Shown piece by piece: positions 1 through 64,000 of a stretch of 64,000 nucleotides of DNA. Within the stretch, counting starts at the first letter, position 1. The number at the start of each line of letters is the position of its first letter. Both the position numbers and the translations under genes were made by a program. Location of the stretch: positions 16,096-80,095 of the forward strand of contig DUKY01000011.1 in NCBI GenBank assembly GCA_013329055.1, read 5' to 3'. The notes beneath the pieces were generated by a model. The model was not told the DNA's origin. It searched no databases and worked only from the letters and a program-made list of their open reading frames with translations. This stretch comes from Nanobdellota archaeon (lineage in GTDB: Archaea; Nanobdellota; Nanobdellia; Pacearchaeales; GW2011-AR1).

Positions 1-5
1 TTACT

Positions 6-830
6 ATGTTTGAACCATTTAGTTCTGAACCGGAAAGGATAAATGAATATCTTAAATGGCAGGAAATTTTTAATTTTGAAGGCGGGGAATTTTATCAAAA
101 TAATCCTATTCTTCAAGAACATATGTCAGATAAACCTTTGAATATGAGGAATTTTCTTTTATATCATGGGGATTATGCCAGAGCTAATAAAGTTTTAACT
201 AAATTTGGGGTTAAAGCTCTTGACAAAATTCCAGATAGGTATACTATTTCTGGAAATAAAATTACATTTAATTATGTTACTCCTTTTTTTGAAGTAAGAG
301 TTAATCCAAATTTATATGTTCAAACAATTTATGAAATTTATCAGATTCAATTTTTTCCGGATGTGATTAAAAAATTAATTATTAAAGGTAATGGTCGAGG
401 AATATTTTATAATGGAAAACCTACTGATTTAGCAGAGTTTGCTGAATTTAGAGGTAAAAAAACAAATTATGAGCCTTATTATCCTTTTGATGACTGTTGG
501 GGGATTTGTGATTTTGGATCAAAAACTTTTGTTGCACAACCTCATAATAATATTGGATTTCATGAATTTGCACATTTATCGGATTATTTTGTTGGAAAAG
601 TATTATTCGGTGATTTCCTTTCTGAAAATTCTTTAGTAAAATCTGATTTTAATAAGCTTCAGGGTGGCAAGTTTTTTGGGGAATTTTGTGAAACTTCATG
701 TGAATTTTTGGCTCGTTTTATGGAGAAATATTTTAGCAGAGATTTTGAAAAAAAGATTTTATATAATCAATTTTCGCATACTACTAAATTTTTAGATGAT
801 GTTTTAGATTCGTTAGTGAAGAAATATTAA
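6..830 (+). CDS. hypothetical protein with a single HExxH motif (possible metallopeptidase-like)
   Basis: 274-aa ORF containing GFHEFAHLSDY (HExxH). No other family signature recognised. Confidence 0.35.
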   Translation: MFEPFSSEPERINEYLKWQEIFNFEGGEFYQNNPILQEHMSDKPLNMRNFLLYHGDYARANKVLTKFGVKALDKIPDRYTISGNKITFNYVTPFFEVRVNPNLYVQTIYEIYQIQFFPDVIKKLIIKGNGRGIFYNGKPTDLAEFAEFRGKKTNYEPYYPFDDCWGICDFGSKTFVAQPHNNIGFHEFAHLSDYFVGKVLFGDFLSENSLVKSDFNKLQGGKFFGEFCETSCEFLARFMEKYFSRDFEKKILYNQFSHTTKFLDDVLDSLVKKY

Positions 831-867
831 AAAAATTAGATTTAAAAATGATAAATCTCATACTAAG
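803..867. repeat. 65-bp direct repeat, copy 1 (3' end of ORF 6-830 plus intergenic leader)
   Basis: Identical by eye to 1223-1287 (offset 420 bp). Confidence 0.9.
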
Positions 868-869
868 TT

Positions 870-1187
870 ATGAGCCAAACATATTTTGCAAAATTTCCAA
901 AAAAAAGAATTAGTCCTGAAGCTTTTTCTAAAGGTAAATCTCTTGCGTTTAAATTAGATGAAATGATTATTAGCCAAATTGCTAAAAACGGTTCTATTGA
1001 TGAGGAATTAGGACATAATTATTATGGTGTTGGAGTAGCAAGAGTAGATAATGGTTTAGTTGATATTCCTGAAAATTATAAAAATGATATTTATCTAGAA
1101 GTTATGTTTGGTAAAGAAAAACCGGATTATTTAGAGATTCCTAATGAACTTGAGGGGATATTAATTTTTGAAAAAAAATCGTTTTAA
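870..1187 (+). CDS. small hypothetical protein, paralog A
   Basis: 105-aa ORF. The N-terminus M-x-x-T-[YF]-x-x-x-FPKK and overall pattern are shared with ORF 1290-1628. Confidence 0.5.
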   Translation: MSQTYFAKFPKKRISPEAFSKGKSLAFKLDEMIISQIAKNGSIDEELGHNYYGVGVARVDNGLVDIPENYKNDIYLEVMFGKEKPDYLEIPNELEGILIFEKKSF

Positions 1188-1231
1188 TTTCTTTTTTTAT
1201 CTAATAATTCACTTGTTGAATCTTTAGATTC
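1184..1231 (-). repeat. relic copy of the 3' end of the SNF2 helicase gene
   Basis: About 47 nt nearly identical to 1631-1677, the last codons of the helicase. The relic would read ...STSELLDKKRN* versus the genuine ...STSELLDEKRN*. Confidence 0.8.
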
Positions 1232-1287
1232 GTTAGTGAAGAAATATTAAAAAAATTAGATTTAAAAATGATAAATCTCATACTAAG
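1223..1287. repeat. 65-bp direct repeat, copy 2
   Basis: Identical to 803-867. Here it is not attached to a full ORF. Confidence 0.9.
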
Positions 1288-1289
1288 AT

Positions 1290-1628
1290 ATGGCTGAAAC
1301 ATTTATTTGTGGATTTCCTAAGAAAAAACTTAATGCAGAAGAAAATGAAAAAAGAGAAATGGATTTTAGGCAAGCTAAAAATCTTTCAACAAAACTATAT
1401 AAAATGATTGATTATCAAGTTGGAGATAATAGAGGATTTCTTGTTGGTGTTATTACAAGAAGAGTAAACCCAGAAAAAAATCAAATTCCTAAAGGTTATA
1501 ATCAGAATGTTTATCTCACCGTTTTGCATACAACTGAATTTAAACAGTACAGAGATTTAATTATTCCTAAAAAATATAATGATTTATTAGTTCTTAGAGA
1601 AGAATCGGATCCTTGCACATTTGGTTAA
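1290..1628 (+). CDS. small hypothetical protein, paralog B
   Basis: 112-aa ORF, a diverged homolog of 870-1187, preceded by the same leader sequence. Confidence 0.5.
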   Translation: MAETFICGFPKKKLNAEENEKREMDFRQAKNLSTKLYKMIDYQVGDNRGFLVGVITRRVNPEKNQIPKGYNQNVYLTVLHTTEFKQYRDLIIPKKYNDLLVLREESDPCTFG

Positions 1629-1630
1629 TT

Positions 1631-3418
1631 TTAATTTCTTTTTTCATCTAATAATTCACTTGTTGAATTTTTAGATTCTTCATAATGACTTATTCCTTCC
1701 TGAATTACTTTTGTAATTTCTTTAATATCCCTTGCAAAAATATCCAAATTATTTTTGGAGTCAATGAATGAATTTAATAAATATTCTTCAATTTTTGTTG
1801 CTCCTGTTTTTCCTTGCGAATCTAAACCTAAATTAAATAATATAATTGGTAATTCTCCAATTACTAATCCTACGCAACACATTTTATTTATAATTAAATC
1901 AACTACATATTCTTCCATTGTGTCTTTTGTCGCAAGGCTGTAAATATTCATGTCTTTTTCCTGACCGATTCTGTCTAATCTTCCGATTCTTTGTTCAACT
2001 GACATTGGATTCCATGGCAAGTCATAGTTAATCAATGTATAACAAAATTGCAAGTTAAGTCCTTCGGCTCCTGTGTCTGTACTTATTAAAATTTGAGAAT
2101 TTTCTTTAAATTCTTTAATCTTTTCAGATTTTTCTTCACGAGTTAATCCTCCCATAAATTCTGTAATTTTAATATTCTTAGGGATTTTTTCTATCATATA
2201 TTTTAATGTTATCGGATGTTTTGTATAAATTAGTATTTTTGCTTTTGGGTCTTCTTTTAATGTTTTGTCAATAATTTCTATTAATTTTTCCATCTTGGAA
2301 TCTTTTTTTAATTCTTTATAATCCTGTAAAATTTCGTTTGCAAAGTTTCTTGTTTTTCTATGATATTTTTCATCATTTGCAATTCGTTCTAAACTTTCCA
2401 TTGCTGATTTTGATGAACTTGTTATTTTTGGTAATAAAGCGAAAAGAATTAATCTTGCATTTATTTCTCTTCCGCTGCATGCAAAATATTTTTCTTTTAA
2501 TAAAGAACAAATTTTATTATAAATTTTTTTTTCTTCGTCTGTTTGATTTATAGCAACAATTCTTGGAATTCTTTTTTTATAATTTATTCCTGTTTCATAT
2601 CTTCTTCTTCTTACCATTACTTCATCAAGTTTATTTTTTAGTTCTTTAGGATTTAATGGATATCTTTTATTTCCCTGATTAAGAAATTTTTTTCTAAATT
2701 CTTTTATTGTCCCTAAATGTCCTTTTTTTAATAGATGTAATAAATTGTATAACTCAATTAAATCATTTTGAAAAGGTGTTGCTGTAAGAAGTAAAAATCT
2801 TTTTTTTTGCAGTTTATCGACGAATCTCCATCGAACTGTATTTTTTTCTTTGAGTTTATGGGCTTCATCAACCATTACTAAATCCCATGAAATATTATGA
2901 ATTTCTTTGTATCTGAATTCTTTTGATTCTTTATCATAATTTTTTAATCTGTCCATTGAAGCTATTCCAAATGTGATGTTATCAAGGTCTGATTCATTTT
3001 CAATAATTTTAAAATCCAGTTCAAATTTTTCTTTTAATTCTGCAACCCATTGGTCTACTAATGACGGAGGTGTTAAAATTAAGACTTTTTTTACAAATCC
3101 TCTCATAATACATTCTTTTAAGACCAACCCTGCGGTAATTGTTTTTCCAAGTCCTACTTCGTCGGCTAAAAGTGCTGAGCCATTAAAATCTCTTAGTATG
3201 TTTATTGCTCCGTCAATTTGATATTGTAATTTATACGATAAATTTTTTTTAATTGATTCATAAGAAATTAATTCTGTTATTTGTGAGCCTTCTGAAACTT
3301 TATCTGCTTCTACTCGTAAATCCAGTAAATTTGATGAATCAAATTGTTTATTTTCTAATTTTTCAAATAATGAAAATTCTTCATTAGAAAATGATTCGTT
3401 TATTATAATTTCTACCAT
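1631..3418 (-). CDS. SNF2/RAD54-family helicase
   Basis: Motifs LADEVGLGKT (I), MVDEAHKLK (II, DEAH), LLLTATPFQNDL (III), STDTGAEGLNLQ and QRIGRLDRIGQ (VI). Confidence 0.85.
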   Translation of the reverse strand: MVEIIINESFSNEEFSLFEKLENKQFDSSNLLDLRVEADKVSEGSQITELISYESIKKNLSYKLQYQIDGAINILRDFNGSALLADEVGLGKTITAGLVLKECIMRGFVKKVLILTPPSLVDQWVAELKEKFELDFKIIENESDLDNITFGIASMDRLKNYDKESKEFRYKEIHNISWDLVMVDEAHKLKEKNTVRWRFVDKLQKKRFLLLTATPFQNDLIELYNLLHLLKKGHLGTIKEFRKKFLNQGNKRYPLNPKELKNKLDEVMVRRRRYETGINYKKRIPRIVAINQTDEEKKIYNKICSLLKEKYFACSGREINARLILFALLPKITSSSKSAMESLERIANDEKYHRKTRNFANEILQDYKELKKDSKMEKLIEIIDKTLKEDPKAKILIYTKHPITLKYMIEKIPKNIKITEFMGGLTREEKSEKIKEFKENSQILISTDTGAEGLNLQFCYTLINYDLPWNPMSVEQRIGRLDRIGQEKDMNIYSLATKDTMEEYVVDLIINKMCCVGLVIGELPIILFNLGLDSQGKTGATKIEEYLLNSFIDSKNNLDIFARDIKEITKVIQEGISHYEESKNSTSELLDEKRN

Positions 3419-3522
3419 CTTTTATTAAACCTAAAATTGAAGTTGTTTTTTAAGGATTATGGATGTTTAGAAGAAGAAAACATAAAATAGAATGGGGATG
3501 ATTATTTTTTATGCTTGTGATT

Positions 3523-4971
3523 TTATACTAACTTTTCAAGTTCTTCAAAACCTTCTAAAAGTTCTTTAACTTCTTTCTTGGCTTCTTTTATTATTTCCTT
3601 ACTATTTCGATGAATTACTTCTTCGTGCTTTTCTTTTCTATATTTGTTAATTGATAAATCAAAGTCGTTAGCCTTTATTTCATCAATTGAAACAAAAAAG
3701 GATTTTTTAGAAATATCTTTATTATCTTCCTTTTTTCTTTTTTCAAATCTTTCTAAAATATCTGGTATATCGTTTTCTTTTATCTCGTTTCTCTTATCGT
3801 CTAAACTATAACCGTCCGCTTCCATATCGTAAAACCAAACTTTCTCTGTTGGTTCCCCTTTTGTAAAATAAAGAACTGCTGTGGAAACCCCTGCGTAAGG
3901 TTTGAATATCCCTGAAGGCATAGATATAACAGCATCAAGACGGCACTTTTCTAATAAAAGTTTTTTTATGGATTTATGTGCATTAGAGTTACCGAATAAA
4001 ACACCTTCTGGAACAATTACAATGCATCTTCCTCCCACGGAAAGAGAATTATACATAAGTTCTAAGAAAAGTAATTCTGTTTTACTTGTGCTTATAGTTA
4101 GTTCATCTGATTTCTCACTTTCATTTATGGATCCTTTAAATGGTGGATTTGCTAAGATTAAATCATAAATTCCATTCTCGTTATATCTTTTTGATAAAGT
4201 ATCTTCTCCAACAATCTTTGGATTAGTTATTCCGTGCATCATTAAGTTCATGACTGCAATTCTAACCATAGTCCTATCGATATCATATCCATATAGAGAT
4301 TCTTCATCAAGAATTTTCTTCTTTTGAGGAGTTAGAGTGCTTACTCCATTCTTTTGATTTGTCCTTAAAATATATTCATAGGCATTAACCAAGAAACCCG
4401 CAGTTCCACAGGCGGGATCTAAGATTCTATCTCCAAATTCAGGTCTTGCTAAATCAACCATCATTCTAATTATATGTCTTGGAGTTCTAAACTGCCCGTT
4501 TTTTCCTGCTGATTGTAGCTCTGATAAAAGATACTCGTATATATCCCCTTGAGTATCCTGATTTTGTTCTTTAATATGTAAATCATTAATTATATTTACT
4601 GCTTCAATCAAAAGAGACGCTGTTGGAAGAGAAAAACTTGCATCTTTCATATATTTAGCATAAGAAGAATTTGCTTCTCCTAAATTTCTCATAAAAGGAA
4701 AGACAACATCTCTGACATGAGCTAAGATTTTATCGGAAGAATATTCACTCCAAACAGACCACCTGCAATTTTCGTGCCCTATAAAAACAGATTTATATTT
4801 GACCCCCTTAAGAACTGCATTTTGTTCATCTAAAATATCTTTATCTTCCATTTTCTTCATGAAAATTAAATAAGATATTTGTTCTATTGCTTGAAGGGGG
4901 TTACTAATTCCTCCACTCCAAAATTTATCCCATAACTTTCTTATCTTTGATTTTAGTTCCGTGTGTAACAT
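3523..4971 (-). CDS. hsdM: type I restriction-modification N6-adenine DNA methyltransferase subunit
   Basis: SAM-binding motif DPACGTAGFL and catalytic motif NPPF (LANPPFKGS). The N-terminal HsdM-like helical region begins LWDKFWSGGISNPLQAIEQISYLIF. Confidence 0.9.
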   Translation of the reverse strand: MLHTELKSKIRKLWDKFWSGGISNPLQAIEQISYLIFMKKMEDKDILDEQNAVLKGVKYKSVFIGHENCRWSVWSEYSSDKILAHVRDVVFPFMRNLGEANSSYAKYMKDASFSLPTASLLIEAVNIINDLHIKEQNQDTQGDIYEYLLSELQSAGKNGQFRTPRHIIRMMVDLARPEFGDRILDPACGTAGFLVNAYEYILRTNQKNGVSTLTPQKKKILDEESLYGYDIDRTMVRIAVMNLMMHGITNPKIVGEDTLSKRYNENGIYDLILANPPFKGSINESEKSDELTISTSKTELLFLELMYNSLSVGGRCIVIVPEGVLFGNSNAHKSIKKLLLEKCRLDAVISMPSGIFKPYAGVSTAVLYFTKGEPTEKVWFYDMEADGYSLDDKRNEIKENDIPDILERFEKRKKEDNKDISKKSFFVSIDEIKANDFDLSINKYRKEKHEEVIHRNSKEIIKEAKKEVKELLEGFEELEKLV

Positions 4972-4974
4972 GTT

Positions 4975-6387
4975 TTATTTAAAAACCTCCCAATGTCCTC
5001 TACCACCAGTTTGAGGACCTATTCTCTTAATTTTTCCTTCTTGCTTCAATATGTCTATATCTCTCTTTATAGTCTTTTCATTGGCTTTTAGTTGAGACGA
5101 TATCTCAGATATTGCAACTTTATTATTACTTTTTATCATTGCAAGAATATCTTCTCTTCGCTTATCGGGGACATTATCGGGGACATTATCGGGGACATTA
5201 TCCCACTTAGTCTTTAGAGGAAACTCTATTTTATAGAAGGTAATCTCATTCTCAACAATAGGCTCAATTTTATAATAAGACTTCCAGCCATTAAACATCT
5301 TATCAAAACCATAGCCTGCATTTTCAGCAAGTTTGAGTATTCTAAATATTTTTATTAGAATAGGATTTCTCGGAAGAGTAAGTTCTTGTTTTCTTAAAAC
5401 CTCGACAGTAGCTGGCAAACTTCCAGGATTCATAAATTCAAGTCTATCTGAGAATACCCTTACTCTGGGCTTCATTGTGCCAAAATAGTCTGAATGTGCT
5501 AGAAGATTTACTAATGCTTCCCTTATTGCCAAAACTTGAGGTTGATTTTCATCTCTAAAAGCTCCTTTTGTTTTAAATGGAATGTCTATTCTTGTCAGAA
5601 GTCTTTCAAAGATACTAAAGAAGTAGTTGTAAAGATTCTTTTGTAATGGCATTCTATAGGTATATCTTTCAGGAGCATCTGAATAAGATGTCCCCCTTAT
5701 TTCTAAATAATCAATCATAAAATCAGAAAATACCTTACCTATTGAATCTTCATTTCCAAACATTAAAAGTCCCGCAATAGTTACTTTGCCATCAATTGTA
5801 ACTCTTAATTTTTCAAATAATTCTGCTTCGGAAAGATCGCCGTAAGGATTAGCAGAATCAAGATTTTTTATGTAATTCCTAAATCTATCTAGTGTTTCTT
5901 TGTCTAAGTCTTTTAATTTAAATTTTGTTGTTTCTTTGTCTTTAGTTCCAAATGCCGAGTCTCTAAATAATGCATTAAGTTCTTCATAAGTCGCTCTTTG
6001 ATCTCCACTACCTGTTCTTATAAAAGTATTTTTGGGATTATCATAAAAAATAGGCTTGCTCTCTGCAACAGGTATATAAAAAGCAAGAACTGTTTTACTA
6101 TCGAAATTATACTTTTTACATTTAACTTCTAATTTCTTATTAAACTTCTGACCATTTCTTAAGACCCCTATAAAATCTTGTTCTACTTTTTCAGGATTTG
6201 AAACTCCAAGGATAGTGTATTCTTTTCCTTCTTTCTTTACTCCAAAGACAAGCCAGCCTCCAGCAGTATTTGAAAAAGCACTTACAGTCTCCCAGCTATT
6301 TTTTGGAACTTCAGATTTTGCTTCTTTAACCTCAAAGTCTTCCCATTCAATATCCTCTAATTTTTTTATTAATTCTTGTTTGTTCAT
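4975..6387 (-). CDS. AlbA_2/Schlafen-like DNA-binding protein with C-terminal winged-HTH
   Basis: N-terminal EWEDFEVKEAKSE...SAFSNTAGGWLVFGV is typical of the AlbA_2 domain. C-terminal DeoR-like HTH (ISEISSQLKANEKTIKRDIDILKQEGKI). Genes of this kind are frequent passengers in type I R-M loci. Confidence 0.65.
   Translation of the reverse strand: MNKQELIKKLEDIEWEDFEVKEAKSEVPKNSWETVSAFSNTAGGWLVFGVKKEGKEYTILGVSNPEKVEQDFIGVLRNGQKFNKKLEVKCKKYNFDSKTVLAFYIPVAESKPIFYDNPKNTFIRTGSGDQRATYEELNALFRDSAFGTKDKETTKFKLKDLDKETLDRFRNYIKNLDSANPYGDLSEAELFEKLRVTIDGKVTIAGLLMFGNEDSIGKVFSDFMIDYLEIRGTSYSDAPERYTYRMPLQKNLYNYFFSIFERLLTRIDIPFKTKGAFRDENQPQVLAIREALVNLLAHSDYFGTMKPRVRVFSDRLEFMNPGSLPATVEVLRKQELTLPRNPILIKIFRILKLAENAGYGFDKMFNGWKSYYKIEPIVENEITFYKIEFPLKTKWDNVPDNVPDNVPDKRREDILAMIKSNNKVAISEISSQLKANEKTIKRDIDILKQEGKIKRIGPQTGGRGHWEVFK
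5163..5202. repeat. 12-nt tandem repeat x3.3 inside a CDS, encoding (DNVP)3
   Basis: tatcggggacat is repeated back to back. It translates to DNVPDNVPDNVPD on the minus strand. Confidence 0.9.
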
Positions 6388-6390
6388 TTT

Positions 6391-6669
6391 TCACTTCTTA
6401 ATTCTTTCAGTTTTATATTTCTTATATTCTCGTAACCTTAATTTATTTATTTTCAGATTTTTTAACTCTTCCCATAATTTTTTATTTATCTTTTTGTAAT
6501 CAATAAAGATTCTCCCTCTTTCACCACCAAATTCACAATAACAATAAGGCATTCCTCCTTGAGAAGCTTCTTCTAATTGTTTACTATAAGTTGATAGCTC
6601 TCCACATGACGGACAGATGTAATATTTTTCTTTGAAATTCTTTGAAAGGTTTTTTGCTTTTTTATTCAT
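6391..6669 (-). CDS. small hypothetical protein, possible zinc-ribbon
   Basis: 92-aa ORF with CPSCG ... CYCEFGG. 4-nt overlap with the upstream ORF. Confidence 0.4.
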   Translation of the reverse strand: MNKKAKNLSKNFKEKYYICPSCGELSTYSKQLEEASQGGMPYCYCEFGGERGRIFIDYKKINKKLWEELKNLKINKLRLREYKKYKTERIKK

Positions 6670-7076
6670 TTTTTTGATCCAATCCTTTTATTTAAACAGA
6701 ATAATCCTTTTTCTCTAACTATTAATTCATTATCATTAACTTTTATTGTTTTATTTGATAAAATATCTTTATACTCTTCTCCCCTATTTTTTAAAAAATA
6801 TTTACATCCCTCTTTTAGAAAATGGGTTGAAATAAAATAAACATTATTCTTTGATTGATCACCAGAGCAAATATAGATTTCCATTCTAAAATCACGATTA
6901 TAATCTTTTAAAAAAATAGTTTCATTATCAATTAATATTCCGGATTCATTGATTAAAAAATTACTGATTCTTTCGGAATCACAAAGAGTATAAGATACCA
7001 CACTAACAGAGATTATGCTTACCCCAATAAAAAACCCAATAATTAGTAAAATTATTTTTTTCATATTATAATTCAC
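6666..7076 (-). CDS. membrane-anchored hypothetical protein
   Basis: 136-aa ORF with an N-terminal hydrophobic helix (KKIILLIIGFFIGVSIISVSVV). Overlaps the hsdS stop. Confidence 0.4.
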   Translation of the reverse strand: MNYNMKKIILLIIGFFIGVSIISVSVVSYTLCDSERISNFLINESGILIDNETIFLKDYNRDFRMEIYICSGDQSKNNVYFISTHFLKEGCKYFLKNRGEEYKDILSNKTIKVNDNELIVREKGLFCLNKRIGSKK

Positions 7077-8235
7077 CCCTAAATGCTTTTTGCATTAGCG
7101 AATCAAATAATTCTTCGGAGCTTTGTTTAGTTTTCTTTTGCTTTTCTTTCATCTTTTCAACTTTCTCGACGATGTTTGCGAATTTTTGTTGGAGGGGAAG
7201 TGGCGGGAGGGGGATTTTAAAATTATCAACAAAATATTTTGGCAATCTTCTAAGCCCCCCAGTTCCAGTTAATTGTTTTTCGCCTAATTTAATAAAAGTT
7301 TCACTGGAAATAACATAGTAAACAAGTTCTGGCAAAATATTTTTTGTTGGACGTAATACGTGATATTCGCTTGAGCCAAACCCAATTCTATTTTTTAAGT
7401 TCTTACATATTCCAGATTTACCATTTTCAAAGCAAGGAGTTACCTTAGCCAATAAAATATCTCCTTCCATAAAGTAAGTATATCCCTTATACACTTCCTT
7501 TATCCTTCGTATTTCTTTGGGTTTAAAATGAATACTGTGTTCTGAAATATCCGCCATTGGAACAAAAGAAACTTCTAAATTATTATCTTCTTTCCCAATT
7601 TCAGATTTTTTAGGATTGATTTCACAAATATCCCCTAGCTTAACTTTTTCAAAATCTTTCTTCAAAAACATCTCATTAAAAATAGCCTTAAGATATTCAT
7701 CAAGTAATTCACTGGCTTTCTTACTTTTTTCTTTCTGCTTTTCTGCTTTTTCTAAAATTGCGACGATTTGTTTTTGTGTTTCGAGGTCTGGTTTTCCTTC
7801 GGGGTTTTCAAGGGTCGGGGGGAGATAAGGGAGGAGGATTTTTTTCTCTTTAAGAAATTTATAATGTCTGCTATATCCTGCCGAAGAAATCTTTAATTTT
7901 TTTAGGGCGTAATAAAAATATTTTTGGGAAATATTTTCTTTTGGAACTAATATTTTAACTCCATCTGCACCAAGAGCAAATGGGAAATTAATAAATTTTA
8001 AAATTCTTGTATGGTCTCCAAAGATAATCACAGGTAATTTTTCATCATAAACTTTTGATTTGTCATTAGTATATCCTGCAATAAATTCTTCTCCTTGATC
8101 AATTATGGGATATTTGCCCTTTTTCAAAAAATCCTTTCCTTGAATTTTAAGATTATTGCTTGAAGCTTCTTTTTCAAGACAATCTAAGAAATTGATGTCT
8201 CTCCATTCAATTTTATTGGTTTGTTGGATTTTCAT
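7066..8235 (-). CDS. hsdS: type I restriction-modification specificity subunit
   Basis: Two target-recognition halves separated by conserved helical spacers (LPPLPLQQKFANIVEKVEKMKEKQKK; EKQKEKSKKASELLDEYLKAIFNEMF). Size and context match HsdS. Confidence 0.85.
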   Translation of the reverse strand: MKIQQTNKIEWRDINFLDCLEKEASSNNLKIQGKDFLKKGKYPIIDQGEEFIAGYTNDKSKVYDEKLPVIIFGDHTRILKFINFPFALGADGVKILVPKENISQKYFYYALKKLKISSAGYSRHYKFLKEKKILLPYLPPTLENPEGKPDLETQKQIVAILEKAEKQKEKSKKASELLDEYLKAIFNEMFLKKDFEKVKLGDICEINPKKSEIGKEDNNLEVSFVPMADISEHSIHFKPKEIRRIKEVYKGYTYFMEGDILLAKVTPCFENGKSGICKNLKNRIGFGSSEYHVLRPTKNILPELVYYVISSETFIKLGEKQLTGTGGLRRLPKYFVDNFKIPLPPLPLQQKFANIVEKVEKMKEKQKKTKQSSEELFDSLMQKAFRGEL

Positions 8236-8701
8236 TTTTTGATAGATGCTTCTTAAATTTTTTTAATTCACTTATAGTCCTTTTAGAAATATAAGGAGTA
8301 AAATTAATTTTCAGATGACCTTGACTAAATTTAGCCCTTAGGGTTACTCCATTATTATGCCCTCCAATCTCAAGATATTTCTTTTTTGTGATTTTGTAAT
8401 AATTTTTAAAATTATTATCTATGAAATAAGATACTAAAACGATTTCAGGGTCTATATCCTTCATGGTATCTTCATTTAGATCAAGCATCTTTGGGTGAGG
8501 GGACCACCATGCCATTTCCAAACCTAATAATTTTACTATAAATTTATTATATAAAAAATAAACTCCGATAAATACAATAAATATTATAATAATGATAAAT
8601 CCCTTTGGCAAAAGAGTTATCATTAAAGCAAATAATATACCAATAAGAAAGAAAAAGAATCCCATAATAGCCGATTTTTGAATACTGTTTAATTTTTTCA
8701 T
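8213..8701 (-). CDS. hypothetical two-TM membrane protein
   Basis: 162-aa ORF with two N-terminal hydrophobic helices. 23-nt overlap with the hsdS start. Confidence 0.4.
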   Translation of the reverse strand: MKKLNSIQKSAIMGFFFFLIGILFALMITLLPKGFIIIIIFIVFIGVYFLYNKFIVKLLGLEMAWWSPHPKMLDLNEDTMKDIDPEIVLVSYFIDNNFKNYYKITKKKYLEIGGHNNGVTLRAKFSQGHLKINFTPYISKRTISELKKFKKHLSKNENPTNQ

Positions 8702-8847
8702 TTTCTTTTTTTAGCATAAAAACTTACTTTTACTTTTTGAGTTTTTCGAACTTTAAAACAAACTTTTCTTCCATCTTTTGTTTTAAAACAAATATTTTTC
8801 TTTATTGGTTTTTTAGCCATAAAACTAACTCTTTTTCTTTGTGCCAT
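8698..8847 (-). CDS. possible 49-aa very basic peptide (below the ORF-track cut-off)
   Basis: Hand translation: MAQRKRVSFMAKKPIKKNICFKTKDGRKVCFKVRKTQKVKVSFYAKKRK. Its ATG abuts the TAA of the upstream ORF, and its TGA overlaps the ATG of the downstream ORF (ATGA). Confidence 0.3.
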   Translation of the reverse strand: MAQRKRVSFMAKKPIKKNICFKTKDGRKVCFKVRKTQKVKVSFYAKKRK

Positions 8848-9390
8848 TTATATCAACCTCTCAATAATTTTAATTGTGATATTCAAAATCATAACAGCAT
8901 CCAATTCACTAACTTCTTTTAAAATTTCATGAACAGAATTATTTCTTTGACTTCTTAGTCCATGAAGGAAATGATAATCTGATTCTTCAATAAGATTTGT
9001 TTTTTTTGCTTCTTCAATTAAGTTGTAAAAATTCTTTTTATTTACTTTTTCTTTTGTTAAAGCTTCAGCAAATAAGTTAGCTAGACTATTCTCAAATCTT
9101 TCTTTTAATATATTTTCTATTAAAGCAGATGCAACAACCACAGAACTTCTAAATAATCCGTAAGAATAGGCCCTATATGATTCAACAAACGCAGAATAAT
9201 ATTCTGGTTTTTTTCCTAATTTAGAAATAAAATCCTGTGTTAAAGGAACTCTCTGAGCTTTGCTATTAATCTGCGACTGAAATGCTTTATAATTTTCTAA
9301 TGCTTGTTTATCCGCAGGATTTGGTGCAGAAATTGCTGCTCCGACAAATCCTCCAAGAATCATTGCTAAAAGTTTATCATTTTGTGTCAT
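8848..9390 (-). CDS. hypothetical protein with C-terminal Rx4H motif (HEPN/DUF4145-like)
   Basis: 180-aa ORF. The C-terminal LHGLRSQRNNSVHE contains R-NNSV-H. The N-terminus is hydrophobic and Gly-rich. Confidence 0.35.
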   Translation of the reverse strand: MTQNDKLLAMILGGFVGAAISAPNPADKQALENYKAFQSQINSKAQRVPLTQDFISKLGKKPEYYSAFVESYRAYSYGLFRSSVVVASALIENILKERFENSLANLFAEALTKEKVNKKNFYNLIEEAKKTNLIEESDYHFLHGLRSQRNNSVHEILKEVSELDAVMILNITIKIIERLI

Positions 9391-9394
9391 TTTT

Positions 9395-11566
9395 TTAAAA
9401 TATAATCTCCTTTAATTTTTTAATCTCTTCTACAGTAGGCTGATTGACTGCATAGGGGTTTAATATAATATCCCCGACTAAGATAAATTTAACCTTGCCA
9501 TCTAAATTTACTAATTGTTTTTTGAAATAAATTAATCCACTAACAATTTGTTTATCTTTGGCAATTGCATCATCTTTTCTTATTAGTTCGGGCTTTGTTG
9601 TTTCTCCAGTTTCATTATTCCTATAAAATTGGTAAGTCAATGTTCCAAAAAAACTATTTGCTATCATGTATTCATCTATAACCGAAGAACTTGCATCAAC
9701 GACAATAAAATACAAATCATTTCTAATACCCTTTTTCATTTCTTCAAAAGATTCCAGAGAATAAAATTGACTTGATTTTTCTTTGAGAATTTTATCAACC
9801 TTATTATTTATCGTAACTGCACCGTTATCTAAATGTAAACTTCTATCTCCTTTAGAGTTTTTAATCTCAAAAAAAACATTCTTATTATTTAATTTAATAT
9901 ATAAATCTGCATTATTGTTTTTATTCGGAATCTTTGGTTCAAGAATTGAATTTAAGTTCTCTTCCAAAAAAATAAATTTGTTTGTAAAGATAATCTCGCT
10001 AAAATCATCCCAAAACTTATCTTCATTTTCAAGACCCCTAATTAATGACGTGCGATTATCTTTATTCCGTTCATTAGAAATATTTTTTGAGTAACTAAGA
10101 AAATTCTCTATTTCATTCAAATATGCCTTTTTTAGTTCTTTATCTCTTTGTTGGCTACCTAACCAAAATAAAGGACTATATCTTTTTTTGTTATATAACT
10201 CTTTTAATTTATGTTTAATTATCTTGTCTAATTCGGAAAATTCTTTTAAAGATTCATCAATTTCATTAAATTCAAAATCAATAATTCTAAATCTTAATTG
10301 TTCCAATAATCCATTAATATAATTAATTAGTTCATCAAAATTATTTTTGTTAACCAATTCATCAAATGTTTTTTTATTTTCATTAATAAAATCTTTATTC
10401 TCGGATATTTCTTCTATCTTTTTAGCTAAGGGGAAAAATAAATTAAACGCCTTCTTTTTATCCTGGTCTTTGTAGATTATTCCAATAATTTTACTAACAA
10501 GTTCATAATAGAGTTTAGGATCCTTGTCAAAAATCTTTTTTTCCATCAATTCTCTTGAAGCAAATTCAACATTTTGAGAAGCCATTTTTTCAAAAATCCT
10601 TGGAAAGATATACTTATAATCTAACTTCTCAGTTTTTACTTTTTCAAAATTATCTAAAAAATAATCTATAAACTTCTCATTCTTTTTTACCAACTCTTGA
10701 ATAGCCCAATCAAAATGCTGAACTTTGAATTCTAAATCTTTATTTATCCAATAGATAAATAGCTTAGATATTTTTTCAATTTCGTCAGGGTAATCTATCA
10801 ACGGATACATCATATCGTTGATAATGGTTTCTTCTGAATTCTTATATAATTCTATTAATTCCAAAATGTGTTCTTTATCTAATTTAATTCCAATTGTTTT
10901 CCAAAATAGTAATCTATTCACTGAAATAATTTTTCTTTCGGCAAGTGATTTTATTTTCTCATAAAAATAACTTTTCTCGTTTTTATAGAATGACAAATAA
11001 AGATTCATAAGTTCGGTTAATATCCTCTCATCATGAGATAACATTGTCTTATTAAGACACTCTTTAACTTCAGTAGGTAAAATTTCTTTTTCATATTTTA
11101 CCAAAATTGCTTTAAGAATAGTATTTTTCGTTGGATATTCCAAATTTCTTTTAATTAAATCCTTTAATAATCCTTCATTGTAAAATGAATATCCCCCAAG
11201 TATTAACCCAGAGATTATTTTAAGATCTATATTATTAGATTTATTTTGGATTATATAATATAATTTTATTGCTACTTCTTGCTTTTCTTTTCCAACTTTT
11301 ATTAACATCTCAAAAAAAGGTCCACTTGCCATATCTCCTTTTACTTTTAAAAAGACACTATCTAAATATTCCAGATATTTTTCACTATCAGAAGCTAAAT
11401 CAAATAAGATTTCTATAGATAATTGAAAATAATTCCAAATAGACTCTTTATTTATTTCATCTAATAAGACATATTTGTTTTCTTCAGTTATATCTCCCTT
11501 TATCTTAGAATATTCTTCTTTTTGTTTATCAAATTCAAATCTAAATTGTTTAAATTTTTCAATCAT
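9395..11566 (-). CDS. large helical protein with C-terminal PD-(D/E)xK-like nuclease motif
   Basis: 723-aa ORF. About 500 aa are Lys/Glu/Leu-rich and predicted helical. The C-terminus has FSEII...ADLYIKLNNKNVFFEIKNSKG (E ... D ... ExK spacing). Confidence 0.35.
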   Translation of the reverse strand: MIEKFKQFRFEFDKQKEEYSKIKGDITEENKYVLLDEINKESIWNYFQLSIEILFDLASDSEKYLEYLDSVFLKVKGDMASGPFFEMLIKVGKEKQEVAIKLYYIIQNKSNNIDLKIISGLILGGYSFYNEGLLKDLIKRNLEYPTKNTILKAILVKYEKEILPTEVKECLNKTMLSHDERILTELMNLYLSFYKNEKSYFYEKIKSLAERKIISVNRLLFWKTIGIKLDKEHILELIELYKNSEETIINDMMYPLIDYPDEIEKISKLFIYWINKDLEFKVQHFDWAIQELVKKNEKFIDYFLDNFEKVKTEKLDYKYIFPRIFEKMASQNVEFASRELMEKKIFDKDPKLYYELVSKIIGIIYKDQDKKKAFNLFFPLAKKIEEISENKDFINENKKTFDELVNKNNFDELINYINGLLEQLRFRIIDFEFNEIDESLKEFSELDKIIKHKLKELYNKKRYSPLFWLGSQQRDKELKKAYLNEIENFLSYSKNISNERNKDNRTSLIRGLENEDKFWDDFSEIIFTNKFIFLEENLNSILEPKIPNKNNNADLYIKLNNKNVFFEIKNSKGDRSLHLDNGAVTINNKVDKILKEKSSQFYSLESFEEMKKGIRNDLYFIVVDASSSVIDEYMIANSFFGTLTYQFYRNNETGETTKPELIRKDDAIAKDKQIVSGLIYFKKQLVNLDGKVKFILVGDIILNPYAVNQPTVEEIKKLKEIIF

Positions 11567-12227
11567 CTTTTTTTACCTCATAATTATCTGATTTGTGTAT
11601 ATCAAATTTATCTGAATATATTCTATTTTTTAATTTTATTTTGAATTTTCTTATCTTTCCCTCTTCTATACAGAAAATTTCTACCGGGAATAAAGCAGGA
11701 TGTCCCGTCATTGCATCATGTTTTCCTAAAAAATCAAAACATTCAAAAAAATTTTCAAAAATTTCTTTTTCATAATCTGTCACCAAAAATAGTTTCTCTT
11801 GACATTGTCCAATAAATTCAGAATTTGGGGAGCCAATCATTGCAAAATTAACCTCTTCATTATGTTGTTCCTTAAGATTTACAAATTTTTTATAAGTTAA
11901 ATTGGTAATATCTATCACGAGAATTCCAGACCCCATATTCAAATATTTAATATGTTGCTCCGTCTCTATAGATGGTGCATAATTCTCATTACTCATTGCA
12001 TTTTCAATCCTTGCTTTAAAATCTTCAAGATTAATACAGCTAATGGATTGATTATACACATGATTGATTATTAAATCACTCCCCGATCCAGCAAATAAAA
12101 ATTTCCCAGCAATTAAGGGAAATATCTTTGTTTTTGAATAAGTAGATACATCATAAGCATGTTGAGTATCTCCTGCCAAGAACAATCTTTCTCCATTTTT
12201 TGTTTTAAACAATATTATTGAAGTCAT
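11559..12227 (-). CDS. proteasome-beta/HslV-like Ntn hydrolase (Thr1 after Met)
   Basis: MTSIILFKTKNGERLFLAGDTQ...KTKIFPL...FAGSGSD aligns by eye with the genuine PsmB in this window (TTILGIVCKNGIVMAGDNR...EKVYQI...FSGCGSATEA). Thr1, the Asp of AGD, the Lys and the GSG block are all present. Confidence 0.55.
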   Translation of the reverse strand: MTSIILFKTKNGERLFLAGDTQHAYDVSTYSKTKIFPLIAGKFLFAGSGSDLIINHVYNQSISCINLEDFKARIENAMSNENYAPSIETEQHIKYLNMGSGILVIDITNLTYKKFVNLKEQHNEEVNFAMIGSPNSEFIGQCQEKLFLVTDYEKEIFENFFECFDFLGKHDAMTGHPALFPVEIFCIEEGKIRKFKIKLKNRIYSDKFDIHKSDNYEVKKDD

Positions 12228-12358
12228 CCCCTTCCACCCCCAATCAAAAACTTCTTATCATAAGAAAGTTCCTCTTTATCTAACAGCTTTTCAACTATCT
12301 CTTTGTAAGTCTTAACTTTCTTTTTCAATGTAATCATAGCCCAATCATCTCCAAACAT
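12224..12358 (-). CDS. possible 44-aa ORF (below the ORF-track cut-off)
   Basis: Hand translation: MFGDDWAMITLKKKVKTYKEIVEKLLDKEELSYDKKFLIGGGRG. Its TGA overlaps the ATG of the Ntn-hydrolase ORF. Confidence 0.2.
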   Translation of the reverse strand: MFGDDWAMITLKKKVKTYKEIVEKLLDKEELSYDKKFLIGGGRG

Positions 12359-12527
12359 ATAACTTTTCTCCATTAAATCCGAAGACCAAAACATTTTTAT
12401 ATTCCATATTCCTGTATTTTATTGTAAGCGGACCGGTTCCGTAAAAGGTTTGATTATTCAAACTGACCAACGCTTTATGCGTGTGATTGGTTGGGAAGAC
12501 CGCTAATCGCTTACATTTTATTTTCAT
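12345..12527 (-). CDS. doubtful 60-aa ORF overlapping a GC-rich structured patch
   Basis: Listed in the ORF track, with no motif. It overlaps both neighbouring ORFs and may be spurious or a frameshifted fragment. Confidence 0.2.
   Translation of the reverse strand: MKIKCKRLAVFPTNHTHKALVSLNNQTFYGTGPLTIKYRNMEYKNVLVFGFNGEKLYVWR
12424..12514. other. GC-enriched 91-nt element closed by a 7-bp stem
   Basis: GTAAGCG (12424-12430) pairs with CGCTTAC (12508-12514). Internal hairpins are TTTGA-TTAT-TCAAA and CCAACGC-TTTAT-GCG..TTGG. By hand count about 46% G+C in a much more AT-rich context. Confidence 0.3.
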
Positions 12528-13023
12528 TTAATTCCTCCCAATAATTTTTAATTGAACTAAATGGAACATCAACAATATTTAACTTCTTTCCTCTAATCTG
12601 CCTATTTGTCTTTAATGCTCTTCTTCGGTATATTCTCGCATAATTATCCGCTAAAGAACCAATATTTCTTCCAAGTCTTTTCCTGAACTCAGAGATATTA
12701 ATAATTTCAAAAGAATAATTTTTTAACAAATAATCCAAAATATTTTTAACAACTTGAAAATCTTCATCATTACAAATTATCAAGGTTTTAAGATCTTTTT
12801 CAACATTTTTAACCAAAAGATAAATACAAATGGCATATAATTTTGCAGAATCCTCATAAATATTTTTTTTAAATAATCTTCTCTTAATTAACTCTAGTAA
12901 ATTTCCCTTCAAAGCACATCCATAATTAACTTTTGTTTTTGAGCCTACAAGAGCAATACCTATAGTTTTCTTCCAATAGATTCTTCCACTCATATCAACA
13001 TGAAAATCATCTTTTTCTATCAT
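12511..13023 (-). CDS. hypothetical protein
   Basis: 170-aa ORF with no recognisable motif. Its start overlaps the stop of the RHH-like ORF (ATGA). Confidence 0.45.
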   Translation of the reverse strand: MIEKDDFHVDMSGRIYWKKTIGIALVGSKTKVNYGCALKGNLLELIKRRLFKKNIYEDSAKLYAICIYLLVKNVEKDLKTLIICNDEDFQVVKNILDYLLKNYSFEIINISEFRKRLGRNIGSLADNYARIYRRRALKTNRQIRGKKLNIVDVPFSSIKNYWEELNENKM

Positions 13024-13193
13024 TCCTCCTCCCCCAATCCAGTTTCTTTTCTTATCATCTCTCTAAGTTTTGTATTTACAGTTTTGCCTTCCTGATCACA
13101 AAGTTTTTTGAAAAAAAGAAATTCACTTTTATACAATCTTGTAGAAACAATTTTCCTCTCTTCACCGCTTAAATCATGATTTTTTAAAACCAT
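13020..13193 (-). CDS. 57-aa ribbon-helix-helix (CopG-like) protein (below the ORF-track cut-off)
   Basis: Hand translation: MVLKNHDLSGEERKIVSTRLYKSEFLFFKKLCDQEGKTVNTKLREMIRKETGLGEEE. The pattern is a beta-strand (KIVSTRL) followed by two helices, as in RHH regulators or antitoxins. Confidence 0.45.
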   Translation of the reverse strand: MVLKNHDLSGEERKIVSTRLYKSEFLFFKKLCDQEGKTVNTKLREMIRKETGLGEEE

Positions 13194-13253
13194 AGAAAAA
13201 ATAAAAATAAGAACTATTTAAATATTTAGGTAGTTACCTGTATACACCTTTTT

Positions 13254-13279
13254 GTTCATAAATTGTATAATTTATGAAC
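13254..13279. promoter_or_regulatory. perfect 11-bp inverted repeat upstream of the RHH ORF (candidate operator)
   Basis: GTTCATAAATT-GTAT-AATTTATGAAC, about 60 nt upstream of the RHH start. An AT-rich TATA-like TTTAAATATTT lies at 13217-13227. Confidence 0.35.
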
Positions 13280-13394
13280 TATTTCCACTTTTCCATTTTT
13301 CCACAAGTATTATATACCATAACCATCTATATATTTTATCTGGGTAAGTCCTAGGGAGGTTTGTGTACCGGAATGGTGCACCTTGTCTTAATCT

Positions 13395-14033
13395 CTAGGG
13401 TCCGGATAACTTTTCAAACACTTCTTTCTTTATTACTATTTTATCCTTTATTGTGTTCATAAAATTGGAATCTTTGAATTCATAATTTCTAAAAATTGCC
13501 CATGAAATAAAATCTAAAACCTGCAAACAACCTTCTTTCTGAGAATCCTCGTGTCTTATGTCTATTTTACAATTAGAATTATTCTGAACTAAGCTAGATC
13601 TAATATAATTATCAAAATCCTCCCTCAAGGAACGATTGGTCTTGGACTTATCAACAATTAAACAAACATGATTATTATCCAAAGAGCATTCGTTTAAAAT
13701 AAGATTTGAAATGTAATTGTACAACTTATCTTTTTTGTTTTTTAGATATTCATAAACTTTGGATTTTTCAAGAATTATAACAAATACTTCTGAGTTTGTT
13801 TCCACAAATCTTTTTAAGATCTCTGCTCTTATTTTGTCTGTACTGTTATTTCCCTTTAGTTCAGGATACTTTTTCATTTTCTTTTTGATTATTTTTTGTC
13901 TGACTTTTTTCATTATTCTTCTTAAAGAATAAACTTCTTCCTCATCACAAGATAATAGAGCTATAACAAAATATTTGCTTGAAGTTGATTTAAATCCAAG
14001 TTCTCCACTCTCATCAAGAAAGATATATTTCAT
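13395..14033 (-). CDS. DUF3800-family protein
   Basis: N-terminal YIFLDESGELGF is characteristic of DUF3800. The ORF starts 1 nt after the hsdR stop. Confidence 0.65.
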   Translation of the reverse strand: MKYIFLDESGELGFKSTSSKYFVIALLSCDEEEVYSLRRIMKKVRQKIIKKKMKKYPELKGNNSTDKIRAEILKRFVETNSEVFVIILEKSKVYEYLKNKKDKLYNYISNLILNECSLDNNHVCLIVDKSKTNRSLREDFDNYIRSSLVQNNSNCKIDIRHEDSQKEGCLQVLDFISWAIFRNYEFKDSNFMNTIKDKIVIKKEVFEKLSGP

Positions 14034-14034
14034 C

Positions 14035-16782
14035 TTATTTCCACTTCAATTCATTGCATTTTTGAACAATTGTCTCCAATTGTTCCTTACTAAAAGCATC
14101 TAAAGGTCTTCCTTCTGCCAAAGGATGTTCTGCAAAATTCTTTAATTCAATATGTTTCGCCCGAACAAAAACCTGCTCTAACATCCTTAAAAATTTCAAT
14201 TGTTGAGAATTATAATGTTCATTTTTATCCATAACAAATTTATCAAATTCCCATTTAATCATTTCTTGGGGATCAGGTAATCCCTTTATTTCTAATAATC
14301 CTCTCAAGAATAAAATAAAATCTTGACTCTGTTGAATGTTATCAATAGTCCATCTAGGATTTAAGCCTCTTAAATTTTTTTCAATTTCCAATAGTTCTTT
14401 AGATGTGACTCCATCTCCATTTTTAATTTTTTCTAATAGCTTATTACTGTTAACAAAATAAGAATAGTTTTCACCTTCTTTAACTTTCATTATTTCTTTT
14501 TTAACATCAATAACTATATCTGGAGCATTGATTTTTAACATATTTTTTCTTTCTTGTTCGTAGAATATCATTAAAGGAGAAATTTCTCTAACTAAGAAAT
14601 CAACATCTTCAAAAGTTATTTCTTCCCAAAATTGCTCTTTTTGGATTCTTACTAAATCATTCCTTTTCTGTTTTACAGCATCTAAGTTCTTATCCCAAAT
14701 AGAATCTACCCTTTCTACAACAAACTCTTCAATCTTAGCAATTTTATTTTTATTTCCGGTTTTTATGCAATCAAAAAGTTTAACGCACTGAGAAATGAAA
14801 CCATAAACTTTTGCATTTTCAGAAGGAGTATAAATCAAAAGAGGAGCTATTTCATTTCTTAATTCCTCAACATGTTCTCGCAAATCAAATTTAGAAGAAA
14901 CAACTTTTGTTATAATATTTTTCTTCTCAATAACCAATGGAGATTCAACATCAATTTCTTTAATTGTATCACGAATTTGTTTTTCAACAATTTTTCTCTC
15001 CTTCTCATCTAAATTTTTCTCCAAAGCATCAACTTGTTCTAAAAATATTCTTGTTTTAGCGTCAGTTCCAGAAGATTTTTGTTTAAAAATGTTTAATTTA
15101 TGTTGCATCACATTAGACCAATCTCCAAATTTAAAATCCAATATCAAAAAATCTTCTTTTATGTGTTGTCCATCTTTATTTGTTGGCAACCATTCTTTAT
15201 TTTCACAGGCAGATAAACTCCTTGTTCCTCTTCCTAACATCTGCCAAAATCTAATTGAAGACATTACGGGTTTAACAAAAACTAAATTCATTACTTCAGG
15301 AACATCAACCCCAGTATCTAAAACTCCAACAGATAAAGCAATTCTTGGGCTATCTCTTTTCTCAAATCTTTTAACCTCATCCATGTAACGAGATTTATCA
15401 GAAGTAATAACTTTTACATCCTTTGCTAAAGAGGGGTAAAGTTTTTGAAATAATTTTTCTAAAGATTCCGCATGTTTTACACTTGCACAGAAGAAAATAC
15501 TTTTACATGGCCTATTATCATCTGATTTATAACACCTATCAACAAATTCTCTAATGATTAATTCGTTAGTTTTTTCATCTGTAAAAAATCTTTCAAATTT
15601 AGAACCTGGTGTTTGAAATTTCTCTGGGTCTTCCTCTTGTTGCTTTAATGCTTGTTGTAATTCTTTATTCAATTTTTTTCCTTCAATTCCTAATGAAAGA
15701 ACACTTGTTTCAATAATTTCTGCTACATAAGGAGCTAAAATTTTGTCTCTTACTGCAGAATCATAATCATATCTAAAGGTAGGTTTTCCATTATCACAAT
15801 TAAAGAGATCAAAAGTATTTCTTGTTTCTTCTGAAGAAGGAGTGGCAGTTAATCCAACTTTTAAAGCATCAAAATATTTGAAGATATCATTATTTTTATC
15901 ATAGTAAGAACGGTGTGCTTCATCAAAAATAATTAAGTCAAATGCTCCAGGACCAAATTTTTCATAAAATTTCCCTCTTGGTTTTTGAGGAGACATTAAA
16001 GTTTGAATTGTAGAAACATAAAATCTTGCACTACTTGAATATCCTTCTTCATTCAACTCACAAACTGGAGATTCAGGAAAAAATTTCTTAAATCCTTTTT
16101 CTTTTGCCTGATTTCCTAGAGAAATTCTATCAACAACAAATAGGACTTTTTGTACATATTCTGCTTTTATTAAACAATCTATTAAAGCCATTGCTACTCT
16201 TGTTTTTCCAGTTCCAGTAGCCATATTAATAAGAGCCTCTCTATGTCCATCAGAGAAATGTTCTAATACTGTTTTAACTGCCTCAACACACATCTTTCTG
16301 TTTAAAATAGTAGAACTCACCTTAACATTTGCTGGGTCTTTTCTTTGTTTCATTAAGCTAATTATTCTATGCAAATCTTGTTGAGAAAAAGGCAAGAGAA
16401 TTTTTCTTCTTCTATCTAAGTCATCAACATAATACCAATTTGTTCCGTTAGTTAAGAATATAGGGATTTTAATTTTAATTTGTTTTTCAATATCATCTCT
16501 ATAAGTTCGTGCTTGAATTTCCCCTTTTTCAATGTCAATAGAAGTTTTTTTTGCTTCTACAATTGCAAGGGGACTTCTATCTTCATCTAATAATAGATAA
16601 TCAATAAAATGATCCACTCCTTTTTCTATTCCAGCTTCACGACCAATATATTCTTTAGTTTTAAATTTGGATTTAACTGGATTAATTTCTTCTTTGACAT
16701 AATGTCCTTTAACTTTCCATCCTGTCCTTTCTAAAATTGGATCTATCAAGTTTTTTCTTGTTTGTTCCTCAGTAAGCCCCAT
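14035..16782 (-). CDS. hsdR: type I restriction enzyme R subunit (nuclease-helicase)
   Basis: N-terminal PD-(D/E)xK (DYLLLDED...AIVEAKK), Walker A MATGTGKT, DEAH box IFDEAHRS, helicase motif VI QMLGRGTR, and a long C-terminal helical domain as in EcoEI-type HsdR. Confidence 0.85.
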   Translation of the reverse strand: MGLTEEQTRKNLIDPILERTGWKVKGHYVKEEINPVKSKFKTKEYIGREAGIEKGVDHFIDYLLLDEDRSPLAIVEAKKTSIDIEKGEIQARTYRDDIEKQIKIKIPIFLTNGTNWYYVDDLDRRRKILLPFSQQDLHRIISLMKQRKDPANVKVSSTILNRKMCVEAVKTVLEHFSDGHREALINMATGTGKTRVAMALIDCLIKAEYVQKVLFVVDRISLGNQAKEKGFKKFFPESPVCELNEEGYSSSARFYVSTIQTLMSPQKPRGKFYEKFGPGAFDLIIFDEAHRSYYDKNNDIFKYFDALKVGLTATPSSEETRNTFDLFNCDNGKPTFRYDYDSAVRDKILAPYVAEIIETSVLSLGIEGKKLNKELQQALKQQEEDPEKFQTPGSKFERFFTDEKTNELIIREFVDRCYKSDDNRPCKSIFFCASVKHAESLEKLFQKLYPSLAKDVKVITSDKSRYMDEVKRFEKRDSPRIALSVGVLDTGVDVPEVMNLVFVKPVMSSIRFWQMLGRGTRSLSACENKEWLPTNKDGQHIKEDFLILDFKFGDWSNVMQHKLNIFKQKSSGTDAKTRIFLEQVDALEKNLDEKERKIVEKQIRDTIKEIDVESPLVIEKKNIITKVVSSKFDLREHVEELRNEIAPLLIYTPSENAKVYGFISQCVKLFDCIKTGNKNKIAKIEEFVVERVDSIWDKNLDAVKQKRNDLVRIQKEQFWEEITFEDVDFLVREISPLMIFYEQERKNMLKINAPDIVIDVKKEIMKVKEGENYSYFVNSNKLLEKIKNGDGVTSKELLEIEKNLRGLNPRWTIDNIQQSQDFILFLRGLLEIKGLPDPQEMIKWEFDKFVMDKNEHYNSQQLKFLRMLEQVFVRAKHIELKNFAEHPLAEGRPLDAFSKEQLETIVQKCNELKWK

Positions 16783-16907
16783 GTTAAACTAATGAAACAC
16801 TACCTTAAAAAGTTATTCTCAAATAAACTTTATTGTTGATATAAATCCCTGTGAGATGGACTTCATGTCCATTCGAGTTTGTAAAAAAAATAAGAAAATT
16901 TGAAAAT

Positions 16908-17270
16908 TTATCCTGCCATAGGACAATTACCTTGGTGCATTCCTCTTCCCATACCTTTTTTGTTATTTTCCGGGAATCCATTTTGTTTCATTTCGTTATG
17001 TTTTTCCTGAATTGCCTGAAAATTTTCTTCTGTAAGACTATCTTGCATTTTAGCAATTTGTTCTTCCATTAATGCTTTCCATGTTGCAAAATCTCCTTCT
17101 TCTATAGCTGTTCTTATTGCATCCCTATTAGCTTTCATGTCGGCTTTTTCTTCTTCAGAAAGGTTTTGATTCATAAATCCCATTCCAAAACCATTAGCTG
17201 AAATCAAACTTACACCTAGTAATGCAATTATCGCTAAAGCTATTGAACCTAATACTAATTTATTTGCCAT
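16908..17270 (-). CDS. small secreted helical protein
   Basis: 120-aa ORF with an N-terminal signal-like helix, a charged helical body and a C-terminal GMGRGMHQGNCPMAG. Confidence 0.4.
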   Translation of the reverse strand: MANKLVLGSIALAIIALLGVSLISANGFGMGFMNQNLSEEEKADMKANRDAIRTAIEEGDFATWKALMEEQIAKMQDSLTEENFQAIQEKHNEMKQNGFPENNKKGMGRGMHQGNCPMAG

Positions 17271-17385
17271 TTATTTTTTATAACCTCCTTTCATTTTTTT
17301 CATAATAATTAATGCAAAAAATCTTTTTTAAAGAAGGTGGACTGATAATCCATTCCTTTTATAAATCTAAAAATTCTTTACTTTT

Positions 17386-18120
17386 ATGCCAATTAATCAT
17401 ATTACTGGAAATGCTATAATGGGCAAGCAAATGATTTCTCAGTTTGCATCTTGTGGTTTTATGCTTGAAATTTTATATTCTTTTGTAATTATTGTTTGCA
17501 GTTTAATGATTTATTTTGGTACAAAAGAATTATACGAATTAAGTTCTCATAAAGGAATTAAATATTTTAGATTATCTTTTCTTTTTTTTGCTATTGCTTA
17601 TTTTTTCAGGTCTTTTATTAAATTTGTAGTTATTTATTTTAATATTGAATCAATTTTTAATTTTTCTCCTAAGACTTTTGGAATTTTATTTGGTTCTGCT
17701 ACAATGTTTGTTTTTATGTATTTTAGTGCTATGGCAATTTTTTATCTTCTTTATAGTGTAATGTGGAAAAAATTAGAAAAATCACCGAATAAAATTTATT
17801 TGTTTCATTTTTTTGCTTTTATTATTTCTTTGATTACTATAATTTTTATGAATCCGTTTGTTTATCTGTGGATGAATTTATTGTTGCTTTCTTGTGTTAT
17901 TTTTATTTATTATCTTTCAAGAAAACAATCAAAAGTTAAAAAGTCTAAACATAATCTTCACATAATTTATACTTTGCTTTTTTCATTTTGGGTTTTGAAT
18001 ATTATTGATATTTTAATTCCTACTTTTTTCAAGACTTTTCAGTTATTCATTTATCTTGCTTCTATTTTCTTATTTTTATTAATGCTTTACAAAGTTATTA
18101 AGAAAACAGGTGCAAATTAA
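17386..18120 (+). CDS. polytopic membrane protein
   Basis: 244-aa ORF with about 7 hydrophobic segments. The start codon is uncertain. Confidence 0.5.
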   Translation: MPINHITGNAIMGKQMISQFASCGFMLEILYSFVIIVCSLMIYFGTKELYELSSHKGIKYFRLSFLFFAIAYFFRSFIKFVVIYFNIESIFNFSPKTFGILFGSATMFVFMYFSAMAIFYLLYSVMWKKLEKSPNKIYLFHFFAFIISLITIIFMNPFVYLWMNLLLLSCVIFIYYLSRKQSKVKKSKHNLHIIYTLLFSFWVLNIIDILIPTFFKTFQLFIYLASIFLFLLMLYKVIKKTGAN

Positions 18121-18394
18121 AATGGTTGTTAAAAGAAATAAATTAGAAATTATTAAGGATATTTTGAATTTGATTAATAAAAATCATAATTTGATAAAAT
18201 ATACTCCTTTACTCCGGCAGTCAAATATTTCTTCTTCTCGTTTTAAAGAATATTACATTGAGCTTTTGAAAAAAGATTTTGTTAAAGAGGTTCATCAAAA
18301 AAGAGAGAAATTTGTTTCTTTAACTGAAAAAGGGTTTAAGTTTTTAGAAAAATACGAAGTTATTGTTAATTTTATTGAAGAGTTTGAACTTTGA
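18110..18394 (+). CDS. small winged-helix DNA-binding protein
   Basis: 94 aa. The pattern RNKLEIIKDIL...YTPLLRQSNISSSRFKEYYIELLKKDFV...LTEKGFKFL resembles archaeal HTH_45/COG3432-type regulators. Confidence 0.5.
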   Translation: MQIKMVVKRNKLEIIKDILNLINKNHNLIKYTPLLRQSNISSSRFKEYYIELLKKDFVKEVHQKREKFVSLTEKGFKFLEKYEVIVNFIEEFEL

Positions 18395-18436
18395 AGTCAT
18401 CAAAACACTTATAATTCCATTTGATTATTAATTATA

Positions 18437-19933
18437 ATGAATAAAACATTTAAGGAACTTGGATTGTCTCCTCAATTTATTGAAATTTTAGAAAAGAATA
18501 AAATTATTGTTCCTACTGAGATTCAAGAGAAAGCAATTCCTTTAGCTATGAAGAGAATTGATATTATCGGAGTCTCTTCTACAGGGAGTGGTAAAACATT
18601 GGTTTTTGTTGCCCCGATTATCGAACAAGCTAAGGCTGGTGAAGGTATTATTGCGTTAATTTTAGTTCCGACCCGTGAATTGGCTGAACAAGTAGCGACG
18701 GAATTTCGTAAATTTTCGAATAAAAAGAATTTCCAGATTGGAAATTCTTTTGTATTCCCTACTTCTACGCAGCAAAGCTGCGAAAAGAAACAATCAGTAG
18801 GGAATAAAAAACTGAAAATATTTTCTGTATATGGCGGGGTTAGTATTGAAGAACATGTTAAAAAAATTGTAAATGCTGATGTTGTTGTTGCGACTCCCGG
18901 AAGATTATTAGATTTGATGAATCGTAATGCTGTTGATTTAACAAAAATTGAAACTTTAGTTATTGATGAATTTGATCGTATGCTTGATATGGGTTTTGTT
19001 CCGGATGTGGATTTAATTGTTAAAAAATGTCCAACTAAAAGACATACCATGCTTTTTTCTGCTACGGACTCAAAAAAAATTAGTTCTATTGTTCAGGAAT
19101 ATGTTATGAACCCAAAAAGAATATTTGCTCAGGCTCATGTTGAAGCATCAAAACTTGAACAAAGTTATTATTATACAAAAAATGATTCAAAACTTTCGCT
19201 TTTAGTTTATCTATTAAATGATAAAAAGCCGGAAAGTTCTATTATATTTTGCTCTACTCGTACTGATACTGATTTTGTAGGAAAGGGTTTAGAGTCGCTG
19301 GGTTTTAATGTTAAGATTCTTCATGGCGGGCTTGATCAGAAAAAAAGAACCAGAATTTTAAAAGAGTTTCATAAAAATGCCGGTATTTTAGTTTGCACTG
19401 ATGTTGCTTCTCGTGGTCTTGATATTAAAAATGTTAATTATATTTTTAATTATGATATTCCTCGAACAAGAGAGGGTTATATTCATCGTATTGGACGAAC
19501 AGCCAGGGCTGGAAAAGGCGGTCATGCTATAAGTATTATTTCCACTAAAGATATGCCGTTATTTCGTCAAATTTTAGAAATTAAAGAATTTGAAATTGAA
19601 GAGAAGGAACTTCCTTTTCTTGAGAAAATTATTGATTTTAGTGATTTTGAAAATCCTGAAAAAAAGAAAAAAAAGAGTCGTGGTGCTGGTCGGAAAAAAA
19701 TTAAGGAAAGGAGAAGAAAAAAAGGTTTAAGATGGGTTTCTATTGATGATCCTAATTTGAGTAATCGTGAAAGAAAAAGAAGTGTTAATCATTTTGAAAA
19801 TGATGAGCCTGAATTTACGAAAAGGAAATATAAAAAAATTAAACGTAAATTTGGTAGTTATGGTGGAAAGCGTGGATTTAAGAAAAAATCTAATAGACCG
19901 AAGGGGCGAGCCAATAGAAAGACGAGGAAATAA
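18437..19933 (+). CDS. DEAD-box RNA helicase with basic C-terminal tail
   Basis: Q-motif region, SSTGSGKT (I), PTRELA (Ia), TPGR, VIDEFDRM (II, DEFD variant), SAT (III), HRIGRTARAG (VI), and a Lys/Arg-rich tail. Confidence 0.9.
   Translation: MNKTFKELGLSPQFIEILEKNKIIVPTEIQEKAIPLAMKRIDIIGVSSTGSGKTLVFVAPIIEQAKAGEGIIALILVPTRELAEQVATEFRKFSNKKNFQIGNSFVFPTSTQQSCEKKQSVGNKKLKIFSVYGGVSIEEHVKKIVNADVVVATPGRLLDLMNRNAVDLTKIETLVIDEFDRMLDMGFVPDVDLIVKKCPTKRHTMLFSATDSKKISSIVQEYVMNPKRIFAQAHVEASKLEQSYYYTKNDSKLSLLVYLLNDKKPESSIIFCSTRTDTDFVGKGLESLGFNVKILHGGLDQKKRTRILKEFHKNAGILVCTDVASRGLDIKNVNYIFNYDIPRTREGYIHRIGRTARAGKGGHAISIISTKDMPLFRQILEIKEFEIEEKELPFLEKIIDFSDFENPEKKKKKSRGAGRKKIKERRRKKGLRWVSIDDPNLSNRERKRSVNHFENDEPEFTKRKYKKIKRKFGSYGGKRGFKKKSNRPKGRANRKTRK
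18727..18810 (+). other. 84-nt hairpin-rich in-frame insertion flanked by 9-nt direct repeats
   Basis: GAATAAAAA occurs at 18718-18726 and 18802-18810. Perfect hairpins: 18727-18735/18739-18747 (9 bp), 18753-18763/18796-18806 (11 bp), 18768-18773/18777-18782 (6 bp). Confidence 0.6.
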
Positions 19934-20091
19934 AAATATTTAAAAATTTATTTGGTGATGTGGGGTTTTTGTAACTGTTTGATGTATTTTTATCCTTCCT
20001 AATTGCCTGTCTATATCCTCTACACTTTAAATGCAATAATCAATAGATTGTCAAATCTAATAATTCAATAATCATCTTACTTTTTTCAAAA

Positions 20092-20583
20092 TTAATATAA
20101 GAAAAATCTTAAATATGTTTTTGTTGGGTCTAATTTTATTTCAAAAGGATTTAATCTTTCAGTAAATCTTTCTTTTGCTGAATTTATTAAATTTTCTAAT
20201 TCTCCCTGTTGAACATCAATAATTCTTCCGGAATGATTAAGATAATTAAAAGTATTTACGTCATCAATCATATCTCTTCCTGAAAATTCTTTGAATAAAT
20301 AAATCAGTGAAACCGGAACTATTGTGTCATCATTCGCTTTTGTTAAATCTAAATGGAAATCAGAATTTGTTAATACAGATTTGTGATTAACAGATTTTAC
20401 TTCAAAACCAAAATCTTTTTGTGAGGGATAAATTATATGCCCATTAATAGTTAAATATTTGCTTGGCTTTACTTGATATAATTTTTGGGTCAATTCATCC
20501 GGCACATAATTATGTGCTTGCGTATCTATATCTGTAACTAAAGATAAATACAAATCCCAATTAGTGGTTTTTTTTATATTCAT
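20092..20583 (-). CDS. hypothetical protein
   Basis: 163-aa ORF, no motif recognised. Confidence 0.4.
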   Translation of the reverse strand: MNIKKTTNWDLYLSLVTDIDTQAHNYVPDELTQKLYQVKPSKYLTINGHIIYPSQKDFGFEVKSVNHKSVLTNSDFHLDLTKANDDTIVPVSLIYLFKEFSGRDMIDDVNTFNYLNHSGRIIDVQQGELENLINSAKERFTERLNPFEIKLDPTKTYLRFFLY

Positions 20584-20776
20584 AAAAAAATAAAATATAT
20601 TGGGTATATAAATTTTGCTTCTGTGGACAGAACAGGTGGTTGGAAGACAATATCGTATAATTATGTTAGTTTCTCGTTTCGAAGTGACTGAATTAGAAAA
20701 TTTAAAGCTTTCGAAGAGTAAAAAAGAACTTGGAGGGTAGGAAAATTCGGTTTTCGCTAAGAGATTGCTTCTTAGA

Positions 20777-21313
20777 TTAGATCAGATCAGAATAATGTAC
20801 ATAAGGAATTATTGATTCTTCATCATGAAGAGTATTACCCTCTGTAGTCAGGGAGGCAGGAATAACCTCCTCACCTTCTAGATTACAAATCCTTATTAGA
20901 TAATTATTATCCCCAGCAAAATTTAGACAATCTTGTTTTTCCATTTCATTTTCAGCATTTCCTCGAAGACACCATGCTGTTGATCCCTTAAATGCAAATT
21001 TGTAACATAGTTCTACTTTTTCTTCATGAGTTAGATTAGTATTAGCAAAAGTGCTAATTAATAGCCCCTCATAAAATTTTAGTTTGCCAGTATAGTAACA
21101 TCCCCTATCATAATATCTGTAAGGAAAACAACTATCTTTCAAATTACTGCTAATAATATATTTGTTACCTCTTTCTATTTCATCAAGAAGTGTTTTATAT
21201 TCAGCACTATAAATTTTTTCTGGTTGTTTTTGTGAATTATTAAATAAAATAAATCCAACGGTAATAATTACTATTAAAACTATTATAGAAGTTATTATGA
21301 TCCTATTCTTCAT
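20777..21313 (-). CDS. membrane-anchored Cys-containing hypothetical protein
   Basis: 178-aa ORF with an N-terminal TM helix (RIIITSIIVLIVIITVGFILF). Confidence 0.4.
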   Translation of the reverse strand: MKNRIIITSIIVLIVIITVGFILFNNSQKQPEKIYSAEYKTLLDEIERGNKYIISSNLKDSCFPYRYYDRGCYYTGKLKFYEGLLISTFANTNLTHEEKVELCYKFAFKGSTAWCLRGNAENEMEKQDCLNFAGDNNYLIRICNLEGEEVIPASLTTEGNTLHDEESIIPYVHYSDLI

Positions 21314-21432
21314 AAGTCGTTAAATATTTGTGTGTTTTAAAGCTTTTTGTATTTTTGGGCTTTGTGTATAAATTCAAGAATTAACTTCTAACAACAATAT
21401 AAATTTTTTTGCCAAACTTAGTAATATTATTT

Positions 21433-21795
21433 TCAAGGAAGAATTTCATATCCATCTTTTGTTGATTGAAGAATTATTTGTTTTGGTTTTTCAGGAGATT
21501 TATCTAAAAAGTGTGGCATTACAACTAATTTATCGATTGTTCTTAAATTAACAGTATCTATATGTTTTCCATTTACTTGCCTTGCAATTTCTTCTCCAAT
21601 ATCATGAGATACTCCAATATATGCTCTTTCAACGGGATATTTGACATCTCCGACACCAGTTAAATAAACAAATTCTTCTGAAAGTATTGGATATAGAAAT
21701 ACATTGTAGGATTCTTCTTTGTTTTGTCTTGTGATTACAGTAGCTAATTCTCCTCTATGATTCTCTTGTATTTGTCCCCCAAAAAAAGCTCTCAT
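21433..21795 (-). CDS. hypothetical protein
   Basis: 120-aa ORF, no motif recognised. Confidence 0.4.
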   Translation of the reverse strand: MRAFFGGQIQENHRGELATVITRQNKEESYNVFLYPILSEEFVYLTGVGDVKYPVERAYIGVSHDIGEEIARQVNGKHIDTVNLRTIDKLVVMPHFLDKSPEKPKQIILQSTKDGYEILP

Positions 21796-21905
21796 AAAAA
21801 CAAAAACGAGGATTAATTTATAAATCTTTCTTAAAAAAATAAAATAAAAAAAATCCCCCAGGATTTCTCCTTGAGGTTTTTATTATAAAAAAATAAATTA
21901 AAATT

Positions 21906-22661
21906 TTATTTTAATTCAAAAGTTGCACTAACACTTGCTGTTACTTCTTTTTCTCCAGGTTGAATATTTGTTGCTTCAACTTTTGCAAGAGCATAATCTT
22001 CTGCAACTCCCATTCCTCTTGTTGAATAAACATTCCATGGATAATAACCGAAATCATTAACGCTTGTAGAGATTAAATCTCCTACTTCTTTGTTAAATCC
22101 TTCTGCAACAGCTTCTGCTTTAATTCTTGCATCTTCTGCTGCAAGTTTCATAGCTTCTGCTTTATATTGGTTTTGAAGTTTTTGACTTAATTCAAAATTA
22201 ATGTAACTTATTCCTGCACCTGCGTTAGCACCTGCATCAATAATGCTACCTAATTTATCTGAATCTTCTGAATCAATTTCAACTCTTATTGAATGAGTTG
22301 CTTTGAATCCTTTATCAATTTGCTTGCCATCTTTATCCCATTCATAATTAGGATAAATATTGTAATTTTCAGTTACAATGTTTTTTCTTTCAAAACCTTG
22401 TTTTAATAATTCAGTAATTAATTCATCTAATATCAAAGAATTTGCATCTTTTGCTTCTTCACTTGTATTTCCTGTTGTTTCAATGTTAAAATAAACACTG
22501 ATTACATCCGGCATTGCTTTTACTGTTGCCAAACCTTGAACATTAACACTATTCTTTCCAGGATTAACTGCTGAATTAAAAATATATAATGTTGAAAAAG
22601 CAATTATTAGTACAACTACTGAAATTATTGTTGTTATTTGTACTGCTGTATTTTTTATCAT
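21906..22661 (-). CDS. SIMPL/DUF541-family secreted protein
   Basis: N-terminal anchor followed by GLATVKAMPDVISVYFNIETTG... The length and pattern are typical of the SIMPL (26-kDa periplasmic immunogenic protein) family. Confidence 0.65.
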   Translation of the reverse strand: MIKNTAVQITTIISVVVLIIAFSTLYIFNSAVNPGKNSVNVQGLATVKAMPDVISVYFNIETTGNTSEEAKDANSLILDELITELLKQGFERKNIVTENYNIYPNYEWDKDGKQIDKGFKATHSIRVEIDSEDSDKLGSIIDAGANAGAGISYINFELSQKLQNQYKAEAMKLAAEDARIKAEAVAEGFNKEVGDLISTSVNDFGYYPWNVYSTRGMGVAEDYALAKVEATNIQPGEKEVTASVSATFELK

Positions 22662-22676
22662 GTATCTTTAACCTCC

Positions 22677-23294
22677 TTACAATTTTCTCCAATTTAATAT
22701 TGTAAAAATTAAGATCGCCGTTAATGAACCAGCTAAAAACCATGTCCATAATGGATTTATCGGGGAATACACAAAATTTTCTATTGAATTTATTGTTACA
22801 TCTCTTGCTGTATCTGTTGCAATTTGCGGTGTTCCTGCAAAAGAACCTTTAGCCATTTCCGAAGAACTTAATGTTTGAATATTCGCTAATGAATTTGTTA
22901 TTTTTTCATAAACATAAACTGCAAATGTTAATGAACCGGTTAATAAGAAAACAGGTAATAATGATTTAAGTTTTGAAAATATTTCAGTTGTATCTTTTGG
23001 AGCAATTATTATTGATTTATTTGATAGTTCATACATTATAATCTTTTTACCTTTACTGCTCCAAAAAAAGTTTTTTCTTTTTTGGATTATTTGTGATTCA
23101 AGAAGTTTTTTTAAGTTGTAATCTACAGTATTCATTGCTAAACCTAATTTGTCAGAAATTTCTTTTGCATTTGCTTCTTTTACTGTTGTTAGATAACTAA
23201 TTATTTTTTTAGAGGTTTCACTGCTTAGAACTTCTGCAATTTTTTTGAGTTTAGAATCTTTTAAAGATACTAACATAAAATTTTCATCTGTCAT
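22677..23294 (-). CDS. ArsR-like winged-HTH protein with C-terminal TM segments
   Basis: KIAEVLSSETSKKIISYLTT..ANAKEISDKLGLAMNTVDYNLKKLLESQII, plus two hydrophobic helices. Confidence 0.5.
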   Translation of the reverse strand: MTDENFMLVSLKDSKLKKIAEVLSSETSKKIISYLTTVKEANAKEISDKLGLAMNTVDYNLKKLLESQIIQKRKNFFWSSKGKKIIMYELSNKSIIIAPKDTTEIFSKLKSLLPVFLLTGSLTFAVYVYEKITNSLANIQTLSSSEMAKGSFAGTPQIATDTARDVTINSIENFVYSPINPLWTWFLAGSLTAILIFTILNWRKL

Positions 23295-23337
23295 GAATAT
23301 ATTTTAGATAATATACTTTATAAATAATTTGAAAGAT

Positions 23338-24186
23338 TCAATTTGATTTGAAGTTATTACACACAATCTCTGAAATAAAAGGTCTGGATTTATGAATATT
23401 TATTTTTTTTATTTTTTTTATTTTTTTTGAAATATTTTTTGAATTTCCTTCAACTGAAGCAAAAAATAATTTTCTTGGTTTTAATGGCAAAATTGAAAAA
23501 ATAACACTACTTGCTGTTTTGCCTGTATCAATACAATCATTAATTATTAATATTTCTTTTTTAATTTTTTCTTTAAAATCTTTTTTTTGTTGATAATCTG
23601 GGATCATTAATTGAGAATCATTTTCTTTAACATGAGAATATCTTGCAACTATTAAATCATCAATATTTGTTAAATTCATTGCTAAATAAGCGGGTTCAAA
23701 ACCACCGTTAGCAATGCACATTAGACTGGTTGGATCTATAGTTTTTGCTTTTAATTCTTCCTGAAGAATCAATCCAAAATTTTGAATATCTCCTTCACGA
23801 TAATTTAAATATCTTGATTTAGCTTTTCTTGAAGTATTACCATATTCTAAAATTTGTTCTGCAGAAGGTAAAATAATTTCTCTAACCTGATTCATATCAA
23901 TTCCTTCTCCACTATAAAATTGTCTAATTGATATTTTCCCTGCTTTTATTAATTTGTCCAATGTTTCTCTTTGTGATTTCCATTTTTGTTCCTGAACTGG
24001 TGAAGAAATTAATCCATCATGATATAATTGAGTAATAGCCAGTAGTTGTTCTTTAAAATCAATTATATTTTCTTCCCCTTCAATTTTTCGAATTAAATTT
24101 TCTAAATAATCTCTATTCTTTTCATTTGAGAAATTTATTTCTGTGTTATAATAATCATATAAATTTATTTTTGCTAATTTTATCAT
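23338..24186 (-). CDS. phosphoribosyltransferase-domain protein, paralog 1
   Basis: PRPP-binding loop ILIINDCIDTGKTA. The N-terminal roughly 150 aa are shared with paralog 2. Confidence 0.55.
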   Translation of the reverse strand: MIKLAKINLYDYYNTEINFSNEKNRDYLENLIRKIEGEENIIDFKEQLLAITQLYHDGLISSPVQEQKWKSQRETLDKLIKAGKISIRQFYSGEGIDMNQVREIILPSAEQILEYGNTSRKAKSRYLNYREGDIQNFGLILQEELKAKTIDPTSLMCIANGGFEPAYLAMNLTNIDDLIVARYSHVKENDSQLMIPDYQQKKDFKEKIKKEILIINDCIDTGKTASSVIFSILPLKPRKLFFASVEGNSKNISKKIKKIKKINIHKSRPFISEIVCNNFKSN

Positions 24187-24250
24187 ATCATAAACATTAT
24201 TTTAATAATTTATAAATCTTTCGTAATGTTATTCCTTAATAATAGTTACA

Positions 24251-24295
24251 ATATTAAAACTTCATCAATTTGCACTTTTTACAGGTATTATTTCT
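24251..24295. repeat. relic copy of the 3' end of the PP-loop ATPase gene
   Basis: 45 nt with 2 mismatches versus 25205-25249 (the last codons ...CKKCKLMKF* of ORF 25208-26029). Confidence 0.85.
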
Positions 24296-24298
24296 TGA

Positions 24299-25144
24299 CT
24301 ATTGTACTTCTATTATCATCGGTTCATAAGGACTAAAGACTTTTTGGATTTTTATTTTTGTATCTGCTATTTTCCCGTTTGTATCACCCCTAATTGATGT
24401 GAAAAATATTTTTTTGGGTTTTAATTCTCCTACTGATTTAATTACTTTTTCTGCAGTTTTACCACTGCAACACCAATCATCAACAATTAAAACTTCTTCT
24501 TGATTTTCAATTCTATTTTGTAGATAATTTTTTGGTGATAGTTTTGGTAGCATTAATTCTGAATCATTTTTTGAAGTCTGCGAGTATCTTACTACAGTCA
24601 AATCATTTAACCCAGTTAATCCCATTGCTAAATATGCAGGTTCAAAACTTCCATTTGCAATAGCAATTATCTCTGTTGGTTTTATATTTTCTCTATATAA
24701 TTCTTGCTGTAATTTAAATCCAAAAGTTTGAATTTCTTTTTCTAATTCAAATAAATGTCTAATTTTTGATTTTATTCTTGTTTCACCAAATTTTAAAATA
24801 TTTTCTGTATAAGGTAAAATTATTTCTCTTATTTGATTCATATTTATTCCTTCTCCACTATAAAATTGTCCTATTGAAATTTTTCCTGCTTTTATTAATT
24901 GATCTAATGTTTCTTTTTGAGATTCCCAAACAGAACTTTGGGTTATATTTTCTTCAACTTGCTTAGAAATTAAACCGTCATGATATAACTGTGTTATTCC
25001 AAAAATATGTTCTTTAAAACTAATTATATTTTTTTCTTTTTCAAAATCCAGAATTAAATTTTCCAGGTAATTACGCTCAATTTTTGAAGAATTAATTTCT
25101 TTTTCATAAGAGCTATACAAATCTATCTGGGGTAATATTTGCAT
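24299..25144 (-). CDS. phosphoribosyltransferase-domain protein, paralog 2
   Basis: PRPP-binding loop VLIVDDWCCSGKTA. Shares blocks with paralog 1 (ITQLYHDGLIS, LIKAGKISI.QFYSGEGI.MNQ.REIILP, ANG.FEPAYLAM). Confidence 0.55.
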   Translation of the reverse strand: MQILPQIDLYSSYEKEINSSKIERNYLENLILDFEKEKNIISFKEHIFGITQLYHDGLISKQVEENITQSSVWESQKETLDQLIKAGKISIGQFYSGEGINMNQIREIILPYTENILKFGETRIKSKIRHLFELEKEIQTFGFKLQQELYRENIKPTEIIAIANGSFEPAYLAMGLTGLNDLTVVRYSQTSKNDSELMLPKLSPKNYLQNRIENQEEVLIVDDWCCSGKTAEKVIKSVGELKPKKIFFTSIRGDTNGKIADTKIKIQKVFSPYEPMIIEVQ

Positions 25145-25207
25145 AAATCTGCTATTAGCTTAAAATTTATAAACCTTTCTATTTGTCACTTCTATTAAAT
25201 AGTAATA

Positions 25208-26029
25208 TTAAAACTTCATCAATTTGCATTTTTTACAGATATTATTTCTGGAAGGCTCACCACAGTATTGACAATATTGAATTATATTTTCTTTGCTTTT
25301 TTGTAATTTTTTCATAGTTATTTCCATATTTTTTACAATATTTTCTTTCTCTTTTGTAGAAAGTGTATTTAAGAATTTTCTTACTTCTATTCTATATGAA
25401 TCTAATGCACAAGGGCATTTATCATAAATTACAGGCAAGTTTAGTTTTTTTGTATAAGCTCTTATATCATTTTCTGCTACATAGAATAGAGGTTTTATTC
25501 GTGGAATAAATTTTTCATCCTGAATATTTTGTGTTATTGCACCGGAATTTGCACTTAATTTAGGATTGCCTTTAAAAAAGTTCATTAAAAATGTTTGAGC
25601 TTCATCGTCTAAATTATGACCCGTTGCAATTTTATCTGCTTTTAAATTTCTTGCACATTTATTAAAAATCCATTTTTTTAATACTCCGCAAATTGCACAA
25701 TTTTTAAGATTTCCTTTTGCTTGTTTTGATTGTATTGATGTTCTAAGATAGCACATTCCTGCACCCATTTCTTTTTTCATGTCATAAACATGAAGTTTTA
25801 TGTCTAAATCTTTACAGAGTTGCTCAACAGATTCTCTGCATCTTTTACTATATGTTCCAATTTCTAAATCAATATGAAAACCTTCTATATTATATCCTAA
25901 TTTTTTTAATAAATAAGCTGTAAGAGTTGAATCTTTTCCCCCTGAAAGTGCAACTAAGACTTTTTCTTTTTTATTGCACAATTTGTTTTTTTCAATCGTA
26001 TTTTTTATTTTAAGTTCTATTTTATCCAT
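25208..26029 (-). CDS. PP-loop ATPase, TtuA/NcsA/TtcA-type tRNA thiolation enzyme
   Basis: SGGKDS PP-loop, GHNLDDEAQTFLMN block, and Cys clusters (CAICG, CPC, CQYCG...CKKC). Confidence 0.8.
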   Translation of the reverse strand: MDKIELKIKNTIEKNKLCNKKEKVLVALSGGKDSTLTAYLLKKLGYNIEGFHIDLEIGTYSKRCRESVEQLCKDLDIKLHVYDMKKEMGAGMCYLRTSIQSKQAKGNLKNCAICGVLKKWIFNKCARNLKADKIATGHNLDDEAQTFLMNFFKGNPKLSANSGAITQNIQDEKFIPRIKPLFYVAENDIRAYTKKLNLPVIYDKCPCALDSYRIEVRKFLNTLSTKEKENIVKNMEITMKKLQKSKENIIQYCQYCGEPSRNNICKKCKLMKF

Positions 26030-26107
26030 GATTAATCTAAAAAAGGGTAGTTTTTAGGGTTTGTGATTTAGGTTAAATTTAAAAGAATAATATTCTTTGA
26101 ATTACAT

Positions 26108-27385
26108 ATGTGGGGTGAAATATATAAAAAAGGTCTTTCAACAGTTATCATAACTATTCTCCTGATTGGATTTGCGTTAGTAGCGATTGGAATTGTATGG
26201 ACGATTATTTTTAATATTGTCAATGAAGAATCTGAAAGAATAGGTGCTAATCAGTTATCTTTAGATTTAAATTTTGGTAAAATTGATGTTGAATTTCCTA
26301 ATAGTTTGAATGTTTCTGTAAAAAGGGACGTTGGTGAAGGTAAAATAGATGGCATTAAAATTGTTGCTGATGATGGCAAAACTTCAGAGATATTTTCATT
26401 TAATGAATCAATAGATGAATTAGAAACAAAAGTTTTCACTTTAAATTTTGTTGATTTATCTATTTTAAATGCTGAGAAACTTACTCTTTCTCCATACTTT
26501 TTAACAATTACCGGTAAAGAAGAAATTTTAGGTGTTGCAGATGTTAGAAATTTAGATTTATTTAATATTGGCTCTTTTAAAACCGGACAATTTATTACTA
26601 ATGGTGATGCAGAAATGGGTGATACTACTAATTGGGTGAATATTGACGGTATTGATTCAGAATTTTATTCCGGCAGTTATTCCTTTGTTGATGCTGGTGG
26701 AGGAACTATTTATTCAAAAGAATTAATACCTGTAGATAAAAATTATCTTTATCATTTAGAAGGAATGTTTAAATCAGATGGTATTGATCAAAGTCGTCTT
26801 TATTATGGATTTCTTCCTTATGATGAAAATTTAAAATTTATACCTCCTCAATCAGTTGATGCAATTCTAAATACTGAAACAACTCTTTATGAAGAGGTTC
26901 ATTCAACAGATACTTCTATAAAATTAACCAGTTGCAATAATTGGATAATTTTATGGTATGCAGTTGTTGCTTTTGATATAGATGATTCCGGAAATTATAA
27001 TGACCTTCCAAATTATAAAACAAGTGATTACAATATCAGTAAAATCACAAATTACCCTAATTATTGTGAAATTGAAATTGGAACTGGATATGGAGTTCAG
27101 CATTATGCAAAATTTAATGCTCCTGCAGGAACAAAAGTTAGACAACATCAATCCGGAGGAACTTATATGTACACTGCGGCTAGTAATTCATTGGTTCCAT
27201 TTTCCTGGACAAATTATCAAGGTGATGTTACTGGCATGTTTAACGAGGGTACATCTAGTACTAAATGGAGAAAAAACTCTACTTATGCCGTTGTTTTAAT
27301 CTTGCCTAATTATAATCAAACTTATGCTGGTTCACCTCTTCAACCAAGATTATTATTTGATGATTTAAAATTAACTATCAGTTAA
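26108..27385 (+). CDS. secreted protein with archaeal class III (pilin-like) signal peptide
   Basis: KGLSTVIITILLIGFALVAIGIVWTIIFNIV N-terminus. The following domain (VKRDVGEGKIDGIKIVADDGKTS) is shared with ORF 51775-52221. Confidence 0.55.
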   Translation: MWGEIYKKGLSTVIITILLIGFALVAIGIVWTIIFNIVNEESERIGANQLSLDLNFGKIDVEFPNSLNVSVKRDVGEGKIDGIKIVADDGKTSEIFSFNESIDELETKVFTLNFVDLSILNAEKLTLSPYFLTITGKEEILGVADVRNLDLFNIGSFKTGQFITNGDAEMGDTTNWVNIDGIDSEFYSGSYSFVDAGGGTIYSKELIPVDKNYLYHLEGMFKSDGIDQSRLYYGFLPYDENLKFIPPQSVDAILNTETTLYEEVHSTDTSIKLTSCNNWIILWYAVVAFDIDDSGNYNDLPNYKTSDYNISKITNYPNYCEIEIGTGYGVQHYAKFNAPAGTKVRQHQSGGTYMYTAASNSLVPFSWTNYQGDVTGMFNEGTSSTKWRKNSTYAVVLILPNYNQTYAGSPLQPRLLFDDLKLTIS

Positions 27386-27429
27386 TTAATTTTATAAAAC
27401 TTTAAAAAAATAACTCTATTAAACTATAT

Positions 27430-27846
27430 ATGGATTACAAAAAATTATCATTATTGGTGTTAATTATTCTTGTTTTAAATCTTATTTGGGAATTTTCTCA
27501 TTATAAACTTTATTTTGATTTAACCGGTATTCCTTCAAATTTACATTTAGTTTTAGCTTCGTTTGTTGATGTTATATTAATTTTTATTATTATTTTATTA
27601 ATTGCTTCAATTAAAAAGAAATTATCCTGGATAAATAATCCTTCAAAAGGGGATTATGTATTTTTTATAATTGTAAATTTTGTATTGGCATTTATTTGGG
27701 AATTAATTAATATTAATCTTGGAAGATGGGCATATAAAGAAATAATGCCTACAATTTTTGGTGTTGGTTTAAGTCCTATTTTGCAATTGCCTATTACTGC
27801 CGGATTAAGTTTGTTTTTGTTTAATTGGTTGAGTAAAAAATTTTAA
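27430..27846 (+). CDS. small four-TM membrane protein
   Basis: 138-aa ORF that is hydrophobic throughout. It lies immediately upstream of the type III PKS. Confidence 0.45.
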   Translation: MDYKKLSLLVLIILVLNLIWEFSHYKLYFDLTGIPSNLHLVLASFVDVILIFIIILLIASIKKKLSWINNPSKGDYVFFIIVNFVLAFIWELININLGRWAYKEIMPTIFGVGLSPILQLPITAGLSLFLFNWLSKKF

Positions 27847-27861
27847 ATCTGGATAAAATTT

Positions 27862-28968
27862 TTGAATAAAGAATATAAACTGGATTTTATTAGAAATCAT
27901 ATGAATATAATTAATAATATTTCAATGTTTTTTCCTGTAGCTCCTATTTCTCAGGAAAAATTAATTTTTCTTTTGAAAAATAAAGTGATTACTTCAAAGT
28001 ATTTAAACAGAACAAAAGAAGATATCGAAGCTGAAATTGATAAATATTCAGTTAATTCATCTAAAATCAATCAAAGAGCTTTAACAACTCAAATTAAAAA
28101 ATTTGATGAGTTAATGGCTGTTCCGGAAATTTGTGATGAAATTATTTATGGGTTATTAGAAAGAATATATCAAGGCAAAAAACAACCGAATCATATTGAA
28201 TATGTAACAAGTACTGAACATTCAATACCAACATCATTGCAAAGATTTTTAGCTTATAAGGGCTGGAATAATACTTATATAAATAATTTTTTTGACAGAG
28301 GTTGTGCCGGTGCACTTCCCGCAATACATAATGCATTAAATTTACCTTATGCAACAGATATTTTTTGTGCAGAAATATTTTCTCCATATGTAGATTTAAT
28401 TGCACAAAATTTAGCACAAAAACCTAATCCTCAATTAGTTATCGAAGGAACACTTTTTAGTGATGCTTCTGTTTTATGTTCAACAATTCCTCAAAAAAAT
28501 TTTAAAAAAGCAAAATCAAATGGATTGGAATTGTTAGCATATAATGAAATAATCATTCCGGATACCCATAAAGGAATTCATTTTAGATCATCAACAGATA
28601 AATTAAATTTATCTGTTTTACCGTATGTTCCTGCAAAAATAAAAGAATATGTTCTGGATTTTACAAAAGAACTTTGCAAAAAAGCAAATCTTGATTTTGA
28701 AAAAGAAAAAAATTCTTTTGTTTACGCAGTTCATCCCGGGGGTCCTAAAATTTTGACAAATATTCAGGAAGAATTTAATTTGCCATTAAGTTATTTTCAA
28801 AATAGTATTGATTTATTATATAATTATGGAAATTTTTCTTCTCCGACTTGTCCGGTTTTATTAAAGAATATTTTAGAAAATCCTGCAATTAAGAAAGGAC
28901 AAAAAATATTGGCTATTGCCGCAGGTCCTGGAATAACTATAAATGGTTTGGTATTAAATAAAATTTAA
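27862..28968 (+). CDS. type III polyketide synthase (chalcone/stilbene synthase superfamily)
   Basis: The Cys-His-Asn triad sits in the canonical contexts: RGCAGALPA, AVHPGGPKIL, YGNFSSPTC. A C-terminal AAGPGIT loop is also present. The track start is TTG, and an internal ATG at 27901 is an alternative. Confidence 0.8.
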   Translation: MNKEYKLDFIRNHMNIINNISMFFPVAPISQEKLIFLLKNKVITSKYLNRTKEDIEAEIDKYSVNSSKINQRALTTQIKKFDELMAVPEICDEIIYGLLERIYQGKKQPNHIEYVTSTEHSIPTSLQRFLAYKGWNNTYINNFFDRGCAGALPAIHNALNLPYATDIFCAEIFSPYVDLIAQNLAQKPNPQLVIEGTLFSDASVLCSTIPQKNFKKAKSNGLELLAYNEIIIPDTHKGIHFRSSTDKLNLSVLPYVPAKIKEYVLDFTKELCKKANLDFEKEKNSFVYAVHPGGPKILTNIQEEFNLPLSYFQNSIDLLYNYGNFSSPTCPVLLKNILENPAIKKGQKILAIAAGPGITINGLVLNKI

Positions 28969-28973
28969 TTAAA

Positions 28974-29618
28974 ATGAATAAAAAATTAACACAATCTCAA
29001 ATTTATAATGAATTTATGCTAAAATTTTATGATTTGACAGTTTTACAAATTTCTAATCAATTTATTTGGCGATGTCCTACAAAAAATTTACTTGATTTTT
29101 TTAACAAACATATTACTTCAAATCATTTGGATATTGGTGTTGGAACCGGATATTACCTTGATAAATGTATTTTTCCTTCTAAAAATCCACGAATAGGATT
29201 AATGGATATTAGTTCAGGAAGTATTAAAGCAACACAAAAACGAATTAATAGATATTCTCCGGAAAGTTATCATCAAAATATACTTGAAGAAATAACTGCA
29301 GAAATAGAGCCATTTCAATCTATTTCAATGAATTATCTTATTCATTGCATTCCTGGAAATATGGACGAAAAATTAAAAATTTTTGAAAATGTTCAGAAAA
29401 TACTTTTGCCACATGGAATTATTTTTGGTTCAACATTAATTTTTGATGAAAATCAAAACAGAATTGCAAAAAAATTAATGCAAAAATATAATGAAAAAGG
29501 TATATTCTATAATTATCATGATTCAAAAGAAGGACTAGAAAAAAATTTAGCAAAATATTTTAATAATTTTGAAACACAAAAAATCGGTTCGGCAATACTT
29601 TTTTTAGGACAAAATTAA
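28974..29618 (+). CDS. class I SAM-dependent methyltransferase
   Basis: Motif I LDIGVGTGYYL. 214 aa, starting 5 nt after the PKS stop. Confidence 0.75.
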   Translation: MNKKLTQSQIYNEFMLKFYDLTVLQISNQFIWRCPTKNLLDFFNKHITSNHLDIGVGTGYYLDKCIFPSKNPRIGLMDISSGSIKATQKRINRYSPESYHQNILEEITAEIEPFQSISMNYLIHCIPGNMDEKLKIFENVQKILLPHGIIFGSTLIFDENQNRIAKKLMQKYNEKGIFYNYHDSKEGLEKNLAKYFNNFETQKIGSAILFLGQN

Positions 29619-29629
29619 TTCTTAATTAA

Positions 29630-30571
29630 TTACGAAAAAGAAACAGGCAGTTGATTTGTTATAATTTTTTTAAAAAAATCTTCAAACATTTTTTCTTTAT
29701 TAACTTCTACAATTAAACACCATCTTGGACTTAAAATAATATTGTAAATCCCAATAACTTTGTCACCGCTATAAGTAATGTATTCAATAATTTCACCGGA
29801 AGATTGATTGATTTCTTTATTTTGTTTTATAGCTTCAATATTATTTATACATTGCGATACTGTTGAAGTATTAATTACCTGAGTTAATACTCCGCTATTT
29901 TCTTTTTTTAAAATTTTAGAAGGAGTTAATAAAAATAAATTTTCATTTACTAAATAACTTTCTATGAAACTGCTTTCTCCATTTAAGTCCATTAAGAATT
30001 GAACCATCTCTTCATCCGGAACTCTGTAAGAAAAATAACCCAAAAATTCTCCATTTTTGTTGAATATTTTTTTCATTATTAATAAATAAAATATCCCTGA
30101 ATCCGGATGAGGGAGAATCATGTATGTATTTTTTTTTTCATAAAAATCTTCTTTTAAGTACATTATTGATTCAGGATAAGATTCAGTAGTATCATATCCT
30201 ATCAACCATCTTTCTTTATCTGCAACGATTATTCCTTTGCTGTCAATTACTCCCATTGAAGTTGTAGGAAATTTTTCAAAATAATTTATTGTTTCATTTA
30301 ATGTTCGATTATACTCTAAATCCTGTTTATTTGTCTCTAATAATTTTATAAATAAATTTTGATTATAAGCCTGCCAAAAGAACTTTTCCTGTTTTGTAAT
30401 AAATTTTTCTATTTCCTGACTTTTATTTTCTAAGATTATATCCATTTTTGAATAAACATTTCTTTTTTGTTCATTATATTTTATTATGGCATTAACTGAA
30501 GAAACAACTAAAAGCATTATAAAAATAAATACTATAAATAAAAAATGATATTTATTTCGCTTAATTTTCAT
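29630..30571 (-). CDS. membrane-anchored extracytoplasmic protein (possible Cache-like sensor fold)
   Basis: N-terminal TM helix followed by about 280 aa of mixed alpha/beta composition. No output domain. The domain call is weak. Confidence 0.3.
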   Translation of the reverse strand: MKIKRNKYHFLFIVFIFIMLLVVSSVNAIIKYNEQKRNVYSKMDIILENKSQEIEKFITKQEKFFWQAYNQNLFIKLLETNKQDLEYNRTLNETINYFEKFPTTSMGVIDSKGIIVADKERWLIGYDTTESYPESIMYLKEDFYEKKNTYMILPHPDSGIFYLLIMKKIFNKNGEFLGYFSYRVPDEEMVQFLMDLNGESSFIESYLVNENLFLLTPSKILKKENSGVLTQVINTSTVSQCINNIEAIKQNKEINQSSGEIIEYITYSGDKVIGIYNIILSPRWCLIVEVNKEKMFEDFFKKIITNQLPVSFS

Positions 30572-30657
30572 ATTATGGTAAATTAAATGATTTTTATTAA
30601 TTAAAATACGAATCTATTCGGTTGTAATTTTATTACAAACTGATTAATATTTACTTT

Positions 30658-31566
30658 ATGAATAAATCTTTGTCTGATGTTGAATTAAAACAAATTCTTA
30701 ATGTTAATCAACAGACATTAAATATTTTTAAAAAAATTCAAAAAGAAACAATTAAAGAAGCTAATAATTCCAATAAAAGATCAAAAAAAATTCATGTTCT
30801 TGGAATTTCCGGAAGTGCACGAGATGAATTTGATATGGCACAGCAAAAATCAAATTCCGAAGAGCTTTTAGAAACTTGTTTAGAACATTGTAAAAAGTTA
30901 GGTGCAACTACCGAATTAATTCCCTTAAGAAAATATAATATTCAACATTGCAAAGCCTGTTATTCAACGACAAATACTCAATGTCATTTTTATTGCTCAT
31001 GCTATCCAAAAGGAACTAAACAAGGCGATGACATGACTAATATACTTTATGATAAAATAATTAAGGCAGATGTAATAATTTTTGCTACTCCTGTGAATAA
31101 TTTCAAGATGTCAACATTAATGGCGACATTTATTGATCGGTGCATTAGTTTAGATGGTAGTTTAAAACCTGCAAATTCTAAAACTCCAAAAGATAAGGAA
31201 TTAAATATTAAACATACAAAATTTATTGAATTAACTGCTGACAATAATATTCCGGGTAGTGGATTTTTAAAAAGATTTTCTGGTAAAGTTGCTGGTGTTA
31301 TTGTTACGGGTCATGAGGAAGGTGCATCGATGGTTATTTCAAGCTTATTTATGACATTAAGTCATTTTGGCATGCTTTTTCCTCCATTTAATAATATGTA
31401 TGCTATGTCTTCTGTTTGTAATTCAACTTACAAAGATAAAAAAATTGTTGTAAGTGAATGTTATAAAAAAGAAGCAAGATTATTGGCTCAAAATTTAATT
31501 GTTGCTGCAAAAATTTCAAAAAAATGTAAATTAACTGATTGGAAATATGATTATTCTATTGATTAA
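30658..31566 (+). CDS. flavodoxin-fold NAD(P)H-dependent FMN reductase-like (iron-sulfur flavoprotein-like) protein
   Basis: IHVLGISGSARDE start of the flavodoxin fold, VIIFATPVNNFKMS, and several Cys (CKACYS...CHFYCSC). Confidence 0.55.
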   Translation: MNKSLSDVELKQILNVNQQTLNIFKKIQKETIKEANNSNKRSKKIHVLGISGSARDEFDMAQQKSNSEELLETCLEHCKKLGATTELIPLRKYNIQHCKACYSTTNTQCHFYCSCYPKGTKQGDDMTNILYDKIIKADVIIFATPVNNFKMSTLMATFIDRCISLDGSLKPANSKTPKDKELNIKHTKFIELTADNNIPGSGFLKRFSGKVAGVIVTGHEEGASMVISSLFMTLSHFGMLFPPFNNMYAMSSVCNSTYKDKKIVVSECYKKEARLLAQNLIVAAKISKKCKLTDWKYDYSID

Positions 31567-31580
31567 AAGGAGGTAATAAA

Positions 31581-31823
31581 ATGATTAAAGAAAATATGCA
31601 AGAAATGAAAAAAAAAGTTTTATTTATGTGCATTTGTAAAAGCTGTCCGAGCTGGATTGAGTGCAAGGAAAAAGGTGGATTTTGTTTTCCAACCATCGGT
31701 AAAAGTAAATGTATTAAAAAAGAAAATGGATGTATTTGTGGAAATTGTCCTGTTACAAAAGAGATGGGGCTAAAGCATGGATATTATTGCACAAGAGGTT
31801 CAGAAAAAGAGCAATCTAGTTAA
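31581..31823 (+). CDS. small Cys-rich protein (DUF2769-like)
   Basis: 80 aa with CICKSCPSW, CICGNCPV and YYC. Confidence 0.45.
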   Translation: MIKENMQEMKKKVLFMCICKSCPSWIECKEKGGFCFPTIGKSKCIKKENGCICGNCPVTKEMGLKHGYYCTRGSEKEQSS

Positions 31824-32383
31824 TTATAATAATTTTTTGCAAGGGGTAAAAGATTTGTTAAATAATTTTTACCTGTTTGAGTTTTAAATAATGGAATTCT
31901 ATTTTCATTAAAAAAATCAAACCATTGTAAAAAGTTCTCTTTATTAAAATTTGGAGGGACTTGTTTAAAATCAATTTGAGCTAAAGAATCAGCTTCGAAA
32001 ACTTTTTGTGCATCAAGAGTTTTTATCTCTTTAAGATTATCATGAATACTGATAAGATAAGCAATTTGTTCAATTTCATCATTTGAAAATTTGCCGATTT
32101 TTGCAAGAAGAGTTTTACTCATTTTTGCACCTTTTTGCATATGCAAAATTTTAACTTTATCATTATCTTTAAAAGTATATCCTTCTTTTAACATTCCAGC
32201 ATATCCAATATCATGAAAATAAATTGTTGGCAATAAAATTCTTGGATTTCCACCTTCGTTATTAATTAATTCTTTCATGTAAAAAACTGCTGCATAAAGA
32301 TGAGGAATATTCCAATTCGGTCTTGATTGTGCCATATAACATTCTGCTTCTTTTCTTATTTGTTCTTCTATTCTCTTATTCAT
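31820..32383 (-). CDS. HD-domain phosphohydrolase
   Basis: H...HD (IYFHDIGY) and a downstream SIHDN. Confidence 0.65.
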   Translation of the reverse strand: MNKRIEEQIRKEAECYMAQSRPNWNIPHLYAAVFYMKELINNEGGNPRILLPTIYFHDIGYAGMLKEGYTFKDNDKVKILHMQKGAKMSKTLLAKIGKFSNDEIEQIAYLISIHDNLKEIKTLDAQKVFEADSLAQIDFKQVPPNFNKENFLQWFDFFNENRIPLFKTQTGKNYLTNLLPLAKNYYN

Positions 32384-32494
32384 TAATTTTTTAATGATGT
32401 AAGATTTTTAAATCTAATTTTTTCTTCTTATAATTACTTACAATTATTAAATTTTACATAAATATTTATATATTAAAAATTAATTCAAAAAATT

Positions 32495-33253
32495 ATGAAT
32501 CCTGATAATAAAGGAATTAAAGAAGAAAGAAAAAATTTAATTGACTTAGTTTTAGGAGCATATCTTTCCATAAGACATCCAATTGCTTATGTAAGTATGC
32601 CTATTACTTCGGGAAAAATATTATATGATGTTTTAGAAAAAAAAGGTGTTAGAAACATAGAAGAATTAATTAAGCAAGACCCAAATTCTCTTTATAATGA
32701 TATAATAAAACCGAATGTTGAAATGGGAATCATGGCTGCTGATAATCTTGACACAAAACTTCCTCCTATTGCCCCTTCTGTTTTTGAAGCTAAAAAATTT
32801 AGATGGTCTCAGGAAGATTATATGTCTTTATGGCTTAAGGTTATTGAAGAAAGAGCTGAAGAGATGCATATGACTGATGGCTGGGAATATTCAAACGGAG
32901 GGGTTCAGGAATTTGTTAGGGCAATGCAAATGCAATTTTTATTTGCCCATGTACCAAATGCATCTCCAGAATTTTATCAAAGAATGAGAAAAATAACTGT
33001 TTTTGATTTAAATAAAAAAGAATTAAGATTAAATGATGGTTTTAACAAAATCAAAGAATCAATTTTAGATTTGAATAAAAGAGGATTTCCAAATAATTCT
33101 TTAAGAGAATCTGTCAGAGATCTTTATAATATTAATGGATTTTTTATATCACATGGAACAAGTGCTAGTGAATGGCATATGCACATGAAATATCATTTAG
33201 ATTTTGCAAGATTAGATAAAGAAATGGAAGAAATTATTAATTTGAAAAATTAA
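32495..33253 (+). CDS. hypothetical protein
   Basis: 252-aa ORF, no confident motif. Confidence 0.4.
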   Translation: MNPDNKGIKEERKNLIDLVLGAYLSIRHPIAYVSMPITSGKILYDVLEKKGVRNIEELIKQDPNSLYNDIIKPNVEMGIMAADNLDTKLPPIAPSVFEAKKFRWSQEDYMSLWLKVIEERAEEMHMTDGWEYSNGGVQEFVRAMQMQFLFAHVPNASPEFYQRMRKITVFDLNKKELRLNDGFNKIKESILDLNKRGFPNNSLRESVRDLYNINGFFISHGTSASEWHMHMKYHLDFARLDKEMEEIINLKN

Positions 33254-33259
33254 AGAATC

Positions 33260-35440
33260 TTAAATTCTTTTTCTTCTTAATAAATTTGCATTACTTACAA
33301 CAGATATACTCGATAATGCCATTGCTAATTCAGCGAAAATCGGATTTAATGTTCCTGCAACTGCTAATGGAATCGCTACTGTATTATAGAAAAATGCCCA
33401 AAATAAATTTTGCTTTATTTTTGAAAATGTTGCTTTTGATAAATTTATTGCTTGCACTACTCCTATTAATGAGCCTTTTGCTAAAACAATATCTCCTGCT
33501 TCAATTGCAATATCTGTTCCTGTTCCCATTGCGATTCCGACATTAGATTGTTTTAATGCAGGAGCATCGTTAATACCATCTCCCACAAAAGCTACAAAAC
33601 CTTTTTTTTGCAATTCCATTACTTTTTTTGATTTATCTTCAGGTAAAACTTGTGCTAAAACTTCTTTAATTCCAACTTGTTTTGCAATTGCTTTAGCTGT
33701 TCTTTCATTATCCCCAGTCAGCATTACTGTTTTGTATCCTTGTCTATTAAGAGCTTGAATTGCTATTTTAGAATCTTCTTTAATTGCATCAGATACACCC
33801 ATTATTCCTAATATTTTCTTTTCTTCAATAATAATCATTGTTGTCTGACCTTTTTCTTCATATTCCCGGATTTCTTTTTCTAATCCTTTTAATGATATTT
33901 GTTTTTCTTCGATAAATGTTGGGTTGCCGATTATAATTTTTTTATTTTTAATGATTCCTTCTACTCCTTTTCCTCTTATAATTTTGAAATTTTTGACATT
34001 TTGATATTTGCTTAAATTTGCTTTATTTACTATTGCTTTAGCTACAGGATGCTCACTTAATTTTTCTAAACTTCCTGCAAGTTCCCAAAAATATCCTTCA
34101 TTTTTTTTGTCTTTTATGAAATAATCTGTAACTTCAGGTTTACCTTTTGTGATTGTTCCGGTTTTATCGAATACAACAATTTTAACTTCTTTCATTGTTT
34201 GAATTGCTTCTCCTTTTCTAATTAATATTCCTCTTTTTGCACCCATTCCTGAACCAACAGTTAAAGAAATTGGAACTGCAAGACCCAATGCACAAGGACA
34301 GGCAATAACTAAGACCGAAATAGCAACTCCTATTGATCTTCCTAAATCAAATGATGTTATATACATCCAAGAGATAAAAGTTAAAAATGATAATACCAAA
34401 ATAATTGGTACAAAAATTCCTGTGATTTTATCTGCAACTTCTTGTATCGGAACTTTTGTTCCCTGGGCTTCTTCAACTAATTTTATTATGTGTGATAAGA
34501 ATGTATCTTTTCCGATTTTTGTTGCTTTTATATATAATATTCCGTCTTGATTTATTGTAGCACCGATAACAGGACTTTTTACTATTTTGTCCACAGGTAA
34601 AGATTCTCCGGTAATCATACTTTCATCAACACTACTTTCTCCTTTGGTTACAATTCCATCAATTGGAATTTTTTCACCTGGTTTAACAATGATTATATCC
34701 CCTATTTTAACTTCTGATATTGGAATTTCTATTTCTTCTGTTCCTCTTAATATTCTGGCATTTTTTGCACCTAATTCTAATAATTTTTTGATTTCACTTG
34801 TTGCTTTTCCTTTTGCTTTATCTTCGATATATTTTCCTGTAATAAAAATTGTCATTATCATTCCTGAAACTCCGGAATAATCTTGTATTTCCATAAAAAA
34901 ACTTAGAATTCCTGTAAAATACGCAACCAAAGTTCCTAAAGCGATTAGTGAATCCATTGTAAATTGCAATTTCACAAATCCTCTTAAACCAGATTTAATT
35001 ATAGAAAAACCAAAAATAAAAAGTATTGGAAATGATGATATTAATAATAAGGGAGTCATAACTTCTTCTGAAACAATCATCATACCAAGAATTTTAGGAC
35101 CATACATTAATGTTGCAATTATAAATGTAAACATCCATACCCCAATTAATTTTTTCTTCCATGTAAGAATCTCAGGATGTTTTTTTGGATTTGGAGAATT
35201 GGGAGAATTTGAAGAGTTTTTAGTCTCTTCAAATTCTACTGCTACCGGGTTATAACCTGCATCTTTTACAGTTTTTTTCAATCTACCTTCTGTAATTGAA
35301 TCTTCAACTTCTGCAAAAGCACTTCCCATAATAGCATTTACAGCTATTTTTTTTGCACCAATTTTTTGCAAAGCTTTGTCTACGTGCGATGCACAAGATG
35401 CACAGGTCATTCCTTCTATTGTTATTTTGACTTTTTTCAT
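33260..35440 (-). CDS. copA: copper-translocating P1B-type ATPase
   Basis: N-terminal [17 protein letters not shown] (ACPCALGLA), DKTGTIT, TGDN and GDGINDAP. Confidence 0.92.
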
Positions 35441-35495
35441 TTCTTATTCCTCCTATGAAATTTATAGAATTTTGAAGAGTATAATATTTATAACT

Positions 35496-35513
35496 GCTTT
35501 GGCGAAACTAGTT
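35496..35513 (-). promoter_or_regulatory. 18-nt motif abutting a TATA-like box upstream of copA
   Basis: GCTTTGGCGAAACTAGTT matches 39216-39233 at 17 of 18 positions. In gene sense it reads AACTAGTTTCGCCAAAGC, followed by AGTTATAAATA. Confidence 0.4.
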
Positions 35514-36234
35514 ACTTGGAGTTGAGGATTTTTTTATCACGAACTAAATTTATAAATTGTATGAGCAATTTATAAAATATTTCTATTTCTTTTCTAACTT
35601 CAATTAAGTATTTATTAACATCAAATTTATTTTTTTTATTTGAATTGCAGATAAATTCTTGAAAATAAATTCCATTATGATGAATGATATTATCCCTATA
35701 TTTTTTAATATTCGTTACATTTATAGATTCAACCAATTTTTGAAAATCTTGATAATCAATTAATTTTTTTATAAGATTCTTTTTTTTCTTTTCAAAACTT
35801 TTACCATCTGTAGAATTAAACAATTTCATTAAACATAAAAGAAGTCTTTCATATCCAATTCTCAATAAAATAGTTAAATTAATTAAATGATAGATTGCTG
35901 GTTGACTTTTTATTAATAAATTCATTTTTTGCCAATCATTTATTGGTTCAGTGTATTCTTCTTTTTTACAATCAAAAGAATTCAAAGTTAATATAGATTC
36001 TTTAAGAGCTAAAATCATAGACAGATCATTAAGATAAATATCCAGAAAAATAGAAAATGTTTCATTTTTATTCCCTAAAAAAGAATTCCAATTTTTATAA
36101 ATCTCTACAAGATCGTATTGAATTAGTTTTGTTTCTGGCATTATCATATCCATTATTTGAACACAAAAAGGATACCTAAGATCATAAATTTCTTTTGCCA
36201 TTTTTTTCAAATTTATATCTAAGTCAGATTCCAT
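35512..36234 (-). CDS. hypothetical protein
   Basis: 240-aa ORF, helical composition, no motif. Confidence 0.4.
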   Translation of the reverse strand: MESDLDINLKKMAKEIYDLRYPFCVQIMDMIMPETKLIQYDLVEIYKNWNSFLGNKNETFSIFLDIYLNDLSMILALKESILTLNSFDCKKEEYTEPINDWQKMNLLIKSQPAIYHLINLTILLRIGYERLLLCLMKLFNSTDGKSFEKKKKNLIKKLIDYQDFQKLVESINVTNIKKYRDNIIHHNGIYFQEFICNSNKKNKFDVNKYLIEVRKEIEIFYKLLIQFINLVRDKKILNSK

Positions 36235-36293
36235 AATTAATTTAAAAAATTCAAATTTATAACAATTTCTATTATCTATTAGTCGTTAATTCT

Positions 36294-36674
36294 TCACAAC
36301 TCACATCCACTTAAATCTGATAAGAACTCTAATGTTTGAACCCCTAAATATTCTTTACCTTCATATTTCCATGTCGGATATCCTTGAATTCCTTCTGTCA
36401 TGCATATTTCTTTATTTTCATCACAATCTATATAATTGGCAAATTGAAATGATTCACCAAATAATTTTTTTTGTTCTTTGCAATGTGAACACCATTCTGT
36501 TCCATACATTTTCACGCCTGTTTCGTTTAAACATTTTGCAAATTCATCTAAATTCAATTGACCTGTTTGCCGTGGATAAGAATTAAATATTGTATAAGCC
36601 ATAAAAGTTATAACTATTAAAGCTAACACCATTAAAGCGATATTCTTCATATTCTTTTTTATGAAATTATTCAT
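36294..36674 (-). CDS. membrane-anchored thioredoxin-fold protein
   Basis: N-terminal TM helix, then WCSHCKEQK (CxxC) in a glutaredoxin/thioredoxin-like context. Confidence 0.6.
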   Translation of the reverse strand: MNNFIKKNMKNIALMVLALIVITFMAYTIFNSYPRQTGQLNLDEFAKCLNETGVKMYGTEWCSHCKEQKKLFGESFQFANYIDCDENKEICMTEGIQGYPTWKYEGKEYLGVQTLEFLSDLSGCEL

Positions 36675-37491
36675 TTTTTTCTCCCCTAAATTTACAAATC
36701 ATTTTTGCTTCTTTTAAAATTATTTTCAATGTCTCTTTTGAAAGTTTTGTTTTTATTTTTAATTCTTCAATATCATATAATGCTAAATCTTTAGCAAGTA
36801 CAATATCTGCTTCGTGCAATTTTTGTTTTGAACTTTCATCTATTGATCTTATTATTGTTATTGGATATAAAGCTTTCTCTTCGATTAATGCTTTTAAATT
36901 TTCTTTTTTGGGATATTGCCAGCTAGTAATTTTCATATTTATACCATTTGCATAACTGATTAAATCAGTTGTACATTTTGTATTTGTTGCTAACCAAGGA
37001 TAATCAAATTGATTTTTTAAATCCAGAAATCTTGCATATGTGTGCATTGCAACATTTACTTTTGTGTGTATTCCTAATTTATTATGATATTTGCATTCAA
37101 TCATATATCTTAATTTATTTTCTGCGACAATATCTACCTCTTGCGTGATGTTTTTCCCTTGCAGGATTTGTCCGACTTTTACTTGATATCCGTGATTTTC
37201 TAATATTTTTGAAAAATAAACTTCAAACGGAAATCCACTGGGTCCAAGATTCATTATTGCCCGTTTAAGATCATATCTTGCTGCAATGTCCGGATTTTTT
37301 TCCTGCAATAAGTCAATTATTTTATTTAAAATAGCCTTTGATTGAACTTTATTTTTATCTTTATATTCATCCAAAATTTTTTTTAAAACATCTTTAGCTA
37401 ACTTTTCAGAAGCTCCTGCCTGCATTATAGTATTTTGAATTTTTAATGGTTCAAACTCCTCTTTTTTTCCGGAAGCTTTTATTATTTGCAT
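36667..37491 (-). CDS. ATP-cone domain protein fused to a restriction-endonuclease-like (Mrr_cat-type) domain
   Basis: N-terminal MQIIKASGKKEEFEPLKIQNTI (ATP-cone). Central VDIVAEN...YMIECKYH (D...ExK). Confidence 0.6.
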   Translation of the reverse strand: MQIIKASGKKEEFEPLKIQNTIMQAGASEKLAKDVLKKILDEYKDKNKVQSKAILNKIIDLLQEKNPDIAARYDLKRAIMNLGPSGFPFEVYFSKILENHGYQVKVGQILQGKNITQEVDIVAENKLRYMIECKYHNKLGIHTKVNVAMHTYARFLDLKNQFDYPWLATNTKCTTDLISYANGINMKITSWQYPKKENLKALIEEKALYPITIIRSIDESSKQKLHEADIVLAKDLALYDIEELKIKTKLSKETLKIILKEAKMICKFRGEKNE

Positions 37492-37546
37492 TTTATTTTT
37501 ATAATGAATTATTATTTAAATATATATCTTAAGTTTTTTTAAAAAC

Positions 37547-37771
37547 TTATTTTGCAGATTTTATAAACCAATAAATTCCGGAGATAATTAATGCAATTAA
37601 TAATATGGAGATAATCCAACTAAGTATCATTGCTCCTGAACCATAGCTTCCATTAAAACCGTACATTACTCCTGGGCAAGTGTTAACATTATTTTCTAAT
37701 GCTGAAATATTTGCAATCAAATTCATTAATATTAATAATCCAAGTGCAATGATGAAATTAATTTTTTTCAT
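37547..37771 (-). CDS. small secreted/membrane protein (trimmed from track ORF 37547-37879)
   Basis: Internal start MKKINFIIALGLLIL... gives 74 aa with a signal-like N-terminus and a C-terminal TM helix. The longer track ORF overlaps the upstream gene. Confidence 0.4.
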   Translation of the reverse strand: MKKINFIIALGLLILMNLIANISALENNVNTCPGVMYGFNGSYGSGAMILSWIISILLIALIISGIYWFIKSAK

Positions 37772-37772
37772 T

Positions 37773-39185
37773 TTATCCCCCACAACTTCCGCTACTTCCT
37801 CCACCACAACCACAACCCCCTGAAGAAGCGGTTTTTGTATTCGCTGTTTTAATTTCTTCTTTTGTCGCAGTACCGTCATCTGTGACTATAAATGTTCCAG
37901 GAATCATTCCCATCCAACAACTCCAAGGGATAACTCCAACTTCAGTTGGAGTAAATTCAATTGTCTGTTTTCCTTTTTGAATTGGGAAATTTAAATTTAA
38001 TTTTGGAACCTGAATTGCATTATTACAATTAGTTATTTCCTGTCCGTCAATAACCCATCTGACAGGAATTCCTTTTTGCAAGACAAATGTATCCGGAGTC
38101 CAACCACTTCCATCAACAGTCATTTCAATTACTTGATATCCTTCTGAATCTATAACAATATTATTAGTTGCACCTGGATTATTAGTTGCTAATAAACTTT
38201 TTACATCATATCCTGAACCAATTAATGAAAACCCTCGGTTTAACATTATTAATCCTAAAATTAAAACAATAATTGCTGAAATTTTTAATATCTTTTTTGT
38301 TGTATTTTTACTTATTACATTCGTTATTCCTCCAAAACCTAACATTACTGGCATTGTTCCAAGTCCAAATGCCATTAAACTTAATCCTCCCTGAATCATA
38401 CTCCCTGTTCCTGCTGCATAAATATACAATGCCTGTAATGGACCGCAAGCAATAAATAGACCATTAAGTAATCCTGTTGTCATTGGTGCAATATAATGAC
38501 CTGAATATTTTTTTGTTGCAATTTTTGTTAAAAATTTTGGATTAAATTGAAATTTTTTAAAAAAAGATATACCAAACATTGATAAAGAATATGCTATCAT
38601 AAATATTCCGGCAAAGATTGCAATTGTTCCTCGTAATTGGGGTGTAAAAAAGAATATACTACCGATTAAACCAAAGAAAGCACCAATAATTGTATAAGAA
38701 ATTGTTTTACTTGTTCCATAAATTAAATGTTGTAAAAAAGATTTATGTCCATTTATTGCATTTTTTGCAGTATATGAAACCATGAATCCTCCGCACATTG
38801 CAATACAATGAAAACCTGTTAAAAGACCTGCGAAAAAGAGTAATAATAATGAAACATTTTCTAATTCATTAAAATTAATCTCTGGTATAGTTAATCCTAA
38901 ATTTTTAAAGAAAATGAATAAAACTGCTAATGTTATTATTGATAATAAACCAATATGCCAGTATATAGTATTTGATTTTTTTACTGTTGTATTTATTTCA
39001 TATCCTAAATCTTTTATAATTTCTTCAATTTTGTTTTCTGAAATTTTATCACTTTCAAAATCAATTTCTGCCTGACCTTTTGCAAAATTAACTGTGATGC
39101 TATTTACTTTATCTTTTAATGCATCTTCAATTTTACTTGCGCAAGAATTGCAATGCATTCCATTAATCTTAAATATTTTTTTCAT
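37773..39185 (-). CDS. HMA-domain / DsbD-TauE-like permease / cupredoxin-like fusion protein
   Basis: N-terminal HMA GMHCNSCASKI, about 6 TM helices with a CIAMCGG motif, a C-terminal beta-rich domain (IPVRWVIDG...CNNAIQVP...WSCWMGM), and a Gly/Cys tail GGCGCGGGSSGSCGG. Confidence 0.65.
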   Translation of the reverse strand: MKKIFKINGMHCNSCASKIEDALKDKVNSITVNFAKGQAEIDFESDKISENKIEEIIKDLGYEINTTVKKSNTIYWHIGLLSIITLAVLFIFFKNLGLTIPEINFNELENVSLLLLFFAGLLTGFHCIAMCGGFMVSYTAKNAINGHKSFLQHLIYGTSKTISYTIIGAFFGLIGSIFFFTPQLRGTIAIFAGIFMIAYSLSMFGISFFKKFQFNPKFLTKIATKKYSGHYIAPMTTGLLNGLFIACGPLQALYIYAAGTGSMIQGGLSLMAFGLGTMPVMLGFGGITNVISKNTTKKILKISAIIVLILGLIMLNRGFSLIGSGYDVKSLLATNNPGATNNIVIDSEGYQVIEMTVDGSGWTPDTFVLQKGIPVRWVIDGQEITNCNNAIQVPKLNLNFPIQKGKQTIEFTPTEVGVIPWSCWMGMIPGTFIVTDDGTATKEEIKTANTKTASSGGCGCGGGSSGSCGG

Positions 39186-39215
39186 ACTTAAATCAGATAA
39201 ATCTTCTTTATATGA

Positions 39216-39233
39216 GCTTTGGAGAAACTAGTT
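39216..39233 (-). promoter_or_regulatory. 18-nt motif abutting a TATA-like box upstream of the HMA-permease gene
   Basis: GCTTTGGAGAAACTAGTT. In gene sense it reads AACTAGTTTCTCCAAAGC, followed by TCATATAAAG. 17 of 18 positions match the copA upstream motif. Confidence 0.4.
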
Positions 39234-39598
39234 TCATGAAAGACACCCGCTGGTTTCTTTCAAACTTCCTCAAATTGCGGAGCGGTGGTATCTTTATGAG
39301 CCTTTGTGGATACCACATAGAATGTGAACCCGTTGGTTCTTTTTGAATCTCCTCGAATACTTGAACGGTGGCATTTATTTGAGCCTTCGTGAATGCCATG
39401 TAGAATGTAACACCCGCTGGTTCCCTTCAACCCTCCTCGAAATCTGGAAGGGTGGCATCTCTAAACTCAAGCCCACACTCGTGTCAAGGGCTATCATGAA
39501 AACTCGTGTAAACTTTCGGAGCCTCCTGTGGATGCCACGTAGAATGTGACACCCGCTGGTTTCCTCGGAAAATTTGTAAAATTAAATTTTCTGGAATT

Positions 39599-39667
39599 CA
39601 GAGATTAAAAATCTCTGAAACTTCAGGAAACCTGAAGTCTTCAAAAGGCGATACTTTTGAAGTTTTT
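39599..39667 (+). other. three consecutive perfect hairpins followed by T5
   Basis: CAGAGAT-TAAAA-ATCTCTG (39599-39617), CTTCAGG-AAA-CCTGAAG (39621-39637) and CTTCAAAAG-GCGATA-CTTTTGAAG (39639-39662), then TTTTT. Confidence 0.5.
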
Positions 39668-39761
39668 AAACTTCCTCAAATTGCGGAGCGGTGGCATTTA
39701 TTTTTTATATAATATAAATGAGTAAATAAAAATTTAAAAATAATTAATACTTGATGAATAG

Positions 39762-40064
39762 ATGGATCCAGAAGTTCAAAAAGTAATTGATTATTTATCG
39801 TCAAAAGAATATATAGAAAAAAGAGATAGGGCAATTTTAGTTTTTAATGAGAGAAATATTGAATGTGATTTAAATGGGCATTTAAATTCGAATATAGAAG
39901 ATAACACTTGTAATTATTGTTATAGAAGATTAGAATATTCTACTTCAAGATATGATTCAGTTACTAATAAACAAAAAAATCTTAGTAATTTTGAAATAGG
40001 ATTACAAAAATTGGAAGATTATTTTAAAGGGATTTCAAAAATATTCAAAGGATTAGATATTTGA
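39762..40064 (+). CDS. small hypothetical protein, paralog 1 (C..H...CxxC)
   Basis: 100 aa. Shared block ECDLNGHLNSNIEDNTCNYCYRRLEYST. Confidence 0.45.
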   Translation: MDPEVQKVIDYLSSKEYIEKRDRAILVFNERNIECDLNGHLNSNIEDNTCNYCYRRLEYSTSRYDSVTNKQKNLSNFEIGLQKLEDYFKGISKIFKGLDI

Positions 40065-40121
40065 TATTTAGAATTTGCATTCTTCAAGAAGATTTAAAAA
40101 TAATTAAACTTTTGTTAAAAG

Positions 40122-40496
40122 ATGGATTTTACAAATTCATTTTTAAATAATTTAGAGAAATATTTCGAATCAAAAGAGTTTAAAAGATATCTTAAAAAAA
40201 GAAGTAGAATAAATACTATATTAAATGCTAGATATACACGATGCGATGAAAAGGGACATTTAAATCCTAATCTCGAAGATAATTCTTGTAGTTATTGTTA
40301 TAGAAGACTAAAATATTCCACCCCAATAGATGATGCAATTACTGAGAGTAGAAAAAATCTCAGTATTTGGGAGCAACCTTGTGATTTACCTATTCGAATG
40401 GAAAATCGTAAACTTGAAATTTCAATACAGGAAATGGATGATAATTTTAAAGGTTTTAAAGAGCTCTCAAAGAAATTAGAAGAATTAGGGATTTAA
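40122..40496 (+). CDS. small hypothetical protein, paralog 2
   Basis: 124 aa. Shared block RCDEKGHLNPNLEDNSCSYCYRRLKYST. Confidence 0.45.
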   Translation: MDFTNSFLNNLEKYFESKEFKRYLKKRSRINTILNARYTRCDEKGHLNPNLEDNSCSYCYRRLKYSTPIDDAITESRKNLSIWEQPCDLPIRMENRKLEISIQEMDDNFKGFKELSKKLEELGI

Positions 40497-40534
40497 TTGA
40501 TAAACTTTATAAGTTTAAAAAAAATAACTTTTTT

Positions 40535-40963
40535 ATGAGTTCATATCTATATCATATTTCTCCAAAAGAATCAAAGGATTCTATTTTAGAAAGAGGAATT
40601 TTGACTCCTAATGAAGTTAATGATTTAATTGATAAAGGAGAGTTATCTTCAAATGTTTTAGGCATATCCTTTGATTCTTATACCATCTCAAATTTTCCTG
40701 AATATGTATCTTTATTAGAAGATTATTCTTTTATAGAATTTGTTGCTGAGCAGATTTGTTTTTCTAGATTTAAAAGATATTACGACCCAAACTTTATGGC
40801 AATTGGATATCTTATAAATGGAGAAATAAAAAAGCATAATGAATTTATTAATGCAATAAAAGTTAAAGAGATGAATTCTGAAGCTTTTCCTTCAGAAGCA
40901 TTATATCATGGAAGAATTCCTCGGAAATTTATTGAGAGATGTTTTGCAACAAGAACTTTTTAA
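40535..40963 (+). CDS. hypothetical protein
   Basis: 142-aa ORF, no motif recognised. Confidence 0.4.
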   Translation: MSSYLYHISPKESKDSILERGILTPNEVNDLIDKGELSSNVLGISFDSYTISNFPEYVSLLEDYSFIEFVAEQICFSRFKRYYDPNFMAIGYLINGEIKKHNEFINAIKVKEMNSEAFPSEALYHGRIPRKFIERCFATRTF

Positions 40964-41454
40964 CTTCTCAATACTACAAGATTATTCATTCCTCTTCTTT
41001 TTCTTTCAATTAATTGTTTTGCTTCAAGTTTGTCTAATAATCTTGTTGCCTTAACTTTTCCAATTTCTAATTTTTCCATTAAATCTGCCTGAAACATTCC
41101 GCCATTTTCTTCCTGCAATAATTTAATTACTTTTTTTTCATCTTGATCTAAATTTTCAAGATTTAATTTTTTCTTTTTTTCTTTTATTGTTTTTGTTTGA
41201 ATTACAATTTTTTCTTTTGGTTTAGTAAACATTATAATTATACCGATTATAATTATTATCGCCACAATACTAAGACTTATCCATGTTTGAATAGAAAGTG
41301 TATCATACATTCCACATGTTGGTCCATGAGTACAAGTTGAATAAATTAAATCTTTTAAGATTGTATTAAAAATTAATACCATTAAACCGATAACTAACCC
41401 AATTCCTACAATTAATCCTCCAACGTTTTTATTTTCCATTATTTTTTCCTCCAC
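40960..41454 (-). CDS. membrane-associated winged-HTH protein (COG2512-like)
   Basis: Two TM helices, then EKKVIKLLQEENGGMFQADLMEKLEIGKVKATRLLDKLEAKQLIERKRRG. Confidence 0.55.
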   Translation of the reverse strand: MEEKIMENKNVGGLIVGIGLVIGLMVLIFNTILKDLIYSTCTHGPTCGMYDTLSIQTWISLSIVAIIIIIGIIIMFTKPKEKIVIQTKTIKEKKKKLNLENLDQDEKKVIKLLQEENGGMFQADLMEKLEIGKVKATRLLDKLEAKQLIERKRRGMNNLVVLRS

Positions 41455-41818
41455 TTTTAGTTTTATAATCTATTATTGCTTTTTTTAATGCTTTAGTTGC
41501 CATACTTGAACAATGCATTTTAATTGGGGGTAAACCTTTTAATGATTCTGCAAGATTTTCATAGGTTATATTATCTGCTTCTTCAAGAGTTTTTCCCATT
41601 GCAAGTTGAGTTACCATTGAAGAAGTTGCAATTGCTGCTGCACATCCAAAGGTTTTAAATTTAATATCTTCAATTTTATTATCTTTAACTTTGATATGAA
41701 CCTGCATTATATCTCCGCAGGTAGGATTACCAACTTTACCCACTCCGTCGGGATTTTTAAGTTCTCCAATATTTTTTGGATTCATAAATTCTTCCATTAC
41801 TTTTTTTGAATATTGCAT
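41429..41818 (-). CDS. iscU: Fe-S cluster assembly scaffold
   Basis: GNPTCGDIM, FGCAAAIATSS and HCSSMA, the three conserved Cys contexts of IscU/NifU. Confidence 0.9.
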   Translation of the reverse strand: MQYSKKVMEEFMNPKNIGELKNPDGVGKVGNPTCGDIMQVHIKVKDNKIEDIKFKTFGCAAAIATSSMVTQLAMGKTLEEADNITYENLAESLKGLPPIKMHCSSMATKALKKAIIDYKTKSGGKNNGK

Positions 41819-42035
41819 TTTTTGTTTGTTGTTTTTTATTTGTATTATTTAATTCGTTAATTCGTTTTAAAATGCAATGCTAGAAATCTTTTGATTTCTT
41901 TGTATTACATTTTTTGTTTGTTATTTTTGTCGTTGTTTGAGTTTATTTAATTCGTTTAAAATGCAATGCTAGAAAATTTTGAATTTTCTTTGTATTGCAT
42001 TTTTTGTTTGTTACTTTTATCGTTGTTTATTTAAT
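41811..42035. repeat. tandem repeat of about 90 bp (x2.5) that includes the iscU start codon region
   Basis: TATTGCATTTTTTGTTTGTT at 41811 and 41993, and TATTACATTTTTTGTTTGTT at 41903. Each unit carries an imperfect long hairpin (AATGCAATGCTAGAAA ... TTTCTTTGTATTGCATT). Confidence 0.8.
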
Positions 42036-42067
42036 ATAAAAAAATAAATTAATTCTTTAAGGTTTAA

Positions 42068-42235
42068 TTAAAAACCTCTACAGCATCCAGGGCAAGAGCT
42101 ACAATCGCTACATCCTGATTCTTCATCATCCATGAAATTGTCTTTATCATCACATTCACATGGATAACACATACATTTTTCACAAATCTTGTTCTTTTCC
42201 TTTTCCTTTTCCTTTTTTTCTTCTTTTTTAGCCAT
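42068..42235 (-). CDS. 55-aa Cys-rich peptide (below the ORF-track cut-off)
   Basis: Hand translation: MAKKEEKKEKEKEKNKICEKCMCYPCECDDKDNFMDDEESGCSDCSSCPGCCRGF (12 Cys). It starts 24 nt after the iscS stop. Confidence 0.4.
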   Translation of the reverse strand: MAKKEEKKEKEKEKNKICEKCMCYPCECDDKDNFMDDEESGCSDCSSCPGCCRGF

Positions 42236-42258
42236 TTTATATTTTATCCTCCTAAAAT

Positions 42259-43404
42259 TTAATTAATTAATGGACTGAGTCTCCTTAATTTAGTTACGAT
42301 TTTCGGTAATTCTTTTAAGAAGTAATCAACTTCTTCTTCAGTAGTATATTTACTTATACTTATTCTTAATGAACTATTTCCTTCTAAGGGTGTAAGTCCT
42401 ATTGCTTTTAAAACATGACTTGTCTTTAAAGTATTTGACATGCACGCTGATCCTGTTGAAGTTGCAATACCTAAATTTTCTAAGTATCCCCCGATTGCTT
42501 CTCCTTCAATATTCATAAATGAAATATTAATATTGTTGCATAATCGATTATTTCGTGGTCCACTTAATTTTGTATTTGAAATTTTTAATATTCCTTCAAT
42601 TAATTTGTCTCTCATTTCAGTCATTTGTTTTATATCTTTAGATTTTACAATTTCTACTGCTTTTGCAAAACCAATTATCCCTGCCGGATTTTCTGTTCCA
42701 CTTCGAATATTTCTTTCCTGACCTCCACCATGAAGTAAAGGTGTTAACATTATCCCATCTTTAATATATAATGCTCCTACTCCTTTAGGTCCATGAATTT
42801 TATGAGAGTTTAATGTCACCAAATCTAAATTTTGCTTCTTAACATTTAAATCAACTTTTGTATAACTCTGGCAGGCATCAGTATGAAATAAAACATTTTT
42901 TTCTTTACAAATTTTACCAATGGTTTCTAAATCTTGAATTGTTCCAATTTCATTATTTCCGTGTATTACTGACACAAGTATTGTCTTATCTGTAATCGAT
43001 TCTTTTAATTGATTCACGTCAATAAAACCTTCTTTATTTACATCCAGATAAGTTATTTTTGCTCCTTGTTTTTCTAACCAGCTACAAGTTTTTAAAATAC
43101 AATCATGTTCTATTTTTGTTGTGATTATATGATTTTTTTTTGGATAATTATTAAAAAATAATCCTTTTAATGCTAAGTTATTACTTTCTGTTCCTCCGGA
43201 AGTAAAAACAATTTCAGAAGTTTTAGCATTAATTGATTTTGCAATTATTTTTCTTGCTTCTTCAATTGCTTGTTTTGCTTCTTGACCTACAAAATGTTGT
43301 GAAGATGGATTCCCAAATTTTTCAGTTAAATAAGGCATCATAGCTTCAACTACTTTTTCATCGGTTTTTGTTGTAGCAGCGTTATCAAAATATACTAATT
43401 TCAT
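42259..43404 (-). CDS. iscS: cysteine desulfurase (IscS/NifS class)
   Basis: PLP-lysine context SHKIHGPKG, active-site Cys loop STGSACMS, N-terminal YFDNAATT. Confidence 0.92.
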   Translation of the reverse strand: MKLVYFDNAATTKTDEKVVEAMMPYLTEKFGNPSSQHFVGQEAKQAIEEARKIIAKSINAKTSEIVFTSGGTESNNLALKGLFFNNYPKKNHIITTKIEHDCILKTCSWLEKQGAKITYLDVNKEGFIDVNQLKESITDKTILVSVIHGNNEIGTIQDLETIGKICKEKNVLFHTDACQSYTKVDLNVKKQNLDLVTLNSHKIHGPKGVGALYIKDGIMLTPLLHGGGQERNIRSGTENPAGIIGFAKAVEIVKSKDIKQMTEMRDKLIEGILKISNTKLSGPRNNRLCNNINISFMNIEGEAIGGYLENLGIATSTGSACMSNTLKTSHVLKAIGLTPLEGNSSLRISISKYTTEEEVDYFLKELPKIVTKLRRLSPLIN

Positions 43405-43556
43405 ATTGTTTCCTCATTATTTTGAAATTTATATGCTTGAGAATTGGTAAAATTCTCATTGTATACTAATTTCATTTTTGTTTCCTCATTATTGAAATTT
43501 GTATGCTTGAGAATCTGTGATTCTCATTGTATACTAATTTCATATTGTTTCCTTTG
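43391..43556. repeat. tandem repeat of 68-71 bp (x2.4) containing the iscS promoter-like region, RBS and start codon
   Basis: TATACTAATTTCAT at 43391, 43462 and 43530. Each unit contains the palindrome GAGAAT-N-ATTCTC and a TATA-like GCATATAAAT (in gene sense). Confidence 0.85.
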
Positions 43557-43974
43557 TCATTAAGCAACTATCTTTGTTTTTGCATTTAATTAATTTATAT
43601 CCTAATTTTTTATAAAATCCTATTGCAGGATAAAGAGCATGAACATAGGTTTCTTTCTTTTTTTTCTTTTTAGCCAGAGATTCCAAGAATTGCATCATTT
43701 TTGTTCCATTCTTTTTTCTTTGAAAATTTGGGTTTACATATATCATTCCAATTTCATTAGTATTTTTAGATAATTTACCAGTACAAATAATTTTATCATT
43801 ATATTTTATAATAAACATTTCAGAAGTTTTAAACAAACGTTGAATTCCAAAAGGAGAATACCTTTTTTTAATAAATTCTTTCATCTTTGGAGTAGCTTTT
43901 GAATTTTTGATTACATCTCTGATAAAAAGAGAACATTTTTCAAAATCGGATTTATTAATTTTTCTTATTGTCAT
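43540..43974 (-). CDS. GNAT-family N-acetyltransferase
   Basis: 144 aa. The acetyl-CoA-binding block VNPNFQRKKNGTKMM and size fit GNAT. Confidence 0.7.
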   Translation of the reverse strand: MTIRKINKSDFEKCSLFIRDVIKNSKATPKMKEFIKKRYSPFGIQRLFKTSEMFIIKYNDKIICTGKLSKNTNEIGMIYVNPNFQRKKNGTKMMQFLESLAKKKKKKETYVHALYPAIGFYKKLGYKLIKCKNKDSCLMTKETI

Positions 43975-44291
43975 TTTTTACCTTTACAATCTTTCATTGT
44001 ACAGCATTTACAATCACAATGCATTTTTGAATGCCGATCTATTAATTTTAGCATCGGCACAATTGTATTTTTATTTAAGGAGTATATTCTTTTTTTTCCA
44101 TCCTGAATTACATTCACAATATTGCATTTTTTTAAAGCAGATAAAGCATGAGAAACTTTACTTTGTTCAACATTTAATTCTTTAACTAATTCTTTAACAC
44201 TTTTTGATGTTTTTTTTAATGAACCAATTATTTCTATTTTTAGAGGATTGGCTAGATTATTAAAAAATATATGATATGAATTGTTTTTCAT
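43971..44291 (-). CDS. ArsR/SmtB-family transcriptional regulator with Cys-rich tail
   Basis: LANPLKIEIIGSL...SVKELVKELNVEQSKVSHALSALKKCNIV, with a C-terminal HCDCKCC. Confidence 0.75.
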   Translation of the reverse strand: MKNNSYHIFFNNLANPLKIEIIGSLKKTSKSVKELVKELNVEQSKVSHALSALKKCNIVNVIQDGKKRIYSLNKNTIVPMLKLIDRHSKMHCDCKCCTMKDCKGKK

Positions 44292-44345
44292 ATGAATTAT
44301 GATTCATATAGCTTTATAAATTTTATTATATTTGAATTTAAAGAT

Positions 44346-44585
44346 TTATTCTTTTTTAGAATCATCTTTTTTTCTAGAATTTTTGTAAAAAGCACTAAGC
44401 CCAAATCCGATTGATACAAGTGCTAAATATGGAGATTTCAAAACATTAACATATGGTTTAAAATTTTGGTTTATTATAATCTCTTCACTCACATTTTGAT
44501 TTATTATTGGAGCAACACCATAAATAAATGAAGCACAAAGTAATCCCTTGACTAACCCTTCTTTAATTCTTTTTTCTAATGTCAT
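44346..44585 (-). CDS. small membrane protein
   Basis: 79 aa with two hydrophobic segments. Confidence 0.35.
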   Translation of the reverse strand: MTLEKRIKEGLVKGLLCASFIYGVAPIINQNVSEEIIINQNFKPYVNVLKSPYLALVSIGFGLSAFYKNSRKKDDSKKE

Positions 44586-45223
44586 TTTTTAGATTCTTTC
44601 TTTTTTTCTTCAAGTTTTAATTCTAATCCGAATAAATCTTTATATTTATCTTTAAAAAGATTAACAAATTGAACAAATGGTTTTTCAACTTCTACAGTTA
44701 AAGTTTTATCTTTTATATCAAATTTTAAATCCTGTTTAAATAAAAAATCATTAAATGCTTTAATTTTTTCATTTAAATCTTCAATTTTTCTGGATATTTT
44801 AACATTGTAAACAACATCTTTTCCGGCTAATAAATGATTAAAATCTACCATTACCCTTCCACCTGAAACAGTTAAAACTTTTGCCATCCGATTATCAAAA
44901 TTAAATACTGCTCCAGCATAAGGCATTAAATTATGTTGTTTAAAGACTTTGATTGGAATCATTTGCAATTGTTTTGGATCTCTTAAGCCGAAAGCTTTTT
45001 TTGACTCTAGTTCAATTTTATGTTCTCCTATCTCTTTTCCGATTAAATATTCATCAACTCCGGATAAAAACATTCCTTCACCAAGTGCAAAAATAAAAGG
45101 TTTTGCTTCAAGTTTTAAACCTGCTTTCTCAATATCTTTTTTAATATTTGAATCAAAGATTTCTCCATCTTTAGTTTTTCCTGTAAATTCTATTTCAATG
45201 AAATCTTTTTTTTGTAAACTCAT
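44582..45223 (-). CDS. FKBP-type peptidyl-prolyl cis-trans isomerase (start trimmed to an internal Met)
   Basis: MSLQKKDFIEIEFTGKTKDGEIFDSN..., an insert-in-flap region, and LAGKDVVYNVKI, typical of archaeal FKBP/SlyD. The track ORF extends 35 codons upstream without support. Confidence 0.8.
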   Translation of the reverse strand: MSLQKKDFIEIEFTGKTKDGEIFDSNIKKDIEKAGLKLEAKPFIFALGEGMFLSGVDEYLIGKEIGEHKIELESKKAFGLRDPKQLQMIPIKVFKQHNLMPYAGAVFNFDNRMAKVLTVSGGRVMVDFNHLLAGKDVVYNVKISRKIEDLNEKIKAFNDFLFKQDLKFDIKDKTLTVEVEKPFVQFVNLFKDKYKDLFGLELKLEEKKKESKK

Positions 45224-45413
45224 GAAAGAATGATAAATATATGATTTAAAAAAGTTTGGTTTACAATTTACAATCAATAAATTCTTCATAGAAAGAAAAT
45301 TAGATAACTTCTTTCCATGCAAAAGCATAAACGTCCCATCCGAAACATTTAAATAATCTATTACTATCAGAATATTATAAATCTGGTAGTATTATCGAGT
45401 TATTCTAAAAAAA

Positions 45414-46040
45414 ATGGATCAAGAATCAAAAAATATTTTAAAAACAGGAACAACAATCTTAGGAATTGTTTGCAAAAATGGAATTGTAATGGCAGGGGAT
45501 AATCGAGTATCACTTGGGCAAAGCATAATAATCGACAAAGACATGGAAAAAGTGTATCAAATAAATGATTACTTAGTTTTCTCTGGCTGTGGTTCAGCAA
45601 CAGAAGCACAAAAAGTAGCAAAAGTCTTAACCGCAGAATTAAAATTAAAAGAATTAAAATCCAGATCAAGACCAAGCGTAAGACAATCTGCTTCATTACT
45701 TTCTAATTTTCAAGTTTCACAAAGTGCATTTATCTTAGCAGGATTTGATGAAGACGGAGAAACATCACTATATGAAATAACAGGTGGATTTCTAAAAAAA
45801 GTTAAAGATTATACCGCAAGTGTCGGTTCAGGAATGCCTTATGTATTAGGACTTTTAGAAAGACAATACAAAAAAGATTTAACTCTAAAAGAAGGAATTG
45901 AACTAGCATCAGAATCCATAAAAGCATCTTCAGCAAGAGATATGGCATCAGGAAATGGAATAGACATTTATACCATAACAAAAGAAGGAATTAAAAAAGT
46001 AGTAACTCAAAGAACAGAACAAAACTACAAAGACGAATAA
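45414..46040 (+). CDS. psmB: proteasome subunit beta
   Basis: Short propeptide, then GTTILGIVCKNGIVMAGDNR. The length and the GSGMPY block are typical. Confidence 0.9.
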   Translation: MDQESKNILKTGTTILGIVCKNGIVMAGDNRVSLGQSIIIDKDMEKVYQINDYLVFSGCGSATEAQKVAKVLTAELKLKELKSRSRPSVRQSASLLSNFQVSQSAFILAGFDEDGETSLYEITGGFLKKVKDYTASVGSGMPYVLGLLERQYKKDLTLKEGIELASESIKASSARDMASGNGIDIYTITKEGIKKVVTQRTEQNYKDE

Positions 46041-46069
46041 AGAGAAATATTATTCTATAATATTAAAAA

Positions 46070-47956
46070 ATGACAGATATTTTAAAGACAATAACAGAAA
46101 AACTTCACGGAAAAATAACCGAAGCAAACTTTGAAGGTGCAAATATAGTTCTATATACTGACAATGAAAAATTTTTCAAAGATGATGAAGGGAAAATCAG
46201 AGAAATTGTAAATGAAATTAAAAAAAGAATAGAATTAAGAGCAGATCAAAAAATCTTAAAAGATCAAAAAGAAGTAGAAAAACAAATCAAAGAGATTGTC
46301 CCAATAGATGCAGAAATCAGCGAAGTAATTTTTGATTATCATAGAAGTATCGTAATAATCGAAGCAAAAAAACCAGGTTTAGTAATTGGCAAGCAAGGCT
46401 CAATTCTGGAAGATATTCGAAAAGCAACTTTATGGGTGCCACAAATACAAAGAACACCGGCAATCAAAAGTAAAATTACAGATAATATAAGAGAAGTTCT
46501 TTATGCAAATAATAATTATAGAAGAAAATTCTTAAATGAAATTGGACAAAAAATCTACAAAGAATGGAACCCAGACAAATCTAAAGGATGGGTAAGACTA
46601 ACAATGCTTGGAGGAGCAAGACAAGTTGGAAGAAGCTGTATGCTGTTACAAACACCAAATTCAAGAATACTTTTAGATTGCGGTATTGATGTCGCATCAA
46701 ACGGACAAGATAAATTTCCGTTCTTTGATGTACCAGAATTTGATATCTCACAATTAGACGCAGTAATAATCAGCCACGCTCATCTTGACCATGTAGGACT
46801 ATTGCCTTATTTATTTAAAATGGGTTATAGAGGACCAGTTTACATGACACCACCAACAAGAGATATTGCAGCATTAATGTCATTAGATTTTATTGGCGTA
46901 GCATATAAACAGGCAGCAACACCATTATTCAGTTCAACAGACATTAAAGAGATGGTAAAACATAGTATTTGCTTAAATTATAATGAAGTTAGCGATATAA
47001 CACCGGATATCAGATTAACATTTTATAACGCAGGACATGCTTTAGGAAGTGCATTAGTACACTTAAATATTGGAAATGGATTTCATAATTTATTATACAC
47101 AGGAGATTACAAATACGGAAAATCAAGATTATTAGACCCGGCAGTTACAAATTTCCCAAGGGTAGAAACAGTAATAACAGAATCAACTTATGGAGCTAAA
47201 CAAGATATATTACCACCAAGACAACAATCTGAAGCAGAATTAATAGATAAAATCACAACAATCATTAATAGGGGCGGAAAAATATTAATCCCGGAATTAG
47301 GTCTTGGAAGAGCACAGGAAACAATGCTTATTTTAGAAGATGCAATGACATCAGGAAAATTACCAAAAATCCCAATATATATTGATGGTATGATTTGGGA
47401 TATTAATGCAATTCATACAGCTTATCCGGATTTTTTAAGCGGACAAGTAAAATCACAAGTGTTCCAGGATAATAATCCGTTTGTATCTGAAACTTTTTCA
47501 AGAGTGGGTTCACCTCAGGAAAGAAAAAAAGTCGTTGAAGGGGGACCATGTATAGTTTTAGCAACTTCAGGTATGCTTGTTGGAGGAGCATCAGTAGAAT
47601 ATTTAAAAGAATTTGCAGGCAATGAAAAAAATGCAATAATATTTGTATGTTATCAAGGAGTAGGTTCTTTAGGAAGACAAGTTCAAGACGGGGTAAAAGA
47701 AACAAAAATGATTGTTGATGGCAGAGAAGAGATTGTTAAAATAAATCTTGAAGTCCATACAATTCAAGGATTGACTGCTCACGCAGGAAGAAACGAAATA
47801 ATAGGTTTCTTCAATAACATGAGACCAAAACCAAAAAGAATAATTATCAATCACGGAGAAATTTCAAAATCATTAGATTTAGCTTCAGCAATTTACAAAC
47901 TTAACAAAGTTGAAACAAATGTTCCAAGATTATTAGAAACATTAAGATTACAATAA
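46070..47956 (+). CDS. aCPSF1-type KH-domain / metallo-beta-lactamase / beta-CASP ribonuclease
   Basis: N-terminal KH repeats (VIGKQGS), HAHLDH and the beta-CASP region. 628 aa is the canonical size. Confidence 0.9.
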   Translation: MTDILKTITEKLHGKITEANFEGANIVLYTDNEKFFKDDEGKIREIVNEIKKRIELRADQKILKDQKEVEKQIKEIVPIDAEISEVIFDYHRSIVIIEAKKPGLVIGKQGSILEDIRKATLWVPQIQRTPAIKSKITDNIREVLYANNNYRRKFLNEIGQKIYKEWNPDKSKGWVRLTMLGGARQVGRSCMLLQTPNSRILLDCGIDVASNGQDKFPFFDVPEFDISQLDAVIISHAHLDHVGLLPYLFKMGYRGPVYMTPPTRDIAALMSLDFIGVAYKQAATPLFSSTDIKEMVKHSICLNYNEVSDITPDIRLTFYNAGHALGSALVHLNIGNGFHNLLYTGDYKYGKSRLLDPAVTNFPRVETVITESTYGAKQDILPPRQQSEAELIDKITTIINRGGKILIPELGLGRAQETMLILEDAMTSGKLPKIPIYIDGMIWDINAIHTAYPDFLSGQVKSQVFQDNNPFVSETFSRVGSPQERKKVVEGGPCIVLATSGMLVGGASVEYLKEFAGNEKNAIIFVCYQGVGSLGRQVQDGVKETKMIVDGREEIVKINLEVHTIQGLTAHAGRNEIIGFFNNMRPKPKRIIINHGEISKSLDLASAIYKLNKVETNVPRLLETLRLQ

Positions 47957-47970
47957 TTTTAAGACAAAAT

Positions 47971-48366
47971 TTACTCTAAAGGAAATATCTTTTCATCAAA
48001 ATAAATGTTCCCATCGTGTTCTTTTAATGAATTCACAATACATCTTTCAATTAATCCTGTATAAGAATATCTCCCGCCTAAATCCATAACAACATCTTTT
48101 CCTTTTGAATCCTTGCCAATATATAAATAAATAACATCTAAAGTACTATCTTTCCAAATTTCACCACTTTTATATTCTCCGTCTTTAACCCCAACAACAT
48201 CTTCATTAAAATTATAAATAACTCTTTTAGAATTAAAAATCTCACAAGGATTTAACCTAGGATAACTTAATGATTTTTTCGGGATAGAAAAATTATCATA
48301 ATAATCAGAACTAACACCCATAATTTTCAATAGATTACTAGCTTCCATTCGATTAGATTTAACCAT
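47971..48366 (-). CDS. hypothetical protein
   Basis: 131-aa ORF, no motif. Confidence 0.4.
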   Translation of the reverse strand: MVKSNRMEASNLLKIMGVSSDYYDNFSIPKKSLSYPRLNPCEIFNSKRVIYNFNEDVVGVKDGEYKSGEIWKDSTLDVIYLYIGKDSKGKDVVMDLGGRYSYTGLIERCIVNSLKEHDGNIYFDEKIFPLE

Positions 48367-48459
48367 GCACGTTTGATATTAAATAATCTTTTAAAGATTT
48401 ATATTTAAGAAAACATTATAAACATATATTCTTTTTTATATATTATGAAGTTCCAAATT

Positions 48460-48539
48460 CCATGTGGTATCCCAGGAGGCTCAGAAAAGATGCCACCCTT
48501 CAGTACTTTGAGGAGGGTCAAAGGGAACCAGGGGGTTCC
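48460..48539 (+). other. solo inverted copy of the 39.2-39.7 kb GC-rich repeat, directly upstream of a start codon
   Basis: The reverse complement matches the unit blocks (GAGCCTCCTGGGATACCACATG; CCCTCCTCAAAGTACTGAAGGGTGGCATC; CTGGTTCCC). Hairpins: ACCCTTC/GGAGGGT (48495-48518) and GGAACC/GGTTCC (48524-48539). Confidence 0.7.
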
Positions 48540-48545
48540 TTTTAA

Positions 48546-49481
48546 ATGAAGCACAATCTAAAGATAACATTCATTCTTTTAGCAATGTTTATCTTAACGC
48601 AATTTATAGGACTTTATGTTGTGAGTTATTATTCTCCTGTTAAAATTATAGAAGGAGAAATTCAAAATGTAACAGAACCAAAAATATTGCCCTTTGGAAT
48701 GGATTCACCGAAAGTAGAAAAAGAATCAGATTATTACAATTTTTTTTCTTCAATAATAATATCGTTTATAATAGCAATTTTATTATTAACATTTTTAACA
48801 AAATTTAAAGCAGAATTCATCCTCAAATTATGGTTTTTTATTGTAGTTATGATTGCACTGGGTATTTCATTAAAGACAATTCTTCCTGATATAAAATACA
48901 TAACATTAATTTCATTAATTATTGTTCTGCCTTTAGCATATATTAAGATTTATCAAAGAAATTTCTTAGTTCATAATTTAACTGAATTATTTATTTATCC
49001 GGGAATTGCAGCAGTTTTTGTCCCGATTCTAAACATTTATACAATCATTGCATTATTAATTGCAATTTCAATTTATGACATGTGGGCAGTTTGGCATTCA
49101 GGAATAATGCAAAAAATGGCAAAATATCAAATTAATGAATTAAAGATATTCTCAGGATTTTTTATACCATATGCATCAAAAAAAGTAAAGCTGCAAATTC
49201 AAAAGATAAAAGAATCAAAAAAGAAATTAGGTAAAAAAATCAAAGTTAATGTAGCAATTTTAGGAGGAGGGGATATAATTTTCCCAATAATTACATCAGG
49301 AGTGATGCTAAAAACATTAGGGTTTATTCCGGCAATATTTGTAATAATTGGAGCAACAATAGGATTAAGTTATTTATTCTTCTTCGCAAAAAAGAAAAAA
49401 TTCTATCCTGCAATGCCATTTATTACTGCAGGAATATTCTTAGGGATTATTATAGGATATTTATTTGATAAATTTATATAA
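48546..49481 (+). CDS. presenilin/signal-peptide-peptidase-type intramembrane aspartyl protease homolog
   Basis: Polytopic protein with YD (SIYDMWAV), GxGD (LGGGDIIFP) and a PAL-like YPAMPF, in the canonical order. Confidence 0.7.
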   Translation: MKHNLKITFILLAMFILTQFIGLYVVSYYSPVKIIEGEIQNVTEPKILPFGMDSPKVEKESDYYNFFSSIIISFIIAILLLTFLTKFKAEFILKLWFFIVVMIALGISLKTILPDIKYITLISLIIVLPLAYIKIYQRNFLVHNLTELFIYPGIAAVFVPILNIYTIIALLIAISIYDMWAVWHSGIMQKMAKYQINELKIFSGFFIPYASKKVKLQIQKIKESKKKLGKKIKVNVAILGGGDIIFPIITSGVMLKTLGFIPAIFVIIGATIGLSYLFFFAKKKKFYPAMPFITAGIFLGIIIGYLFDKFI

Positions 49482-49935
49482 TTTACCATTTATTACTGCA
49501 GGAATTCCAACAAAACTTTTAATATAAGGCGAGTGAAGACGAGCAGAAGTTTTGTGGCACCAAAATTTTTTATAAAAATTTTTAGTGTTCTTAGGAATTA
49601 TTATAGGATATTTATTTGATAAATTTATATAATTTACCATTTATTACTGCAGGAATACCGACAAAACTTTTAATATAAGGCGAGTGAAGACAAGCAGGAA
49701 GTTTTGTGGCACCAAAATTTTTTATAAAAATTTTTAGTGTTCTTAGGAATTATTATAGGATATTTATTTGATAAATTCATCTAACTTGCCATTTATTATT
49801 GCAGGAATTCCAACAAAACTTTTAATATAAGGCGAGTGAAGACGAGCAGAAGTTTTGTGGCACCAAAATTTTTTATAAAAATTTTTAGTGTTCTTAGGAA
49901 TTATTATAGGATATTTATTTGATAAATTCATCTAA
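49482..49935. repeat. three tandem units of 151-152 bp, each a copy of the last ~58 nt of ORF 48546-49481 interrupted by an 82-nt insert
   Basis: Units are 49482-49632, 49633-49784 and 49785-49935. The flanks match 49424-49481. The insert carries a CCAACAAAACTT/AAGTTTTGTGG stem and an AT-rich palindrome. Confidence 0.85.
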
Positions 49936-49978
49936 CAATAAAACAAAAGAATAAAAAGTACAAAAAGATATTTTTGTT

Positions 49979-50503
49979 ATGGATTTTGGAACACATTTAC
50001 TATCAGGAATTATTTTAGCTTATATCTTAACAGATTTTAATTCATGGATGTGGGTTTTAATTATTATTTTTGCATTATTACCTGATTTAATCGGAGAATT
50101 ATTTTATCAGATAGGAAGAATCACAAAAGGATATAAAATAAAACTTATCTATGACCAAGAAATTACATCTTCAAGTTTATATTTAAAAAATAGTAAATAT
50201 ATGATTCCTTATAACTTTTTACATTCGTTATTGGCAATAGGATTGCTATATATTTTTTCTTTGCCATTTGAATTAATAATTGCATATGCAATCCATATAG
50301 TTTTAGACCTCGTCTCTCATTCAAGAGATTCATGGGGAATTATGATCTTTTGGCCATTTAATAAAAAAAGATTTGGACCAAAAAAGAATTGGTGGGAATG
50401 GAAATTTTTAAAAAATACCAGCGTATTTTATTTTAATTTAATAACATATATAATAACAATTATTATCTTTTTAATACTCAAATTTTTTTTAAATAAATTT
50501 TAA
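49979..50503 (+). CDS. YdjM/DUF457-family membrane-bound metal-dependent hydrolase
   Basis: MDFGTHLLSGIIL N-terminus, HSLL and HIVLDLVSH His motifs, and about 5 TM segments. Confidence 0.65.
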   Translation: MDFGTHLLSGIILAYILTDFNSWMWVLIIIFALLPDLIGELFYQIGRITKGYKIKLIYDQEITSSSLYLKNSKYMIPYNFLHSLLAIGLLYIFSLPFELIIAYAIHIVLDLVSHSRDSWGIMIFWPFNKKRFGPKKNWWEWKFLKNTSVFYFNLITYIITIIIFLILKFFLNKF

Positions 50504-50559
50504 AATTAATAATTTATCAAATTATTAATATATATAAACTATTAATTCAAATTATTAAT

Positions 50560-51732
50560 ATGAAAAATAAATATGAACTTTTAGCACCAGTAGGAGACTT
50601 CCCGATGTTAGTAACAGCAGTTAATGCCGGAGCAGACGCAGTTTTTTTCGGATTAAAAGAATTTAGCATGAGAACATCACCAAAAAATTTCACATTAAAT
50701 GATTTAAAAAAGATAAATACAATATGTGGAAAGAAAGTAAAAAAATACTTAACATTAAATACAATAATTTATGATAACGAATTAAACAAAATAGAAAAAA
50801 TAATTCAAAAAATAAAAGGAAAAATTGATGCAATAATCTGCTGGGATTTATCAGTAATTGAATTATGTAAAAAATATAAAATACCGTTTCATATATCAAC
50901 GCAAGCATCAGTTGCAAATTCAAAAACTGCAGAATTTTATAAAAAACTTGGAGCAGAAAGAATAGTCCTTGCACGAGAATTAAATCTAAAACAAATAAAA
51001 AAAATTTCAAAGATTATAGACATTGAATGTTTTGCACATGGAGCAATGTGCGTCGCAGTTTCAGGAAGATGTTTTACATCACAATTTTTATTTAATAAAT
51101 CTGCAAATAGAGGAGAATGCATACAACCCTGCAGAAGAACTTACAAAGTAGAAGATGTAGAAGGAAACCAGCTAAAAATTCAAAATAACAAAATATTTTC
51201 AGCCAAAGATTTATGCACATTACCTTTTATCGAAGAAATGAAAAAAGCAGGGATAAAAAGTTTTAAAATTGAAGGAAGAAGCAGAGATCCCAGATATGTA
51301 GATATAGTAATCAGAGTTTACAGAAAAGCATTAGACAAAAAATTAACAAAAGAAGAATTAGAAGAAAATCTTAATGAATTAAAAAAAGCATATAACAGAG
51401 ACTTCTCGTCAGGTTTTTACATAAGACTGCCGACATCAGATGATTTTACAAAAGTAGAACATAGTGCAGCAACAGAAAAAAAACATTTTGTTGGAAAAGT
51501 CACACATTATTATCCAAAAATAAATGTCGCTACAATAAAATTAGTTTCAAATTTAAAATTAAACGATAAAGTAATTATTCTAGGAAATACCACAGGATTA
51601 ATAGAATCAAAAATTGAATATCTTGAACACAAGAAAAAATCAATTAACACTGCAGAAAAAGGAATGGAAATCGGATTAAAACTTCCAAAAGTCAAAAAAA
51701 ATGATGAAATCTATGTAATTCAAAAAAAATAA
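50560..51732 (+). CDS. peptidase U32-family protein
   Basis: ELLAPVGDFPMLVTAVNAGADAVFFG N-terminus and the signature E-x-C-x-QPCR (RGECIQPCRR). Confidence 0.85.
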   Translation: MKNKYELLAPVGDFPMLVTAVNAGADAVFFGLKEFSMRTSPKNFTLNDLKKINTICGKKVKKYLTLNTIIYDNELNKIEKIIQKIKGKIDAIICWDLSVIELCKKYKIPFHISTQASVANSKTAEFYKKLGAERIVLARELNLKQIKKISKIIDIECFAHGAMCVAVSGRCFTSQFLFNKSANRGECIQPCRRTYKVEDVEGNQLKIQNNKIFSAKDLCTLPFIEEMKKAGIKSFKIEGRSRDPRYVDIVIRVYRKALDKKLTKEELEENLNELKKAYNRDFSSGFYIRLPTSDDFTKVEHSAATEKKHFVGKVTHYYPKINVATIKLVSNLKLNDKVIILGNTTGLIESKIEYLEHKKKSINTAEKGMEIGLKLPKVKKNDEIYVIQKK

Positions 51733-51774
51733 TTACAAGAAAAAATAAAAAAAATAAAAAAAATAAATTCTTAT

Positions 51775-52221
51775 CTAAGATAAGGTTTTAGTATTTGTTC
51801 TAGGACAAAGTTGTTGATCACCAGCTTTACCAATAAAGTAGGGAGTAATTCCAACTTCAATAGGATTATTTACACCAACATTAGCCCAAGATTGACTTAC
51901 TGTTGCAAGAGGAACAATGTTTCCAGGTCTATCTAATACAGTTCCTGAAATAGTACCATCATTAAAAACAACCTTTATACCGTCAATATCTCTACCACCA
52001 GCTTTTCTTTCAACAAAAAGATTACAAGCAGTACCAGTACAATTAGTAGCAGTTGTTGATTCAATTTGAATATCTAAACATTCAAGTTGCAAATTAATTT
52101 CATCAGATTTACCACCGATTAAATTATTAATTACAGTCCAAACAACTCCAACAGCAACTAAAGCCAAAGCAACCATTATTACAGTAATAACAATTGCTGA
52201 CATTCCTTTTTTTGTTTCCAT
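51775..52221 (-). CDS. small secreted protein with archaeal class III (pilin-like) signal peptide
   Basis: KGMSAIVITVIMVALALVAVGVVWTVINNLI. The body shares VERKAGGRDIDGIKVVFNDGTIS with ORF 26108-27385. Confidence 0.6.
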   Translation of the reverse strand: METKKGMSAIVITVIMVALALVAVGVVWTVINNLIGGKSDEINLQLECLDIQIESTTATNCTGTACNLFVERKAGGRDIDGIKVVFNDGTISGTVLDRPGNIVPLATVSQSWANVGVNNPIEVGITPYFIGKAGDQQLCPRTNTKTLS

Positions 52222-52339
52222 TTTTTAAACCTCCTTTTAGATAATATAATATGAATATAAATAAAATTAATTATTTAAATCTTATTGTTATTAATTATTA
52301 TCAGTTTAATAACACAACCAATTAGTTATTAAAAATTTT

Positions 52340-53446
52340 TTATTGAACTTTTAAAATAATCTCATTTCGTGGGATACTCTTATAACCACAACCAGTAATT
52401 TTTGGGATTAATTTTTCCATTATTCCTCTTGACTTCTTAAAATTTTCATCGAGCCCTTTTTGAAAAATTTCTAACTGTAATCCCCTTTTATCAAGACGAT
52501 TTCTAATAGGTTCATAGATCTTCAACGGAATAATCCAAGTTTTCAATGCAAATTCTTCACCAAATTTTTTAACACCTTTTTCTAAAAAATATTTAAGGGT
52601 CTTAGGATTCGGGTCATAAATAAAAGGATAAACATCAATTCCTGCCTTAACCATAGTCTCAAAAGTATTCCATCTCTCTTTATCTAAAAATTTATATTCA
52701 GGATTCACAGTACCATCTTTTTGGGAAAATCCAATTGCCCTTAAATTACTTTTCCAATCTGTTCCCTTAAAAGAACATAAAACACCAAAATTATTATACT
52801 CGGCAATTTTTTCCCAAAAATTTTTATCTAATCTCCCTTCATTTTGTAATTGTCGAATAAAACTTCCTGTAGTCAGATTAGTTTCTCCCTGAAAATAAAC
52901 ATCCTCAGATAATCCTCTTCTTTTTAATTCTTCTAAATTTTCCAGCCATTGCCATGGAACAAGTAAAGGCTCACCGCCTGAAAGCCTCATAACATGCATT
53001 TCTTTAGCAAGACCTTTTCTTGCATCTAAAAAAGCATCAATAACTTCTTTATTAGAAAAATATGCACCATCTTCTTTTCTCCCATTTTTATTATAATCAT
53101 CAACAAAACACCAAGGACAATAAACATTGCAAGTTTTTGTCTGAGGCATAAAAGTCATATTGCAAACCTGTAAAGGCAAGTTCAAAGATTTATAAGCCCA
53201 TAAAGGCATATCAAAACCAGTATCTGAAATCGCAGCCTTATATAATTCAGAAGGATTTCCGGATTTGCATTTAAGATTATCTTTAGTACGATAAAAATCA
53301 TCAATTACCACAGCACTTTTTTTAATATCATTCGCTTGAGAAGTCCCGGAAAGTCTTGCAAAAAGATACTTTTTTACACCATCCTCTTCGATAAAAGTTC
53401 TCTTGCTTAAAGAATCGCATCGTTTAATCCATTTTTCTAAATTCAT
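52340..53446 (-). CDS. radical SAM protein
   Basis: CNVYCPWC (Cx3Cx2C) and SGGEPLL. There is an N-terminal extension of about 95 aa before the cluster motif. Confidence 0.8.
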   Translation of the reverse strand: MNLEKWIKRCDSLSKRTFIEEDGVKKYLFARLSGTSQANDIKKSAVVIDDFYRTKDNLKCKSGNPSELYKAAISDTGFDMPLWAYKSLNLPLQVCNMTFMPQTKTCNVYCPWCFVDDYNKNGRKEDGAYFSNKEVIDAFLDARKGLAKEMHVMRLSGGEPLLVPWQWLENLEELKRRGLSEDVYFQGETNLTTGSFIRQLQNEGRLDKNFWEKIAEYNNFGVLCSFKGTDWKSNLRAIGFSQKDGTVNPEYKFLDKERWNTFETMVKAGIDVYPFIYDPNPKTLKYFLEKGVKKFGEEFALKTWIIPLKIYEPIRNRLDKRGLQLEIFQKGLDENFKKSRGIMEKLIPKITGCGYKSIPRNEIILKVQ

Positions 53447-53494
53447 AAAATTAACAAAATTAAACTCTTTAAAAAGATTATATTAATAAAATAT

Positions 53495-53764
53495 CTATTT
53501 TAAACCCTTTAATGTTCCACTAACTTTAATCACTTCCATTTTTTTAGGATAAACACACAAGGAAGCTCTGACTGAATCAACCATCTCTCGATTAATGCAA
53601 ATAATACAATCTTCATTTGATTTAATAAAACTCAAACCAACTTTTGACATCCCAAGAACCCCAATAAAATCTAAAATAGCTTTTTCAATATCAGAATTAA
53701 TATTTTTTCCTTTAATTAAAAGATACCTTTTATTTTCCTTAAGACTTGGTTTTAAACTACGCAT
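53495..53764 (-). CDS. RNase P protein component 2 (Pop5/Rpp14-like)
   Basis: LKPSLKENKRYLLIKG N-terminus, typical of archaeal Pop5. It is short (89 aa). Confidence 0.55.
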   Translation of the reverse strand: MRSLKPSLKENKRYLLIKGKNINSDIEKAILDFIGVLGMSKVGLSFIKSNEDCIICINREMVDSVRASLCVYPKKMEVIKVSGTLKGLK

Positions 53765-53788
53765 AATTATATATAATTTTTAACTTAT

Positions 53789-56700
53789 TTAATCTTTTCT
53801 TAAATAAATTAAATAATAAATTCCAAGAATCAACAAAATAGTAATTATTAAATTGTAAAATCCAAAAAATGGAAGCTGTATTTTTGCAGGGCAAGAAATA
53901 GCATTAGAACCCCCAACACAAACTCTGGATAACTTAAGAGGATCATAATAATAAAGCCCATTTTGTAAAAAGTAATTATCAATATTATTTGACGGACCAT
54001 CATTAAAATCTGCATATCCATTATCAGCTCCCCAAGACCAGATAGTTGTCCATGAATATTCTAAAAATCCATCCTCACAATTATCATTAGAACTTTCAGA
54101 ATAAGAACAAAGACCAATAATTGGAGTTGATCCACAATCTAAACCAGGTATAAATTCCCAAGTATATGAACAAGCATTCAAAATATCATCCCATACACAT
54201 TTGCACTGCATTAAATAATTACATAAACCAGACACTAAAATCTCATCACCACATCGTGTATTATTCCAAACTTCAGGATAAGCCTTAAACACTTTTTCAT
54301 TCACATTATTTTCTGCAGCATTGCAACCAAAATTATCACAACTATTACAAGAAAGTTTATTTTCATAATCTTTGCATTCTGCAGTTGAATCTTGAACTAA
54401 AACAGTTAATTTACCACTTTCATATCCATTAATTTTAAAATAAAATCCATCATAATCATTAGTTTTTGCATAATCTTCTTCGGTAATTGTCCATTCACCA
54501 ATAATAATTCCCCAACCAACATTGCTAAATGTTCCAGAGATAGCATTTGAACCTGTTCGAATTTCATCATCAAAAACAGAATCATCTTCAAAGATTTCAA
54601 AATTAAATGAACCATTTAATATCCCGGTATTATTAAGCACTAACTTAACTGTTTCACCGATATAGGCTTCAGTTATTCTTAATCCATTAGAGTCAACAAA
54701 ATAAGCTTCTGGTTGAAGAATGCAAACATTTGAACAACCATCGCCATTAATTAAATTTTTATCATCACATTCTTCTGGAGATTCCTTAATACCATTACCA
54801 CAATTATTAGAAGTATTAACTAAATCACAAGAAAGATTATTTGAAGAATAGGATGAAATATCTGTAGTTAATGTTGGAATAAATAATTCATTAGTATTTC
54901 CAGTGCCTAATTGTCCATCATCATTTAATCCCCAGCATAAAATACGGGTATCATTTAATCTCGTTCCACAAGAATAATAACTTCCTGCACTTATTTGAAT
55001 ATATGCAGATATATCTGAAGTCAATGTTGGTTTATTTAAATTTGTAAAACCTCCATTTCCAAGTTCTCCATCTCCACCGTCTCCCCAACATAAAACTCTT
55101 GAGTCATTTGCTCGAATTCCACAAGAATGATAATCTCCAGTAGCAATTTTTTTATAAGCCGAAGTATCTGTTGTTAAAGTTGGAATTAAATTATCTTCTG
55201 TTTCACCATCCCCTAATTGTCCTTCACCACCATATCCCCAGCATAACACTCTTGAATCATTTTTTCTAATTCCGCAAGTATGACCATCAGAATAAATAGA
55301 TTTATATTCAGATGTATCAGTTGTAACATTTGGATTTAATTGAACAATTAAAGTTCGCCCATCTCCTAATTGCCCTTCACCACCATATCCCCAGCATAAC
55401 ACTCTTGAATCATTTTTTCTGATTCCACACGTATAATAATCACCAGCACTAATACTTTTATAAGCAGAAGTATCATTAATTAATGTTGGATTTCCTAAAT
55501 TTGAAAATCCCCCATTTCCAAGTTGTCCAAAATTACTATATCCCCAACATAAAACTCTTGAGTCATTAGCACGAATACCACAAACATGATTATAATCACC
55601 AACACTTACAGCAAGATATGCAGAGGAATCAGTTGTTAATGTTGGATTCATAACATTATGCCCATCAATATCACCATCTCCTAAAGCACCATACTTTCCA
55701 TAACCCCAGCATAATACTCTTCTATCACTTGTTCGAATTCCACAAGTCTGATAACCTCTAGCACTTACACTAATATATCCAGAAATATCAGAAGTTGTAT
55801 ATGGACTAAGTCTATCAAGTATATTTTGTCCATCTCCAAGTTGTCCATATACTGAATTACCCCAGCATAAAACCCTTGAATCATTTTTTCTAATACCACA
55901 AGTATGAGACCATCCTGCTGAAATTTTAATGTCATCACAAGAAGCACTAAAATTAAAAACTTCAATAATACAACTAGCTGAACAGCCATCACCATTAACT
56001 AAATTTTTATCATCACATTGTTCAGAACCTTCTTTTATACCATCACCGCAAACAGCAATAGAAACAGAAGGACAAAAATTTTCTGAAACATTATATCCTG
56101 AAGAATCAATGGTTACATTAGGATTTAATGACATATGATCCATAATTATACCATCTCCTAATTGTCCATAAAGAGATCTTCCCCAACATAATACTCTTCC
56201 ATCAATAAATCGAGTAGCACAACTATGATATAATCCTACACTAACCTGAGTATATCCTGAAGCCTCACTTATTAATTTAGGATTTCCGGTATCTAATGTG
56301 CCACCATTTCCTAACACACCATATTCCCCTCTACCCCAACATAATATACGACTGTCATTTGCACGAATTCCACAAGTATGATACCTATAAGGACTAATTT
56401 GTTTATATTCAGATGTATCTGTTGTTAAAGTAGGATTTCGAGCAAGATGTTCAATAGTAATTCCATCCCCTAAAATTCCAAATATTCCCCTTCCCCAACA
56501 CAAAACACGACTATCATTTGCACGAATTCCGCAAGTAGAATAAAATCCGGCATTTACTTGTTTATACGCACTTTTATCTGTTGTAACATTTGGATTAGGA
56601 TTACTAATAAAACTATTTTGTCCATTTCCTAATTTTGCATTTTCCATATCTCCCCAACATAATACTCTTGAGTCATTTGCACGAATTCCACAAGTATAAA

Positions 56701-58540
56701 TCCATCCTGCACTTATACTTGAATAAGCTGAAGTATCTGTTGTTAATGTTGGTACTGCTTTAAAACCACCAACAGTTCCATTTCCTAACTGTCCATAATC
56801 ATTAAGCCCCCAACATAATACTCTGGAATCACTTGCTCTAATTCCACAAGTATGGTCTAATCCTGTACTTATACTTAAATAAGCTGAAGAATCAACAGTT
56901 AAATTTGGATTTCCTACATTATGATTTCCAAGAATTCCATCTCCTAATGCCCCAGAATTTCCAGACCCCCAACATAATACCCTTGAGTCATTTGCACGAA
57001 TTCCACAAGTATGAAATCCTCCTGTACTTATACTTAAATATGGTGAAACATCAGTTGTAAGATTTGGACTAAATGTTTTATGATTTGACGTAATACCATC
57101 CCCTAAAATACCATACCATCCATATCCCCAACATAAAACACGAGAATCATTTGCACGAATTCCACAAGTCTGATAACTTCCTGCTGAAAGTTTAAAATAA
57201 TCACAGGAATTAAAAACTTCATGCATACAAGTCGAAGAACAACCATCACTATTGATTAAATTCCCATCATCACATTCTTCACCACCAGTAATAATACCAT
57301 CACCGCAAGAATTAGAAATACAACTAAAACCACAAGTTTCATCAGTAGAATAACCAGAGGGGTCAATAATCAAATTCGGGGATAAAACTTTATGAACAAC
57401 AATTGACCCATCTCCCAATTGTCCATCATTGCCTTCTCCCCAACATAATACCTTTGAATCATTCGTTCGAATACCGCAAGAATGTTGTGCACCAGTTGTT
57501 AAAATAGTATATGAAAAAACATCAGTTGTTAATGTTGGAACAGATTTATCCGCAGTTCCACCATTACCTAATTGCCCTAAAAATCCATAACCCCAACATA
57601 ATACACGAGAATCACTTTTTCTAATTACACAATTATGTGAAAAACCTGAATTTAAATCTCGACTTGCCGATGAATCTTGAGTCAAAGTTGGATTTCCAAC
57701 ACTATGATCAGAAGCAATTCCATCACCTAATCTCCCGCTAATTCCTCTTCCCCAACATAATACACGAGAATCGCTTGTTCTAATACCACAAGTATGAAAT
57801 GCTCCAGTACTAATTTCACTATACATCGAAGAATCAGTAGTCAATATCGGATTTGGAACATTATGTACATTTGTGTTTCCATCACCCAATTTTCCATAAT
57901 CCCCTCTTCCCCAACATAATACTCTTGAATCATTTGCTCGAATACCACAAGTAAAATCACTAATAGTATCAAGACTTTTATACGCAGAAGTATCATTAAT
58001 TAAATTAGGAATTAATATAGAATGTATTAATACATTCCCATCCCCAAGCATGCCATATACACCTTCTCCCCAGCACAATACTCTTGAATCATTTGCTCGA
58101 ATACCACAAGTATGATACCCTCCTGCACTTATACTGCTATATGCTGATGAATCAGAGATTAATGTTGGAATTAAATTATCTCCTGTACTTCCATCACCTA
58201 ATTGCCCTAAATTCCCTTCACCCCAACAAAGAACTCTTGAATCATTTTTCCTAATACCACAAGTATGAAGATTACCAGAACTTACACTAACATATACCGA
58301 TAAATCTGTAGTTAATGTTGGAACTGAATTATAACCTGTTCCCCCATCACCTAATTGTCCAGAACTACCCCTCCCCCAACATAAAACCCTTGAGTCATTA
58401 GCTCGAATACCACAAGTATGATATTGACCTCCGGAAATCTTAGAATAATCACAAGAAATTAAAGTAGAACAAGAATCAGCACTAATAAATAAAATATTAA
58501 TCAATAACAAAAAAAATAAAATAAACAAACCTCTTTTCAT
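53789..58540 (-). CDS. giant surface protein: signal peptide, 3 x 7 RCC1-like blades separated by Cys-rich CxxGxxExxEECDDxN repeats, shared C-terminal module, C-terminal TM anchor
   Basis: 21 occurrences of the (R/K)(V/I)LCWG-x4-G-x-LG-x-G blade signature with HTCGIR strands. Three CG(D/N)GI...(E/Q)CDD(G/K)NL(I/V)N(G/S)DGCS..C repeats. C-terminal QLPFFGFYNLIITILLILGIYYLIYLRKD. Confidence 0.8.
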   Translation of the reverse strand: MKRGLFILFFLLLINILFISADSCSTLISCDYSKISGGQYHTCGIRANDSRVLCWGRGSSGQLGDGGTGYNSVPTLTTDLSVYVSVSSGNLHTCGIRKNDSRVLCWGEGNLGQLGDGSTGDNLIPTLISDSSAYSSISAGGYHTCGIRANDSRVLCWGEGVYGMLGDGNVLIHSILIPNLINDTSAYKSLDTISDFTCGIRANDSRVLCWGRGDYGKLGDGNTNVHNVPNPILTTDSSMYSEISTGAFHTCGIRTSDSRVLCWGRGISGRLGDGIASDHSVGNPTLTQDSSASRDLNSGFSHNCVIRKSDSRVLCWGYGFLGQLGNGGTADKSVPTLTTDVFSYTILTTGAQHSCGIRTNDSKVLCWGEGNDGQLGDGSIVVHKVLSPNLIIDPSGYSTDETCGFSCISNSCGDGIITGGEECDDGNLINSDGCSSTCMHEVFNSCDYFKLSAGSYQTCGIRANDSRVLCWGYGWYGILGDGITSNHKTFSPNLTTDVSPYLSISTGGFHTCGIRANDSRVLCWGSGNSGALGDGILGNHNVGNPNLTVDSSAYLSISTGLDHTCGIRASDSRVLCWGLNDYGQLGNGTVGGFKAVPTLTTDTSAYSSISAGWIYTCGIRANDSRVLCWGDMENAKLGNGQNSFISNPNPNVTTDKSAYKQVNAGFYSTCGIRANDSRVLCWGRGIFGILGDGITIEHLARNPTLTTDTSEYKQISPYRYHTCGIRANDSRILCWGRGEYGVLGNGGTLDTGNPKLISEASGYTQVSVGLYHSCATRFIDGRVLCWGRSLYGQLGDGIIMDHMSLNPNVTIDSSGYNVSENFCPSVSIAVCGDGIKEGSEQCDDKNLVNGDGCSASCIIEVFNFSASCDDIKISAGWSHTCGIRKNDSRVLCWGNSVYGQLGDGQNILDRLSPYTTSDISGYISVSARGYQTCGIRTSDRRVLCWGYGKYGALGDGDIDGHNVMNPTLTTDSSAYLAVSVGDYNHVCGIRANDSRVLCWGYSNFGQLGNGGFSNLGNPTLINDTSAYKSISAGDYYTCGIRKNDSRVLCWGYGGEGQLGDGRTLIVQLNPNVTTDTSEYKSIYSDGHTCGIRKNDSRVLCWGYGGEGQLGDGETEDNLIPTLTTDTSAYKKIATGDYHSCGIRANDSRVLCWGDGGDGELGNGGFTNLNKPTLTSDISAYIQISAGSYYSCGTRLNDTRILCWGLNDDGQLGTGNTNELFIPTLTTDISSYSSNNLSCDLVNTSNNCGNGIKESPEECDDKNLINGDGCSNVCILQPEAYFVDSNGLRITEAYIGETVKLVLNNTGILNGSFNFEIFEDDSVFDDEIRTGSNAISGTFSNVGWGIIIGEWTITEEDYAKTNDYDGFYFKINGYESGKLTVLVQDSTAECKDYENKLSCNSCDNFGCNAAENNVNEKVFKAYPEVWNNTRCGDEILVSGLCNYLMQCKCVWDDILNACSYTWEFIPGLDCGSTPIIGLCSYSESSNDNCEDGFLEYSWTTIWSWGADNGYADFNDGPSNNIDNYFLQNGLYYYDPLKLSRVCVGGSNAISCPAKIQLPFFGFYNLIITILLILGIYYLIYLRKD

Positions 58541-58575
58541 AACATCTAATTAGCTTAAATCTTTATAAAACTTAT

Positions 58576-60408
58576 TTAATCTTTTCTTAGAGAAATTAAT
58601 GAATAAATTCCAACAATTAAGAATATGGTAATTATTAAATTGTAAAATCCAAAAAATGGAAGTTGTATTTCGGCAGGACAAGGGATAATGTTTGAACCAC
58701 CGACGCATCTTTGGGATAATTTAAATGGATCATAATAATAAAGTCCATTTTCTAAAATATAATCAGCGACTTCATCAGAAGGACCATTACTATATATTGC
58801 ATATCCATTATCAGTCCCCCAAGCCCAAGTAGTTGTCCAGGAATATTCTAAAAATCCATCGTTACAATTATCAACAGTACTCTCACCATATTTACAACTA
58901 CCAACTGTTGGAATACTGCTATCTGTATCACAATCAAGTCCTGGAGAAGAACTCCAAGTATAATCACATTTACTTGTTGAAGAATTCCAAATGCATTTGC
59001 ATAACATTAAATATGAACATGAAGGATCAGGACCTGCGATTTCATCGCCACATTTAGTATCATTCCAAACATCAGGAAATGCTTCAAAGACTTTTTCATT
59101 AACGCTATTTTCTGCAGCATCACAACCAATATAATCACAATCATTACAACTTACTTCAGATTCATAATTTGAACACCAAGGAGTAACATCTTGAACTAAA
59201 ATTTCTAATCTGTTACTTTCATATCCATTAATTTTAAAATAAAAATCATCATAATCACCTATTTCAGTAATGGAGTAATCTTGTTCAGTTATTGTCCATT
59301 CGCCAATAATAATTCCCCAACCGACATTACTAAATGTTCCGGGAATAGCATTTATACCTGTCCGAATTTCATCATCAAAAGCAGGATCTTCCTCAAGAAT
59401 TTCAAAACTAAATGAACCATTTAAAATTCCGGTATTATTGAATACTAACTTAACAGTTTCACCAATATGAGCTTCAGTTATTTTTAATCCATTAGAATCT
59501 AAAAAATAAGCTTCAGGTTGAAGAACACAAGCATTTGAACAACCATCGCCATTAAATAAATTTTTATCATCACATTCTTCATAGCTCTTAAACCAAATTC
59601 CATCCCCGCAATAACTACTCTTATAAGTTTCAATTTCACAAATATTTGAACAACCATCAAATGAAATTAAATTACCATCATCACAATTTTCAGAACCAAT
59701 AAACAAAATACTATCCCCACAATAACTACTTGAATAAGTTTCTATATTACAAGTCGATGAACAGCTATCAAAATTAATTAAATTTCCGTCATCACACTCT
59801 TCAGAACCGACAAATAAAATATTATCACCACAATAATCATCATCATAAGTTTCTGTTAAACAAGTAGAAGAACAACCATCAAAAGAAATTTTATTACCAT
59901 CATCACAAGTTTCAAAAGACGGAAAAATAACATTATCCCCGCAATAATTACTTGAATAAGTTTCAGTTTTACAAGTTGATGAACAACTATCACCGGATTT
60001 AGTATTACCGTCGTCACATTCTTCAGGACCTTCTTTTAAACTATCACCACAAACAGAACAAGATGTTGAACATCCAGCAATACTATTTGGACTACAAGCT
60101 TGTGTACAACCACTACCAGCACAATAAAAATAATCAGTATAAGTTGTATATGAACCACTTGAAACGCAATTACCTTCATAACCTCCAGGTGTACCACCCC
60201 CTTGAGATGGAGAACATCCCCAACAACTTACACAGGTTCCACCACAACAGCAATTACCACAAGATAAAATAACACAACAACCAGTATACCAACCTGTACC
60301 AGTAACAGTCATTTTTTCATAAGTACCATAATCAACACAAGTATCAGCATTAATAAATAAAACATTAATTAATAATAAACCAAAAATAAGAAACACACAT
60401 CTTTTCAT
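58576..60408 (-). CDS. surface protein paralog: Cys/Gly-rich N-domain, 5 Cys-rich repeats, shared C-terminal module and anchor
   Basis: Signal peptide, then repeated YCGD(N/S)ILF.GSE.CDDGNLI.FD.CS..C units. The C-terminal ~310 aa are collinear with the other three paralogs. Confidence 0.75.
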   Translation of the reverse strand: MKRCVFLIFGLLLINVLFINADTCVDYGTYEKMTVTGTGWYTGCCVILSCGNCCCGGTCVSCWGCSPSQGGGTPGGYEGNCVSSGSYTTYTDYFYCAGSGCTQACSPNSIAGCSTSCSVCGDSLKEGPEECDDGNTKSGDSCSSTCKTETYSSNYCGDNVIFPSFETCDDGNKISFDGCSSTCLTETYDDDYCGDNILFVGSEECDDGNLINFDSCSSTCNIETYSSSYCGDSILFIGSENCDDGNLISFDGCSNICEIETYKSSYCGDGIWFKSYEECDDKNLFNGDGCSNACVLQPEAYFLDSNGLKITEAHIGETVKLVFNNTGILNGSFSFEILEEDPAFDDEIRTGINAIPGTFSNVGWGIIIGEWTITEQDYSITEIGDYDDFYFKINGYESNRLEILVQDVTPWCSNYESEVSCNDCDYIGCDAAENSVNEKVFEAFPDVWNDTKCGDEIAGPDPSCSYLMLCKCIWNSSTSKCDYTWSSSPGLDCDTDSSIPTVGSCKYGESTVDNCNDGFLEYSWTTTWAWGTDNGYAIYSNGPSDEVADYILENGLYYYDPFKLSQRCVGGSNIIPCPAEIQLPFFGFYNLIITIFLIVGIYSLISLRKD

Positions 60409-60430
60409 AATATTTAATTAATTTTAAACC

Positions 60431-62287
60431 TTATAAAGATTTCTTTGGTTTTGTTAAATAAATTAGAGAATAAACTCCAAAAATTAAGAAGAAAGTAATT
60501 ATAAAATTATAAAATCCAAAGAATGGAAGCTGAACTTGTTCAGGACATAAAATAATATTTGCTCCACCAATACATTTCTCAGACAACTTAAATGGATCAT
60601 AATAATAAGTTGTTCCTTCTAAAGCATAATCATTGATATTGCTTGATGGACCATTATTATAATCTGTATAACCATTATCAGCTCCCCAAACCCAATTAGT
60701 TGTCCATGAATATTCCAAAAATCGATCTTCACAATCATCAAAAACATTTCGATTATATAAACAAATTCCGATTTTAGGATAAGAACTATTGCAATCAATT
60801 ACCGGATTTAAACCCCATGCATAATTACATTTATTTGCAAGATTATCCCAAATGCAATTGCATGATAATTGGTAAATGCAAGAAGTAAGATTATCTTCTA
60901 TGTAATCCCAGCAACGAGTATTATTCCAAAGATCAGGATTTTCTTGAAAGATATCTTCATTAAGACTATTTTCTGCAGCACTGCAACCAACATAATTGCA
61001 ATTATTGCAACTGCTTTCATCAACATAATTACTACACCAAGGGGTAATATCGGGAATAAGAATTTTTAAAAAATCACTCTCATATGAACCAATAACAAAA
61101 TAAAAATTATTATAATCTCCGACTTCAGTTTTTTTATAATCCTCTTCAGTAATTGTCCATTCTCCGATTATTTTACCAAAACCTTCATTATAATATATTC
61201 CAAAGATTGCATTGTCTCCTGTTCGAATTTCATCATTCAAAAATAAATCTTTTTCATAAACTTCAAAAGAATAATCATCAGTCAAATGGTATATCCCTAA
61301 ATTATCTCCGAGATTATCAAAAACTAACCTTATAGTCTCACCAATATGAGCCTGATTTATTCTTTCCCCATTAAGATTTTCCCAATAAACTTTAGTCTCT
61401 AAATCACATATACTTGAACAACCATCACCTGAGAGAGTATTACCATCATCACATCTTTCTTCACCCATAAATAAAATATTATCCCCGCACATATCTAAAG
61501 AATAAACTTCCTTTTTGCAGGAAAAACAACCATCAGAAGAATCATTATTGCCATCATCACACTTTTCAGGAACTTCAATGATTCCATTCCCGCAAACAGA
61601 ACAAGGCAATTCACCAATGTCTTGTGCAATTTGTTTGTAAATATCAATTAATCCATTATTTTCTCCATAGTAAACTTTACCTAATCCACAATTTGCAATA
61701 CTTGTCAAAGTATCCATATCAGCATTACTTCCAAAACCAACTGCATAAACAATTATACCATAATTGTTATATGCATCGCATGCAGATTTAATTGCATCTT
61801 CTGTAGCACTGCCAGTCCCTTGTTCTTCGCATTTAACATTTGCTTTTCCATCACTCATAATAACTATCGACTTAACTCCTTCACCTTCAAATTCTAAAAG
61901 TGTTTTATTAACAGCTTGATTTATACCGCAACAAATGCATGTTCCTTCACCAAGATACCACTCATCAATTTTATTCTTTAATGAAATACTATCGTAAGAT
62001 AATGGATAAGAGTTTACATCATCAACTTCCCGAGAATATCCAATTAAACCAACTTTATTTCCTGAAAAATTTAAAAGAATATCTATAAAGACCTTATTTG
62101 CATCTCTGGCAATATCAATCATCTTTCCACCTTGTTCAGAACAATTTGCGACACATTGATTCATGCTTCCAGATAAATCTGTTAAAGAAAAAACACCAAT
62201 ATTCTCGCATGCTTGTGCAAAAATTAAATTAAATTGAAAGATAAAACTAATTAATAAGATAAAAATAATATACATACACCTCTTCAT
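60431..62287 (-). CDS. surface protein paralog: vWA domain, Cys-rich repeats, shared C-terminal module and anchor
   Basis: Signal peptide, MIDAS DLSGSM, VIMSDGKAN, two Cys-rich repeats and the shared C-terminal module. Confidence 0.75.
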   Translation of the reverse strand: MKRCMYIIFILLISFIFQFNLIFAQACENIGVFSLTDLSGSMNQCVANCSEQGGKMIDIARDANKVFIDILLNFSGNKVGLIGYSREVDDVNSYPLSYDSISLKNKIDEWYLGEGTCICCGINQAVNKTLLEFEGEGVKSIVIMSDGKANVKCEEQGTGSATEDAIKSACDAYNNYGIIVYAVGFGSNADMDTLTSIANCGLGKVYYGENNGLIDIYKQIAQDIGELPCSVCGNGIIEVPEKCDDGNNDSSDGCFSCKKEVYSLDMCGDNILFMGEERCDDGNTLSGDGCSSICDLETKVYWENLNGERINQAHIGETIRLVFDNLGDNLGIYHLTDDYSFEVYEKDLFLNDEIRTGDNAIFGIYYNEGFGKIIGEWTITEEDYKKTEVGDYNNFYFVIGSYESDFLKILIPDITPWCSNYVDESSCNNCNYVGCSAAENSLNEDIFQENPDLWNNTRCWDYIEDNLTSCIYQLSCNCIWDNLANKCNYAWGLNPVIDCNSSYPKIGICLYNRNVFDDCEDRFLEYSWTTNWVWGADNGYTDYNNGPSSNINDYALEGTTYYYDPFKLSEKCIGGANIILCPEQVQLPFFGFYNFIITFFLIFGVYSLIYLTKPKKSL

Positions 62288-62330
62288 AATAATTAATTGA
62301 TTTTAATGCTTATAAAACTTATTCTAATTT

Positions 62331-64000
62331 CTAATTTTTTCTAAGAACAAAATAAACACCAGCAATCAATAAGATAGTAATAATTAGATTATAAAATCCA
62401 AAGAATGGAAGCTGAACTTTTGCAGGACACAAAATTGTATTAGAACCTCCAACACAATTTCGAGATAATTTAAGAGGATCATAAAAATATGTATTGCTAC
62501 CATTAATACTCATGTTAAAATAATCATTAATATCATTTGACGGACCATCATTAAAATCTGCATATCCATTATCAGTTCCCCAAGTCCAAATAGTTGTCCA
62601 AGAATATCCTAAAAATCCATCATCACAAGTATCTGCAGTGCTTTCAGAATAAGTACAAGCACCAATATCCGGAGTACAGTTTAAAGGAACCAATTCCCAA
62701 GAATATGAACAAGAATTCAAAATATCATCCCATACACATTTACATTGTATTTCATAAATACATGAAGAATTAGAATCAATAATTTCATCACCACACCTAT
62801 AATCCCCCCAAACTTCAGGATAAGCTTCAAAAACTTTTTTATTCACACTTTTTTCAGCAGCTATACAACCAGAATTATCACAACTATTACAAGAAAATTC
62901 ATCAACATAATATTTGCATTCTTCAGTTAAATCCCTTGTTAAAATTGTTAAATTATTACTTTTATATCCATTAATAGTAAAATAAAAACCATCATAATCA
63001 CCAACATCGGTCTTAGCATAATCTTCTTCTGTGATAGTCCAATTTCCAAGAACATTTCCAAAACCTACGTTACTAAATACTCCCGAGATACCCCCTGCAC
63101 CAGTTCGAATATTATCATCTGGATTCAAAAAAGAATCTTTTTCAAAAATTTCAAAATTAAATGGACCAGTTAAATTTAATCCGGAATTATTTAAAATTAA
63201 TTTAACTGTATCACCAACATGAGCCTGTGTAATTCTTACCCCATTAGAATTTAACCAATAAACTTCTGGTTGAAGAATACAAACATTTGAACAGCCATCG
63301 CCATTAACTAAATTTTTATCATCGCATTCTTCTGGAGATTCCTTAATACCATTACCGCAAATAGTCTCATTCTTGCAAATCGAAGAGCAACCGTCACCAT
63401 TAATTGAATTGTTATCATCACATTCTTCGCCACTTTCAAGAATACCATTACCACAAACATTGCAAGACATATTAAGCATAATATCCTGCGAGATTTGCTT
63501 ATACACATCAACTAAATCAAAATCCCCAGAGTAATATCTTCCATGACCGCAATCAGCCATTTTCTGTAAAGTTTTTTTACCAGCATCAGCTCCAAAACCT
63601 ACAGTATGCACAACAATACCATAATCTTCATATGCATCACATGAAGCTTGAATTGCAGCATTTTCCGAACTTAAACTAGGATATTTATCAAGACACTGTA
63701 TATTTGCTTCTCCGTCACTCATTACCACCAGAACTTTATAAGCAGAAGAATCTGATTCATTAAACATTTTATCTATTGCATTAAGAACCCCACAACAAAT
63801 GCAAGTTCTACCATAAGAAGCCCAAGAATCAATTGTATTAATCAAAGAAACTGAATTATTTGATAATTCATGATAACCAGTATCATTTGAAACAGTTGCA
63901 TAAGTAACTAAACCAACTTCATTACCGGAAACTTTAAAAAGATTTTCAATAAATGCCTTATTTGCTCTTTGTGCAAGATCCATTCTTTGATAATAAGTTC
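62331..64000 (-). CDS. surface protein paralog (vWA type), 5'-truncated by the window edge
   Basis: The reading frame stays open upstream of the track Met to position 64000. The sequence aligns from about residue 55 of ORF 60431-62287. VVMSDGEAN, two Cys-rich repeats and the shared C-terminal module are present. Confidence 0.75.
   Translation of the reverse strand, partial: TYYQRMDLAQRANKAFIENLFKVSGNEVGLVTYATVSNDTGYHELSNNSVSLINTIDSWASYGRTCICCGVLNAIDKMFNESDSSAYKVLVVMSDGEANIQCLDKYPSLSSENAAIQASCDAYEDYGIVVHTVGFGADAGKKTLQKMADCGHGRYYSGDFDLVDVYKQISQDIMLNMSCNVCGNGILESGEECDDNNSINGDGCSSICKNETICGNGIKESPEECDDKNLVNGDGCSNVCILQPEVYWLNSNGVRITQAHVGDTVKLILNNSGLNLTGPFNFEIFEKDSFLNPDDNIRTGAGGISGVFSNVGFGNVLGNWTITEEDYAKTDVGDYDGFYFTINGYKSNNLTILTRDLTEECKYYVDEFSCNSCDNSGCIAAEKSVNKKVFEAYPEVWGDYRCGDEIIDSNSSCIYEIQCKCVWDDILNSCSYSWELVPLNCTPDIGACTYSESTADTCDDGFLGYSWTTIWTWGTDNGYADFNDGPSNDINDYFNMSINGSNTYFYDPLKLSRNCVGGSNTILCPAKVQLPFFGFYNLIITILLIAGVYFVLRKN

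Follow-up and report, generated by a model that had tools for sequence, protein, structure and literature searches.

A probable four-gene type I restriction-modification system with passenger genes in three slots in a DPANN archaeon

We found that a minus-strand gene run in the window (the whole stretch of DNA analysed, 64,000 nt) is probably one intact-looking archaeal type I restriction-modification (R-M) system, from a DPANN archaeon of the GW2011_AR13 population, with passenger genes in three slots. We are likewise confident that its core is four genes, in the order hsdR, a ribbon-helix-helix (RHH) regulator (p57), hsdS and hsdM. Type I systems with embedded genes are known from earlier work, and the window is an extreme case, the most loaded of its clade, with about twelve unrelated passengers, mostly uncharacterised, eight of them embedded in a single gap (slot B). 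In the ORF listing, the minus-strand run proceeds without a break from 16782 to 1631, as originally noted, and reaches one gene further, to 17270, where a 120-aa signal-peptide protein is encoded. Two NCBI assemblies and one JGI metagenome carry the locus with 100% identity; hence, an assembly artefact is ruled out. The core genes, the box upstream of hsdR and the slots are as follows:

16806..16820, minus strand: TATA-like box AATAACTTTTTAAGG, about 30 nt upstream of the hsdR ATG
14035..16782, minus strand: hsdR, restriction/translocase subunit, 915 aa (HSDR_N, ResIII, SWI2_SNF2 and EcoEI_R_C domains)
13020..13193, minus strand: p57, 57-aa RHH regulator, short form; probable fourth core gene
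7066..8235, minus strand: hsdS, specificity subunit, 389 aa (Methylase_S, two stretches)
3523..4971, minus strand: hsdM, methyltransferase subunit, 482 aa (HsdM_N and N6_Mtase)
Slot A, directly 3' of the hsdR stop: DUF3800 cassette
Slot B, from the RHH gene to hsdS: p170/p60/p56, a putative HslV-like peptidase with its ARM-repeat partner, and DUF4145/p49/2-TM
Slot C, from hsdS to hsdM: a TM protein, a zinc-ribbon protein and an AlbA_2-wHTH protein

The window passengers all share one orientation and sit close together, overlapping or 0-4 nt apart; hence, the R-M promoters presumably drive their expression. Spacings noted earlier proved correct, with 1 nt from the hsdR stop to the DUF3800 gene, 3 nt from the AlbA_2 end to the hsdM ATG, a 23-nt overlap of hsdS with a 162-aa TM protein, and two small ORFs at 6391-6669 and 6666-7076.

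We found that each hsd product matches its PADLOC model: REase_I for HsdR (302 bits), Specificity_I over the full length of HsdS (237 bits) and MTase_I for HsdM (583 bits). Motifs are intact in HsdR (the nuclease motif IVEAK, GTGKT, DEAH, TAT and QMLGRGTR) and in HsdM (NPPF, residue 275), and the closest solved structures for R and M are type I subunits; both proteins fall short of the NCBIfam equivalog cut-offs. The order R, S, M on one strand recurs in 53 related archaeal loci, in which hsdR orthologues (34-90% identical) lie upstream of hsdM relatives, and HsdR and HsdM identities co-vary across loci (Spearman 0.92, Pearson 0.96, n=43). These comparisons support the original prediction that HsdR, HsdS and HsdM are one type I system, and HsdR is not the orphan that had been considered. 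Intact motifs and context suggest that the system is active. Archaeal HsdM homologues number at least 8000 at E<=1e-30, with 74-100% identity among the 120 matches listed, and a GTDB scan extends the HsdM loci down to 55% identity. The DNA homology of hsdS to relatives is confined to its central (7650-7797) and C-terminal (7060-7224) conserved regions, and its second half is 88% identical to L006, a patchwork that fits the usual pattern of target-recognition-domain shuffling.

Upstream of hsdR, the TATA motif AATAACTTTTTATA recurs at the same distance from the gene in the clade relatives L007, L015, L017 and L013, and the box at 16806..16820 is a candidate for a separate hsdR promoter. The system resembles the type IB R-M family (EcoAI/EcoEI) in the HSDR_N and EcoEI_R_C domains of HsdR, in its best NCBIfam match (the EcoAI/FtnUII family) and in placing hsdR first with a putative promoter of its own. 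However, HsdR scores 238.7 bits, well under the equivalog cut-off of 550, the order is R-S-M rather than R-M-S, and there is an extra RHH gene.

The 57-aa ORF at 13020-13193 had been taken for a passenger, which was not borne out: at least 36 of the 53 loci, compact four-gene loci included, have a gene of its family in the hsdR-hsdS interval, as a conserved fourth core gene. The RHH gene was missed in 17 of the 53; in at least two of these (L005 and L013) this is an ORF-calling artefact, and tblastn detects the gene. The best PDB matches of the family profile are the RHH proteins AvtR, ParG, NikR, SvtR and DinJ, and family members match Pfam RHH_1 or DUF6290. The region upstream of p57 holds:

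13215..13249, minus strand: operator palindrome AGGTGTATAC-AGGTAACT-ACCT, then TATA box TTTAAATA
13254..13279, minus strand: hairpin GTTCATAAATT-ATAC-AATTTATGAAC, past the original hsdR end, an 11-nt-arm palindrome read from the sequence

We found a perfect palindrome (arms of at least 6 nt, at -42 to -72) with a TATA box at 19 of 39 RHH-family genes vs 27 of 575 other genes, and the palindrome sequence varies with lineage; the operator palindrome is absent at the hsdR TATA-like box. The palindrome and TATA box would be the promoter of an RHH-hsdS-hsdM unit, giving two predicted transcription units, one with hsdR read from its own TATA box and one running from the RHH gene through hsdS to hsdM. 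p57 would bind the palindrome (AGGTGTATACACCT) and autoregulate, like an R-M controller protein. In the window, the palindrome is split by an 8-nt insertion, which may have changed or abolished regulation in this strain. The hairpin, also present in L005 in imperfect form, may be a terminator.

The controller (C) proteins of type II R-M systems are likewise small autoregulatory DNA-binders with a palindromic operator at an R-M promoter, the role proposed here for p57; however, C proteins have an Xre-type HTH and usually head the restriction gene, whereas p57 is an RHH protein at the head of type I specificity and methylase genes. Similarly, the EPEC RRDM island is a type I R-M system with the RptR repressor and embedded DarTG2 (PMC12255303). 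There, as here, a tiny DNA-binding protein (for p57, a putative autoregulator) heads a type I R-M unit with embedded passengers, and regulator and palindromic site are conserved as a pair. In contrast, the gammaproteobacterial RptR is a bZIP-like protein with four helices and recognises TAGCTA repeats lying over the -10 box (PMC12255303), and the regulator here is an RHH protein between hsdR and hsdS, beside an archaeal TATA box. RptR and p57 are analogous, not homologous.

Comparison of the 53 loci revealed the uninterrupted arrangement, with nine compact loci lacking cargo (L046, L047, L070, L071 and L073 are examples with the four genes R-RHH-S-M), and placed the insertion points at anchor-gene boundaries. 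The blastn homology to 20 relatives stops at 14028-14037, 13003-13020, 7056-7069 and 4971-4990, which are the hsdR stop, the p57 end, the hsdS end and the hsdM start. Loci with hsd genes 78-90% identical hold unrelated genes in the same gaps, and the 230 co-oriented cargo ORFs represent 168 families, of which 132 have a single member; the interruptions are not a fixed feature of the order, nor are the passengers core genes. Of 269 slot ORFs (counting every ORF of 45 aa or longer), 247 point the same way as the hsd genes, with ORFs of related loci called by a simple longest-ORF rule that makes small-gene counts approximate. Cargo turnover would proceed via recombination inside the conserved anchor genes. 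DPANN loci have a median of 5 embedded genes vs 1 elsewhere (p=1e-4). The original description of the operon as unusually fragmented is apt against a textbook operon but not among these DPANN relatives, embedding being documented besides. Repeated insertion of cargo into an R-M scaffold, also predicted, agrees with the variable cargo and exact junctions; that the scaffold is functional is suggested by motifs and context.

Slot A contains the DUF3800 cassette, bordered by a relic of the hsdR end:

13395..14033, minus strand: DUF3800 gene, slot A passenger, of a family with an RNase H-like fold (PF12686, 60.5 bits vs a cut-off of 21)
13338..13403, minus strand: conserved 66-nt non-coding element GGACCCTAGAGATTAAGACAAGGTGCACCATTCCGGTACACAAACCTCCCTAGGACTTACCCAGAT, overlapping the DUF3800 stop codon
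13279..13300, minus strand: degenerate relic copy of the hsdR 3' end, AAAAATGGAAAAGTGGAAATAG, at the right edge of the DUF3800 insertion

The fold assignment of DUF3800 is from PMC7736814 and PMC10910872. DUF3800 is missing at slot A in L005, L007, L014 and L032, where the RHH gene comes directly after hsdR. The relic is an 11-nt exact repeat of the hsdR end, and L005 homology restarts at it, within the L005 hsdR end; the insertion maps to 13301-14034. We found the same cassette after hsdS in L097 and L098, whose HsdM is 96% identical to that of the window, and in L102 the cassette is flanked by a duplicated hsdS end, parallel to the hsdR-end relic. DUF3800 is found outside type I systems too. 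The cassette would insert at gene 3' ends and leave a duplicate of the target end, a mechanism read from the mosaic pattern, which fits long target-site duplication and adapter-carrying recombination equally. The 66-nt element (62-72 nt by choice of ends) is near-invariant in 31 loci, in which the accompanying DUF3800 proteins are 53-83% identical. Its stem CCUAGAGA/UCUCUAGG has two covarying pairs, and the element has no match among Rfam 15 models, even at E<=1. It is comparable to the DUF3800-I to -XI RNA motifs (Weinberg et al. 2017, PMC5737381) as a well-conserved non-coding element tied to a DUF3800 gene; in contrast to them, it overlaps the stop codon and is conserved chiefly in primary sequence, with one supported stem.

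Slot B contains a two-gene unit:

11559..12227, minus strand: p222, predicted proteasome-beta/HslV-like Ntn peptidase homologue (AF2 model, pLDDT 86)
9395..11566, minus strand: p723, 723 aa, predicted ARM/HEAT-like solenoid (residues 1 to ~500) and C-terminal alpha/beta domain (AF2 model, pLDDT 89.7)

The p222 model has 618 PDB matches at E<0.001, and all of the best 50 of these 618 are proteasome beta subunit, HslV or Anbu (TM 0.56-0.68). T2, D20, K34, G49 and G132 (the second G of the IGSG motif) are invariant, and no Pfam family matches, Proteasome included. The modelled fold points to a putative HslV-like peptidase homologue. For p723, the top fold matches are importin, beta-catenin and Integrator repeats, and D554, E567, R575, D624 and K682 are invariant. 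A gene of 218-240 aa directly precedes p723, overlapping or abutting it, in 8 of 8 contexts examined, and p723 is the obligate partner of p222. The pair lies beside restriction or methyltransferase genes in eight contexts, with four different kinds of gene set, and is present outside type I systems too. Like the prokaryotic proteasome homologues (HslV, Anbu, BPH, 22 groups; Fuchs et al. 2021, PMC8665760), p222 has a proteasome-beta fold in its AF2 model, an N-terminal Thr that follows the initiator Met, and canonical placement of the invariant Asp, Lys and IGSG Gly. However, it lacks an AAA+ partner, has a fixed ARM-repeat partner instead, and adjoins restriction/methyltransferase genes; the new homologue groups of that study were without informative gene context (PMC8665760).

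The remaining passengers and the gene downstream of hsdM are:

12224..13023, minus strand: p170 (12511-13023) with overlapping p60 (12345-12527) and p56 (12224-12394), slot B
8848-9390, minus strand: DUF4145 protein (PF13643, 31.8 bits), slot B
8698-8847, minus strand: basic 49-aa ORF, slot B
8213-8701, minus strand: 162-aa 2-TM protein, slot B
6666-7076, minus strand: 136-aa TM protein, slot C
6391-6669, minus strand: 92-aa zinc-ribbon protein (p92), slot C
4975-6387, minus strand: AlbA_2/Schlafen, HATPase_c_4 and wHTH protein (Pfam matches), slot C
1631..3418, minus strand: SNF2-family helicase (SNF2-rel_dom and Helicase_C), 104 nt downstream of hsdM

Among the passengers are several small proteins, TM or basic, without a recognisable domain. 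Family scans (Pfam, PADLOC) gave no match for p170, p60 and p56; the p57-p170-p60 group recurs in L013 and L015, and the L013 homology stops within p60. Homologues of the DUF4145 protein, the 49-aa ORF and the 2-TM protein are absent from all related loci. Since the p723 gene abuts hsdS in L005, L088 and L089, this trio is a further insertion. In slot C, p92 recurs in L015, L027 and L097 and the AlbA_2 protein in L026; the latter is found in slot B of L037 and L088. The SNF2 gene follows hsdM as noted earlier, but this adjacency is found in none of 80 related loci; hence, SNF2 is not attributable to the conserved system. It has partial matches to BrxHI, DrmD, DpdE and RapA, far under the NCBIfam cut-offs, and the hsdM-SNF2 gap holds a T-rich stretch and an A/T box.

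It is scarcely credible that the genes in the slots co-evolved as integral subunits of a larger, multi-component system built on type I parts. All genes are co-oriented and packed as in one operon, and p57 proved to be a core gene; however, the same gaps hold unrelated genes in loci with similar hsd genes (78-90% identical), nine loci have no intervening cargo, most cargo families (132/168) are singletons, and both p222-p723 and DUF3800 are found outside type I systems. We also consider it very unlikely that the hsd genes are left over from a broken-up system, or that HsdR is an orphan of another one, in a junkyard of decaying mobile DNA. The distance of ~9 kb from the hsdR stop to the hsdM start (the longest such span among the 53 loci), the operator broken by 8 nt and the scores of R and M below the equivalog cut-offs would fit decay, whereas the three full-length hsd ORFs have kept their motifs, the identities of R and M rise and fall together, gene-to-gene couplings are kept, and three independent assemblies carry the identical locus.

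It is possible, though doubtful, that the passengers, as selfish insertions or as ordinary genes outside defence, exploit a tolerated, well-expressed, horizontally mobile operon (a 'genomic sink') and have no immunity role. The window passengers have no significant match to the validated or candidate defence families of PADLOC v2 (PDC/HEC models included), the DUF3800 cassette is mobile-like, with duplicated target ends and several slots and contexts, and small TM or basic passengers lack a recognisable domain. However, cargo of sister loci has defence-type domains (OLD-type ATPase-TOPRIM, UvrD next to a SWIM protein, nSTAND NTPase, Mrr-TPR and NYN), p222-p723 adjoins four different kinds of restriction/methyltransferase gene sets, and there are experimental precedents for embedded defence genes (TgvAB, DarTG2, PrrC and HEC candidates).

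We infer that the passengers have defence or R-M accessory functions; since they have no significant PADLOC v2 match, this reading is drawn from context. Type I embedding is documented with ~97% (96.7%) co-orientation (Payne et al. 2024, bioRxiv 10.1101/2024.01.29.577857). In that 'guilt by embedding' work (type I R-M, BREX, DISARM, Hma), as here, extra genes are nested between defence genes in the same orientation (96.7% there, 92% here) and are very diverse, many without a known family. However, that survey of RefSeq genomes admitted at most three embedded genes per gap, whereas the window, from uncultured DPANN archaea, has eight in one gap. Embedded type I genes are also known from the Campylobacter jejuni hsd loci (rlo/mlo), EcoprrI (PrrC) and V. 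cholerae VPI-2 (TgvAB) (PMC11411939 and references therein), in which the hsdR/hsdS and hsdS/hsdM gaps hold accessory genes that vary and include proven defence effectors. Those loci come from bacteria, embed one or two genes and are mostly ordered M-S-R, whereas the window is archaeal, R-RHH-S-M, with three slots and up to about twelve passengers. The locus points to new candidate archaeal defence genes, and two passengers stand out: the p222-p723 pair and the DUF3800 cassette with its conserved 66-nt element.

We found that the hsd genes lie in an unbroken run of minus-strand genes, from 17270 down to 1631 in the ORF list, which bears out the 15-kb island on one strand of the original prediction; the gene spacings quoted there all agree with the ORF coordinates. 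The genes of this run with domain matches are:

14035-16782, minus strand: HsdR, with HSDR_N, ResIII, Helicase_C and EcoEI_R_C (profile searches)
13395-14033, minus strand: DUF3800 protein (PF12686)
8848-9390, minus strand: DUF4145 protein (PF13643)
7066-8235, minus strand: HsdS, with Methylase_S in two stretches
4975-6387, minus strand: AlbA_2/Schlafen protein with HATPase_c_4 and wHTH domains (Pfam)
3523-4971, minus strand: HsdM, with HsdM_N and N6_Mtase (236.7 bits)
1631-3418, minus strand: SNF2 helicase, with SNF2-rel_dom and Helicase_C

HsdR keeps IVEAK of the PD-(D/E)xK nuclease and the SF2 helicase motifs GTGKT, DEAH, TAT and QMLGRGTR, and HsdM keeps the NPPF motif of gamma-class N6-adenine methyltransferases (residue 275). 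The two Methylase_S stretches of HsdS agree with two target-recognition domains, and its PADLOC match spans residues 2-389 of 389; at the DNA level, HsdS conservation is restricted to the central and C-terminal regions. The closest solved structures are type I subunits (3H1T for HsdR; 5YBB and 3UFB for HsdM). Two NCBI assemblies and a JGI metagenome contain the locus with 100% identity. The window HsdM has the same sequence as a protein from 'archaeon GW2011_AR13', which makes the source a DPANN archaeon, and the G+C content of the island (24-33%) does not differ clearly from that of its flanks.

The comparison set comprised 80 genome loci encoding relatives of the window HsdM (related loci from genomes and metagenomes are numbered L001-L122), which were searched with all window proteins and also with a simple ORF caller and all-against-all clustering. 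In 53 of the 80 loci fetched, hsdR, hsdS and hsdM occur in that order on one strand; the archaeal lineages of these loci include Pacearchaeota, Woesearchaeota, Nanoarchaeota, Micrarchaeota, Methanosarcina, Methanobacteriaceae and Nitrososphaeria, and two bacterial bins are also among them. The identities of HsdM and HsdR fall together (Spearman 0.92, Pearson 0.96, n = 43). Hence, from this co-variation and the common strand and order in 53 loci, HsdR is no orphan, and the prediction that hsdR, hsdS and hsdM make up one type I system holds. The best NCBIfam match of HsdR is the EcoAI/FtnUII (type IB) model NF046051, at 238.7 bits against a cut-off of 550, which rules out formal membership of type IB (EcoAI/EcoEI); with EcoEI_R_C present, the system appears to be type IB-related ('IB-like') and is not classed as a member. 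Two Woesearchaeota loci each have two tandem hsdM paralogues after hsdS (L070, 8505-11483; L073, 2496-5355), with 43-44% and 59-60% identity to the window HsdM.

Between hsdR and hsdS, at least 36 of the 53 loci carry a member of the family of the 57-aa window ORF p57 (13020-13193), and the compact loci L046, L047, L070, L071 and L073 consist of hsdR, a p57-family gene, hsdS and hsdM, with nothing else. The p57-family gene is a fourth core gene of the system. Most members have 120-139 aa, with a conserved N-terminal part and an additional C-terminal domain; homologues of the window clade consist of the N-terminal 57-60 aa alone. The best solved-structure matches of the family profile are the ribbon-helix-helix (RHH) proteins AvtR (E = 0.002), ParG, NikR, SvtR and DinJ, and among 26 members RHH_1 matched 7 and DUF6290 matched 11; the window's own 57-aa protein alone has no Pfam match. 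An Xre-type C protein, the controller of type II R-M systems, was ruled out for the p57 family, whose matches are to RHH profiles and not to HTH_3/Xre.

In almost every locus, a palindrome is centred 50-60 nt 5' of the ATG of the RHH gene, and an archaeal TATA box (TTTAAATA or TTTATATA) stands 3' of it, at about -30 of the gene. We found a perfect palindrome (arms of at least 6 nt) with a TATA box upstream of 19 of 39 RHH genes compared with 27 of 575 other genes in the same loci, an approximately ten-fold enrichment. The sequence varies by lineage: the palindrome is AGGTGTATACACCT in the window clade, perfect in most clade relatives, GTCAACCnnGGTTGAC in Methanosarcina, Methanobrevibacter and some Woesearchaeota, and GGTCTAC...GTAGACC, GGTTAACC...GGTTAACC and others in other loci. 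The window TATA box, TTTAAATA, is at 13215-13222. The window palindrome is broken by an 8-nt insertion, AGGTAACT, at 13228-13249, and L017 has a related variant, AGGTGTATACAGGT. In the window strain, the RHH-controlled promoter may be deregulated. hsdR has its own TATA-like box, without a palindrome. The operon would comprise two transcription units, hsdR and RHH-hsdS-hsdM, the second autoregulated by the RHH protein through predicted binding to the palindromic operator. In this putative function, the RHH protein would resemble the C proteins of type II R-M systems as well as RptR, a small repressor encoded at the head of a type I system of Gammaproteobacteria that has DarTG2 embedded in it (EPEC, PMC12255303), and it is homologous to neither.

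Nine of the 53 loci are without any extra gene. The gaps holding extra genes are:

Slot A: from the hsdR stop to the RHH promoter
Slot B: from the RHH gene to hsdS
Slot C: from hsdS to hsdM

In the window, twelve ORFs (p57 excluded) lie between hsdR and hsdM, all on the minus strand, and the hsdR-to-hsdM span of 9064 nt is the longest among the 53 loci. The load of the metagenomic locus L088 is similar: seven genes, probably including a long-form RHH gene, separate hsdR from hsdS, and six separate hsdS from hsdM. Of 269 slot ORFs of at least 45 aa, 247 have the orientation of the hsd genes, and 230 co-oriented slot ORFs (60-aa minimum) fall into 168 BLAST-level families, of which 132 are singletons. 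The median number of passengers is 5 in DPANN loci versus 1 in other lineages (Mann-Whitney p = 1e-4).

At the DNA level, the window aligns with about 20 relatives in separate blocks:

14028-14037: end of the hsdR block
13253/13291 to 13003/13020: promoter and RHH gene
7650-7797 and 7060-7224: two conserved parts of hsdS
4971-4990 down to 3500-3548: hsdM

The sequence between these blocks is unrelated across loci, except for individual shared stretches:

p723: window and L005 (80% nt identity)
p57-p170-p60: window, L013 and L015
p92: window and L015
AlbA_2 gene: window and L026
second half of hsdS: window and L006 (88%)

The same last ~30 nt before the hsdM ATG, CTAAAAAGGAGGCTTCACAACAATAAAC, is found in loci with different cargo (L006, L009, L010, L011, L013 and L032). 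Hence, as unrelated cargo ends in the common CTAAAAAGGAGGCTTCACAACAATAAAC, the anchor block extends over the ribosome-binding region of hsdM, and different passengers have a C-terminal tail in common. Such a mosaic speaks for cargo that was gained, lost and exchanged repeatedly while the anchors stayed fixed, and we infer that the exchange may proceed by recombination within the anchor genes. Repeated insertion of cargo into an R-M scaffold, as originally predicted, is thus supported by the nine cargo-free loci and the variable cargo; the comparison of related genomes proposed as a check yielded the uninterrupted R-RHH-S-M arrangement and a map of the insertion points. We consider it highly probable that the island represents a single type I system with variable cargo embedded in it, its R-M activity being itself predicted.

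Cargo of sister loci includes an OLD-type ATPase-TOPRIM protein (L029), UvrD beside a SWIM protein (L004), a 1590-aa nSTAND NTPase (L062), Mrr-TPR (L054), NYN, DUF2283 and Bro-N; OLD-TOPRIM, UvrD, nSTAND, Mrr-TPR, NYN and others of these are domains typical of defence genes. The window passengers have no significant match to known or candidate defence families in PADLOC v2. The DUF4145 protein matches PADLOC PD-T7-3 weakly (E = 4.7e-5), and p723, p222, p170, p60, p56, p49 and two TM proteins gave nothing in PADLOC, NCBIfam or Pfam. The defensive nature of the cargo is argued from context, and we hold it with lower confidence than the single system with embedded cargo.

Two of the window passengers, p723 (9395-11566) and p222 (11559-12227), span 9395-12227. 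Full-length homologues of p723 form about 45 clusters, almost all of them from DPANN archaea, with no Pfam domain in any of them. In the confident p723 model (pLDDT 89.7), residues 1 to ~500 form an ARM/HEAT-like solenoid, and the C-terminal domain is of alpha/beta type; in a whole-protein fold search, the helical solenoid dominates the matches. The C-terminal domain is a possible PD-(D/E)xK nuclease: its D554, E567, R575, D624 and K682 are invariant, with D554 and E567 on adjacent predicted strands, and the Lys of a possible ExK (position 569) is not conserved (K in 13 and T in 11 of 28 sequences). A phmmer search of PDB sequences gave no match to either protein, and relatives were sought with a family profile and predicted structures. 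We found T2, D20, K34, G49 and the second G of an IGSG motif (G132) invariant in a 16-member p222 alignment; T2, D20, K34 and G132 are the equivalents of the catalytic Thr, Asp17, Lys33 and the Gly of Gly-Ser-Gly. The family profile aligns to HslV from Thr1 (E = 0.06), and a Foldseek search with the p222 model (pLDDT 86) gave 618 PDB matches at E < 0.001, the best 50 of which are all proteasome beta, HslV or Anbu (TM 0.56-0.68). p222 has no match in Pfam (Proteasome included), NCBIfam or PADLOC. Recognized by predicted fold (alpha-beta-beta-alpha Ntn) and motifs only, p222 is a divergent Ntn-threonine-peptidase (proteasome beta/HslV) homologue.

A 218-240-aa gene lies directly 5' of p723, overlapping or abutting it, in 8 of 8 contexts examined, and the p723 homologues of this two-gene module are 720-765-aa ARM-repeat proteins. 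In all eight, the module adjoins restriction or methyltransferase genes:

Type I slot B: window, L005, L088 and L089
Type IIG MmeI-like enzymes: L084 and L090
Type III-like SNF2/methylase/Res set: L085/L086
Methylase cluster with a PDDEXK protein: L087

The p222-p723 module is not in PADLOC v2. For the 22 new groups of proteasome homologues that have been published, gene context was reported as uninformative (PMC8665760), whereas p222 has a fixed ARM-repeat partner beside restriction/methyltransferase genes. Between the window and L005, p723 is 74% identical and the partners (L005 counterpart at 4935-5603) are barely alignable (28% over 56 aa), which suggests either very fast evolution of the small partner or its replacement. 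For the role of the pair there are two speculative analogies: like PrrC, it could be a back-up effector fired when restriction is blocked, or it could exert proteolytic control of the R subunit, as in ClpXP-dependent restriction alleviation.

The DUF3800 protein matches PF12686 over profile positions 1-148 of 149 (60.5 bits, cut-off 21). A RNase H-like fold has been reported for DUF3800 (PMC7736814, PMC10910872), which is associated with eleven unrelated RNA motifs (PMC5737381) and with type VII retrons and a Cas12a2 branch (PMC7736814, PMC10910872). In the relatives L005, L007, L014 and L032, the RHH promoter lies directly 3' of hsdR, with no DUF3800 insertion; the window insertion starts 1 nt 3' of the hsdR stop, and its far side holds:

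13338-13403, minus strand: conserved 66-nt element, overlapping the DUF3800 stop codon
~13309-13316: TATA-like box, part of the DUF3800 insertion
13279-13300: degenerate second copy of the hsdR 3' end, after which homology to relatives restarts

Scanning metagenomes for DUF3800 relatives yielded 36 loci (the element is recorded for the window, L008 and L091-L122). The 66-nt element is nearly invariant in 31 loci (29 metagenome loci, the window and L008), whose DUF3800 proteins have 53-83% identity. Its stem CCUAGAGA/UCUCUAGG has two compensatory (covarying) pairs, and covariation is limited to the outer stem. An inner hairpin, GUGCACC/GGUACAC, was rejected, as variants disrupt it as often as they preserve it. 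The element matches no Rfam family, the eleven published DUF3800 RNA motifs included (13150-13450, E <= 1), and across the whole window we found no tRNA in a tRNA scan and no Rfam family at gathering thresholds. These scans reveal neither an attachment site of the tRNA type nor a known DUF3800 RNA motif. A conserved TATA box lies about 25 nt 3' of the element, with TTTCGGTTTG after it; read on the other strand, the two could form a BRE/TATA promoter.

The DUF3800 cassette follows hsdR in the window and L060, and it follows hsdS in L097/L098, where HsdM is 96% identical to that of the window over the part of the gene present. It also follows hsdS in L102, flanked by two diverged hsdS 3'-end copies that encode ...SLMQKAFKGGLVR and ...SSLMQKAFRGEL, each ending in a stop. 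Many other DUF3800 loci have no hsd gene nearby. Judged from sequence comparison, the cassette appears to move between slots. It is flanked by an imperfect repeat of the final 25-37 nt of the gene before it, from hsdR in the window (13279-13300 versus 14035-14064) and from hsdS in L102 (~1465-1500 versus ~2250-2290), and the cassette start is always one or a few nt past, or overlapping, the stop codon of the preceding gene. The repeat would stem either from duplication of a long target site or from a homology arm that travels with the cassette. In a blastn-short scan of the island for further relic gene ends, AT-rich chance matches swamped the result; the hsdR-end repeat (13280-13290), which has independent support, is the only relic left standing. 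A 19/21-nt match between the SNF2 3' end (1639-1659) and the junction of the hsdS stop with the start of the ORF p136 (7056-7076; E = 0.007) is probably a chance match, among many in this AT-rich sequence.

The SNF2 gene begins 104 nt past hsdM, beyond a gap with a T-rich stretch and an A/T box. It had been read as an island gene following hsdM: the adjacency stands, and a conserved association does not, as SNF2 beside hsdM was found in none of the related loci. Twelve DPANN loci have a RadC-family (JAB-domain) gene alongside the hsd operon. It converges directly on the hsdM 3' end in 8 of the 12; in the others it lies further downstream of hsdM or, in L013, upstream of hsdR. The loci with the gene downstream of hsdM are L008, L011, L012, L015, L025-L029, L039 and L066. 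The window has no RadC-like gene, and SNF2 is on that side. Upstream of hsdR come a signal-peptide protein and then a divergent multi-TM/HTH_45/DEAD-helicase trio:

17386-19933, plus strand: 244-aa multi-pass membrane protein, HTH_45 winged-helix protein and 498-aa DEAD/DEAH helicase

The helicase has weak DpdF and PsyrT matches, and the trio may be another defence-type or regulatory unit. Farther from the island are ordinary genes (PP-loop ATPase, PRTases, P-type ATPase). Two adjacent paralogous phosphoribosyltransferase-domain proteins of 281-282 aa lie beside the PP-loop ATPase (23338-25144, minus strand), one with a weak PRTase-CE match.

Embedding of accessory genes in type I operons is already known and well documented, as with PrrC in EcoprrI, Campylobacter rlo/mlo and V. 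cholerae TgvAB (PMC11411939), and DarTG2 with RptR in an EPEC type I system (PMC12255303). A 'guilt by embedding' survey, which by design allowed no more than three embedded genes per gap, found 96.7% co-orientation (Payne et al. 2024, 10.1101/2024.01.29.577857). The window island, too, has same-strand genes between system genes; its passengers have weak matches at most to the known or candidate defence families of PADLOC v2. New here are the archaeal R-RHH-S-M scaffold with its predicted operator, the three defined slots, whose cargo is large and diverse in DPANN, the precise map of insertions at the window locus, and two specific passenger modules (p222-p723 and the DUF3800 cassette).

The archaeal hsdR-RHH-hsdS-hsdM operon could also be a dedicated gene-capture platform, loosely integron-like, a reading that we consider unlikely as a whole, cassette roles included. 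Cassettes would then enter three fixed junctions, just 3' of anchor-gene stop codons, and would be driven by the R-M promoters, those in slots B and C by the RHH-controlled one; lineages would swap them with the conserved anchor genes or by recombination inside these. DUF3800 and the 66-nt element would together be able to move by themselves, entering at the 3' ends of genes and restoring the last codons of the target, and the HslV-like p222 and the ARM-repeat p723 would form either a new effector linked to R-M or a control module of the R subunit. For the reading as a type I system with embedded cargo, the original observation is confirmed overall and its interpretation is supported with corrections, namely that p57 is a core gene and that SNF2 is not conserved.

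The antiviral defence of archaea, of DPANN above all, is poorly charted; in a recent archaeal survey, nearly one-third of genomes were without detectable defence beyond CRISPR and R-M, and R-M was under-represented in DPANN. The scaffold gaps of the 53 loci hold about 168 gene families, most of them unannotated, as a search space for 'guilt by embedding', and loci loaded as heavily as the window lie outside a survey limited to three embedded genes per gap. Two concrete candidates are the proteasome-like peptidase with its ARM-repeat partner and the DUF3800 cassette with its non-coding element and duplicated target ends. The RHH protein, with a lineage-specific palindrome beside a TATA box, would be the archaeal counterpart of bacterial RptR and C proteins.

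Follow-up and report, generated by a model that had tools for sequence, protein, structure and literature searches.

A two-gene cassette, in which a protease gene of 222 codons is translationally coupled to the gene for a 723-aa partner with a nuclease-like C-terminal end, probably represents a new accessory component of antiviral defence in archaea, because the same pair adjoins restriction systems of three types. The module is previously undescribed. It was compared across about 30 related loci, among which recurrence is limited to the 57-, 222- and 723-aa genes, and from this comparison of sequences the conserved unit appears to be the cassette itself. Where sequence upstream of the partner gene is available (31 loci), the gene immediately before it belongs to the protease family in 30, in agreement with the co-occurrence raised in the original prediction, and in most loci the two genes overlap by 4 or 8 nt. 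Both families are tiny and alike in size (46 and about 45 representatives), and were found in DPANN archaea only. Protease subfamilies do not track the partner phylogeny but are shuffled among loci, which argues against tight residue-level co-evolution of the pair.

The 222-aa protein had been proposed to be an N-terminal nucleophile (Ntn) hydrolase with a catalytic Thr1, and by homology it is a divergent relative of the proteasome beta subunit and HslV. The open reading frame begins with the expected Met1-Thr2 and no propeptide. When the family profile was searched against the PDB, the best match was HslV (4hnz, E = 1.3e-6) and all of the top 60 matches were proteasome or HslV; the Pfam Proteasome family (PF00227) was matched by 5 of 43 family members. 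Alignment with the window's own proteasome beta subunit using hhalign (the window being the whole 64,000-nucleotide stretch of DNA analysed) gave 95.3% probability over 181 columns, with the Thr1, Asp17, Lys33, GSG and DxxSG positions in register. Thr2, Asp20, Lys34 and Gly132 are invariant in the 43 sequences, at a mean identity of 23%, and the conserved positions comprise Asp20, Lys34, Gly49, Gly132-Ser133, Asp171 and Thr174-Gly175.

The structure of the 723-aa partner was predicted with AF2 (pLDDT 90.5 over the full length, 87.6 for the C-terminal domain). Foldseek searches of the PDB with the N-terminal solenoid returned, with E-values of about 1e-3, importins, beta-catenin and an Integrator HEAT subunit, and this part of the model is presumed to be a protein-binding or sensor scaffold. 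The C-terminal domain follows a helix-strand-strand-strand-helix-strand order, and Glu524, Asp554, Glu567, Lys597, Gln600 and Asp624 are invariant across loci. A conserved loop of low model confidence (residues 570-589) sits beside the putative active site. The predicted D...ExK motif is present as D554...E567-I-K569, but its canonical lysine, Lys569, varies as K/T/A/V, with T, A or V replacing the lysine in about half of the members. Foldseek matches to this domain were mostly PD-(D/E)xK nucleases (Bax1, R2 RLE, SfsA, McrC, BspD6I, AF1548 and Hjc), with a best E-value of 5e-3, the rest worse, and TM scores of 0.2-0.3; with the 723-aa protein as query, profile searches gave no match in PDB or Pfam. 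The original description of a nuclease-like end is thus upheld by the secondary-structure order and the invariant Glu/Asp/Glu residues, but not by the variable lysine, the weak fold matches or the profiles, and the model points only weakly to a PD-(D/E)xK nuclease-like domain.

Association with restriction-modification (R-M) genes, anticipated from the position in this genome, extends to 17 of about 22 informative non-redundant loci, where the pair is co-oriented within or abutting an R-M operon. The systems are type I in two gene orders (the window, L002, L003, L005, L011, L012, L014, L015, L018, L031, L032 and L034), type IIG of the Eco57I/MmeI-like kind (L008, L020, L028 and L033) and type III (L006). 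The tie to restriction may be one of genomic neighbourhood rather than mechanism, since five loci, among them L004, L009, L017 and L029, have no adjacent R-M genes; integrases and Fic genes occupy the remaining loci. Additional nucleases beside the pair vary: PDDEXK_1 (L006, L008, L022 and L029), DUF2779 (L028 and L034) and DUF4145/HEPN in the window, with a motif-level HEPN domain near the pair in L007 and a Pfam-supported DUF4145 gene in the L032 island. PADLOC named no system for the 170-, 222- and 723-aa proteins, in line with the earlier failure to match the genes to a named defence system, and the pair had no match in phage, plasmid or viral-contig collections.

Table 1 Features of the coupled array in the window.
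Feature	Coordinates	Strand	Basis or remark
hsdR, type I restriction subunit, EcoEI-type C-terminus	14035..16782	-	Pfam ResIII E = 8.5e-37, HSDR_N, EcoEI_R_C
DUF3800 gene between hsdR and module promoter	13395..14033	-	Pfam E = 3.9e-16
Perfect 11+4+11 palindrome, 26 bp, GTTCATAAATT-ATAC-AATTTATGAAC	13254..13279	.	60 nt upstream of the ATG at 13193
Promoter-proximal block	13214..13253	-	Degenerate second palindrome, then TATA-like TTTAAATA
57-aa small protein, putative ribbon-helix-helix regulator	13020..13193	-	Homologues in related loci
170-aa ORF, lineage-specific insertion	12511..13023	-	Without homologue in related loci
Two small ORFs, 60 and 56 aa, lineage-specific	12224..12527	-	Locally G+C-richer stretch
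222-aa divergent proteasome-beta/HslV-like Ntn threonine protease	11559..12227	-	Family profile against PDB, Pfam, hhalign
723-aa partner, N-terminal ~510 residues, all-helical ARM/HEAT-type solenoid	10037..11566	-	AF2, Foldseek
723-aa partner, C-terminal ~210 residues, restriction-endonuclease-like alpha/beta domain	9395..10036	-	AF2, invariant residues, Foldseek
180-aa DUF4145-family HEPN protein, N-terminal hydrophobic helix	8848..9390	-	Pfam PF13643 E = 1.5e-7
49-aa very basic peptide, internal repeats, lineage-specific	8698..8847	-	Without homologue in related loci
162-aa protein, two N-terminal transmembrane helices, lineage-specific	8213..8701	-	23-nt overlap with hsdS
hsdS, type I specificity subunit, within coupled array	7066..8235	-	Pfam Methylase_S E = 6.3e-18
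hsdM, type I methyltransferase, end of coupled array	3523..4971	-	Pfam N6_Mtase E = 5e-70, HsdM_N

The host of the window is a DPANN archaeon. Every overlap or abutment previously listed between 13193 and 8698 was found in the sequence: three ATGA overlaps (13020-13023, 12224-12227 and 8698-8701), an 8-nt overlap at 11559-11566 (ATGATTGA), and an ATG starting right where a TAA ends (8848/8847). The split type I setting was likewise confirmed, with hsdR, hsdS and hsdM each identified by Pfam (Table 1). The operon had been regarded as a unit distinct from these genes, but coupling runs on past 8698 as far as hsdM at 3523, taking in hsdS, two small ORFs and a Schlafen/AlbA_2 gene on the way (the spacings being -23, -11, -4, 3 and 3 nt), and the unit is instead the head of this array. 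The cassette is predicted to be transcribed together with hsdS and hsdM. Across the 13.3-kb array (3523-16782) the sole real intergenic gap is the 201 nt of 13194-13394, within which 13280-13361 is a degraded second copy of the 3' end of hsdR; the DUF3800 gene was absent from the related loci compared. Because DPANN genomes are compact and ORFs also overlap elsewhere within the window, overlap alone is weak evidence for one unit; the 222/723 overlap kept across loci is stronger evidence than overlap in this genome.

In the clade embedded in type I R-M systems the module is headed by the 57-aa gene; L002, L003, L011, L014, L015 and L018 each have a homologue in this place (55-96% identity), and in L015 a motif-level HEPN domain is fused to it. 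The ribbon-helix-helix label given to this gene reflects a sequence pattern for which profile searches gave no confirmation. The perfect palindrome reported upstream is present, is shared at this site by L011 and L018, has an imperfect copy in L002, and was not found in L003, L014 or L015. In relatives it lies directly 3' of the hsdR stop codon, and it may serve as an operator or mark where hsdR ends. A second palindrome, AAAAAGGTGTATACACCTTTTT, is commoner among relatives, and its window copy is broken by an 8-nt insertion. The promoter-proximal block is kept in L002, L003 and L018 and occurs in variant form in L014 and L015; its TATA-like element, read against the archaeal TATA consensus, lies about 27 nt upstream of the ATG of the 57-aa gene, a position that suggests a leaderless transcript.

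No homologue of the 170-, 60/56-, 180-, 49- or 162-aa ORFs was detected in the approximately 30 related loci, and these ORFs would be lineage-specific cargo in the same operon, outside the core. For the 170-aa ORF no family, PDB, plasmid or viral match was found, and in P0002, the closest relative of the 222-aa gene, the 57-aa gene abuts the protease gene directly. The ORFs at 12224-12394 and 12345-12527 are doubtful as genes because they overlap each other by 50 nt and lack homologues; the stretch is a candidate for a structured RNA (fold z = -2.72) or for a frameshifted gene encoding about 100 aa, with no Rfam match for the region and no Pfam match for the merged protein. The 180-aa protein, proposed earlier from an Rx4H motif to be HEPN-like, does belong to the DUF4145 family of HEPN proteins (31.8 bits against a PF13643 cut-off of 23.1), with RNNSVH, an RNxxxH motif, at residues 149-154. 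It also matched PADLOC PD-T7-3 (E = 4.7e-5) and the NCBIfam HsdR N-terminus (E = 1.2e-3). R-M operons frequently carry members of DUF4145, a HEPN family (PMC3710099), and the protein appears to be an accessory in this lineage.

Several explanations of the locus were weighed. The original prediction treated 8698-13193 as one novel defence system of nine ORFs with three effector chemistries (Ntn hydrolase, nuclease and HEPN). Every ORF is tightly coupled in this genome, and HEPN domains occur near the pair elsewhere (L015 and L007 at motif level, L032 by Pfam). However, the pair is in all of the about 30 related loci whereas the 170-, 60/56-, 180-, 49- and 162-aa ORFs lack homologues there, and in the nearest relatives the 57-aa gene is followed directly by the protease gene, and the partner gene directly by hsdS. 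A single multi-effector system is largely refuted by these comparative data and is now highly improbable. A selfish, toxin-antitoxin-like addiction cassette, in which a toxic nuclease restrained by the protease or a small regulator hitch-hikes in mobile R-M islands, would suit the shuffled protease subfamilies, the adjoining integrases and Fic genes and the shifts between contexts. It is nevertheless improbable given the strong, orientation-specific preference for R-M operons of three types, the frequent translational coupling with R-M genes and the absence from mobile-element and viral collections.

Housekeeping control of the restriction enzyme is rather unlikely but deserves more weight. 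Here the solenoid or DNA-binding partner would direct the protease to degrade restriction subunits or clear enzyme complexes stuck on DNA, and so protect the host chromosome or recycle the R-M system, as an archaeal counterpart of the ClpXP-dependent restriction alleviation established for EcoKI in E. coli. Enzymes of types I, III and IIG fail to turn over once they have cut, and the R-M partners found are exactly the translocating or single-turnover classes; the cassette is presumably co-transcribed and often translationally coupled with methyltransferase or specificity genes, and BREX, a related methylation-based system, has its own dedicated protease-like subunit, BrxL. On the other hand, the associated enzymes come from unrelated families (different HsdR families, fused type IIG and type III Res), so that a common proteolytic substrate is not obvious, and some loci have the pair but no R-M genes beside it. 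The invariant acidic triad of the C-terminal domain suggests catalysis over mere DNA binding, and accessory nucleases cluster with the pair. Post-restriction clean-up is unlikely. The nuclease-like domain, with Cas4-like and DUF2779 helpers, would degrade cut DNA from its ends while the protease removes DNA-bound proteins, standing in for RecBCD/AddAB-type degradation, which to our knowledge these archaea lack. End-processing nuclease families (PDDEXK_1/Cas4-like and DUF2779) do recur beside the pair, and a tie to any R-M type fits a need for the DNA product only, without a specific protein partner, but the cassette has no helicase or ATPase to power processive degradation and its large conserved solenoid suggests specific protein recognition.

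The reading tentatively preferred, at slightly less than even chances, is that the pair is an accessory immune module repeatedly taken up by R-M systems of several types. Against it, the cassette encodes no ATPase or other obvious sensor. The two proteins would be produced in fixed proportion and form a complex. The solenoid would sense a restriction-linked protein or nucleoprotein cue, for example broken DNA, a viral protein or an R-M complex that has stalled or been inhibited, and the protease would then cut its own partner or a bound target. The conserved flexible loop may gate the partner as a pro-nuclease, whose nuclease-like domain would be freed or placed on DNA; in some lineages a separate Cas4-like, DUF2779 or HEPN nuclease may take the nuclease step. 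Pairs of a pro-nuclease and a protease have been repeatedly acquired by unrelated immune systems (PMC12799240). The closest analogue of the cassette is a group of nuclease-protease pairs reported in 2025, whose folds are unrelated to those of the window pair.

Sixteen ORFs run along the minus strand of the window from hsdR to hsdM, in DNA of about 28% G+C. Genes for HsdR, HsdS and HsdM were all recognized with Pfam, bearing out the split type I restriction-modification (R-M) system of the original prediction, and every gene junction it had listed was present: ATGA overlaps at 13020-13023, 12224-12227 and 8698-8701, an 8-nt overlap at 11559-11566, and a TAA followed without a gap by ATG at 8848/8847. 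The tight coupling extends past position 8698 through hsdS, two small ORFs and a Schlafen/AlbA_2-HTH gene up to hsdM. The sole real gap in this 13.3-kb array is a stretch of 201 nt upstream of the 57-aa ORF, and the perfect palindrome noted earlier lies within it. Between the DUF3800 gene and this palindrome lies a degraded second copy of the final ~80-110 nt of hsdR, with AAGTGGAAATAG (KWK stop) at its end, which shows that DUF3800 inserted between hsdR and the module promoter and that the hsdR tail was duplicated. The Schlafen/AlbA_2 protein encoded within the R-M operon also carries a HATPase_c_4 domain, and AlbA_2-type proteins were seen in the R-M operons of three related loci (L014, L031 and L032). 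Downstream of hsdM, a SNF2-family helicase gene follows on the same strand. Hypothetical proteins QT05_C0049G0011 and G0010 of DPANN archaeon GW2011_AR13 have the same sequences as the 222-aa and 723-aa proteins.

Coordinates of the features of the window, with strand and assignment where available
Feature	Position	Strand	Assignment
SNF2-family helicase gene	1631-3418	minus	
hsdM	3523-4971	minus	Pfam N6_Mtase, HsdM_N
Schlafen/AlbA_2 gene	4975-6387	minus	
hsdS	7066-8235	minus	Pfam Methylase_S
49-aa ORF	8698-8847	minus	
723-aa partner gene	9395-11566	minus	
222-aa protease gene	11559-12227	minus	
60- and 56-aa ORFs	12224-12527	minus	
57-aa gene	13020-13193	minus	
Palindrome copy split by insertion	13228-13253		
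Perfect palindrome	13254-13279		
hsdR-tail duplicate	13280-13361		
DUF3800 gene	between hsdR and the 201-nt gap		Pfam DUF3800
hsdR	14035-16782	minus	Pfam ResIII, HSDR_N, EcoEI_R_C
Canonical proteasome beta subunit gene	45414-46040		PF00227, E = 6.3e-41
FttA/aCPSF1-type gene	46070-47956		KH-beta-CASP termination factor

Thirty-four related loci were collected for comparison. The 723-aa protein has about 45 homologues among 5.8 billion clustered proteins, and those with a source name come mostly from Pacearchaeota and Woesearchaeota. In 30 of the 31 loci with upstream sequence present, the gene immediately before that of the partner belongs to the protease family by its HMM, and in most the two overlap by 4 or 8 nt. 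The pairing is obligate, the protease gene being translationally coupled to a partner composed of a solenoid and an endonuclease-like domain. The sole exception is L007, a 1.5-kb contig whose upstream ORF (1-456) is not a protease and carries RNNIVH, an Rx4H motif. The 57-aa protein recurs at 55-96% identity in the clade that is embedded in type I R-M systems. Homologues of the 170-, 60-, 56-, 180-, 49- and 162-aa ORFs and of DUF3800 were found in no related locus. The gene order in the nearest relatives is hsdR, 57-aa gene, (0-1 ORF), protease, partner, hsdS, (variable), hsdM, and the contig that carries the closest protease homologue has the 57-aa gene in direct overlap with that of the protease. 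This simpler order and the missing homologues indicate that the nine-ORF "operon" is a mosaic of a conserved three-gene core and lineage-specific insertions; the original reading of the whole run as one nine-gene system was rejected, since six of its ORFs are without homologues in the related loci. The case shows that "operons" inferred from a single genome can be mosaics; here the conserved core was told apart from lineage-specific cargo only by comparing related loci.

Protease subfamilies appear shuffled with respect to the partner when the window is set beside L002, L009, L011, L017 and L018. In loci where the 723-aa homologue is 74-81% identical to that of the window the protease is just 20-22% identical, and where the partner is 47-50% identical the protease is 33-36% identical, a mismatch that points to gene replacement within the cassette. 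A fusion of protease and partner was also sought. Two long protease homologues, P0090 and P0097 (932 and 954 aa), have an N-terminal protease-family domain that retains Thr2, Asp and Lys; the remainder is a long beta-rich region with a cupredoxin-like Cys...His...Met end, unrelated to the 723-aa family.

The original assignment of the 222-aa protein to the Thr1 Ntn hydrolases is well supported by its invariant catalytic residues, by profile matches in the PDB and by alignment to a proteasome beta subunit. When all ten ORFs were searched singly against Pfam, NCBIfam, PHROGs and PADLOC, this sequence matched nothing, nor did it match anything in the PDB, and the family is small, with 46 representatives among 1.84 billion. 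Thr2, Asp20, Lys34 and Gly132 are invariant in a 43-member alignment (mean identity 23%), and Met1 and Gly49 are nearly so; Ser133, Asp171, Thr174 and Gly175 all occur in the window protein, and alignment A3 shows them to be nearly invariant. Thr2 aligns with the mature Thr1 of HslV and proteasome beta subunits, so that the N-terminal threonine nucleophile of MEROPS family T1 is found after Met, and the equivalents of Asp17, Lys33, Gly47, Gly-Ser-Gly (Ser129) and Asp166-x-x-Ser169-Gly170 are kept. When the PDB was searched with the family profile (hmmsearch), HslV 4hnz was matched at E = 1.3e-6, and the top 60 of the 142 PDB sequences at E <= 1 were all proteasome or HslV. Five of the 43 members individually match Pfam Proteasome, whereas most members of the family fall below its threshold. 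The canonical proteasome beta subunit encoded in the window, which has a 12-residue propeptide, served as an internal positive control and was picked out by the family profile at E = 1e-10. Its alignment to the protease family with hhalign (probability 95.3%, E = 2.3e-8, 181 columns) pairs Thr2 with the mature Thr, Asp20 with GD, Lys34 with the EK-V lysine, GSGS with GCGS, IGSP with VGSG, and HDAMTG with RDMASG. Corresponding comparisons with HslV and the Thermoplasma acidophilum beta subunit gave low probabilities of 31% and <1% with approximate query sequences, and were set aside for the PDB profile search and the beta subunit of the window. The beta subunit gene adjoins that of the FttA/aCPSF1-type termination factor. 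The pattern of conservation argues for the 222-aa protein being an active enzyme, and it is described here as a predicted, catalytically conserved protease of the proteasome type.

The structure of the 723-aa partner was predicted with AlphaFold2 from 36 homologues (pLDDT 90.5). Residues 1 to ~510 form an all-helical solenoid in the model, with Foldseek matches to importins, beta-catenin and Integrator HEAT subunits at E ~1e-3. Because solenoid proteins swamped the full-length fold search, the C-terminal domain was predicted again and searched alone (pLDDT 87.6). Its elements are ordered helix, three strands, helix, strand, assigned by DSSP to H515-532, E540-542, E555-559, E562-570, H589-601 and E618-624, which in these predicted models is the alpha-beta-beta-beta-alpha-beta core of the PD-(D/E)xK fold. 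Glu524 in helix 1, Asp554 at the start of strand 2, Glu567 in strand 3, Lys597, Gln600 and Asp624 are invariant in every locus. The motif lysine, Lys569, is present in the clade of the window and is T, A or V in other loci; the invariant Lys597 in the next helix might substitute for it. Foldseek matches of the isolated domain were weak (best E = 5.1e-3, TM 0.2-0.3), most of the top 50 being PD-(D/E)xK nucleases, including Bax1, R2 RLE, SfsA, McrC, BspD6I, AF1548, Hjc, LmuA and the arenavirus endonuclease; a fold search of a viral library added DUF2726 and "restriction enzyme" entries. A sequence profile of the domain found no match in the PDB, the 723-aa protein itself matched nothing in Pfam, NCBIfam, PHROGs, PADLOC or, as a single sequence, the PDB, and significance is reached for no family. 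Of the nuclease-like character proposed originally from a D...ExK motif, the fold order and the invariant Asp554 and Glu567 stand; the lysine proved variable, the fold matches weak and the PDB and Pfam profile searches empty. Based upon the element order, the invariant residues and the predominance of PD-(D/E)xK folds among the weak matches, the domain is called restriction-endonuclease-like. It is a putative nuclease, probably metal-binding, and the invariant acidic triad argues for a catalytic role. Directly after strand 3 there is a loop conserved in sequence (residues 570-589, DRSLHLDNGAV) and predicted at low confidence, the pattern expected for a functional flexible loop.

Sequence conservation across loci extends to the region that precedes the 57-aa gene. 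In relatives the perfect palindrome stands directly after the hsdR stop codon, and a second, more widely conserved palindrome, AAAAAGGTGTATACACCTTTTT, lies ~40 nt upstream of the 57-aa ATG. A TTTAAATA box is located ~27 nt upstream of the same ATG, a position that suggests a leaderless transcript of the archaeal kind. The palindrome GGTGTATACACC adjoins the TATA box in relatives; in the copy of the window, 8 inserted nucleotides (AGGTAACT) split it, a change that may affect how the module is regulated in this lineage. The RHH label attached to the 57-aa protein fits its size, its strand-helix-helix pattern and the conserved palindromes upstream; an RHH fold (CopG, Arc, MetJ) was not confirmed by profiles, which gave no Pfam match, nothing relevant in the PDB, and weak matches to VirD1 (E = 0.036) and RepB-RCR_reg (E = 0.082) in one member. 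The most economical reading is that the protein is a small putative autoregulator or controller heading a unit that continues from the pair into hsdS and hsdM, whereas hsdR would have its own transcript, as type I systems usually do.

Among the lineage-specific ORFs, the Rx4H (HEPN-like) call for the 180-aa protein was confirmed by a match to DUF4145 (PF13643, 31.8 bits against a cut-off of 23.1, E = 1.5e-7) and by RNNSVH (RNxxxH) at residues 149-154; it also has an N-terminal hydrophobic helix. The DUF4145 family has been assigned to HEPN, with members fused to HsdR and within R-M operons (Anantharaman et al. 2013, PMC3710099). The 180-aa protein belongs to this family, with its motif and its position in an R-M operon, and the likeness concerns one non-core gene. 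In L015 and L016 the 57-aa regulator is fused to a domain of ~310 aa (L015 8215-9324) that carries RISLYH and is weakly similar to the HEPN protein of the window; in L015 the HEPN resemblance is at the level of the motif. Together with the RNNIVH ORF of L007, these fusions indicate that HEPN-like domains recur around the module. The 170-aa protein, previously described as having no recognizable motif, likewise had no relatives in Pfam, NCBIfam, PHROGs, PADLOC (apart from a chance-level Cas12c fragment), the PDB, or viral or plasmid collections. Two transmembrane helices are present in the 162-aa protein. The product of the 49-aa ORF is exceptionally rich in basic residues, contains internal repeats (VSFMAKK ... 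VSFYAKK; CFKTK ... CFKVRK) and may be a small nucleic-acid-binding peptide or antitoxin. The 60- and 56-aa ORFs share 50 nt within a stretch of locally raised G+C content, and a +1 shift near 12345 would join them into a protein of ~100 aa. A non-coding RNA was considered for this stretch and set aside: no Rfam family, tRNA or Pfam match was found, and the minus-strand RNA of 12395-12530 folds with a modest z of -2.72.

The pair is repeatedly placed in R-M operons of three types, being co-oriented inside or abutting such an operon in 17 of ~22 informative non-redundant loci. One group of type I systems shows the order hsdR-...-pair-hsdS-hsdM (the window, L002, L003, L011, L012, L014, L015, L018 and L031); other orders occur in L005, in L032 (hsdM-hsdS-pair-hsdR, with a different HsdR family) and in L034, where HsdM and HsdS are fused. 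With type IIG enzymes resembling Eco57I/MmeI (L008, L020, L028 and L033) the protease start overlaps the enzyme stop, and in L006 the system is a type III Mod-Res. The other informative loci have integrases and Fic genes. Additional nucleases beside the pair are Cas4-like PDDEXK_1 (L006, L008, L022 and L029), DUF2779 (L028 and L034), Shedu SduA_C (L006) and, in the window, the DUF4145 HEPN protein. Relatives of the pair were found on no viral contig, phage record or plasmid record, and the same held for the 170-aa protein. As in the original prediction, the gene combination was matched to no named defence system: no PADLOC-DB v2 model matched the 222- or 723-aa protein at E <= 1, and no Pfam family or paper describing the pair was found, including in literature searches on proteasome/HslV-like proteases in defence.

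It is proposed that the two proteins form a complex acting as an accessory immune module. The preferred account, held at somewhat below even confidence, takes its logic from the gated nuclease-protease pairs of Tuck et al. (Science 2025, PMC12799240): the solenoid would sense a cue linked to restriction, the protease would cleave the partner or a bound protein, and nuclease activity would then be unleashed. Alternatively, and with a small probability, the protease might control or recycle the restriction enzyme. Post-restriction clean-up of DNA and protein is given a slightly smaller chance, and a selfish addiction cassette is judged improbable. The diversity of the associated R-M families argues against a single proteolytic substrate. 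The solo loci, which have the pair and no adjacent R-M system, argue against obligate dependence on R-M. The data do not firmly discriminate the gated protease-nuclease account from these rivals. In its fullest form that account has a substantial, though less than even, chance: the first proteasome-family (Ntn threonine) protease in prokaryotic immunity would act in an ATP-independent protease/pro-nuclease machine, physically coupled to DPANN R-M complexes of several types, that fires when restriction is blocked or its products appear, by proteolytic unlocking of the endonuclease-like domain of its ARM/HEAT partner.

Enzymes of the proteasome family are known solely from housekeeping or stress proteolysis, for which they depend on ring partners or AAA+ unfoldases, and few defence systems are recognized in DPANN archaea. 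A free-standing proteasome paralogue tied to a solenoid-nuclease protein and to R-M operons would put the fold to a new use and add a class of protease to antiviral defence. For DPANN archaea the pair offers a concrete, testable candidate of ~3 kb with clear candidate catalytic residues (Thr2, Asp554 and Glu567).

Compared with HslV and the 20S proteasome beta subunits, the 222-aa family shares the threonine nucleophile directly after Met without a propeptide (as in HslV), the catalytic-residue equivalents and significant profile similarity. It differs in being ~16% identical to the beta subunit of its own genome, in having an obligate ARM/HEAT-nuclease-like partner, in sitting in defence islands rather than a housekeeping context, and in its surroundings, as no AAA+ unfoldase (HslU, PAN), other ATPase or alpha-subunit gene was found beside the pair in ~30 loci. 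On sequence grounds the protease thus qualifies for MEROPS family T1, with its usual partners missing. PrrC/RloC-type guards of type I R-M operons are similar in being accessory genes between hsd genes, co-expressed with the R-M system, and a plausible second line of defence when restriction is subverted; unlike them, the pair has no ABC-ATPase or anticodon-nuclease domain, comprises two genes, and also accompanies type IIG and type III systems. Protease and nuclease pairs recur in bacterial immunity, as in HamM/protease-HamA, Avs1b and the caspase-nuclease "canu", in which an MBL-fold pro-nuclease is accompanied by a protease, trypsin-like or a caspase, that is fused to a core immune protein; the paper on these (PMC12799240) makes no mention of R-M systems in DPANN archaea. 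The likeness lies in a protease gene and a nuclease(-like) gene that travel together and are repeatedly taken up by otherwise unrelated systems, and in a conserved flexible loop that, as in gated pro-nucleases, borders the putative active site of the nuclease(-like) domain. Here, in contrast, the protease is of the proteasome/HslV (threonine) type and is encoded by a free-standing gene, and the other domain is PD-(D/E)xK-like rather than a metallo-beta-lactamase, so that the resemblance is one of logic alone, proteolytic activation being a proposal. That immune systems diversify through the uptake of such pairs is a recently recognized principle; the pair would carry it over to archaea and R-M systems and, by way of convergent evolution, to folds that are entirely different. 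Precedent exists both for an accessory module embedded in R-M operons and for a recurrently acquired protease-nuclease pair; what is new here is the folds, the hosts and the connection with restriction.

Follow-up and report, generated by a model that had tools for sequence, protein, structure and literature searches.

A divergent proteasome/HslV-like protein and its solenoid partner form a two-gene cassette found mostly in restriction-modification operons of DPANN archaea

Protease-containing immune systems such as Craspase (TPR-CHAT), CalpL (Lon-like), and the caspase-like activators of gasdermins use cysteine or serine proteases. Proteasome-type proteases are housekeeping degradation machines, with the ligase Connectase as an exception, and our literature search found neither a tie between these enzymes and antiviral or anti-mobile-element defence, nor a Thr1 N-terminal-nucleophile (Ntn) protease of the proteasome type in an immune role like that of the systems above. 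Next to HslV (ClpQ) and the 20S β subunits, orphan proteasome homologs (WPH, PHI, ACC, PMI, PPH, AAH, and others) are known, which are rare, highly divergent, and prokaryotic (PMC8665760). In their account of these homologs, Fuchs, Alva and Lupas 2021 mention neither hosts from the DPANN archaea nor restriction systems or partners encoded in an operon, and they point out that isolated proteasome-type subunits are usually inactive before assembly (PMC8665760). Restriction-modification (RM) systems can be accompanied by further defence genes. TgvAB is a module embedded in a type I RM operon (PMC11411939), and PrrC, PARIS, and Ronin are backup systems that answer anti-restriction proteins (bioRxiv 10.1101/2023.04.06.535777).

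Here, we analysed a gene pair located in a 64,000-nucleotide stretch of the genome of a Nanobdellota archaeon (contig DUKY01000011.1), hereafter the window. The upstream gene, SMALL, encodes a protein that a first-pass annotation had likened to the proteasome β subunit, and the downstream gene, BIG, encodes a protein of 723 aa. The pair usually resides inside RM operons and therefore appears to be a hitherto undescribed pair of antiviral genes built around a proteasome-type enzyme. No paper describing it was found in our literature search, and none of the families in PADLOC-DB v2 matched SMALL or BIG at E ≤ 1. TgvAB, PrrC, Ronin, and PARIS are one- or two-gene cassettes that are embedded in RM operons or guard them as a complementary or backup layer, and SMALL/BIG shows the same placement between hsdR and hsdS/hsdM, but it belongs to other protein families, and those systems lack a proteasome-family enzyme. 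With Craspase, CalpL, and the gasdermin activators, the pair would share the concept of a dedicated protease combined with a repeat-protein sensor and an effector.

Fold and predicted active site of SMALL

SMALL is encoded on the minus strand (11559-12227), and its reading frame, AF2 model, and Foldseek matches together point to a divergent, propeptide-free Thr1 hydrolase of 222 aa with the Ntn fold of the proteasome and HslV. The translation opens with MTSIILFKTKNGERLFLAGDTQ, and its Met-Thr N-terminus, which the first-pass annotation had already noticed, is unambiguous because no other start codon lies between the upstream stop and the ATG at 12227, so that the window offers no earlier in-frame start. 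Directly 5' of the start codon lies a purine-rich GGGGTGGAAGGG tract (12228-12240, minus strand), which may act as a ribosome-binding site. Threonine is residue 2 throughout the family, which bears out the earlier claim that a propeptide is missing. In the genuine β subunit PsmB of the same genome (45414-46040), the propeptide ends in ...KTG|TTILG, whereas SMALL has neither a propeptide nor an autolytic G|T site.

At the sequence level, the similarity of SMALL to proteasome subunits is marginal. PsmB, rightly recognized as genuine by the first-pass annotation, matches PF00227 with E = 6e-41, whereas SMALL from the window matched no family in a Pfam search and received no family call from NCBIfam. 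Among 14 SMALL relatives, six matched PF00227 at E ≤ 1, and two of these, P0003 and P0004, exceeded the gathering score (23.1 and 22.9 versus 22.4 bits), with their N-terminal 50 residues only; residues 2-50 of both align to profile positions 5-54, in the register of PsmB Thr1. The HslV model NF003964 (NCBIfam/TIGR) was touched by only one of the 14 relatives (E = 0.08). PHROGs contained nothing for SMALL or BIG, although one distant relative weakly matched 'peptidase HslV family', and HslV is also the name that JGI automatically assigned to one relative. The alignment of SMALL with PsmB that had been made by eye is not significant as a pairwise comparison (BLASTP, E = 0.10), but its register was recovered when the SMALL family profile was aligned to PsmB with hhalign (E = 2.6e-3), pairing T2/T13, GDT/GDN, K34/K45, and FAGSG/FSGCG. 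The same profile gave E = 1.3e-4 against E. coli HslV. The best PDB profile matches were sub-significant (β6, E = 0.012; Trypanosoma brucei HslV, E = 0.36), and the latter runs through an IGSG loop.

In the AF2 model (pLDDT 81, pTM 0.83), SMALL has the proteasome β/HslV fold. The four-layer α-β-β-α sandwich is present, and the secondary structure elements follow the order of β subunits (S1-S2-S3-S4-H1-H2-S5..S8-H3-H4-S9-S10), with helices at residues 51-61, 67-77, and 87-96 between S4 and S5, and β strands at the C-terminal end. The best 50 PDB matches in Foldseek were all 20S β subunits or HslV (probability 1.0, E = 8e-8 to 2e-6, around 1e-7), with near full-length alignments (195-224 positions for 222 residues), a sequence identity of at most 18% to these solved subunits, and a TM score of up to 0.70 when normalized to HslV 1m4y. 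Viral HslV-like proteins showed a similar structural match. The fold proposed by the first-pass annotation is therefore supported by the structural matches and by the two relatives that pass PF00227, and, as it also argued, the low identity and the missing Pfam and NCBIfam calls set SMALL apart from canonical β subunits. The family is small, with 20 representatives among 1.84 billion proteins.

Residue conservation was counted over 31 distinct family members in a local-pair alignment. All 31 start with Met-Thr, and Thr2 (codon 12222-12224, minus strand), the predicted nucleophile, which becomes Thr1 once Met is removed, aligns with PsmB Thr13, the residue following the G|T propeptide cut. Methionine aminopeptidase is specific for small second residues. 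Since the Met-Thr start is universal in the family, this enzyme can, by its established specificity, be expected to expose Thr1. Asp20 (12168-12170, minus strand), the Asp17 equivalent, aligned with GDN of PsmB and GDG of HslV, and Lys34 (12126-12128, minus strand), the Lys33 equivalent, aligned with the lysine of PsmB EKVY, are likewise present in all 31, so that the catalytic Thr, Asp, and Lys reported for the window protein are in place across the homologs. The motif Gly47-Ser-Gly49 (12081-12089, minus strand) is conserved as G-x-G, with Gly49 invariant and Gly47 replaced in a single sequence (Ala in L027; 30/31), and in the model it is found where strand 43-48 ends, ahead of the helix starting at residue 51. 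The first-pass annotation had taken this stretch, FAGSGSD, for the Gly-Ser-Gly loop, but it corresponds to the Gly47 oxyanion loop and not to proteasomal Gly128-Ser129-Gly130, the likely counterpart of which is IGSPNS (residues 131-136). The equivalents of Ser129, Asp166, and Ser169 are conserved only in an 'MTS' subfamily. Alignment and model furthermore revealed a family-specific signature, Gly175-His176-Pro177 (11697-11705, minus strand), in the loop after helix H4, between helix 153-170 and strand 182-188. Pro177 is invariant, Gly175 is conserved in at least 90% of sequences, and His176 less so; judged by topology, the signature may be the positional counterpart of the proteasomal Ser169/Gly170 loop. 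The retention of the Thr1-, Asp17-, and Lys33-like residues in all sequences, and, with a single exception, of the Gly47-like residue, argues for a predicted active enzyme rather than a scaffold.

SMALL thus resembles HslV in its fold (target-normalized TM 0.69-0.70 for the Thermotoga maritima and T. brucei enzymes), in its Met-Thr gene start without a long propeptide, and in the register of the Thr1, Lys33, and glycine-loop equivalents, but it is approximately 45 residues longer, carries a C-terminal β extension, fails the NCBIfam HslV model, comes from DPANN archaea, where it is confined to accessory RM loci, and is partnered by a non-ATPase solenoid instead of HslU or another AAA+ protein. 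With the 20S β subunit, it shares the fold and the equivalents of Thr1, Asp17, Lys33, and Gly47, and differs in the absence of a propeptide, of a significant BLASTP score and of a Pfam match, and in its linkage to BIG. When compared by their descriptions with the 22 clusters of orphan homologs, SMALL shares the β-sheet core, the catalytic triad, Gly47, the lack of a propeptide, and a divergent C-terminus; archaeal ACC proteins, however, have a C-terminal coiled coil as their defining feature, while the SMALL model ends in β strands (PMC8665760).

SMALL and BIG form a portable two-gene cassette

As the first-pass annotation had noted, and as the coordinates bear out, the end of SMALL overlaps the start of BIG by 8 nt (11559-11566, minus strand). 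An identical overlap was found in 14 of 29 related loci, and the others mostly have 4-nt or larger apparent overlaps, with a few short gaps of at most 69 nt. The 8-nt overlap suggests that both genes are translationally coupled. In each of the 29 loci for which 5' sequence was available, a SMALL homolog is located directly upstream of a BIG homolog, in agreement with the earlier proposal of a dedicated pair. This linkage in gene order does not extend to α subunits (psmA) or to an AAA+ gene, and an HslU-type partner gene is absent, the neighbor being BIG.

BIG (9395-11566, minus strand) is, judging from its homologs and its co-encoding with SMALL, an obligate partner, with 45 homologous clusters and a length of approximately 720-770 aa across the pairs. 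The AF2 model (pLDDT 90.5) divides it into a solenoid of approximately 530 aa and an α/β domain of approximately 190 aa, and Pfam detected no ATPase domain. According to DSSP and Foldseek, residues 1-533 (9968-11566, minus strand) form an all-helical HEAT/ARM-like solenoid, with matches to Integrator subunits, SF3b, β-catenin, importins, CAND1, and PP2A-A. The C-terminal domain (residues 534-723; 9398-9967, minus strand) has the order α-β-β-β-α-β, with an Asp before strand 2 and an E-x-K in strand 3, and from this topology and motif we tentatively consider it a PD-(D/E)xK-like nuclease. D554 (9905-9907) and E567 (9866-9868) are invariant; K569 (9860-9862) is present in the window protein and variable among homologs. 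Matches to PDDEXK_9 were sub-threshold and came from only 2 of the 20 members searched (E = 1.5e-3 at best), and the one that was inspected (E = 0.05) falls on the D/E-x-K motif. A sequence search of the PDB with this domain returned no match, and profile comparison revealed no resemblance to the Cas4-like nucleases that adjoin some loci. A divergent branch carries an extra gene of the Cas4-like type.

In the window, the cassette is surrounded by the genes of a type I RM operon, all on the minus strand, which supports the defence context proposed earlier. The array is headed by HsdR (14035-16782; ResIII, EcoEI_R_C, and HSDR_N; PADLOC REase_I, E = 2.5e-90), and downstream of the pair follow HsdS (7066-8235; Methylase_S; PADLOC Specificity_I, E = 9e-71) and, at the end, HsdM (3523-4971). 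The latter was assigned from its reading frame and homologous frames, being 84-89% identical to those in L005, L021, L022, and L025, of which the L005 counterpart carries an HsdM_N/N6_Mtase annotation. The same placement between hsdR and hsdS/hsdM recurs in 10 further distinct loci (L001, L002, L005, L010, L012, L018, L019, L021, L022, and L025). In L007 and L013, the pair follows type III mod-res genes, and in L015 and L027 it follows Eco57I/MmeI-type methylases. Altogether, 15 of 19 informative distinct loci, from DPANN archaea, have the pair inside or beside RM operons of type I, III, or IIG with SNF2 helicase, all of which are ATP-dependent or translocating, and the cassette is oriented as the flanking RM genes. 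The fetched flanks of the other four informative loci (L003/L024, L011, L016, and L028) contained no RM genes; L016 and L028 are adjacent to integrases, and glycosyltransferases and a DAC-domain gene are also found as non-RM neighbors. MazE-like genes occur near L003, and a resolvase adjoins L007. SMALL/BIG is thus a portable two-gene cassette that is mostly found in RM operons of DPANN archaea. A search of a viral contig collection yielded no matches to the pair.

Comparison of the window with L005 revealed that HsdR and HsdM are 90% and 89% identical, respectively, and BIG 75%, whereas HsdS and SMALL are only 35% and 30% identical. In an otherwise near-identical RM backbone, SMALL has therefore diverged about as much as the HsdS specificity subunit. 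The SMALL phylogeny is discordant and patchy.

Possible roles of the pair

Guilt by association suggests a defence role, and SMALL/BIG is most likely a new RM-embedded defence module with a Thr1 protease. With moderate confidence, we regard SMALL as a founding-type member of a rare and very divergent branch of the proteasome/HslV Ntn hydrolases, and the pair as an RM-linked antiviral or anti-mobile-element module that employs a Thr1 peptidase. The profile searches and structure prediction called for by the first-pass annotation gave none of the three outcomes it had named as contradicting its reading: no significant match to the proteasome fold, catalytic residues that vary among homologs, or a second canonical β subunit accompanied by α subunits.

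A different function within the same operons would be the control of restriction, with SMALL degrading a translocating R or Res subunit and the BIG solenoid serving as adaptor, when R or Res attacks unmodified self DNA or when the system becomes established in a new host. The pair would then stand in for ClpXP-dependent 'restriction alleviation' in organisms without ClpXP, a phenomenon reportedly described for E. coli type I enzymes by Makovets, Doronina and Murray in 1999. This agrees with the location of the pair inside RM operons of the same strand at 15 of 19 informative loci, with the ATP-dependent or translocating nature of all flanking RM types, and with the matching orientation. We nevertheless consider it unlikely, as some loci show no RM genes in the flanks that were fetched, SMALL is 30% identical where its supposed substrate HsdR is 90% identical, and those embedded genes of type I RM operons that were put to the test proved to be independent defence systems (PMC11411939). 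Moreover, the conserved nuclease-like domain of BIG, with its invariant D554 and E567, and the Cas4-like gene added in the divergent branch both count against a mere regulator, which needs neither nuclease. Quite unlikely, too, is an addiction or selfish module, a toxin-antitoxin-like stabilizer of a mobile RM island that does not sense viruses directly and in which a nuclease toxin is held by its cognate protease, or the other way round. This would account for the overlapping two-gene layout, the mobile contexts (integrases, MazE-like genes, and resolvase), and the patchy, discordant phylogeny of SMALL. However, a solenoid of 723 aa would be an unusually large toxin, the viral contig collection contained no matches, and the steady placement between hsdR and hsdS suits the logic of a defence island at least equally well.

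The remaining alternatives concern the activity of SMALL itself. Monomeric proteasome homologs with a free Thr1 or Ser1 can be ligases with a single dedicated partner (PMC7980362), and SMALL could resemble Connectase in being a sequence-specific transpeptidase/ligase, or else an amidase acting on a non-protein substrate, with the Thr1 amine and hydroxyl modifying or recombining a particular motif of BIG or of some other protein. Both are divergent archaeal proteasome homologs with one dedicated partner, no AAA+ unfoldase, and a free N-terminal Thr1/Ser1 (predicted for SMALL), and the G-H-P motif near the active-site loop, with invariant Pro177 and less conserved His176, is specific to the SMALL family. 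Yet Connectase lacks the H1/H2 helix pair and has a two-helix lid over the active site (PMC8665760), whereas the model of the window SMALL subtype retains H1/H2 and has no helical insertion covering the active site; the best 50 Foldseek matches include no Connectase structure; and the hosts and partners differ (methanogens and MtrA versus DPANN archaea and BIG), which together make a ligase or amidase improbable. Finally, the proteasome fold and the presence of a genuine PsmB in the same genome could mean that SMALL is a second housekeeping β subunit or archaeal HslV that lies near RM genes by chance, or a catalytically dead relic. This reading is effectively refuted by the absence of a PF00227 or HslV family match for the window protein, the identity of at most 18% to solved subunits, the tiny family restricted to accessory loci, and the strict link to BIG, with no such tie to α subunits or an AAA+ gene, and the strict conservation of the catalytic residues argues against a relic.

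If the pair is indeed an RM-linked defence module, SMALL and BIG would form a complex that acts as a second line beside RM against viruses or mobile elements, with the BIG solenoid as sensor or scaffold and the PD-(D/E)xK-like domain as DNA-directed effector. The Thr1 peptidase would gate the system through proteolysis in one of two ways: SMALL may cleave BIG, or a bound inhibitor, and thereby switch on the effector, or the solenoid may deliver a target of viral or host origin to SMALL, comparable to the non-ATPase HEAT-repeat activators that present substrates to the 20S core. A bolder and distinctly more tentative possibility is that the pair represents the first immune system to have a proteasome-family Thr1 Ntn protease at its core, in which a nuclease-fused HEAT-solenoid sensor is switched by, or delivers targets to, a dedicated HslV-like peptidase as a backup of RM in DPANN archaea. 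On this view, the HsdS-like diversification of SMALL would reflect direct contact with viral proteins, e.g., anti-restriction factors. A strictly conserved, RM-embedded cassette of protease and solenoid would extend the proteases of prokaryotic immunity by a new enzymatic class and bears on how the genome-reduced DPANN archaea layer their defences. It also links one orphan proteasome homolog to a defined partner and to a biological setting that can be tested, and a partner-specific Thr1 enzyme may be of biotechnological interest, as is the case for Connectase. Other neighbors of the cassette in the window are a DUF3800 gene, a DUF4145/PD-T7-3-like gene, and a Schlafen-AlbA_2 gene.

The 222-aa gene and its relation to proteasome and HslV subunits

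The 222-aa ORF at 11559-12227 on the minus strand (hereafter SMALL; residue numbers count the initiator Met as 1, placing the mature Thr1 nucleophile at Thr2) begins with MTSIILFKTKNGERLFLAGDTQ, and is deposited as KHO50669.1 under the name 'hypothetical protein'. Its ATG at 12227 is the first start codon available past the upstream stop and is directly preceded by a GGGGTGGAAGGG tract, and its final 8 nt are shared with the beginning of the gene for a 723-aa protein (9395-11566, minus strand; hereafter BIG). The ORF limits, Met-Thr start, and 8-nt overlap given in the first-pass annotation were confirmed in this reading of the sequence. A 37-aa ORF, MITLKKKVKTYKEIVEKLLDKEELSYDKKFLIGGGRG, at 12224-12337 on the minus strand, ends in a TGA that overlaps the SMALL ATG (ATGA). 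Small, unrelated ORFs occur 5' of SMALL at other loci too, for example the 57-aa and 155-aa ORFs just before it in L005, a 486-kb Pacearchaeota contig, and a comparison among loci of the small ORFs immediately 5' of SMALL showed no conservation.

The first-pass annotation had aligned SMALL by eye with PsmB, the canonical 20S beta subunit encoded at 45414-46040. PsmB itself is a genuine beta subunit, matching PF00227 with E=6e-41 and carrying the propeptide MDQESKNILKTG directly before TT. A BLASTP comparison of both proteins was not significant (E=0.10), and the alignment by eye alone is therefore no proof of relationship. No family was found for SMALL or BIG in Pfam, NCBIfam, PADLOC, or PHROGs, and searching PDB chains with the single SMALL sequence (phmmer) and with a 14-sequence profile (hmmsearch) gave nothing. 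With a 27-sequence profile, the PDB gave only sub-significant matches, led by proteasome beta6 at E=0.012 and T. brucei HslV at E=0.36, the HslV alignment spanning the IGSG loop. A word-index profile search recovered 14 clusters of relatives, and an exhaustive HMMER scan found 20 relatives among 1.84 billion representatives. PF00227 was touched by 6 of the 14, and its gathering score was passed by 2, in which residues 2-50 aligned to profile positions 5-54; this register is shared with PsmB, whose Thr13 (mature Thr1) falls at that place. Using hhalign, the family profile matched E. coli HslV with E=1.3e-4 and PsmB with E=2.6e-3, which reproduced the alignment that had been made by eye. The SMALL family is tiny, and by sequence alone its link to the proteasome is barely detectable, yet the weak signals agree in direction.

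The AlphaFold2 model of SMALL (pLDDT 81, pTM 0.83) has the canonical order of strands and helices. In Foldseek, it matched only 20S beta subunits and HslV, near full-length (E~1e-7, prob 1.0, TM up to 0.70), and phage HslV-like proteins were returned from a viral structure library. This match of the predicted structure is the decisive evidence that SMALL is of the proteasome/HslV type, and we consider the fold assignment nearly certain. Judged by its model, SMALL belongs structurally to the proteasome-like Ntn superfamily, and is predicted to work like its members.

Residue conservation was determined for every small protein adjoining a BIG homolog together with the database relatives, 31 distinct sequences that form at least three subtypes by their N-terminus (MTS/MTT, MTL, and MTA). 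The Thr1/Asp/Lys core is conserved throughout, with the Met-Thr start, D20, and K34 present in 31 of 31, and in the G-x-G loop (47-49) Gly49 is invariant and Gly47 occurs in 30 of 31. By their position in the predicted fold, Met-Thr, D20, K34, and Gly47 correspond to Thr1, Asp17, Lys33, and Gly47. The 'FAGSGSD' stretch, previously read as the proteasomal G-S-G loop, had to be reassigned to the Gly47 loop. Further downstream, G132 and G175 are at least 90% conserved and P177 is invariant; going by topology only, the G132 region may represent the Gly128-Ser129 loop, and the G175/P177 region the Ser169-Gly170 loop. Ser133, Asp171, and Thr174, conserved only within the window protein's own subtype, MTS, are likely the counterparts of Ser129, Asp166, and Ser169. 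A G-H-P signature is specific to the SMALL family. Threonine at position 2 allows removal of the initiator methionine (MetAP specificity), so that, as in HslV, the nucleophile can become accessible with no autolytic step. SMALL is predicted, with good probability, to be an active Thr1 enzyme.

In most SMALL proteins, the C-terminus consists of a conserved Asn-Tyr and, after it, an acidic tail (e.g., NYEVKKDD, EVKEDD), which is encoded partly inside the overlap with BIG (11559-11580 region of the window). That this tail is a docking motif is pure speculation.

The partner protein and a three-gene variant

We surveyed 32 fetched loci and the window, and in all 29 loci with sequence 5' of BIG, a SMALL homolog lies immediately 5' of BIG on the same strand. 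Pairing is obligate in this set, and the strict linkage bears out the earlier proposal that SMALL forms a dedicated pair with the 723-aa protein. The 8-nt overlap recurs in 14 of the 29; in most of the remaining loci the apparent overlap is 4 nt or larger, and short gaps occur in a few. In a divergent branch, in which BIG measures 750-775 aa, a Cas4-like PDDEXK_1 gene (~220 aa, four conserved cysteines) adjoins the pair in six of seven loci (L013:10253-10930, L015:9725-10387, L027:6212-6883, L029:2064-2735, L028:100-753, and L030:3213-3344), which is a three-gene version of the module. At L013, this is followed by a Shedu SduA_C-domain gene (10932-11960), which strengthens the impression of a defence island there.

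Homologs of BIG form 45 clusters from Pacearchaeota and Woesearchaeota, including one in a bin labelled Patescibacteria. The AlphaFold2 model (pLDDT 90.5) is an all-helical solenoid up to approximately residue 533, and the whole-chain Foldseek matches were generic HEAT/ARM repeat proteins (Integrator subunits, SF3b, beta-catenin, importins, CAND1, and PP2A-A); the solenoid dominates these matches, which do not inform on the C-terminal domain. Residues 534-723 are modelled as an alpha/beta domain, with the order alpha-beta-beta-beta-alpha-beta, carrying an invariant D554 before strand 2 and an invariant E567 in strand 3, and K569 is present in the window's protein and variable among homologs. 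PDDEXK_9 was detected below threshold in 2 of 20 C-terminal domains (best E=1.5e-3), and the match that was inspected (E=0.05) falls on the D554/E567 motif. The domain gave no PDB match by sequence, and no similarity to the neighbouring Cas4-like nucleases in a profile-profile comparison. Because of these two results, the sub-threshold PDDEXK_9 scores, and the variable lysine, designating residues 534-723 a 'PD-(D/E)xK-like nuclease' is plausible but unproven.

Restriction-modification setting and discordant divergence

The defence context noted for SMALL in the first-pass annotation was corroborated, as the pair lies within a type I restriction-modification (RM) array, a 13-kb series of genes on the minus strand (3523-16782) running from HsdR (14035-16782) via HsdS (7066-8235) to HsdM (3523-4971). 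Aside from the pair, this array contains at least eight extra genes, all on the minus strand: a DUF3800 gene (13395-14033), 170-aa (12511-13023) and 60-aa (12345-12527) ORFs without a family, a DUF4145/PD-T7-3-like gene (8848-9390), a membrane protein gene (8213-8701), two ORFs of 136 aa and 92 aa (6391-7076), the second containing CPSC...CYC cysteines, and a gene combining Schlafen-AlbA_2, HATPase_c_4, and HTH domains (4975-6387). The 170-aa and 60-aa ORFs, located 5' of SMALL, have no counterparts among the other loci and were rejected as module members for this reason. A 595-aa SNF2-family helicase gene (1631-3418, minus strand) directly follows HsdM, and a large SNF2 helicase is also located upstream of the methylase-pair arrangement in L015.

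The distribution of the pair is RM-embedded and partly mobile. An RM setting was found in 15 of the 19 informative distinct loci: between hsdR and hsdS/hsdM of type I systems in the window and 10 further loci, after type III mod-res in L007 and L013, and after Eco57I/MmeI-type methylases in L015 and L027. The other four had no RM gene within the fetched flanks, and two of these adjoin integrases. Viral contigs scanned for BIG relatives contained none. The RM-less loci L003 and L024 carry identical or near-identical cassette copies, and ahead of the pair lies a 428-aa ORF in divergent orientation (L003:628-1914, L024:3258-4544), which in the annotated locus L003 has DACNV/DAC (diadenylate-cyclase-like) domains; MazE-like antitoxin genes lie downstream in L003.

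The RM backbone of L005 is essentially the same as that of the window, with 90% identity for HsdR and 89% for HsdM. BIG is 75% identical, whereas HsdS is 35% and SMALL (11559-12227 versus L005:9340-10008) only 30% identical. The BIG proteins nearest to the window's carry an MTL-type SMALL, and the MTS type of the window elsewhere accompanies BIG proteins that are only ~50% identical. This subtype mismatch, together with the 30% identity, indicates that SMALL was swapped or diversified about as strongly as HsdS, and suggests cassette swapping or diversifying selection at the SMALL gene, a pattern consistent with conflict-driven selection on this component. Discordant SMALL divergence was also listed for L016, L019, L021, and L022. 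Beyond HsdR, a ~240-aa and then a ~90-aa ORF occur at differing distances in the window (17386-18394) and L005 (1156-2155); the ~240-aa protein of the window is membrane-like, and the ~90-aa protein of L005 matches HTH_45. This agreement, in ORF size and order only, hints that the RM islands of these two Pacearchaeota genomes are sited at related positions.

Possible functions of the pair

The interpretation in the first-pass annotation was supported where testable, and we lean towards a defence-related function for the pair. SMALL and BIG would act in a complex, in which BIG may be a sensor or scaffold joined to a DNA-directed effector. More doubtful is the specific mechanism, in which SMALL would gate the system proteolytically, either by a cleavage that switches the effector on, or by degrading a target presented by the solenoid. 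The module could complement RM or back it up as a further layer: TgvAB is a precedent for a module embedded in a type I RM operon (PMC11411939), and precedents for backup systems responding to anti-restriction proteins are PrrC, PARIS, and Ronin (bioRxiv 10.1101/2023.04.06.535777).

Alternatively, the pair could be a protease that controls the RM system, analogous to ClpXP-dependent restriction alleviation, or an addiction module. SMALL might also be a ligase like Connectase (PMC7980362), but its model differs from that enzyme in having H1/H2 and no lid. That SMALL is a housekeeping or dead subunit is effectively excluded; it was rejected as a second canonical beta subunit since it has no propeptide, and as a housekeeping HslV since it occurs without HslU and fails the HslV family model.

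Regarding a defence-related role, a literature search combining proteasome-like or HslV enzymes with anti-phage defence found no paper linking a proteasome-type enzyme to defence loci, and none of the PADLOC models makes this link. In the paper by Fuchs, Alva and Lupas (2021), which describes 22 families of orphan proteasome homologs, the text makes no mention of DPANN hosts, restriction systems, or operon partners (PMC8665760). We rate SMALL as a probably new family of proteasome homologs, whose strictly conserved partner and genomic setting are also new.
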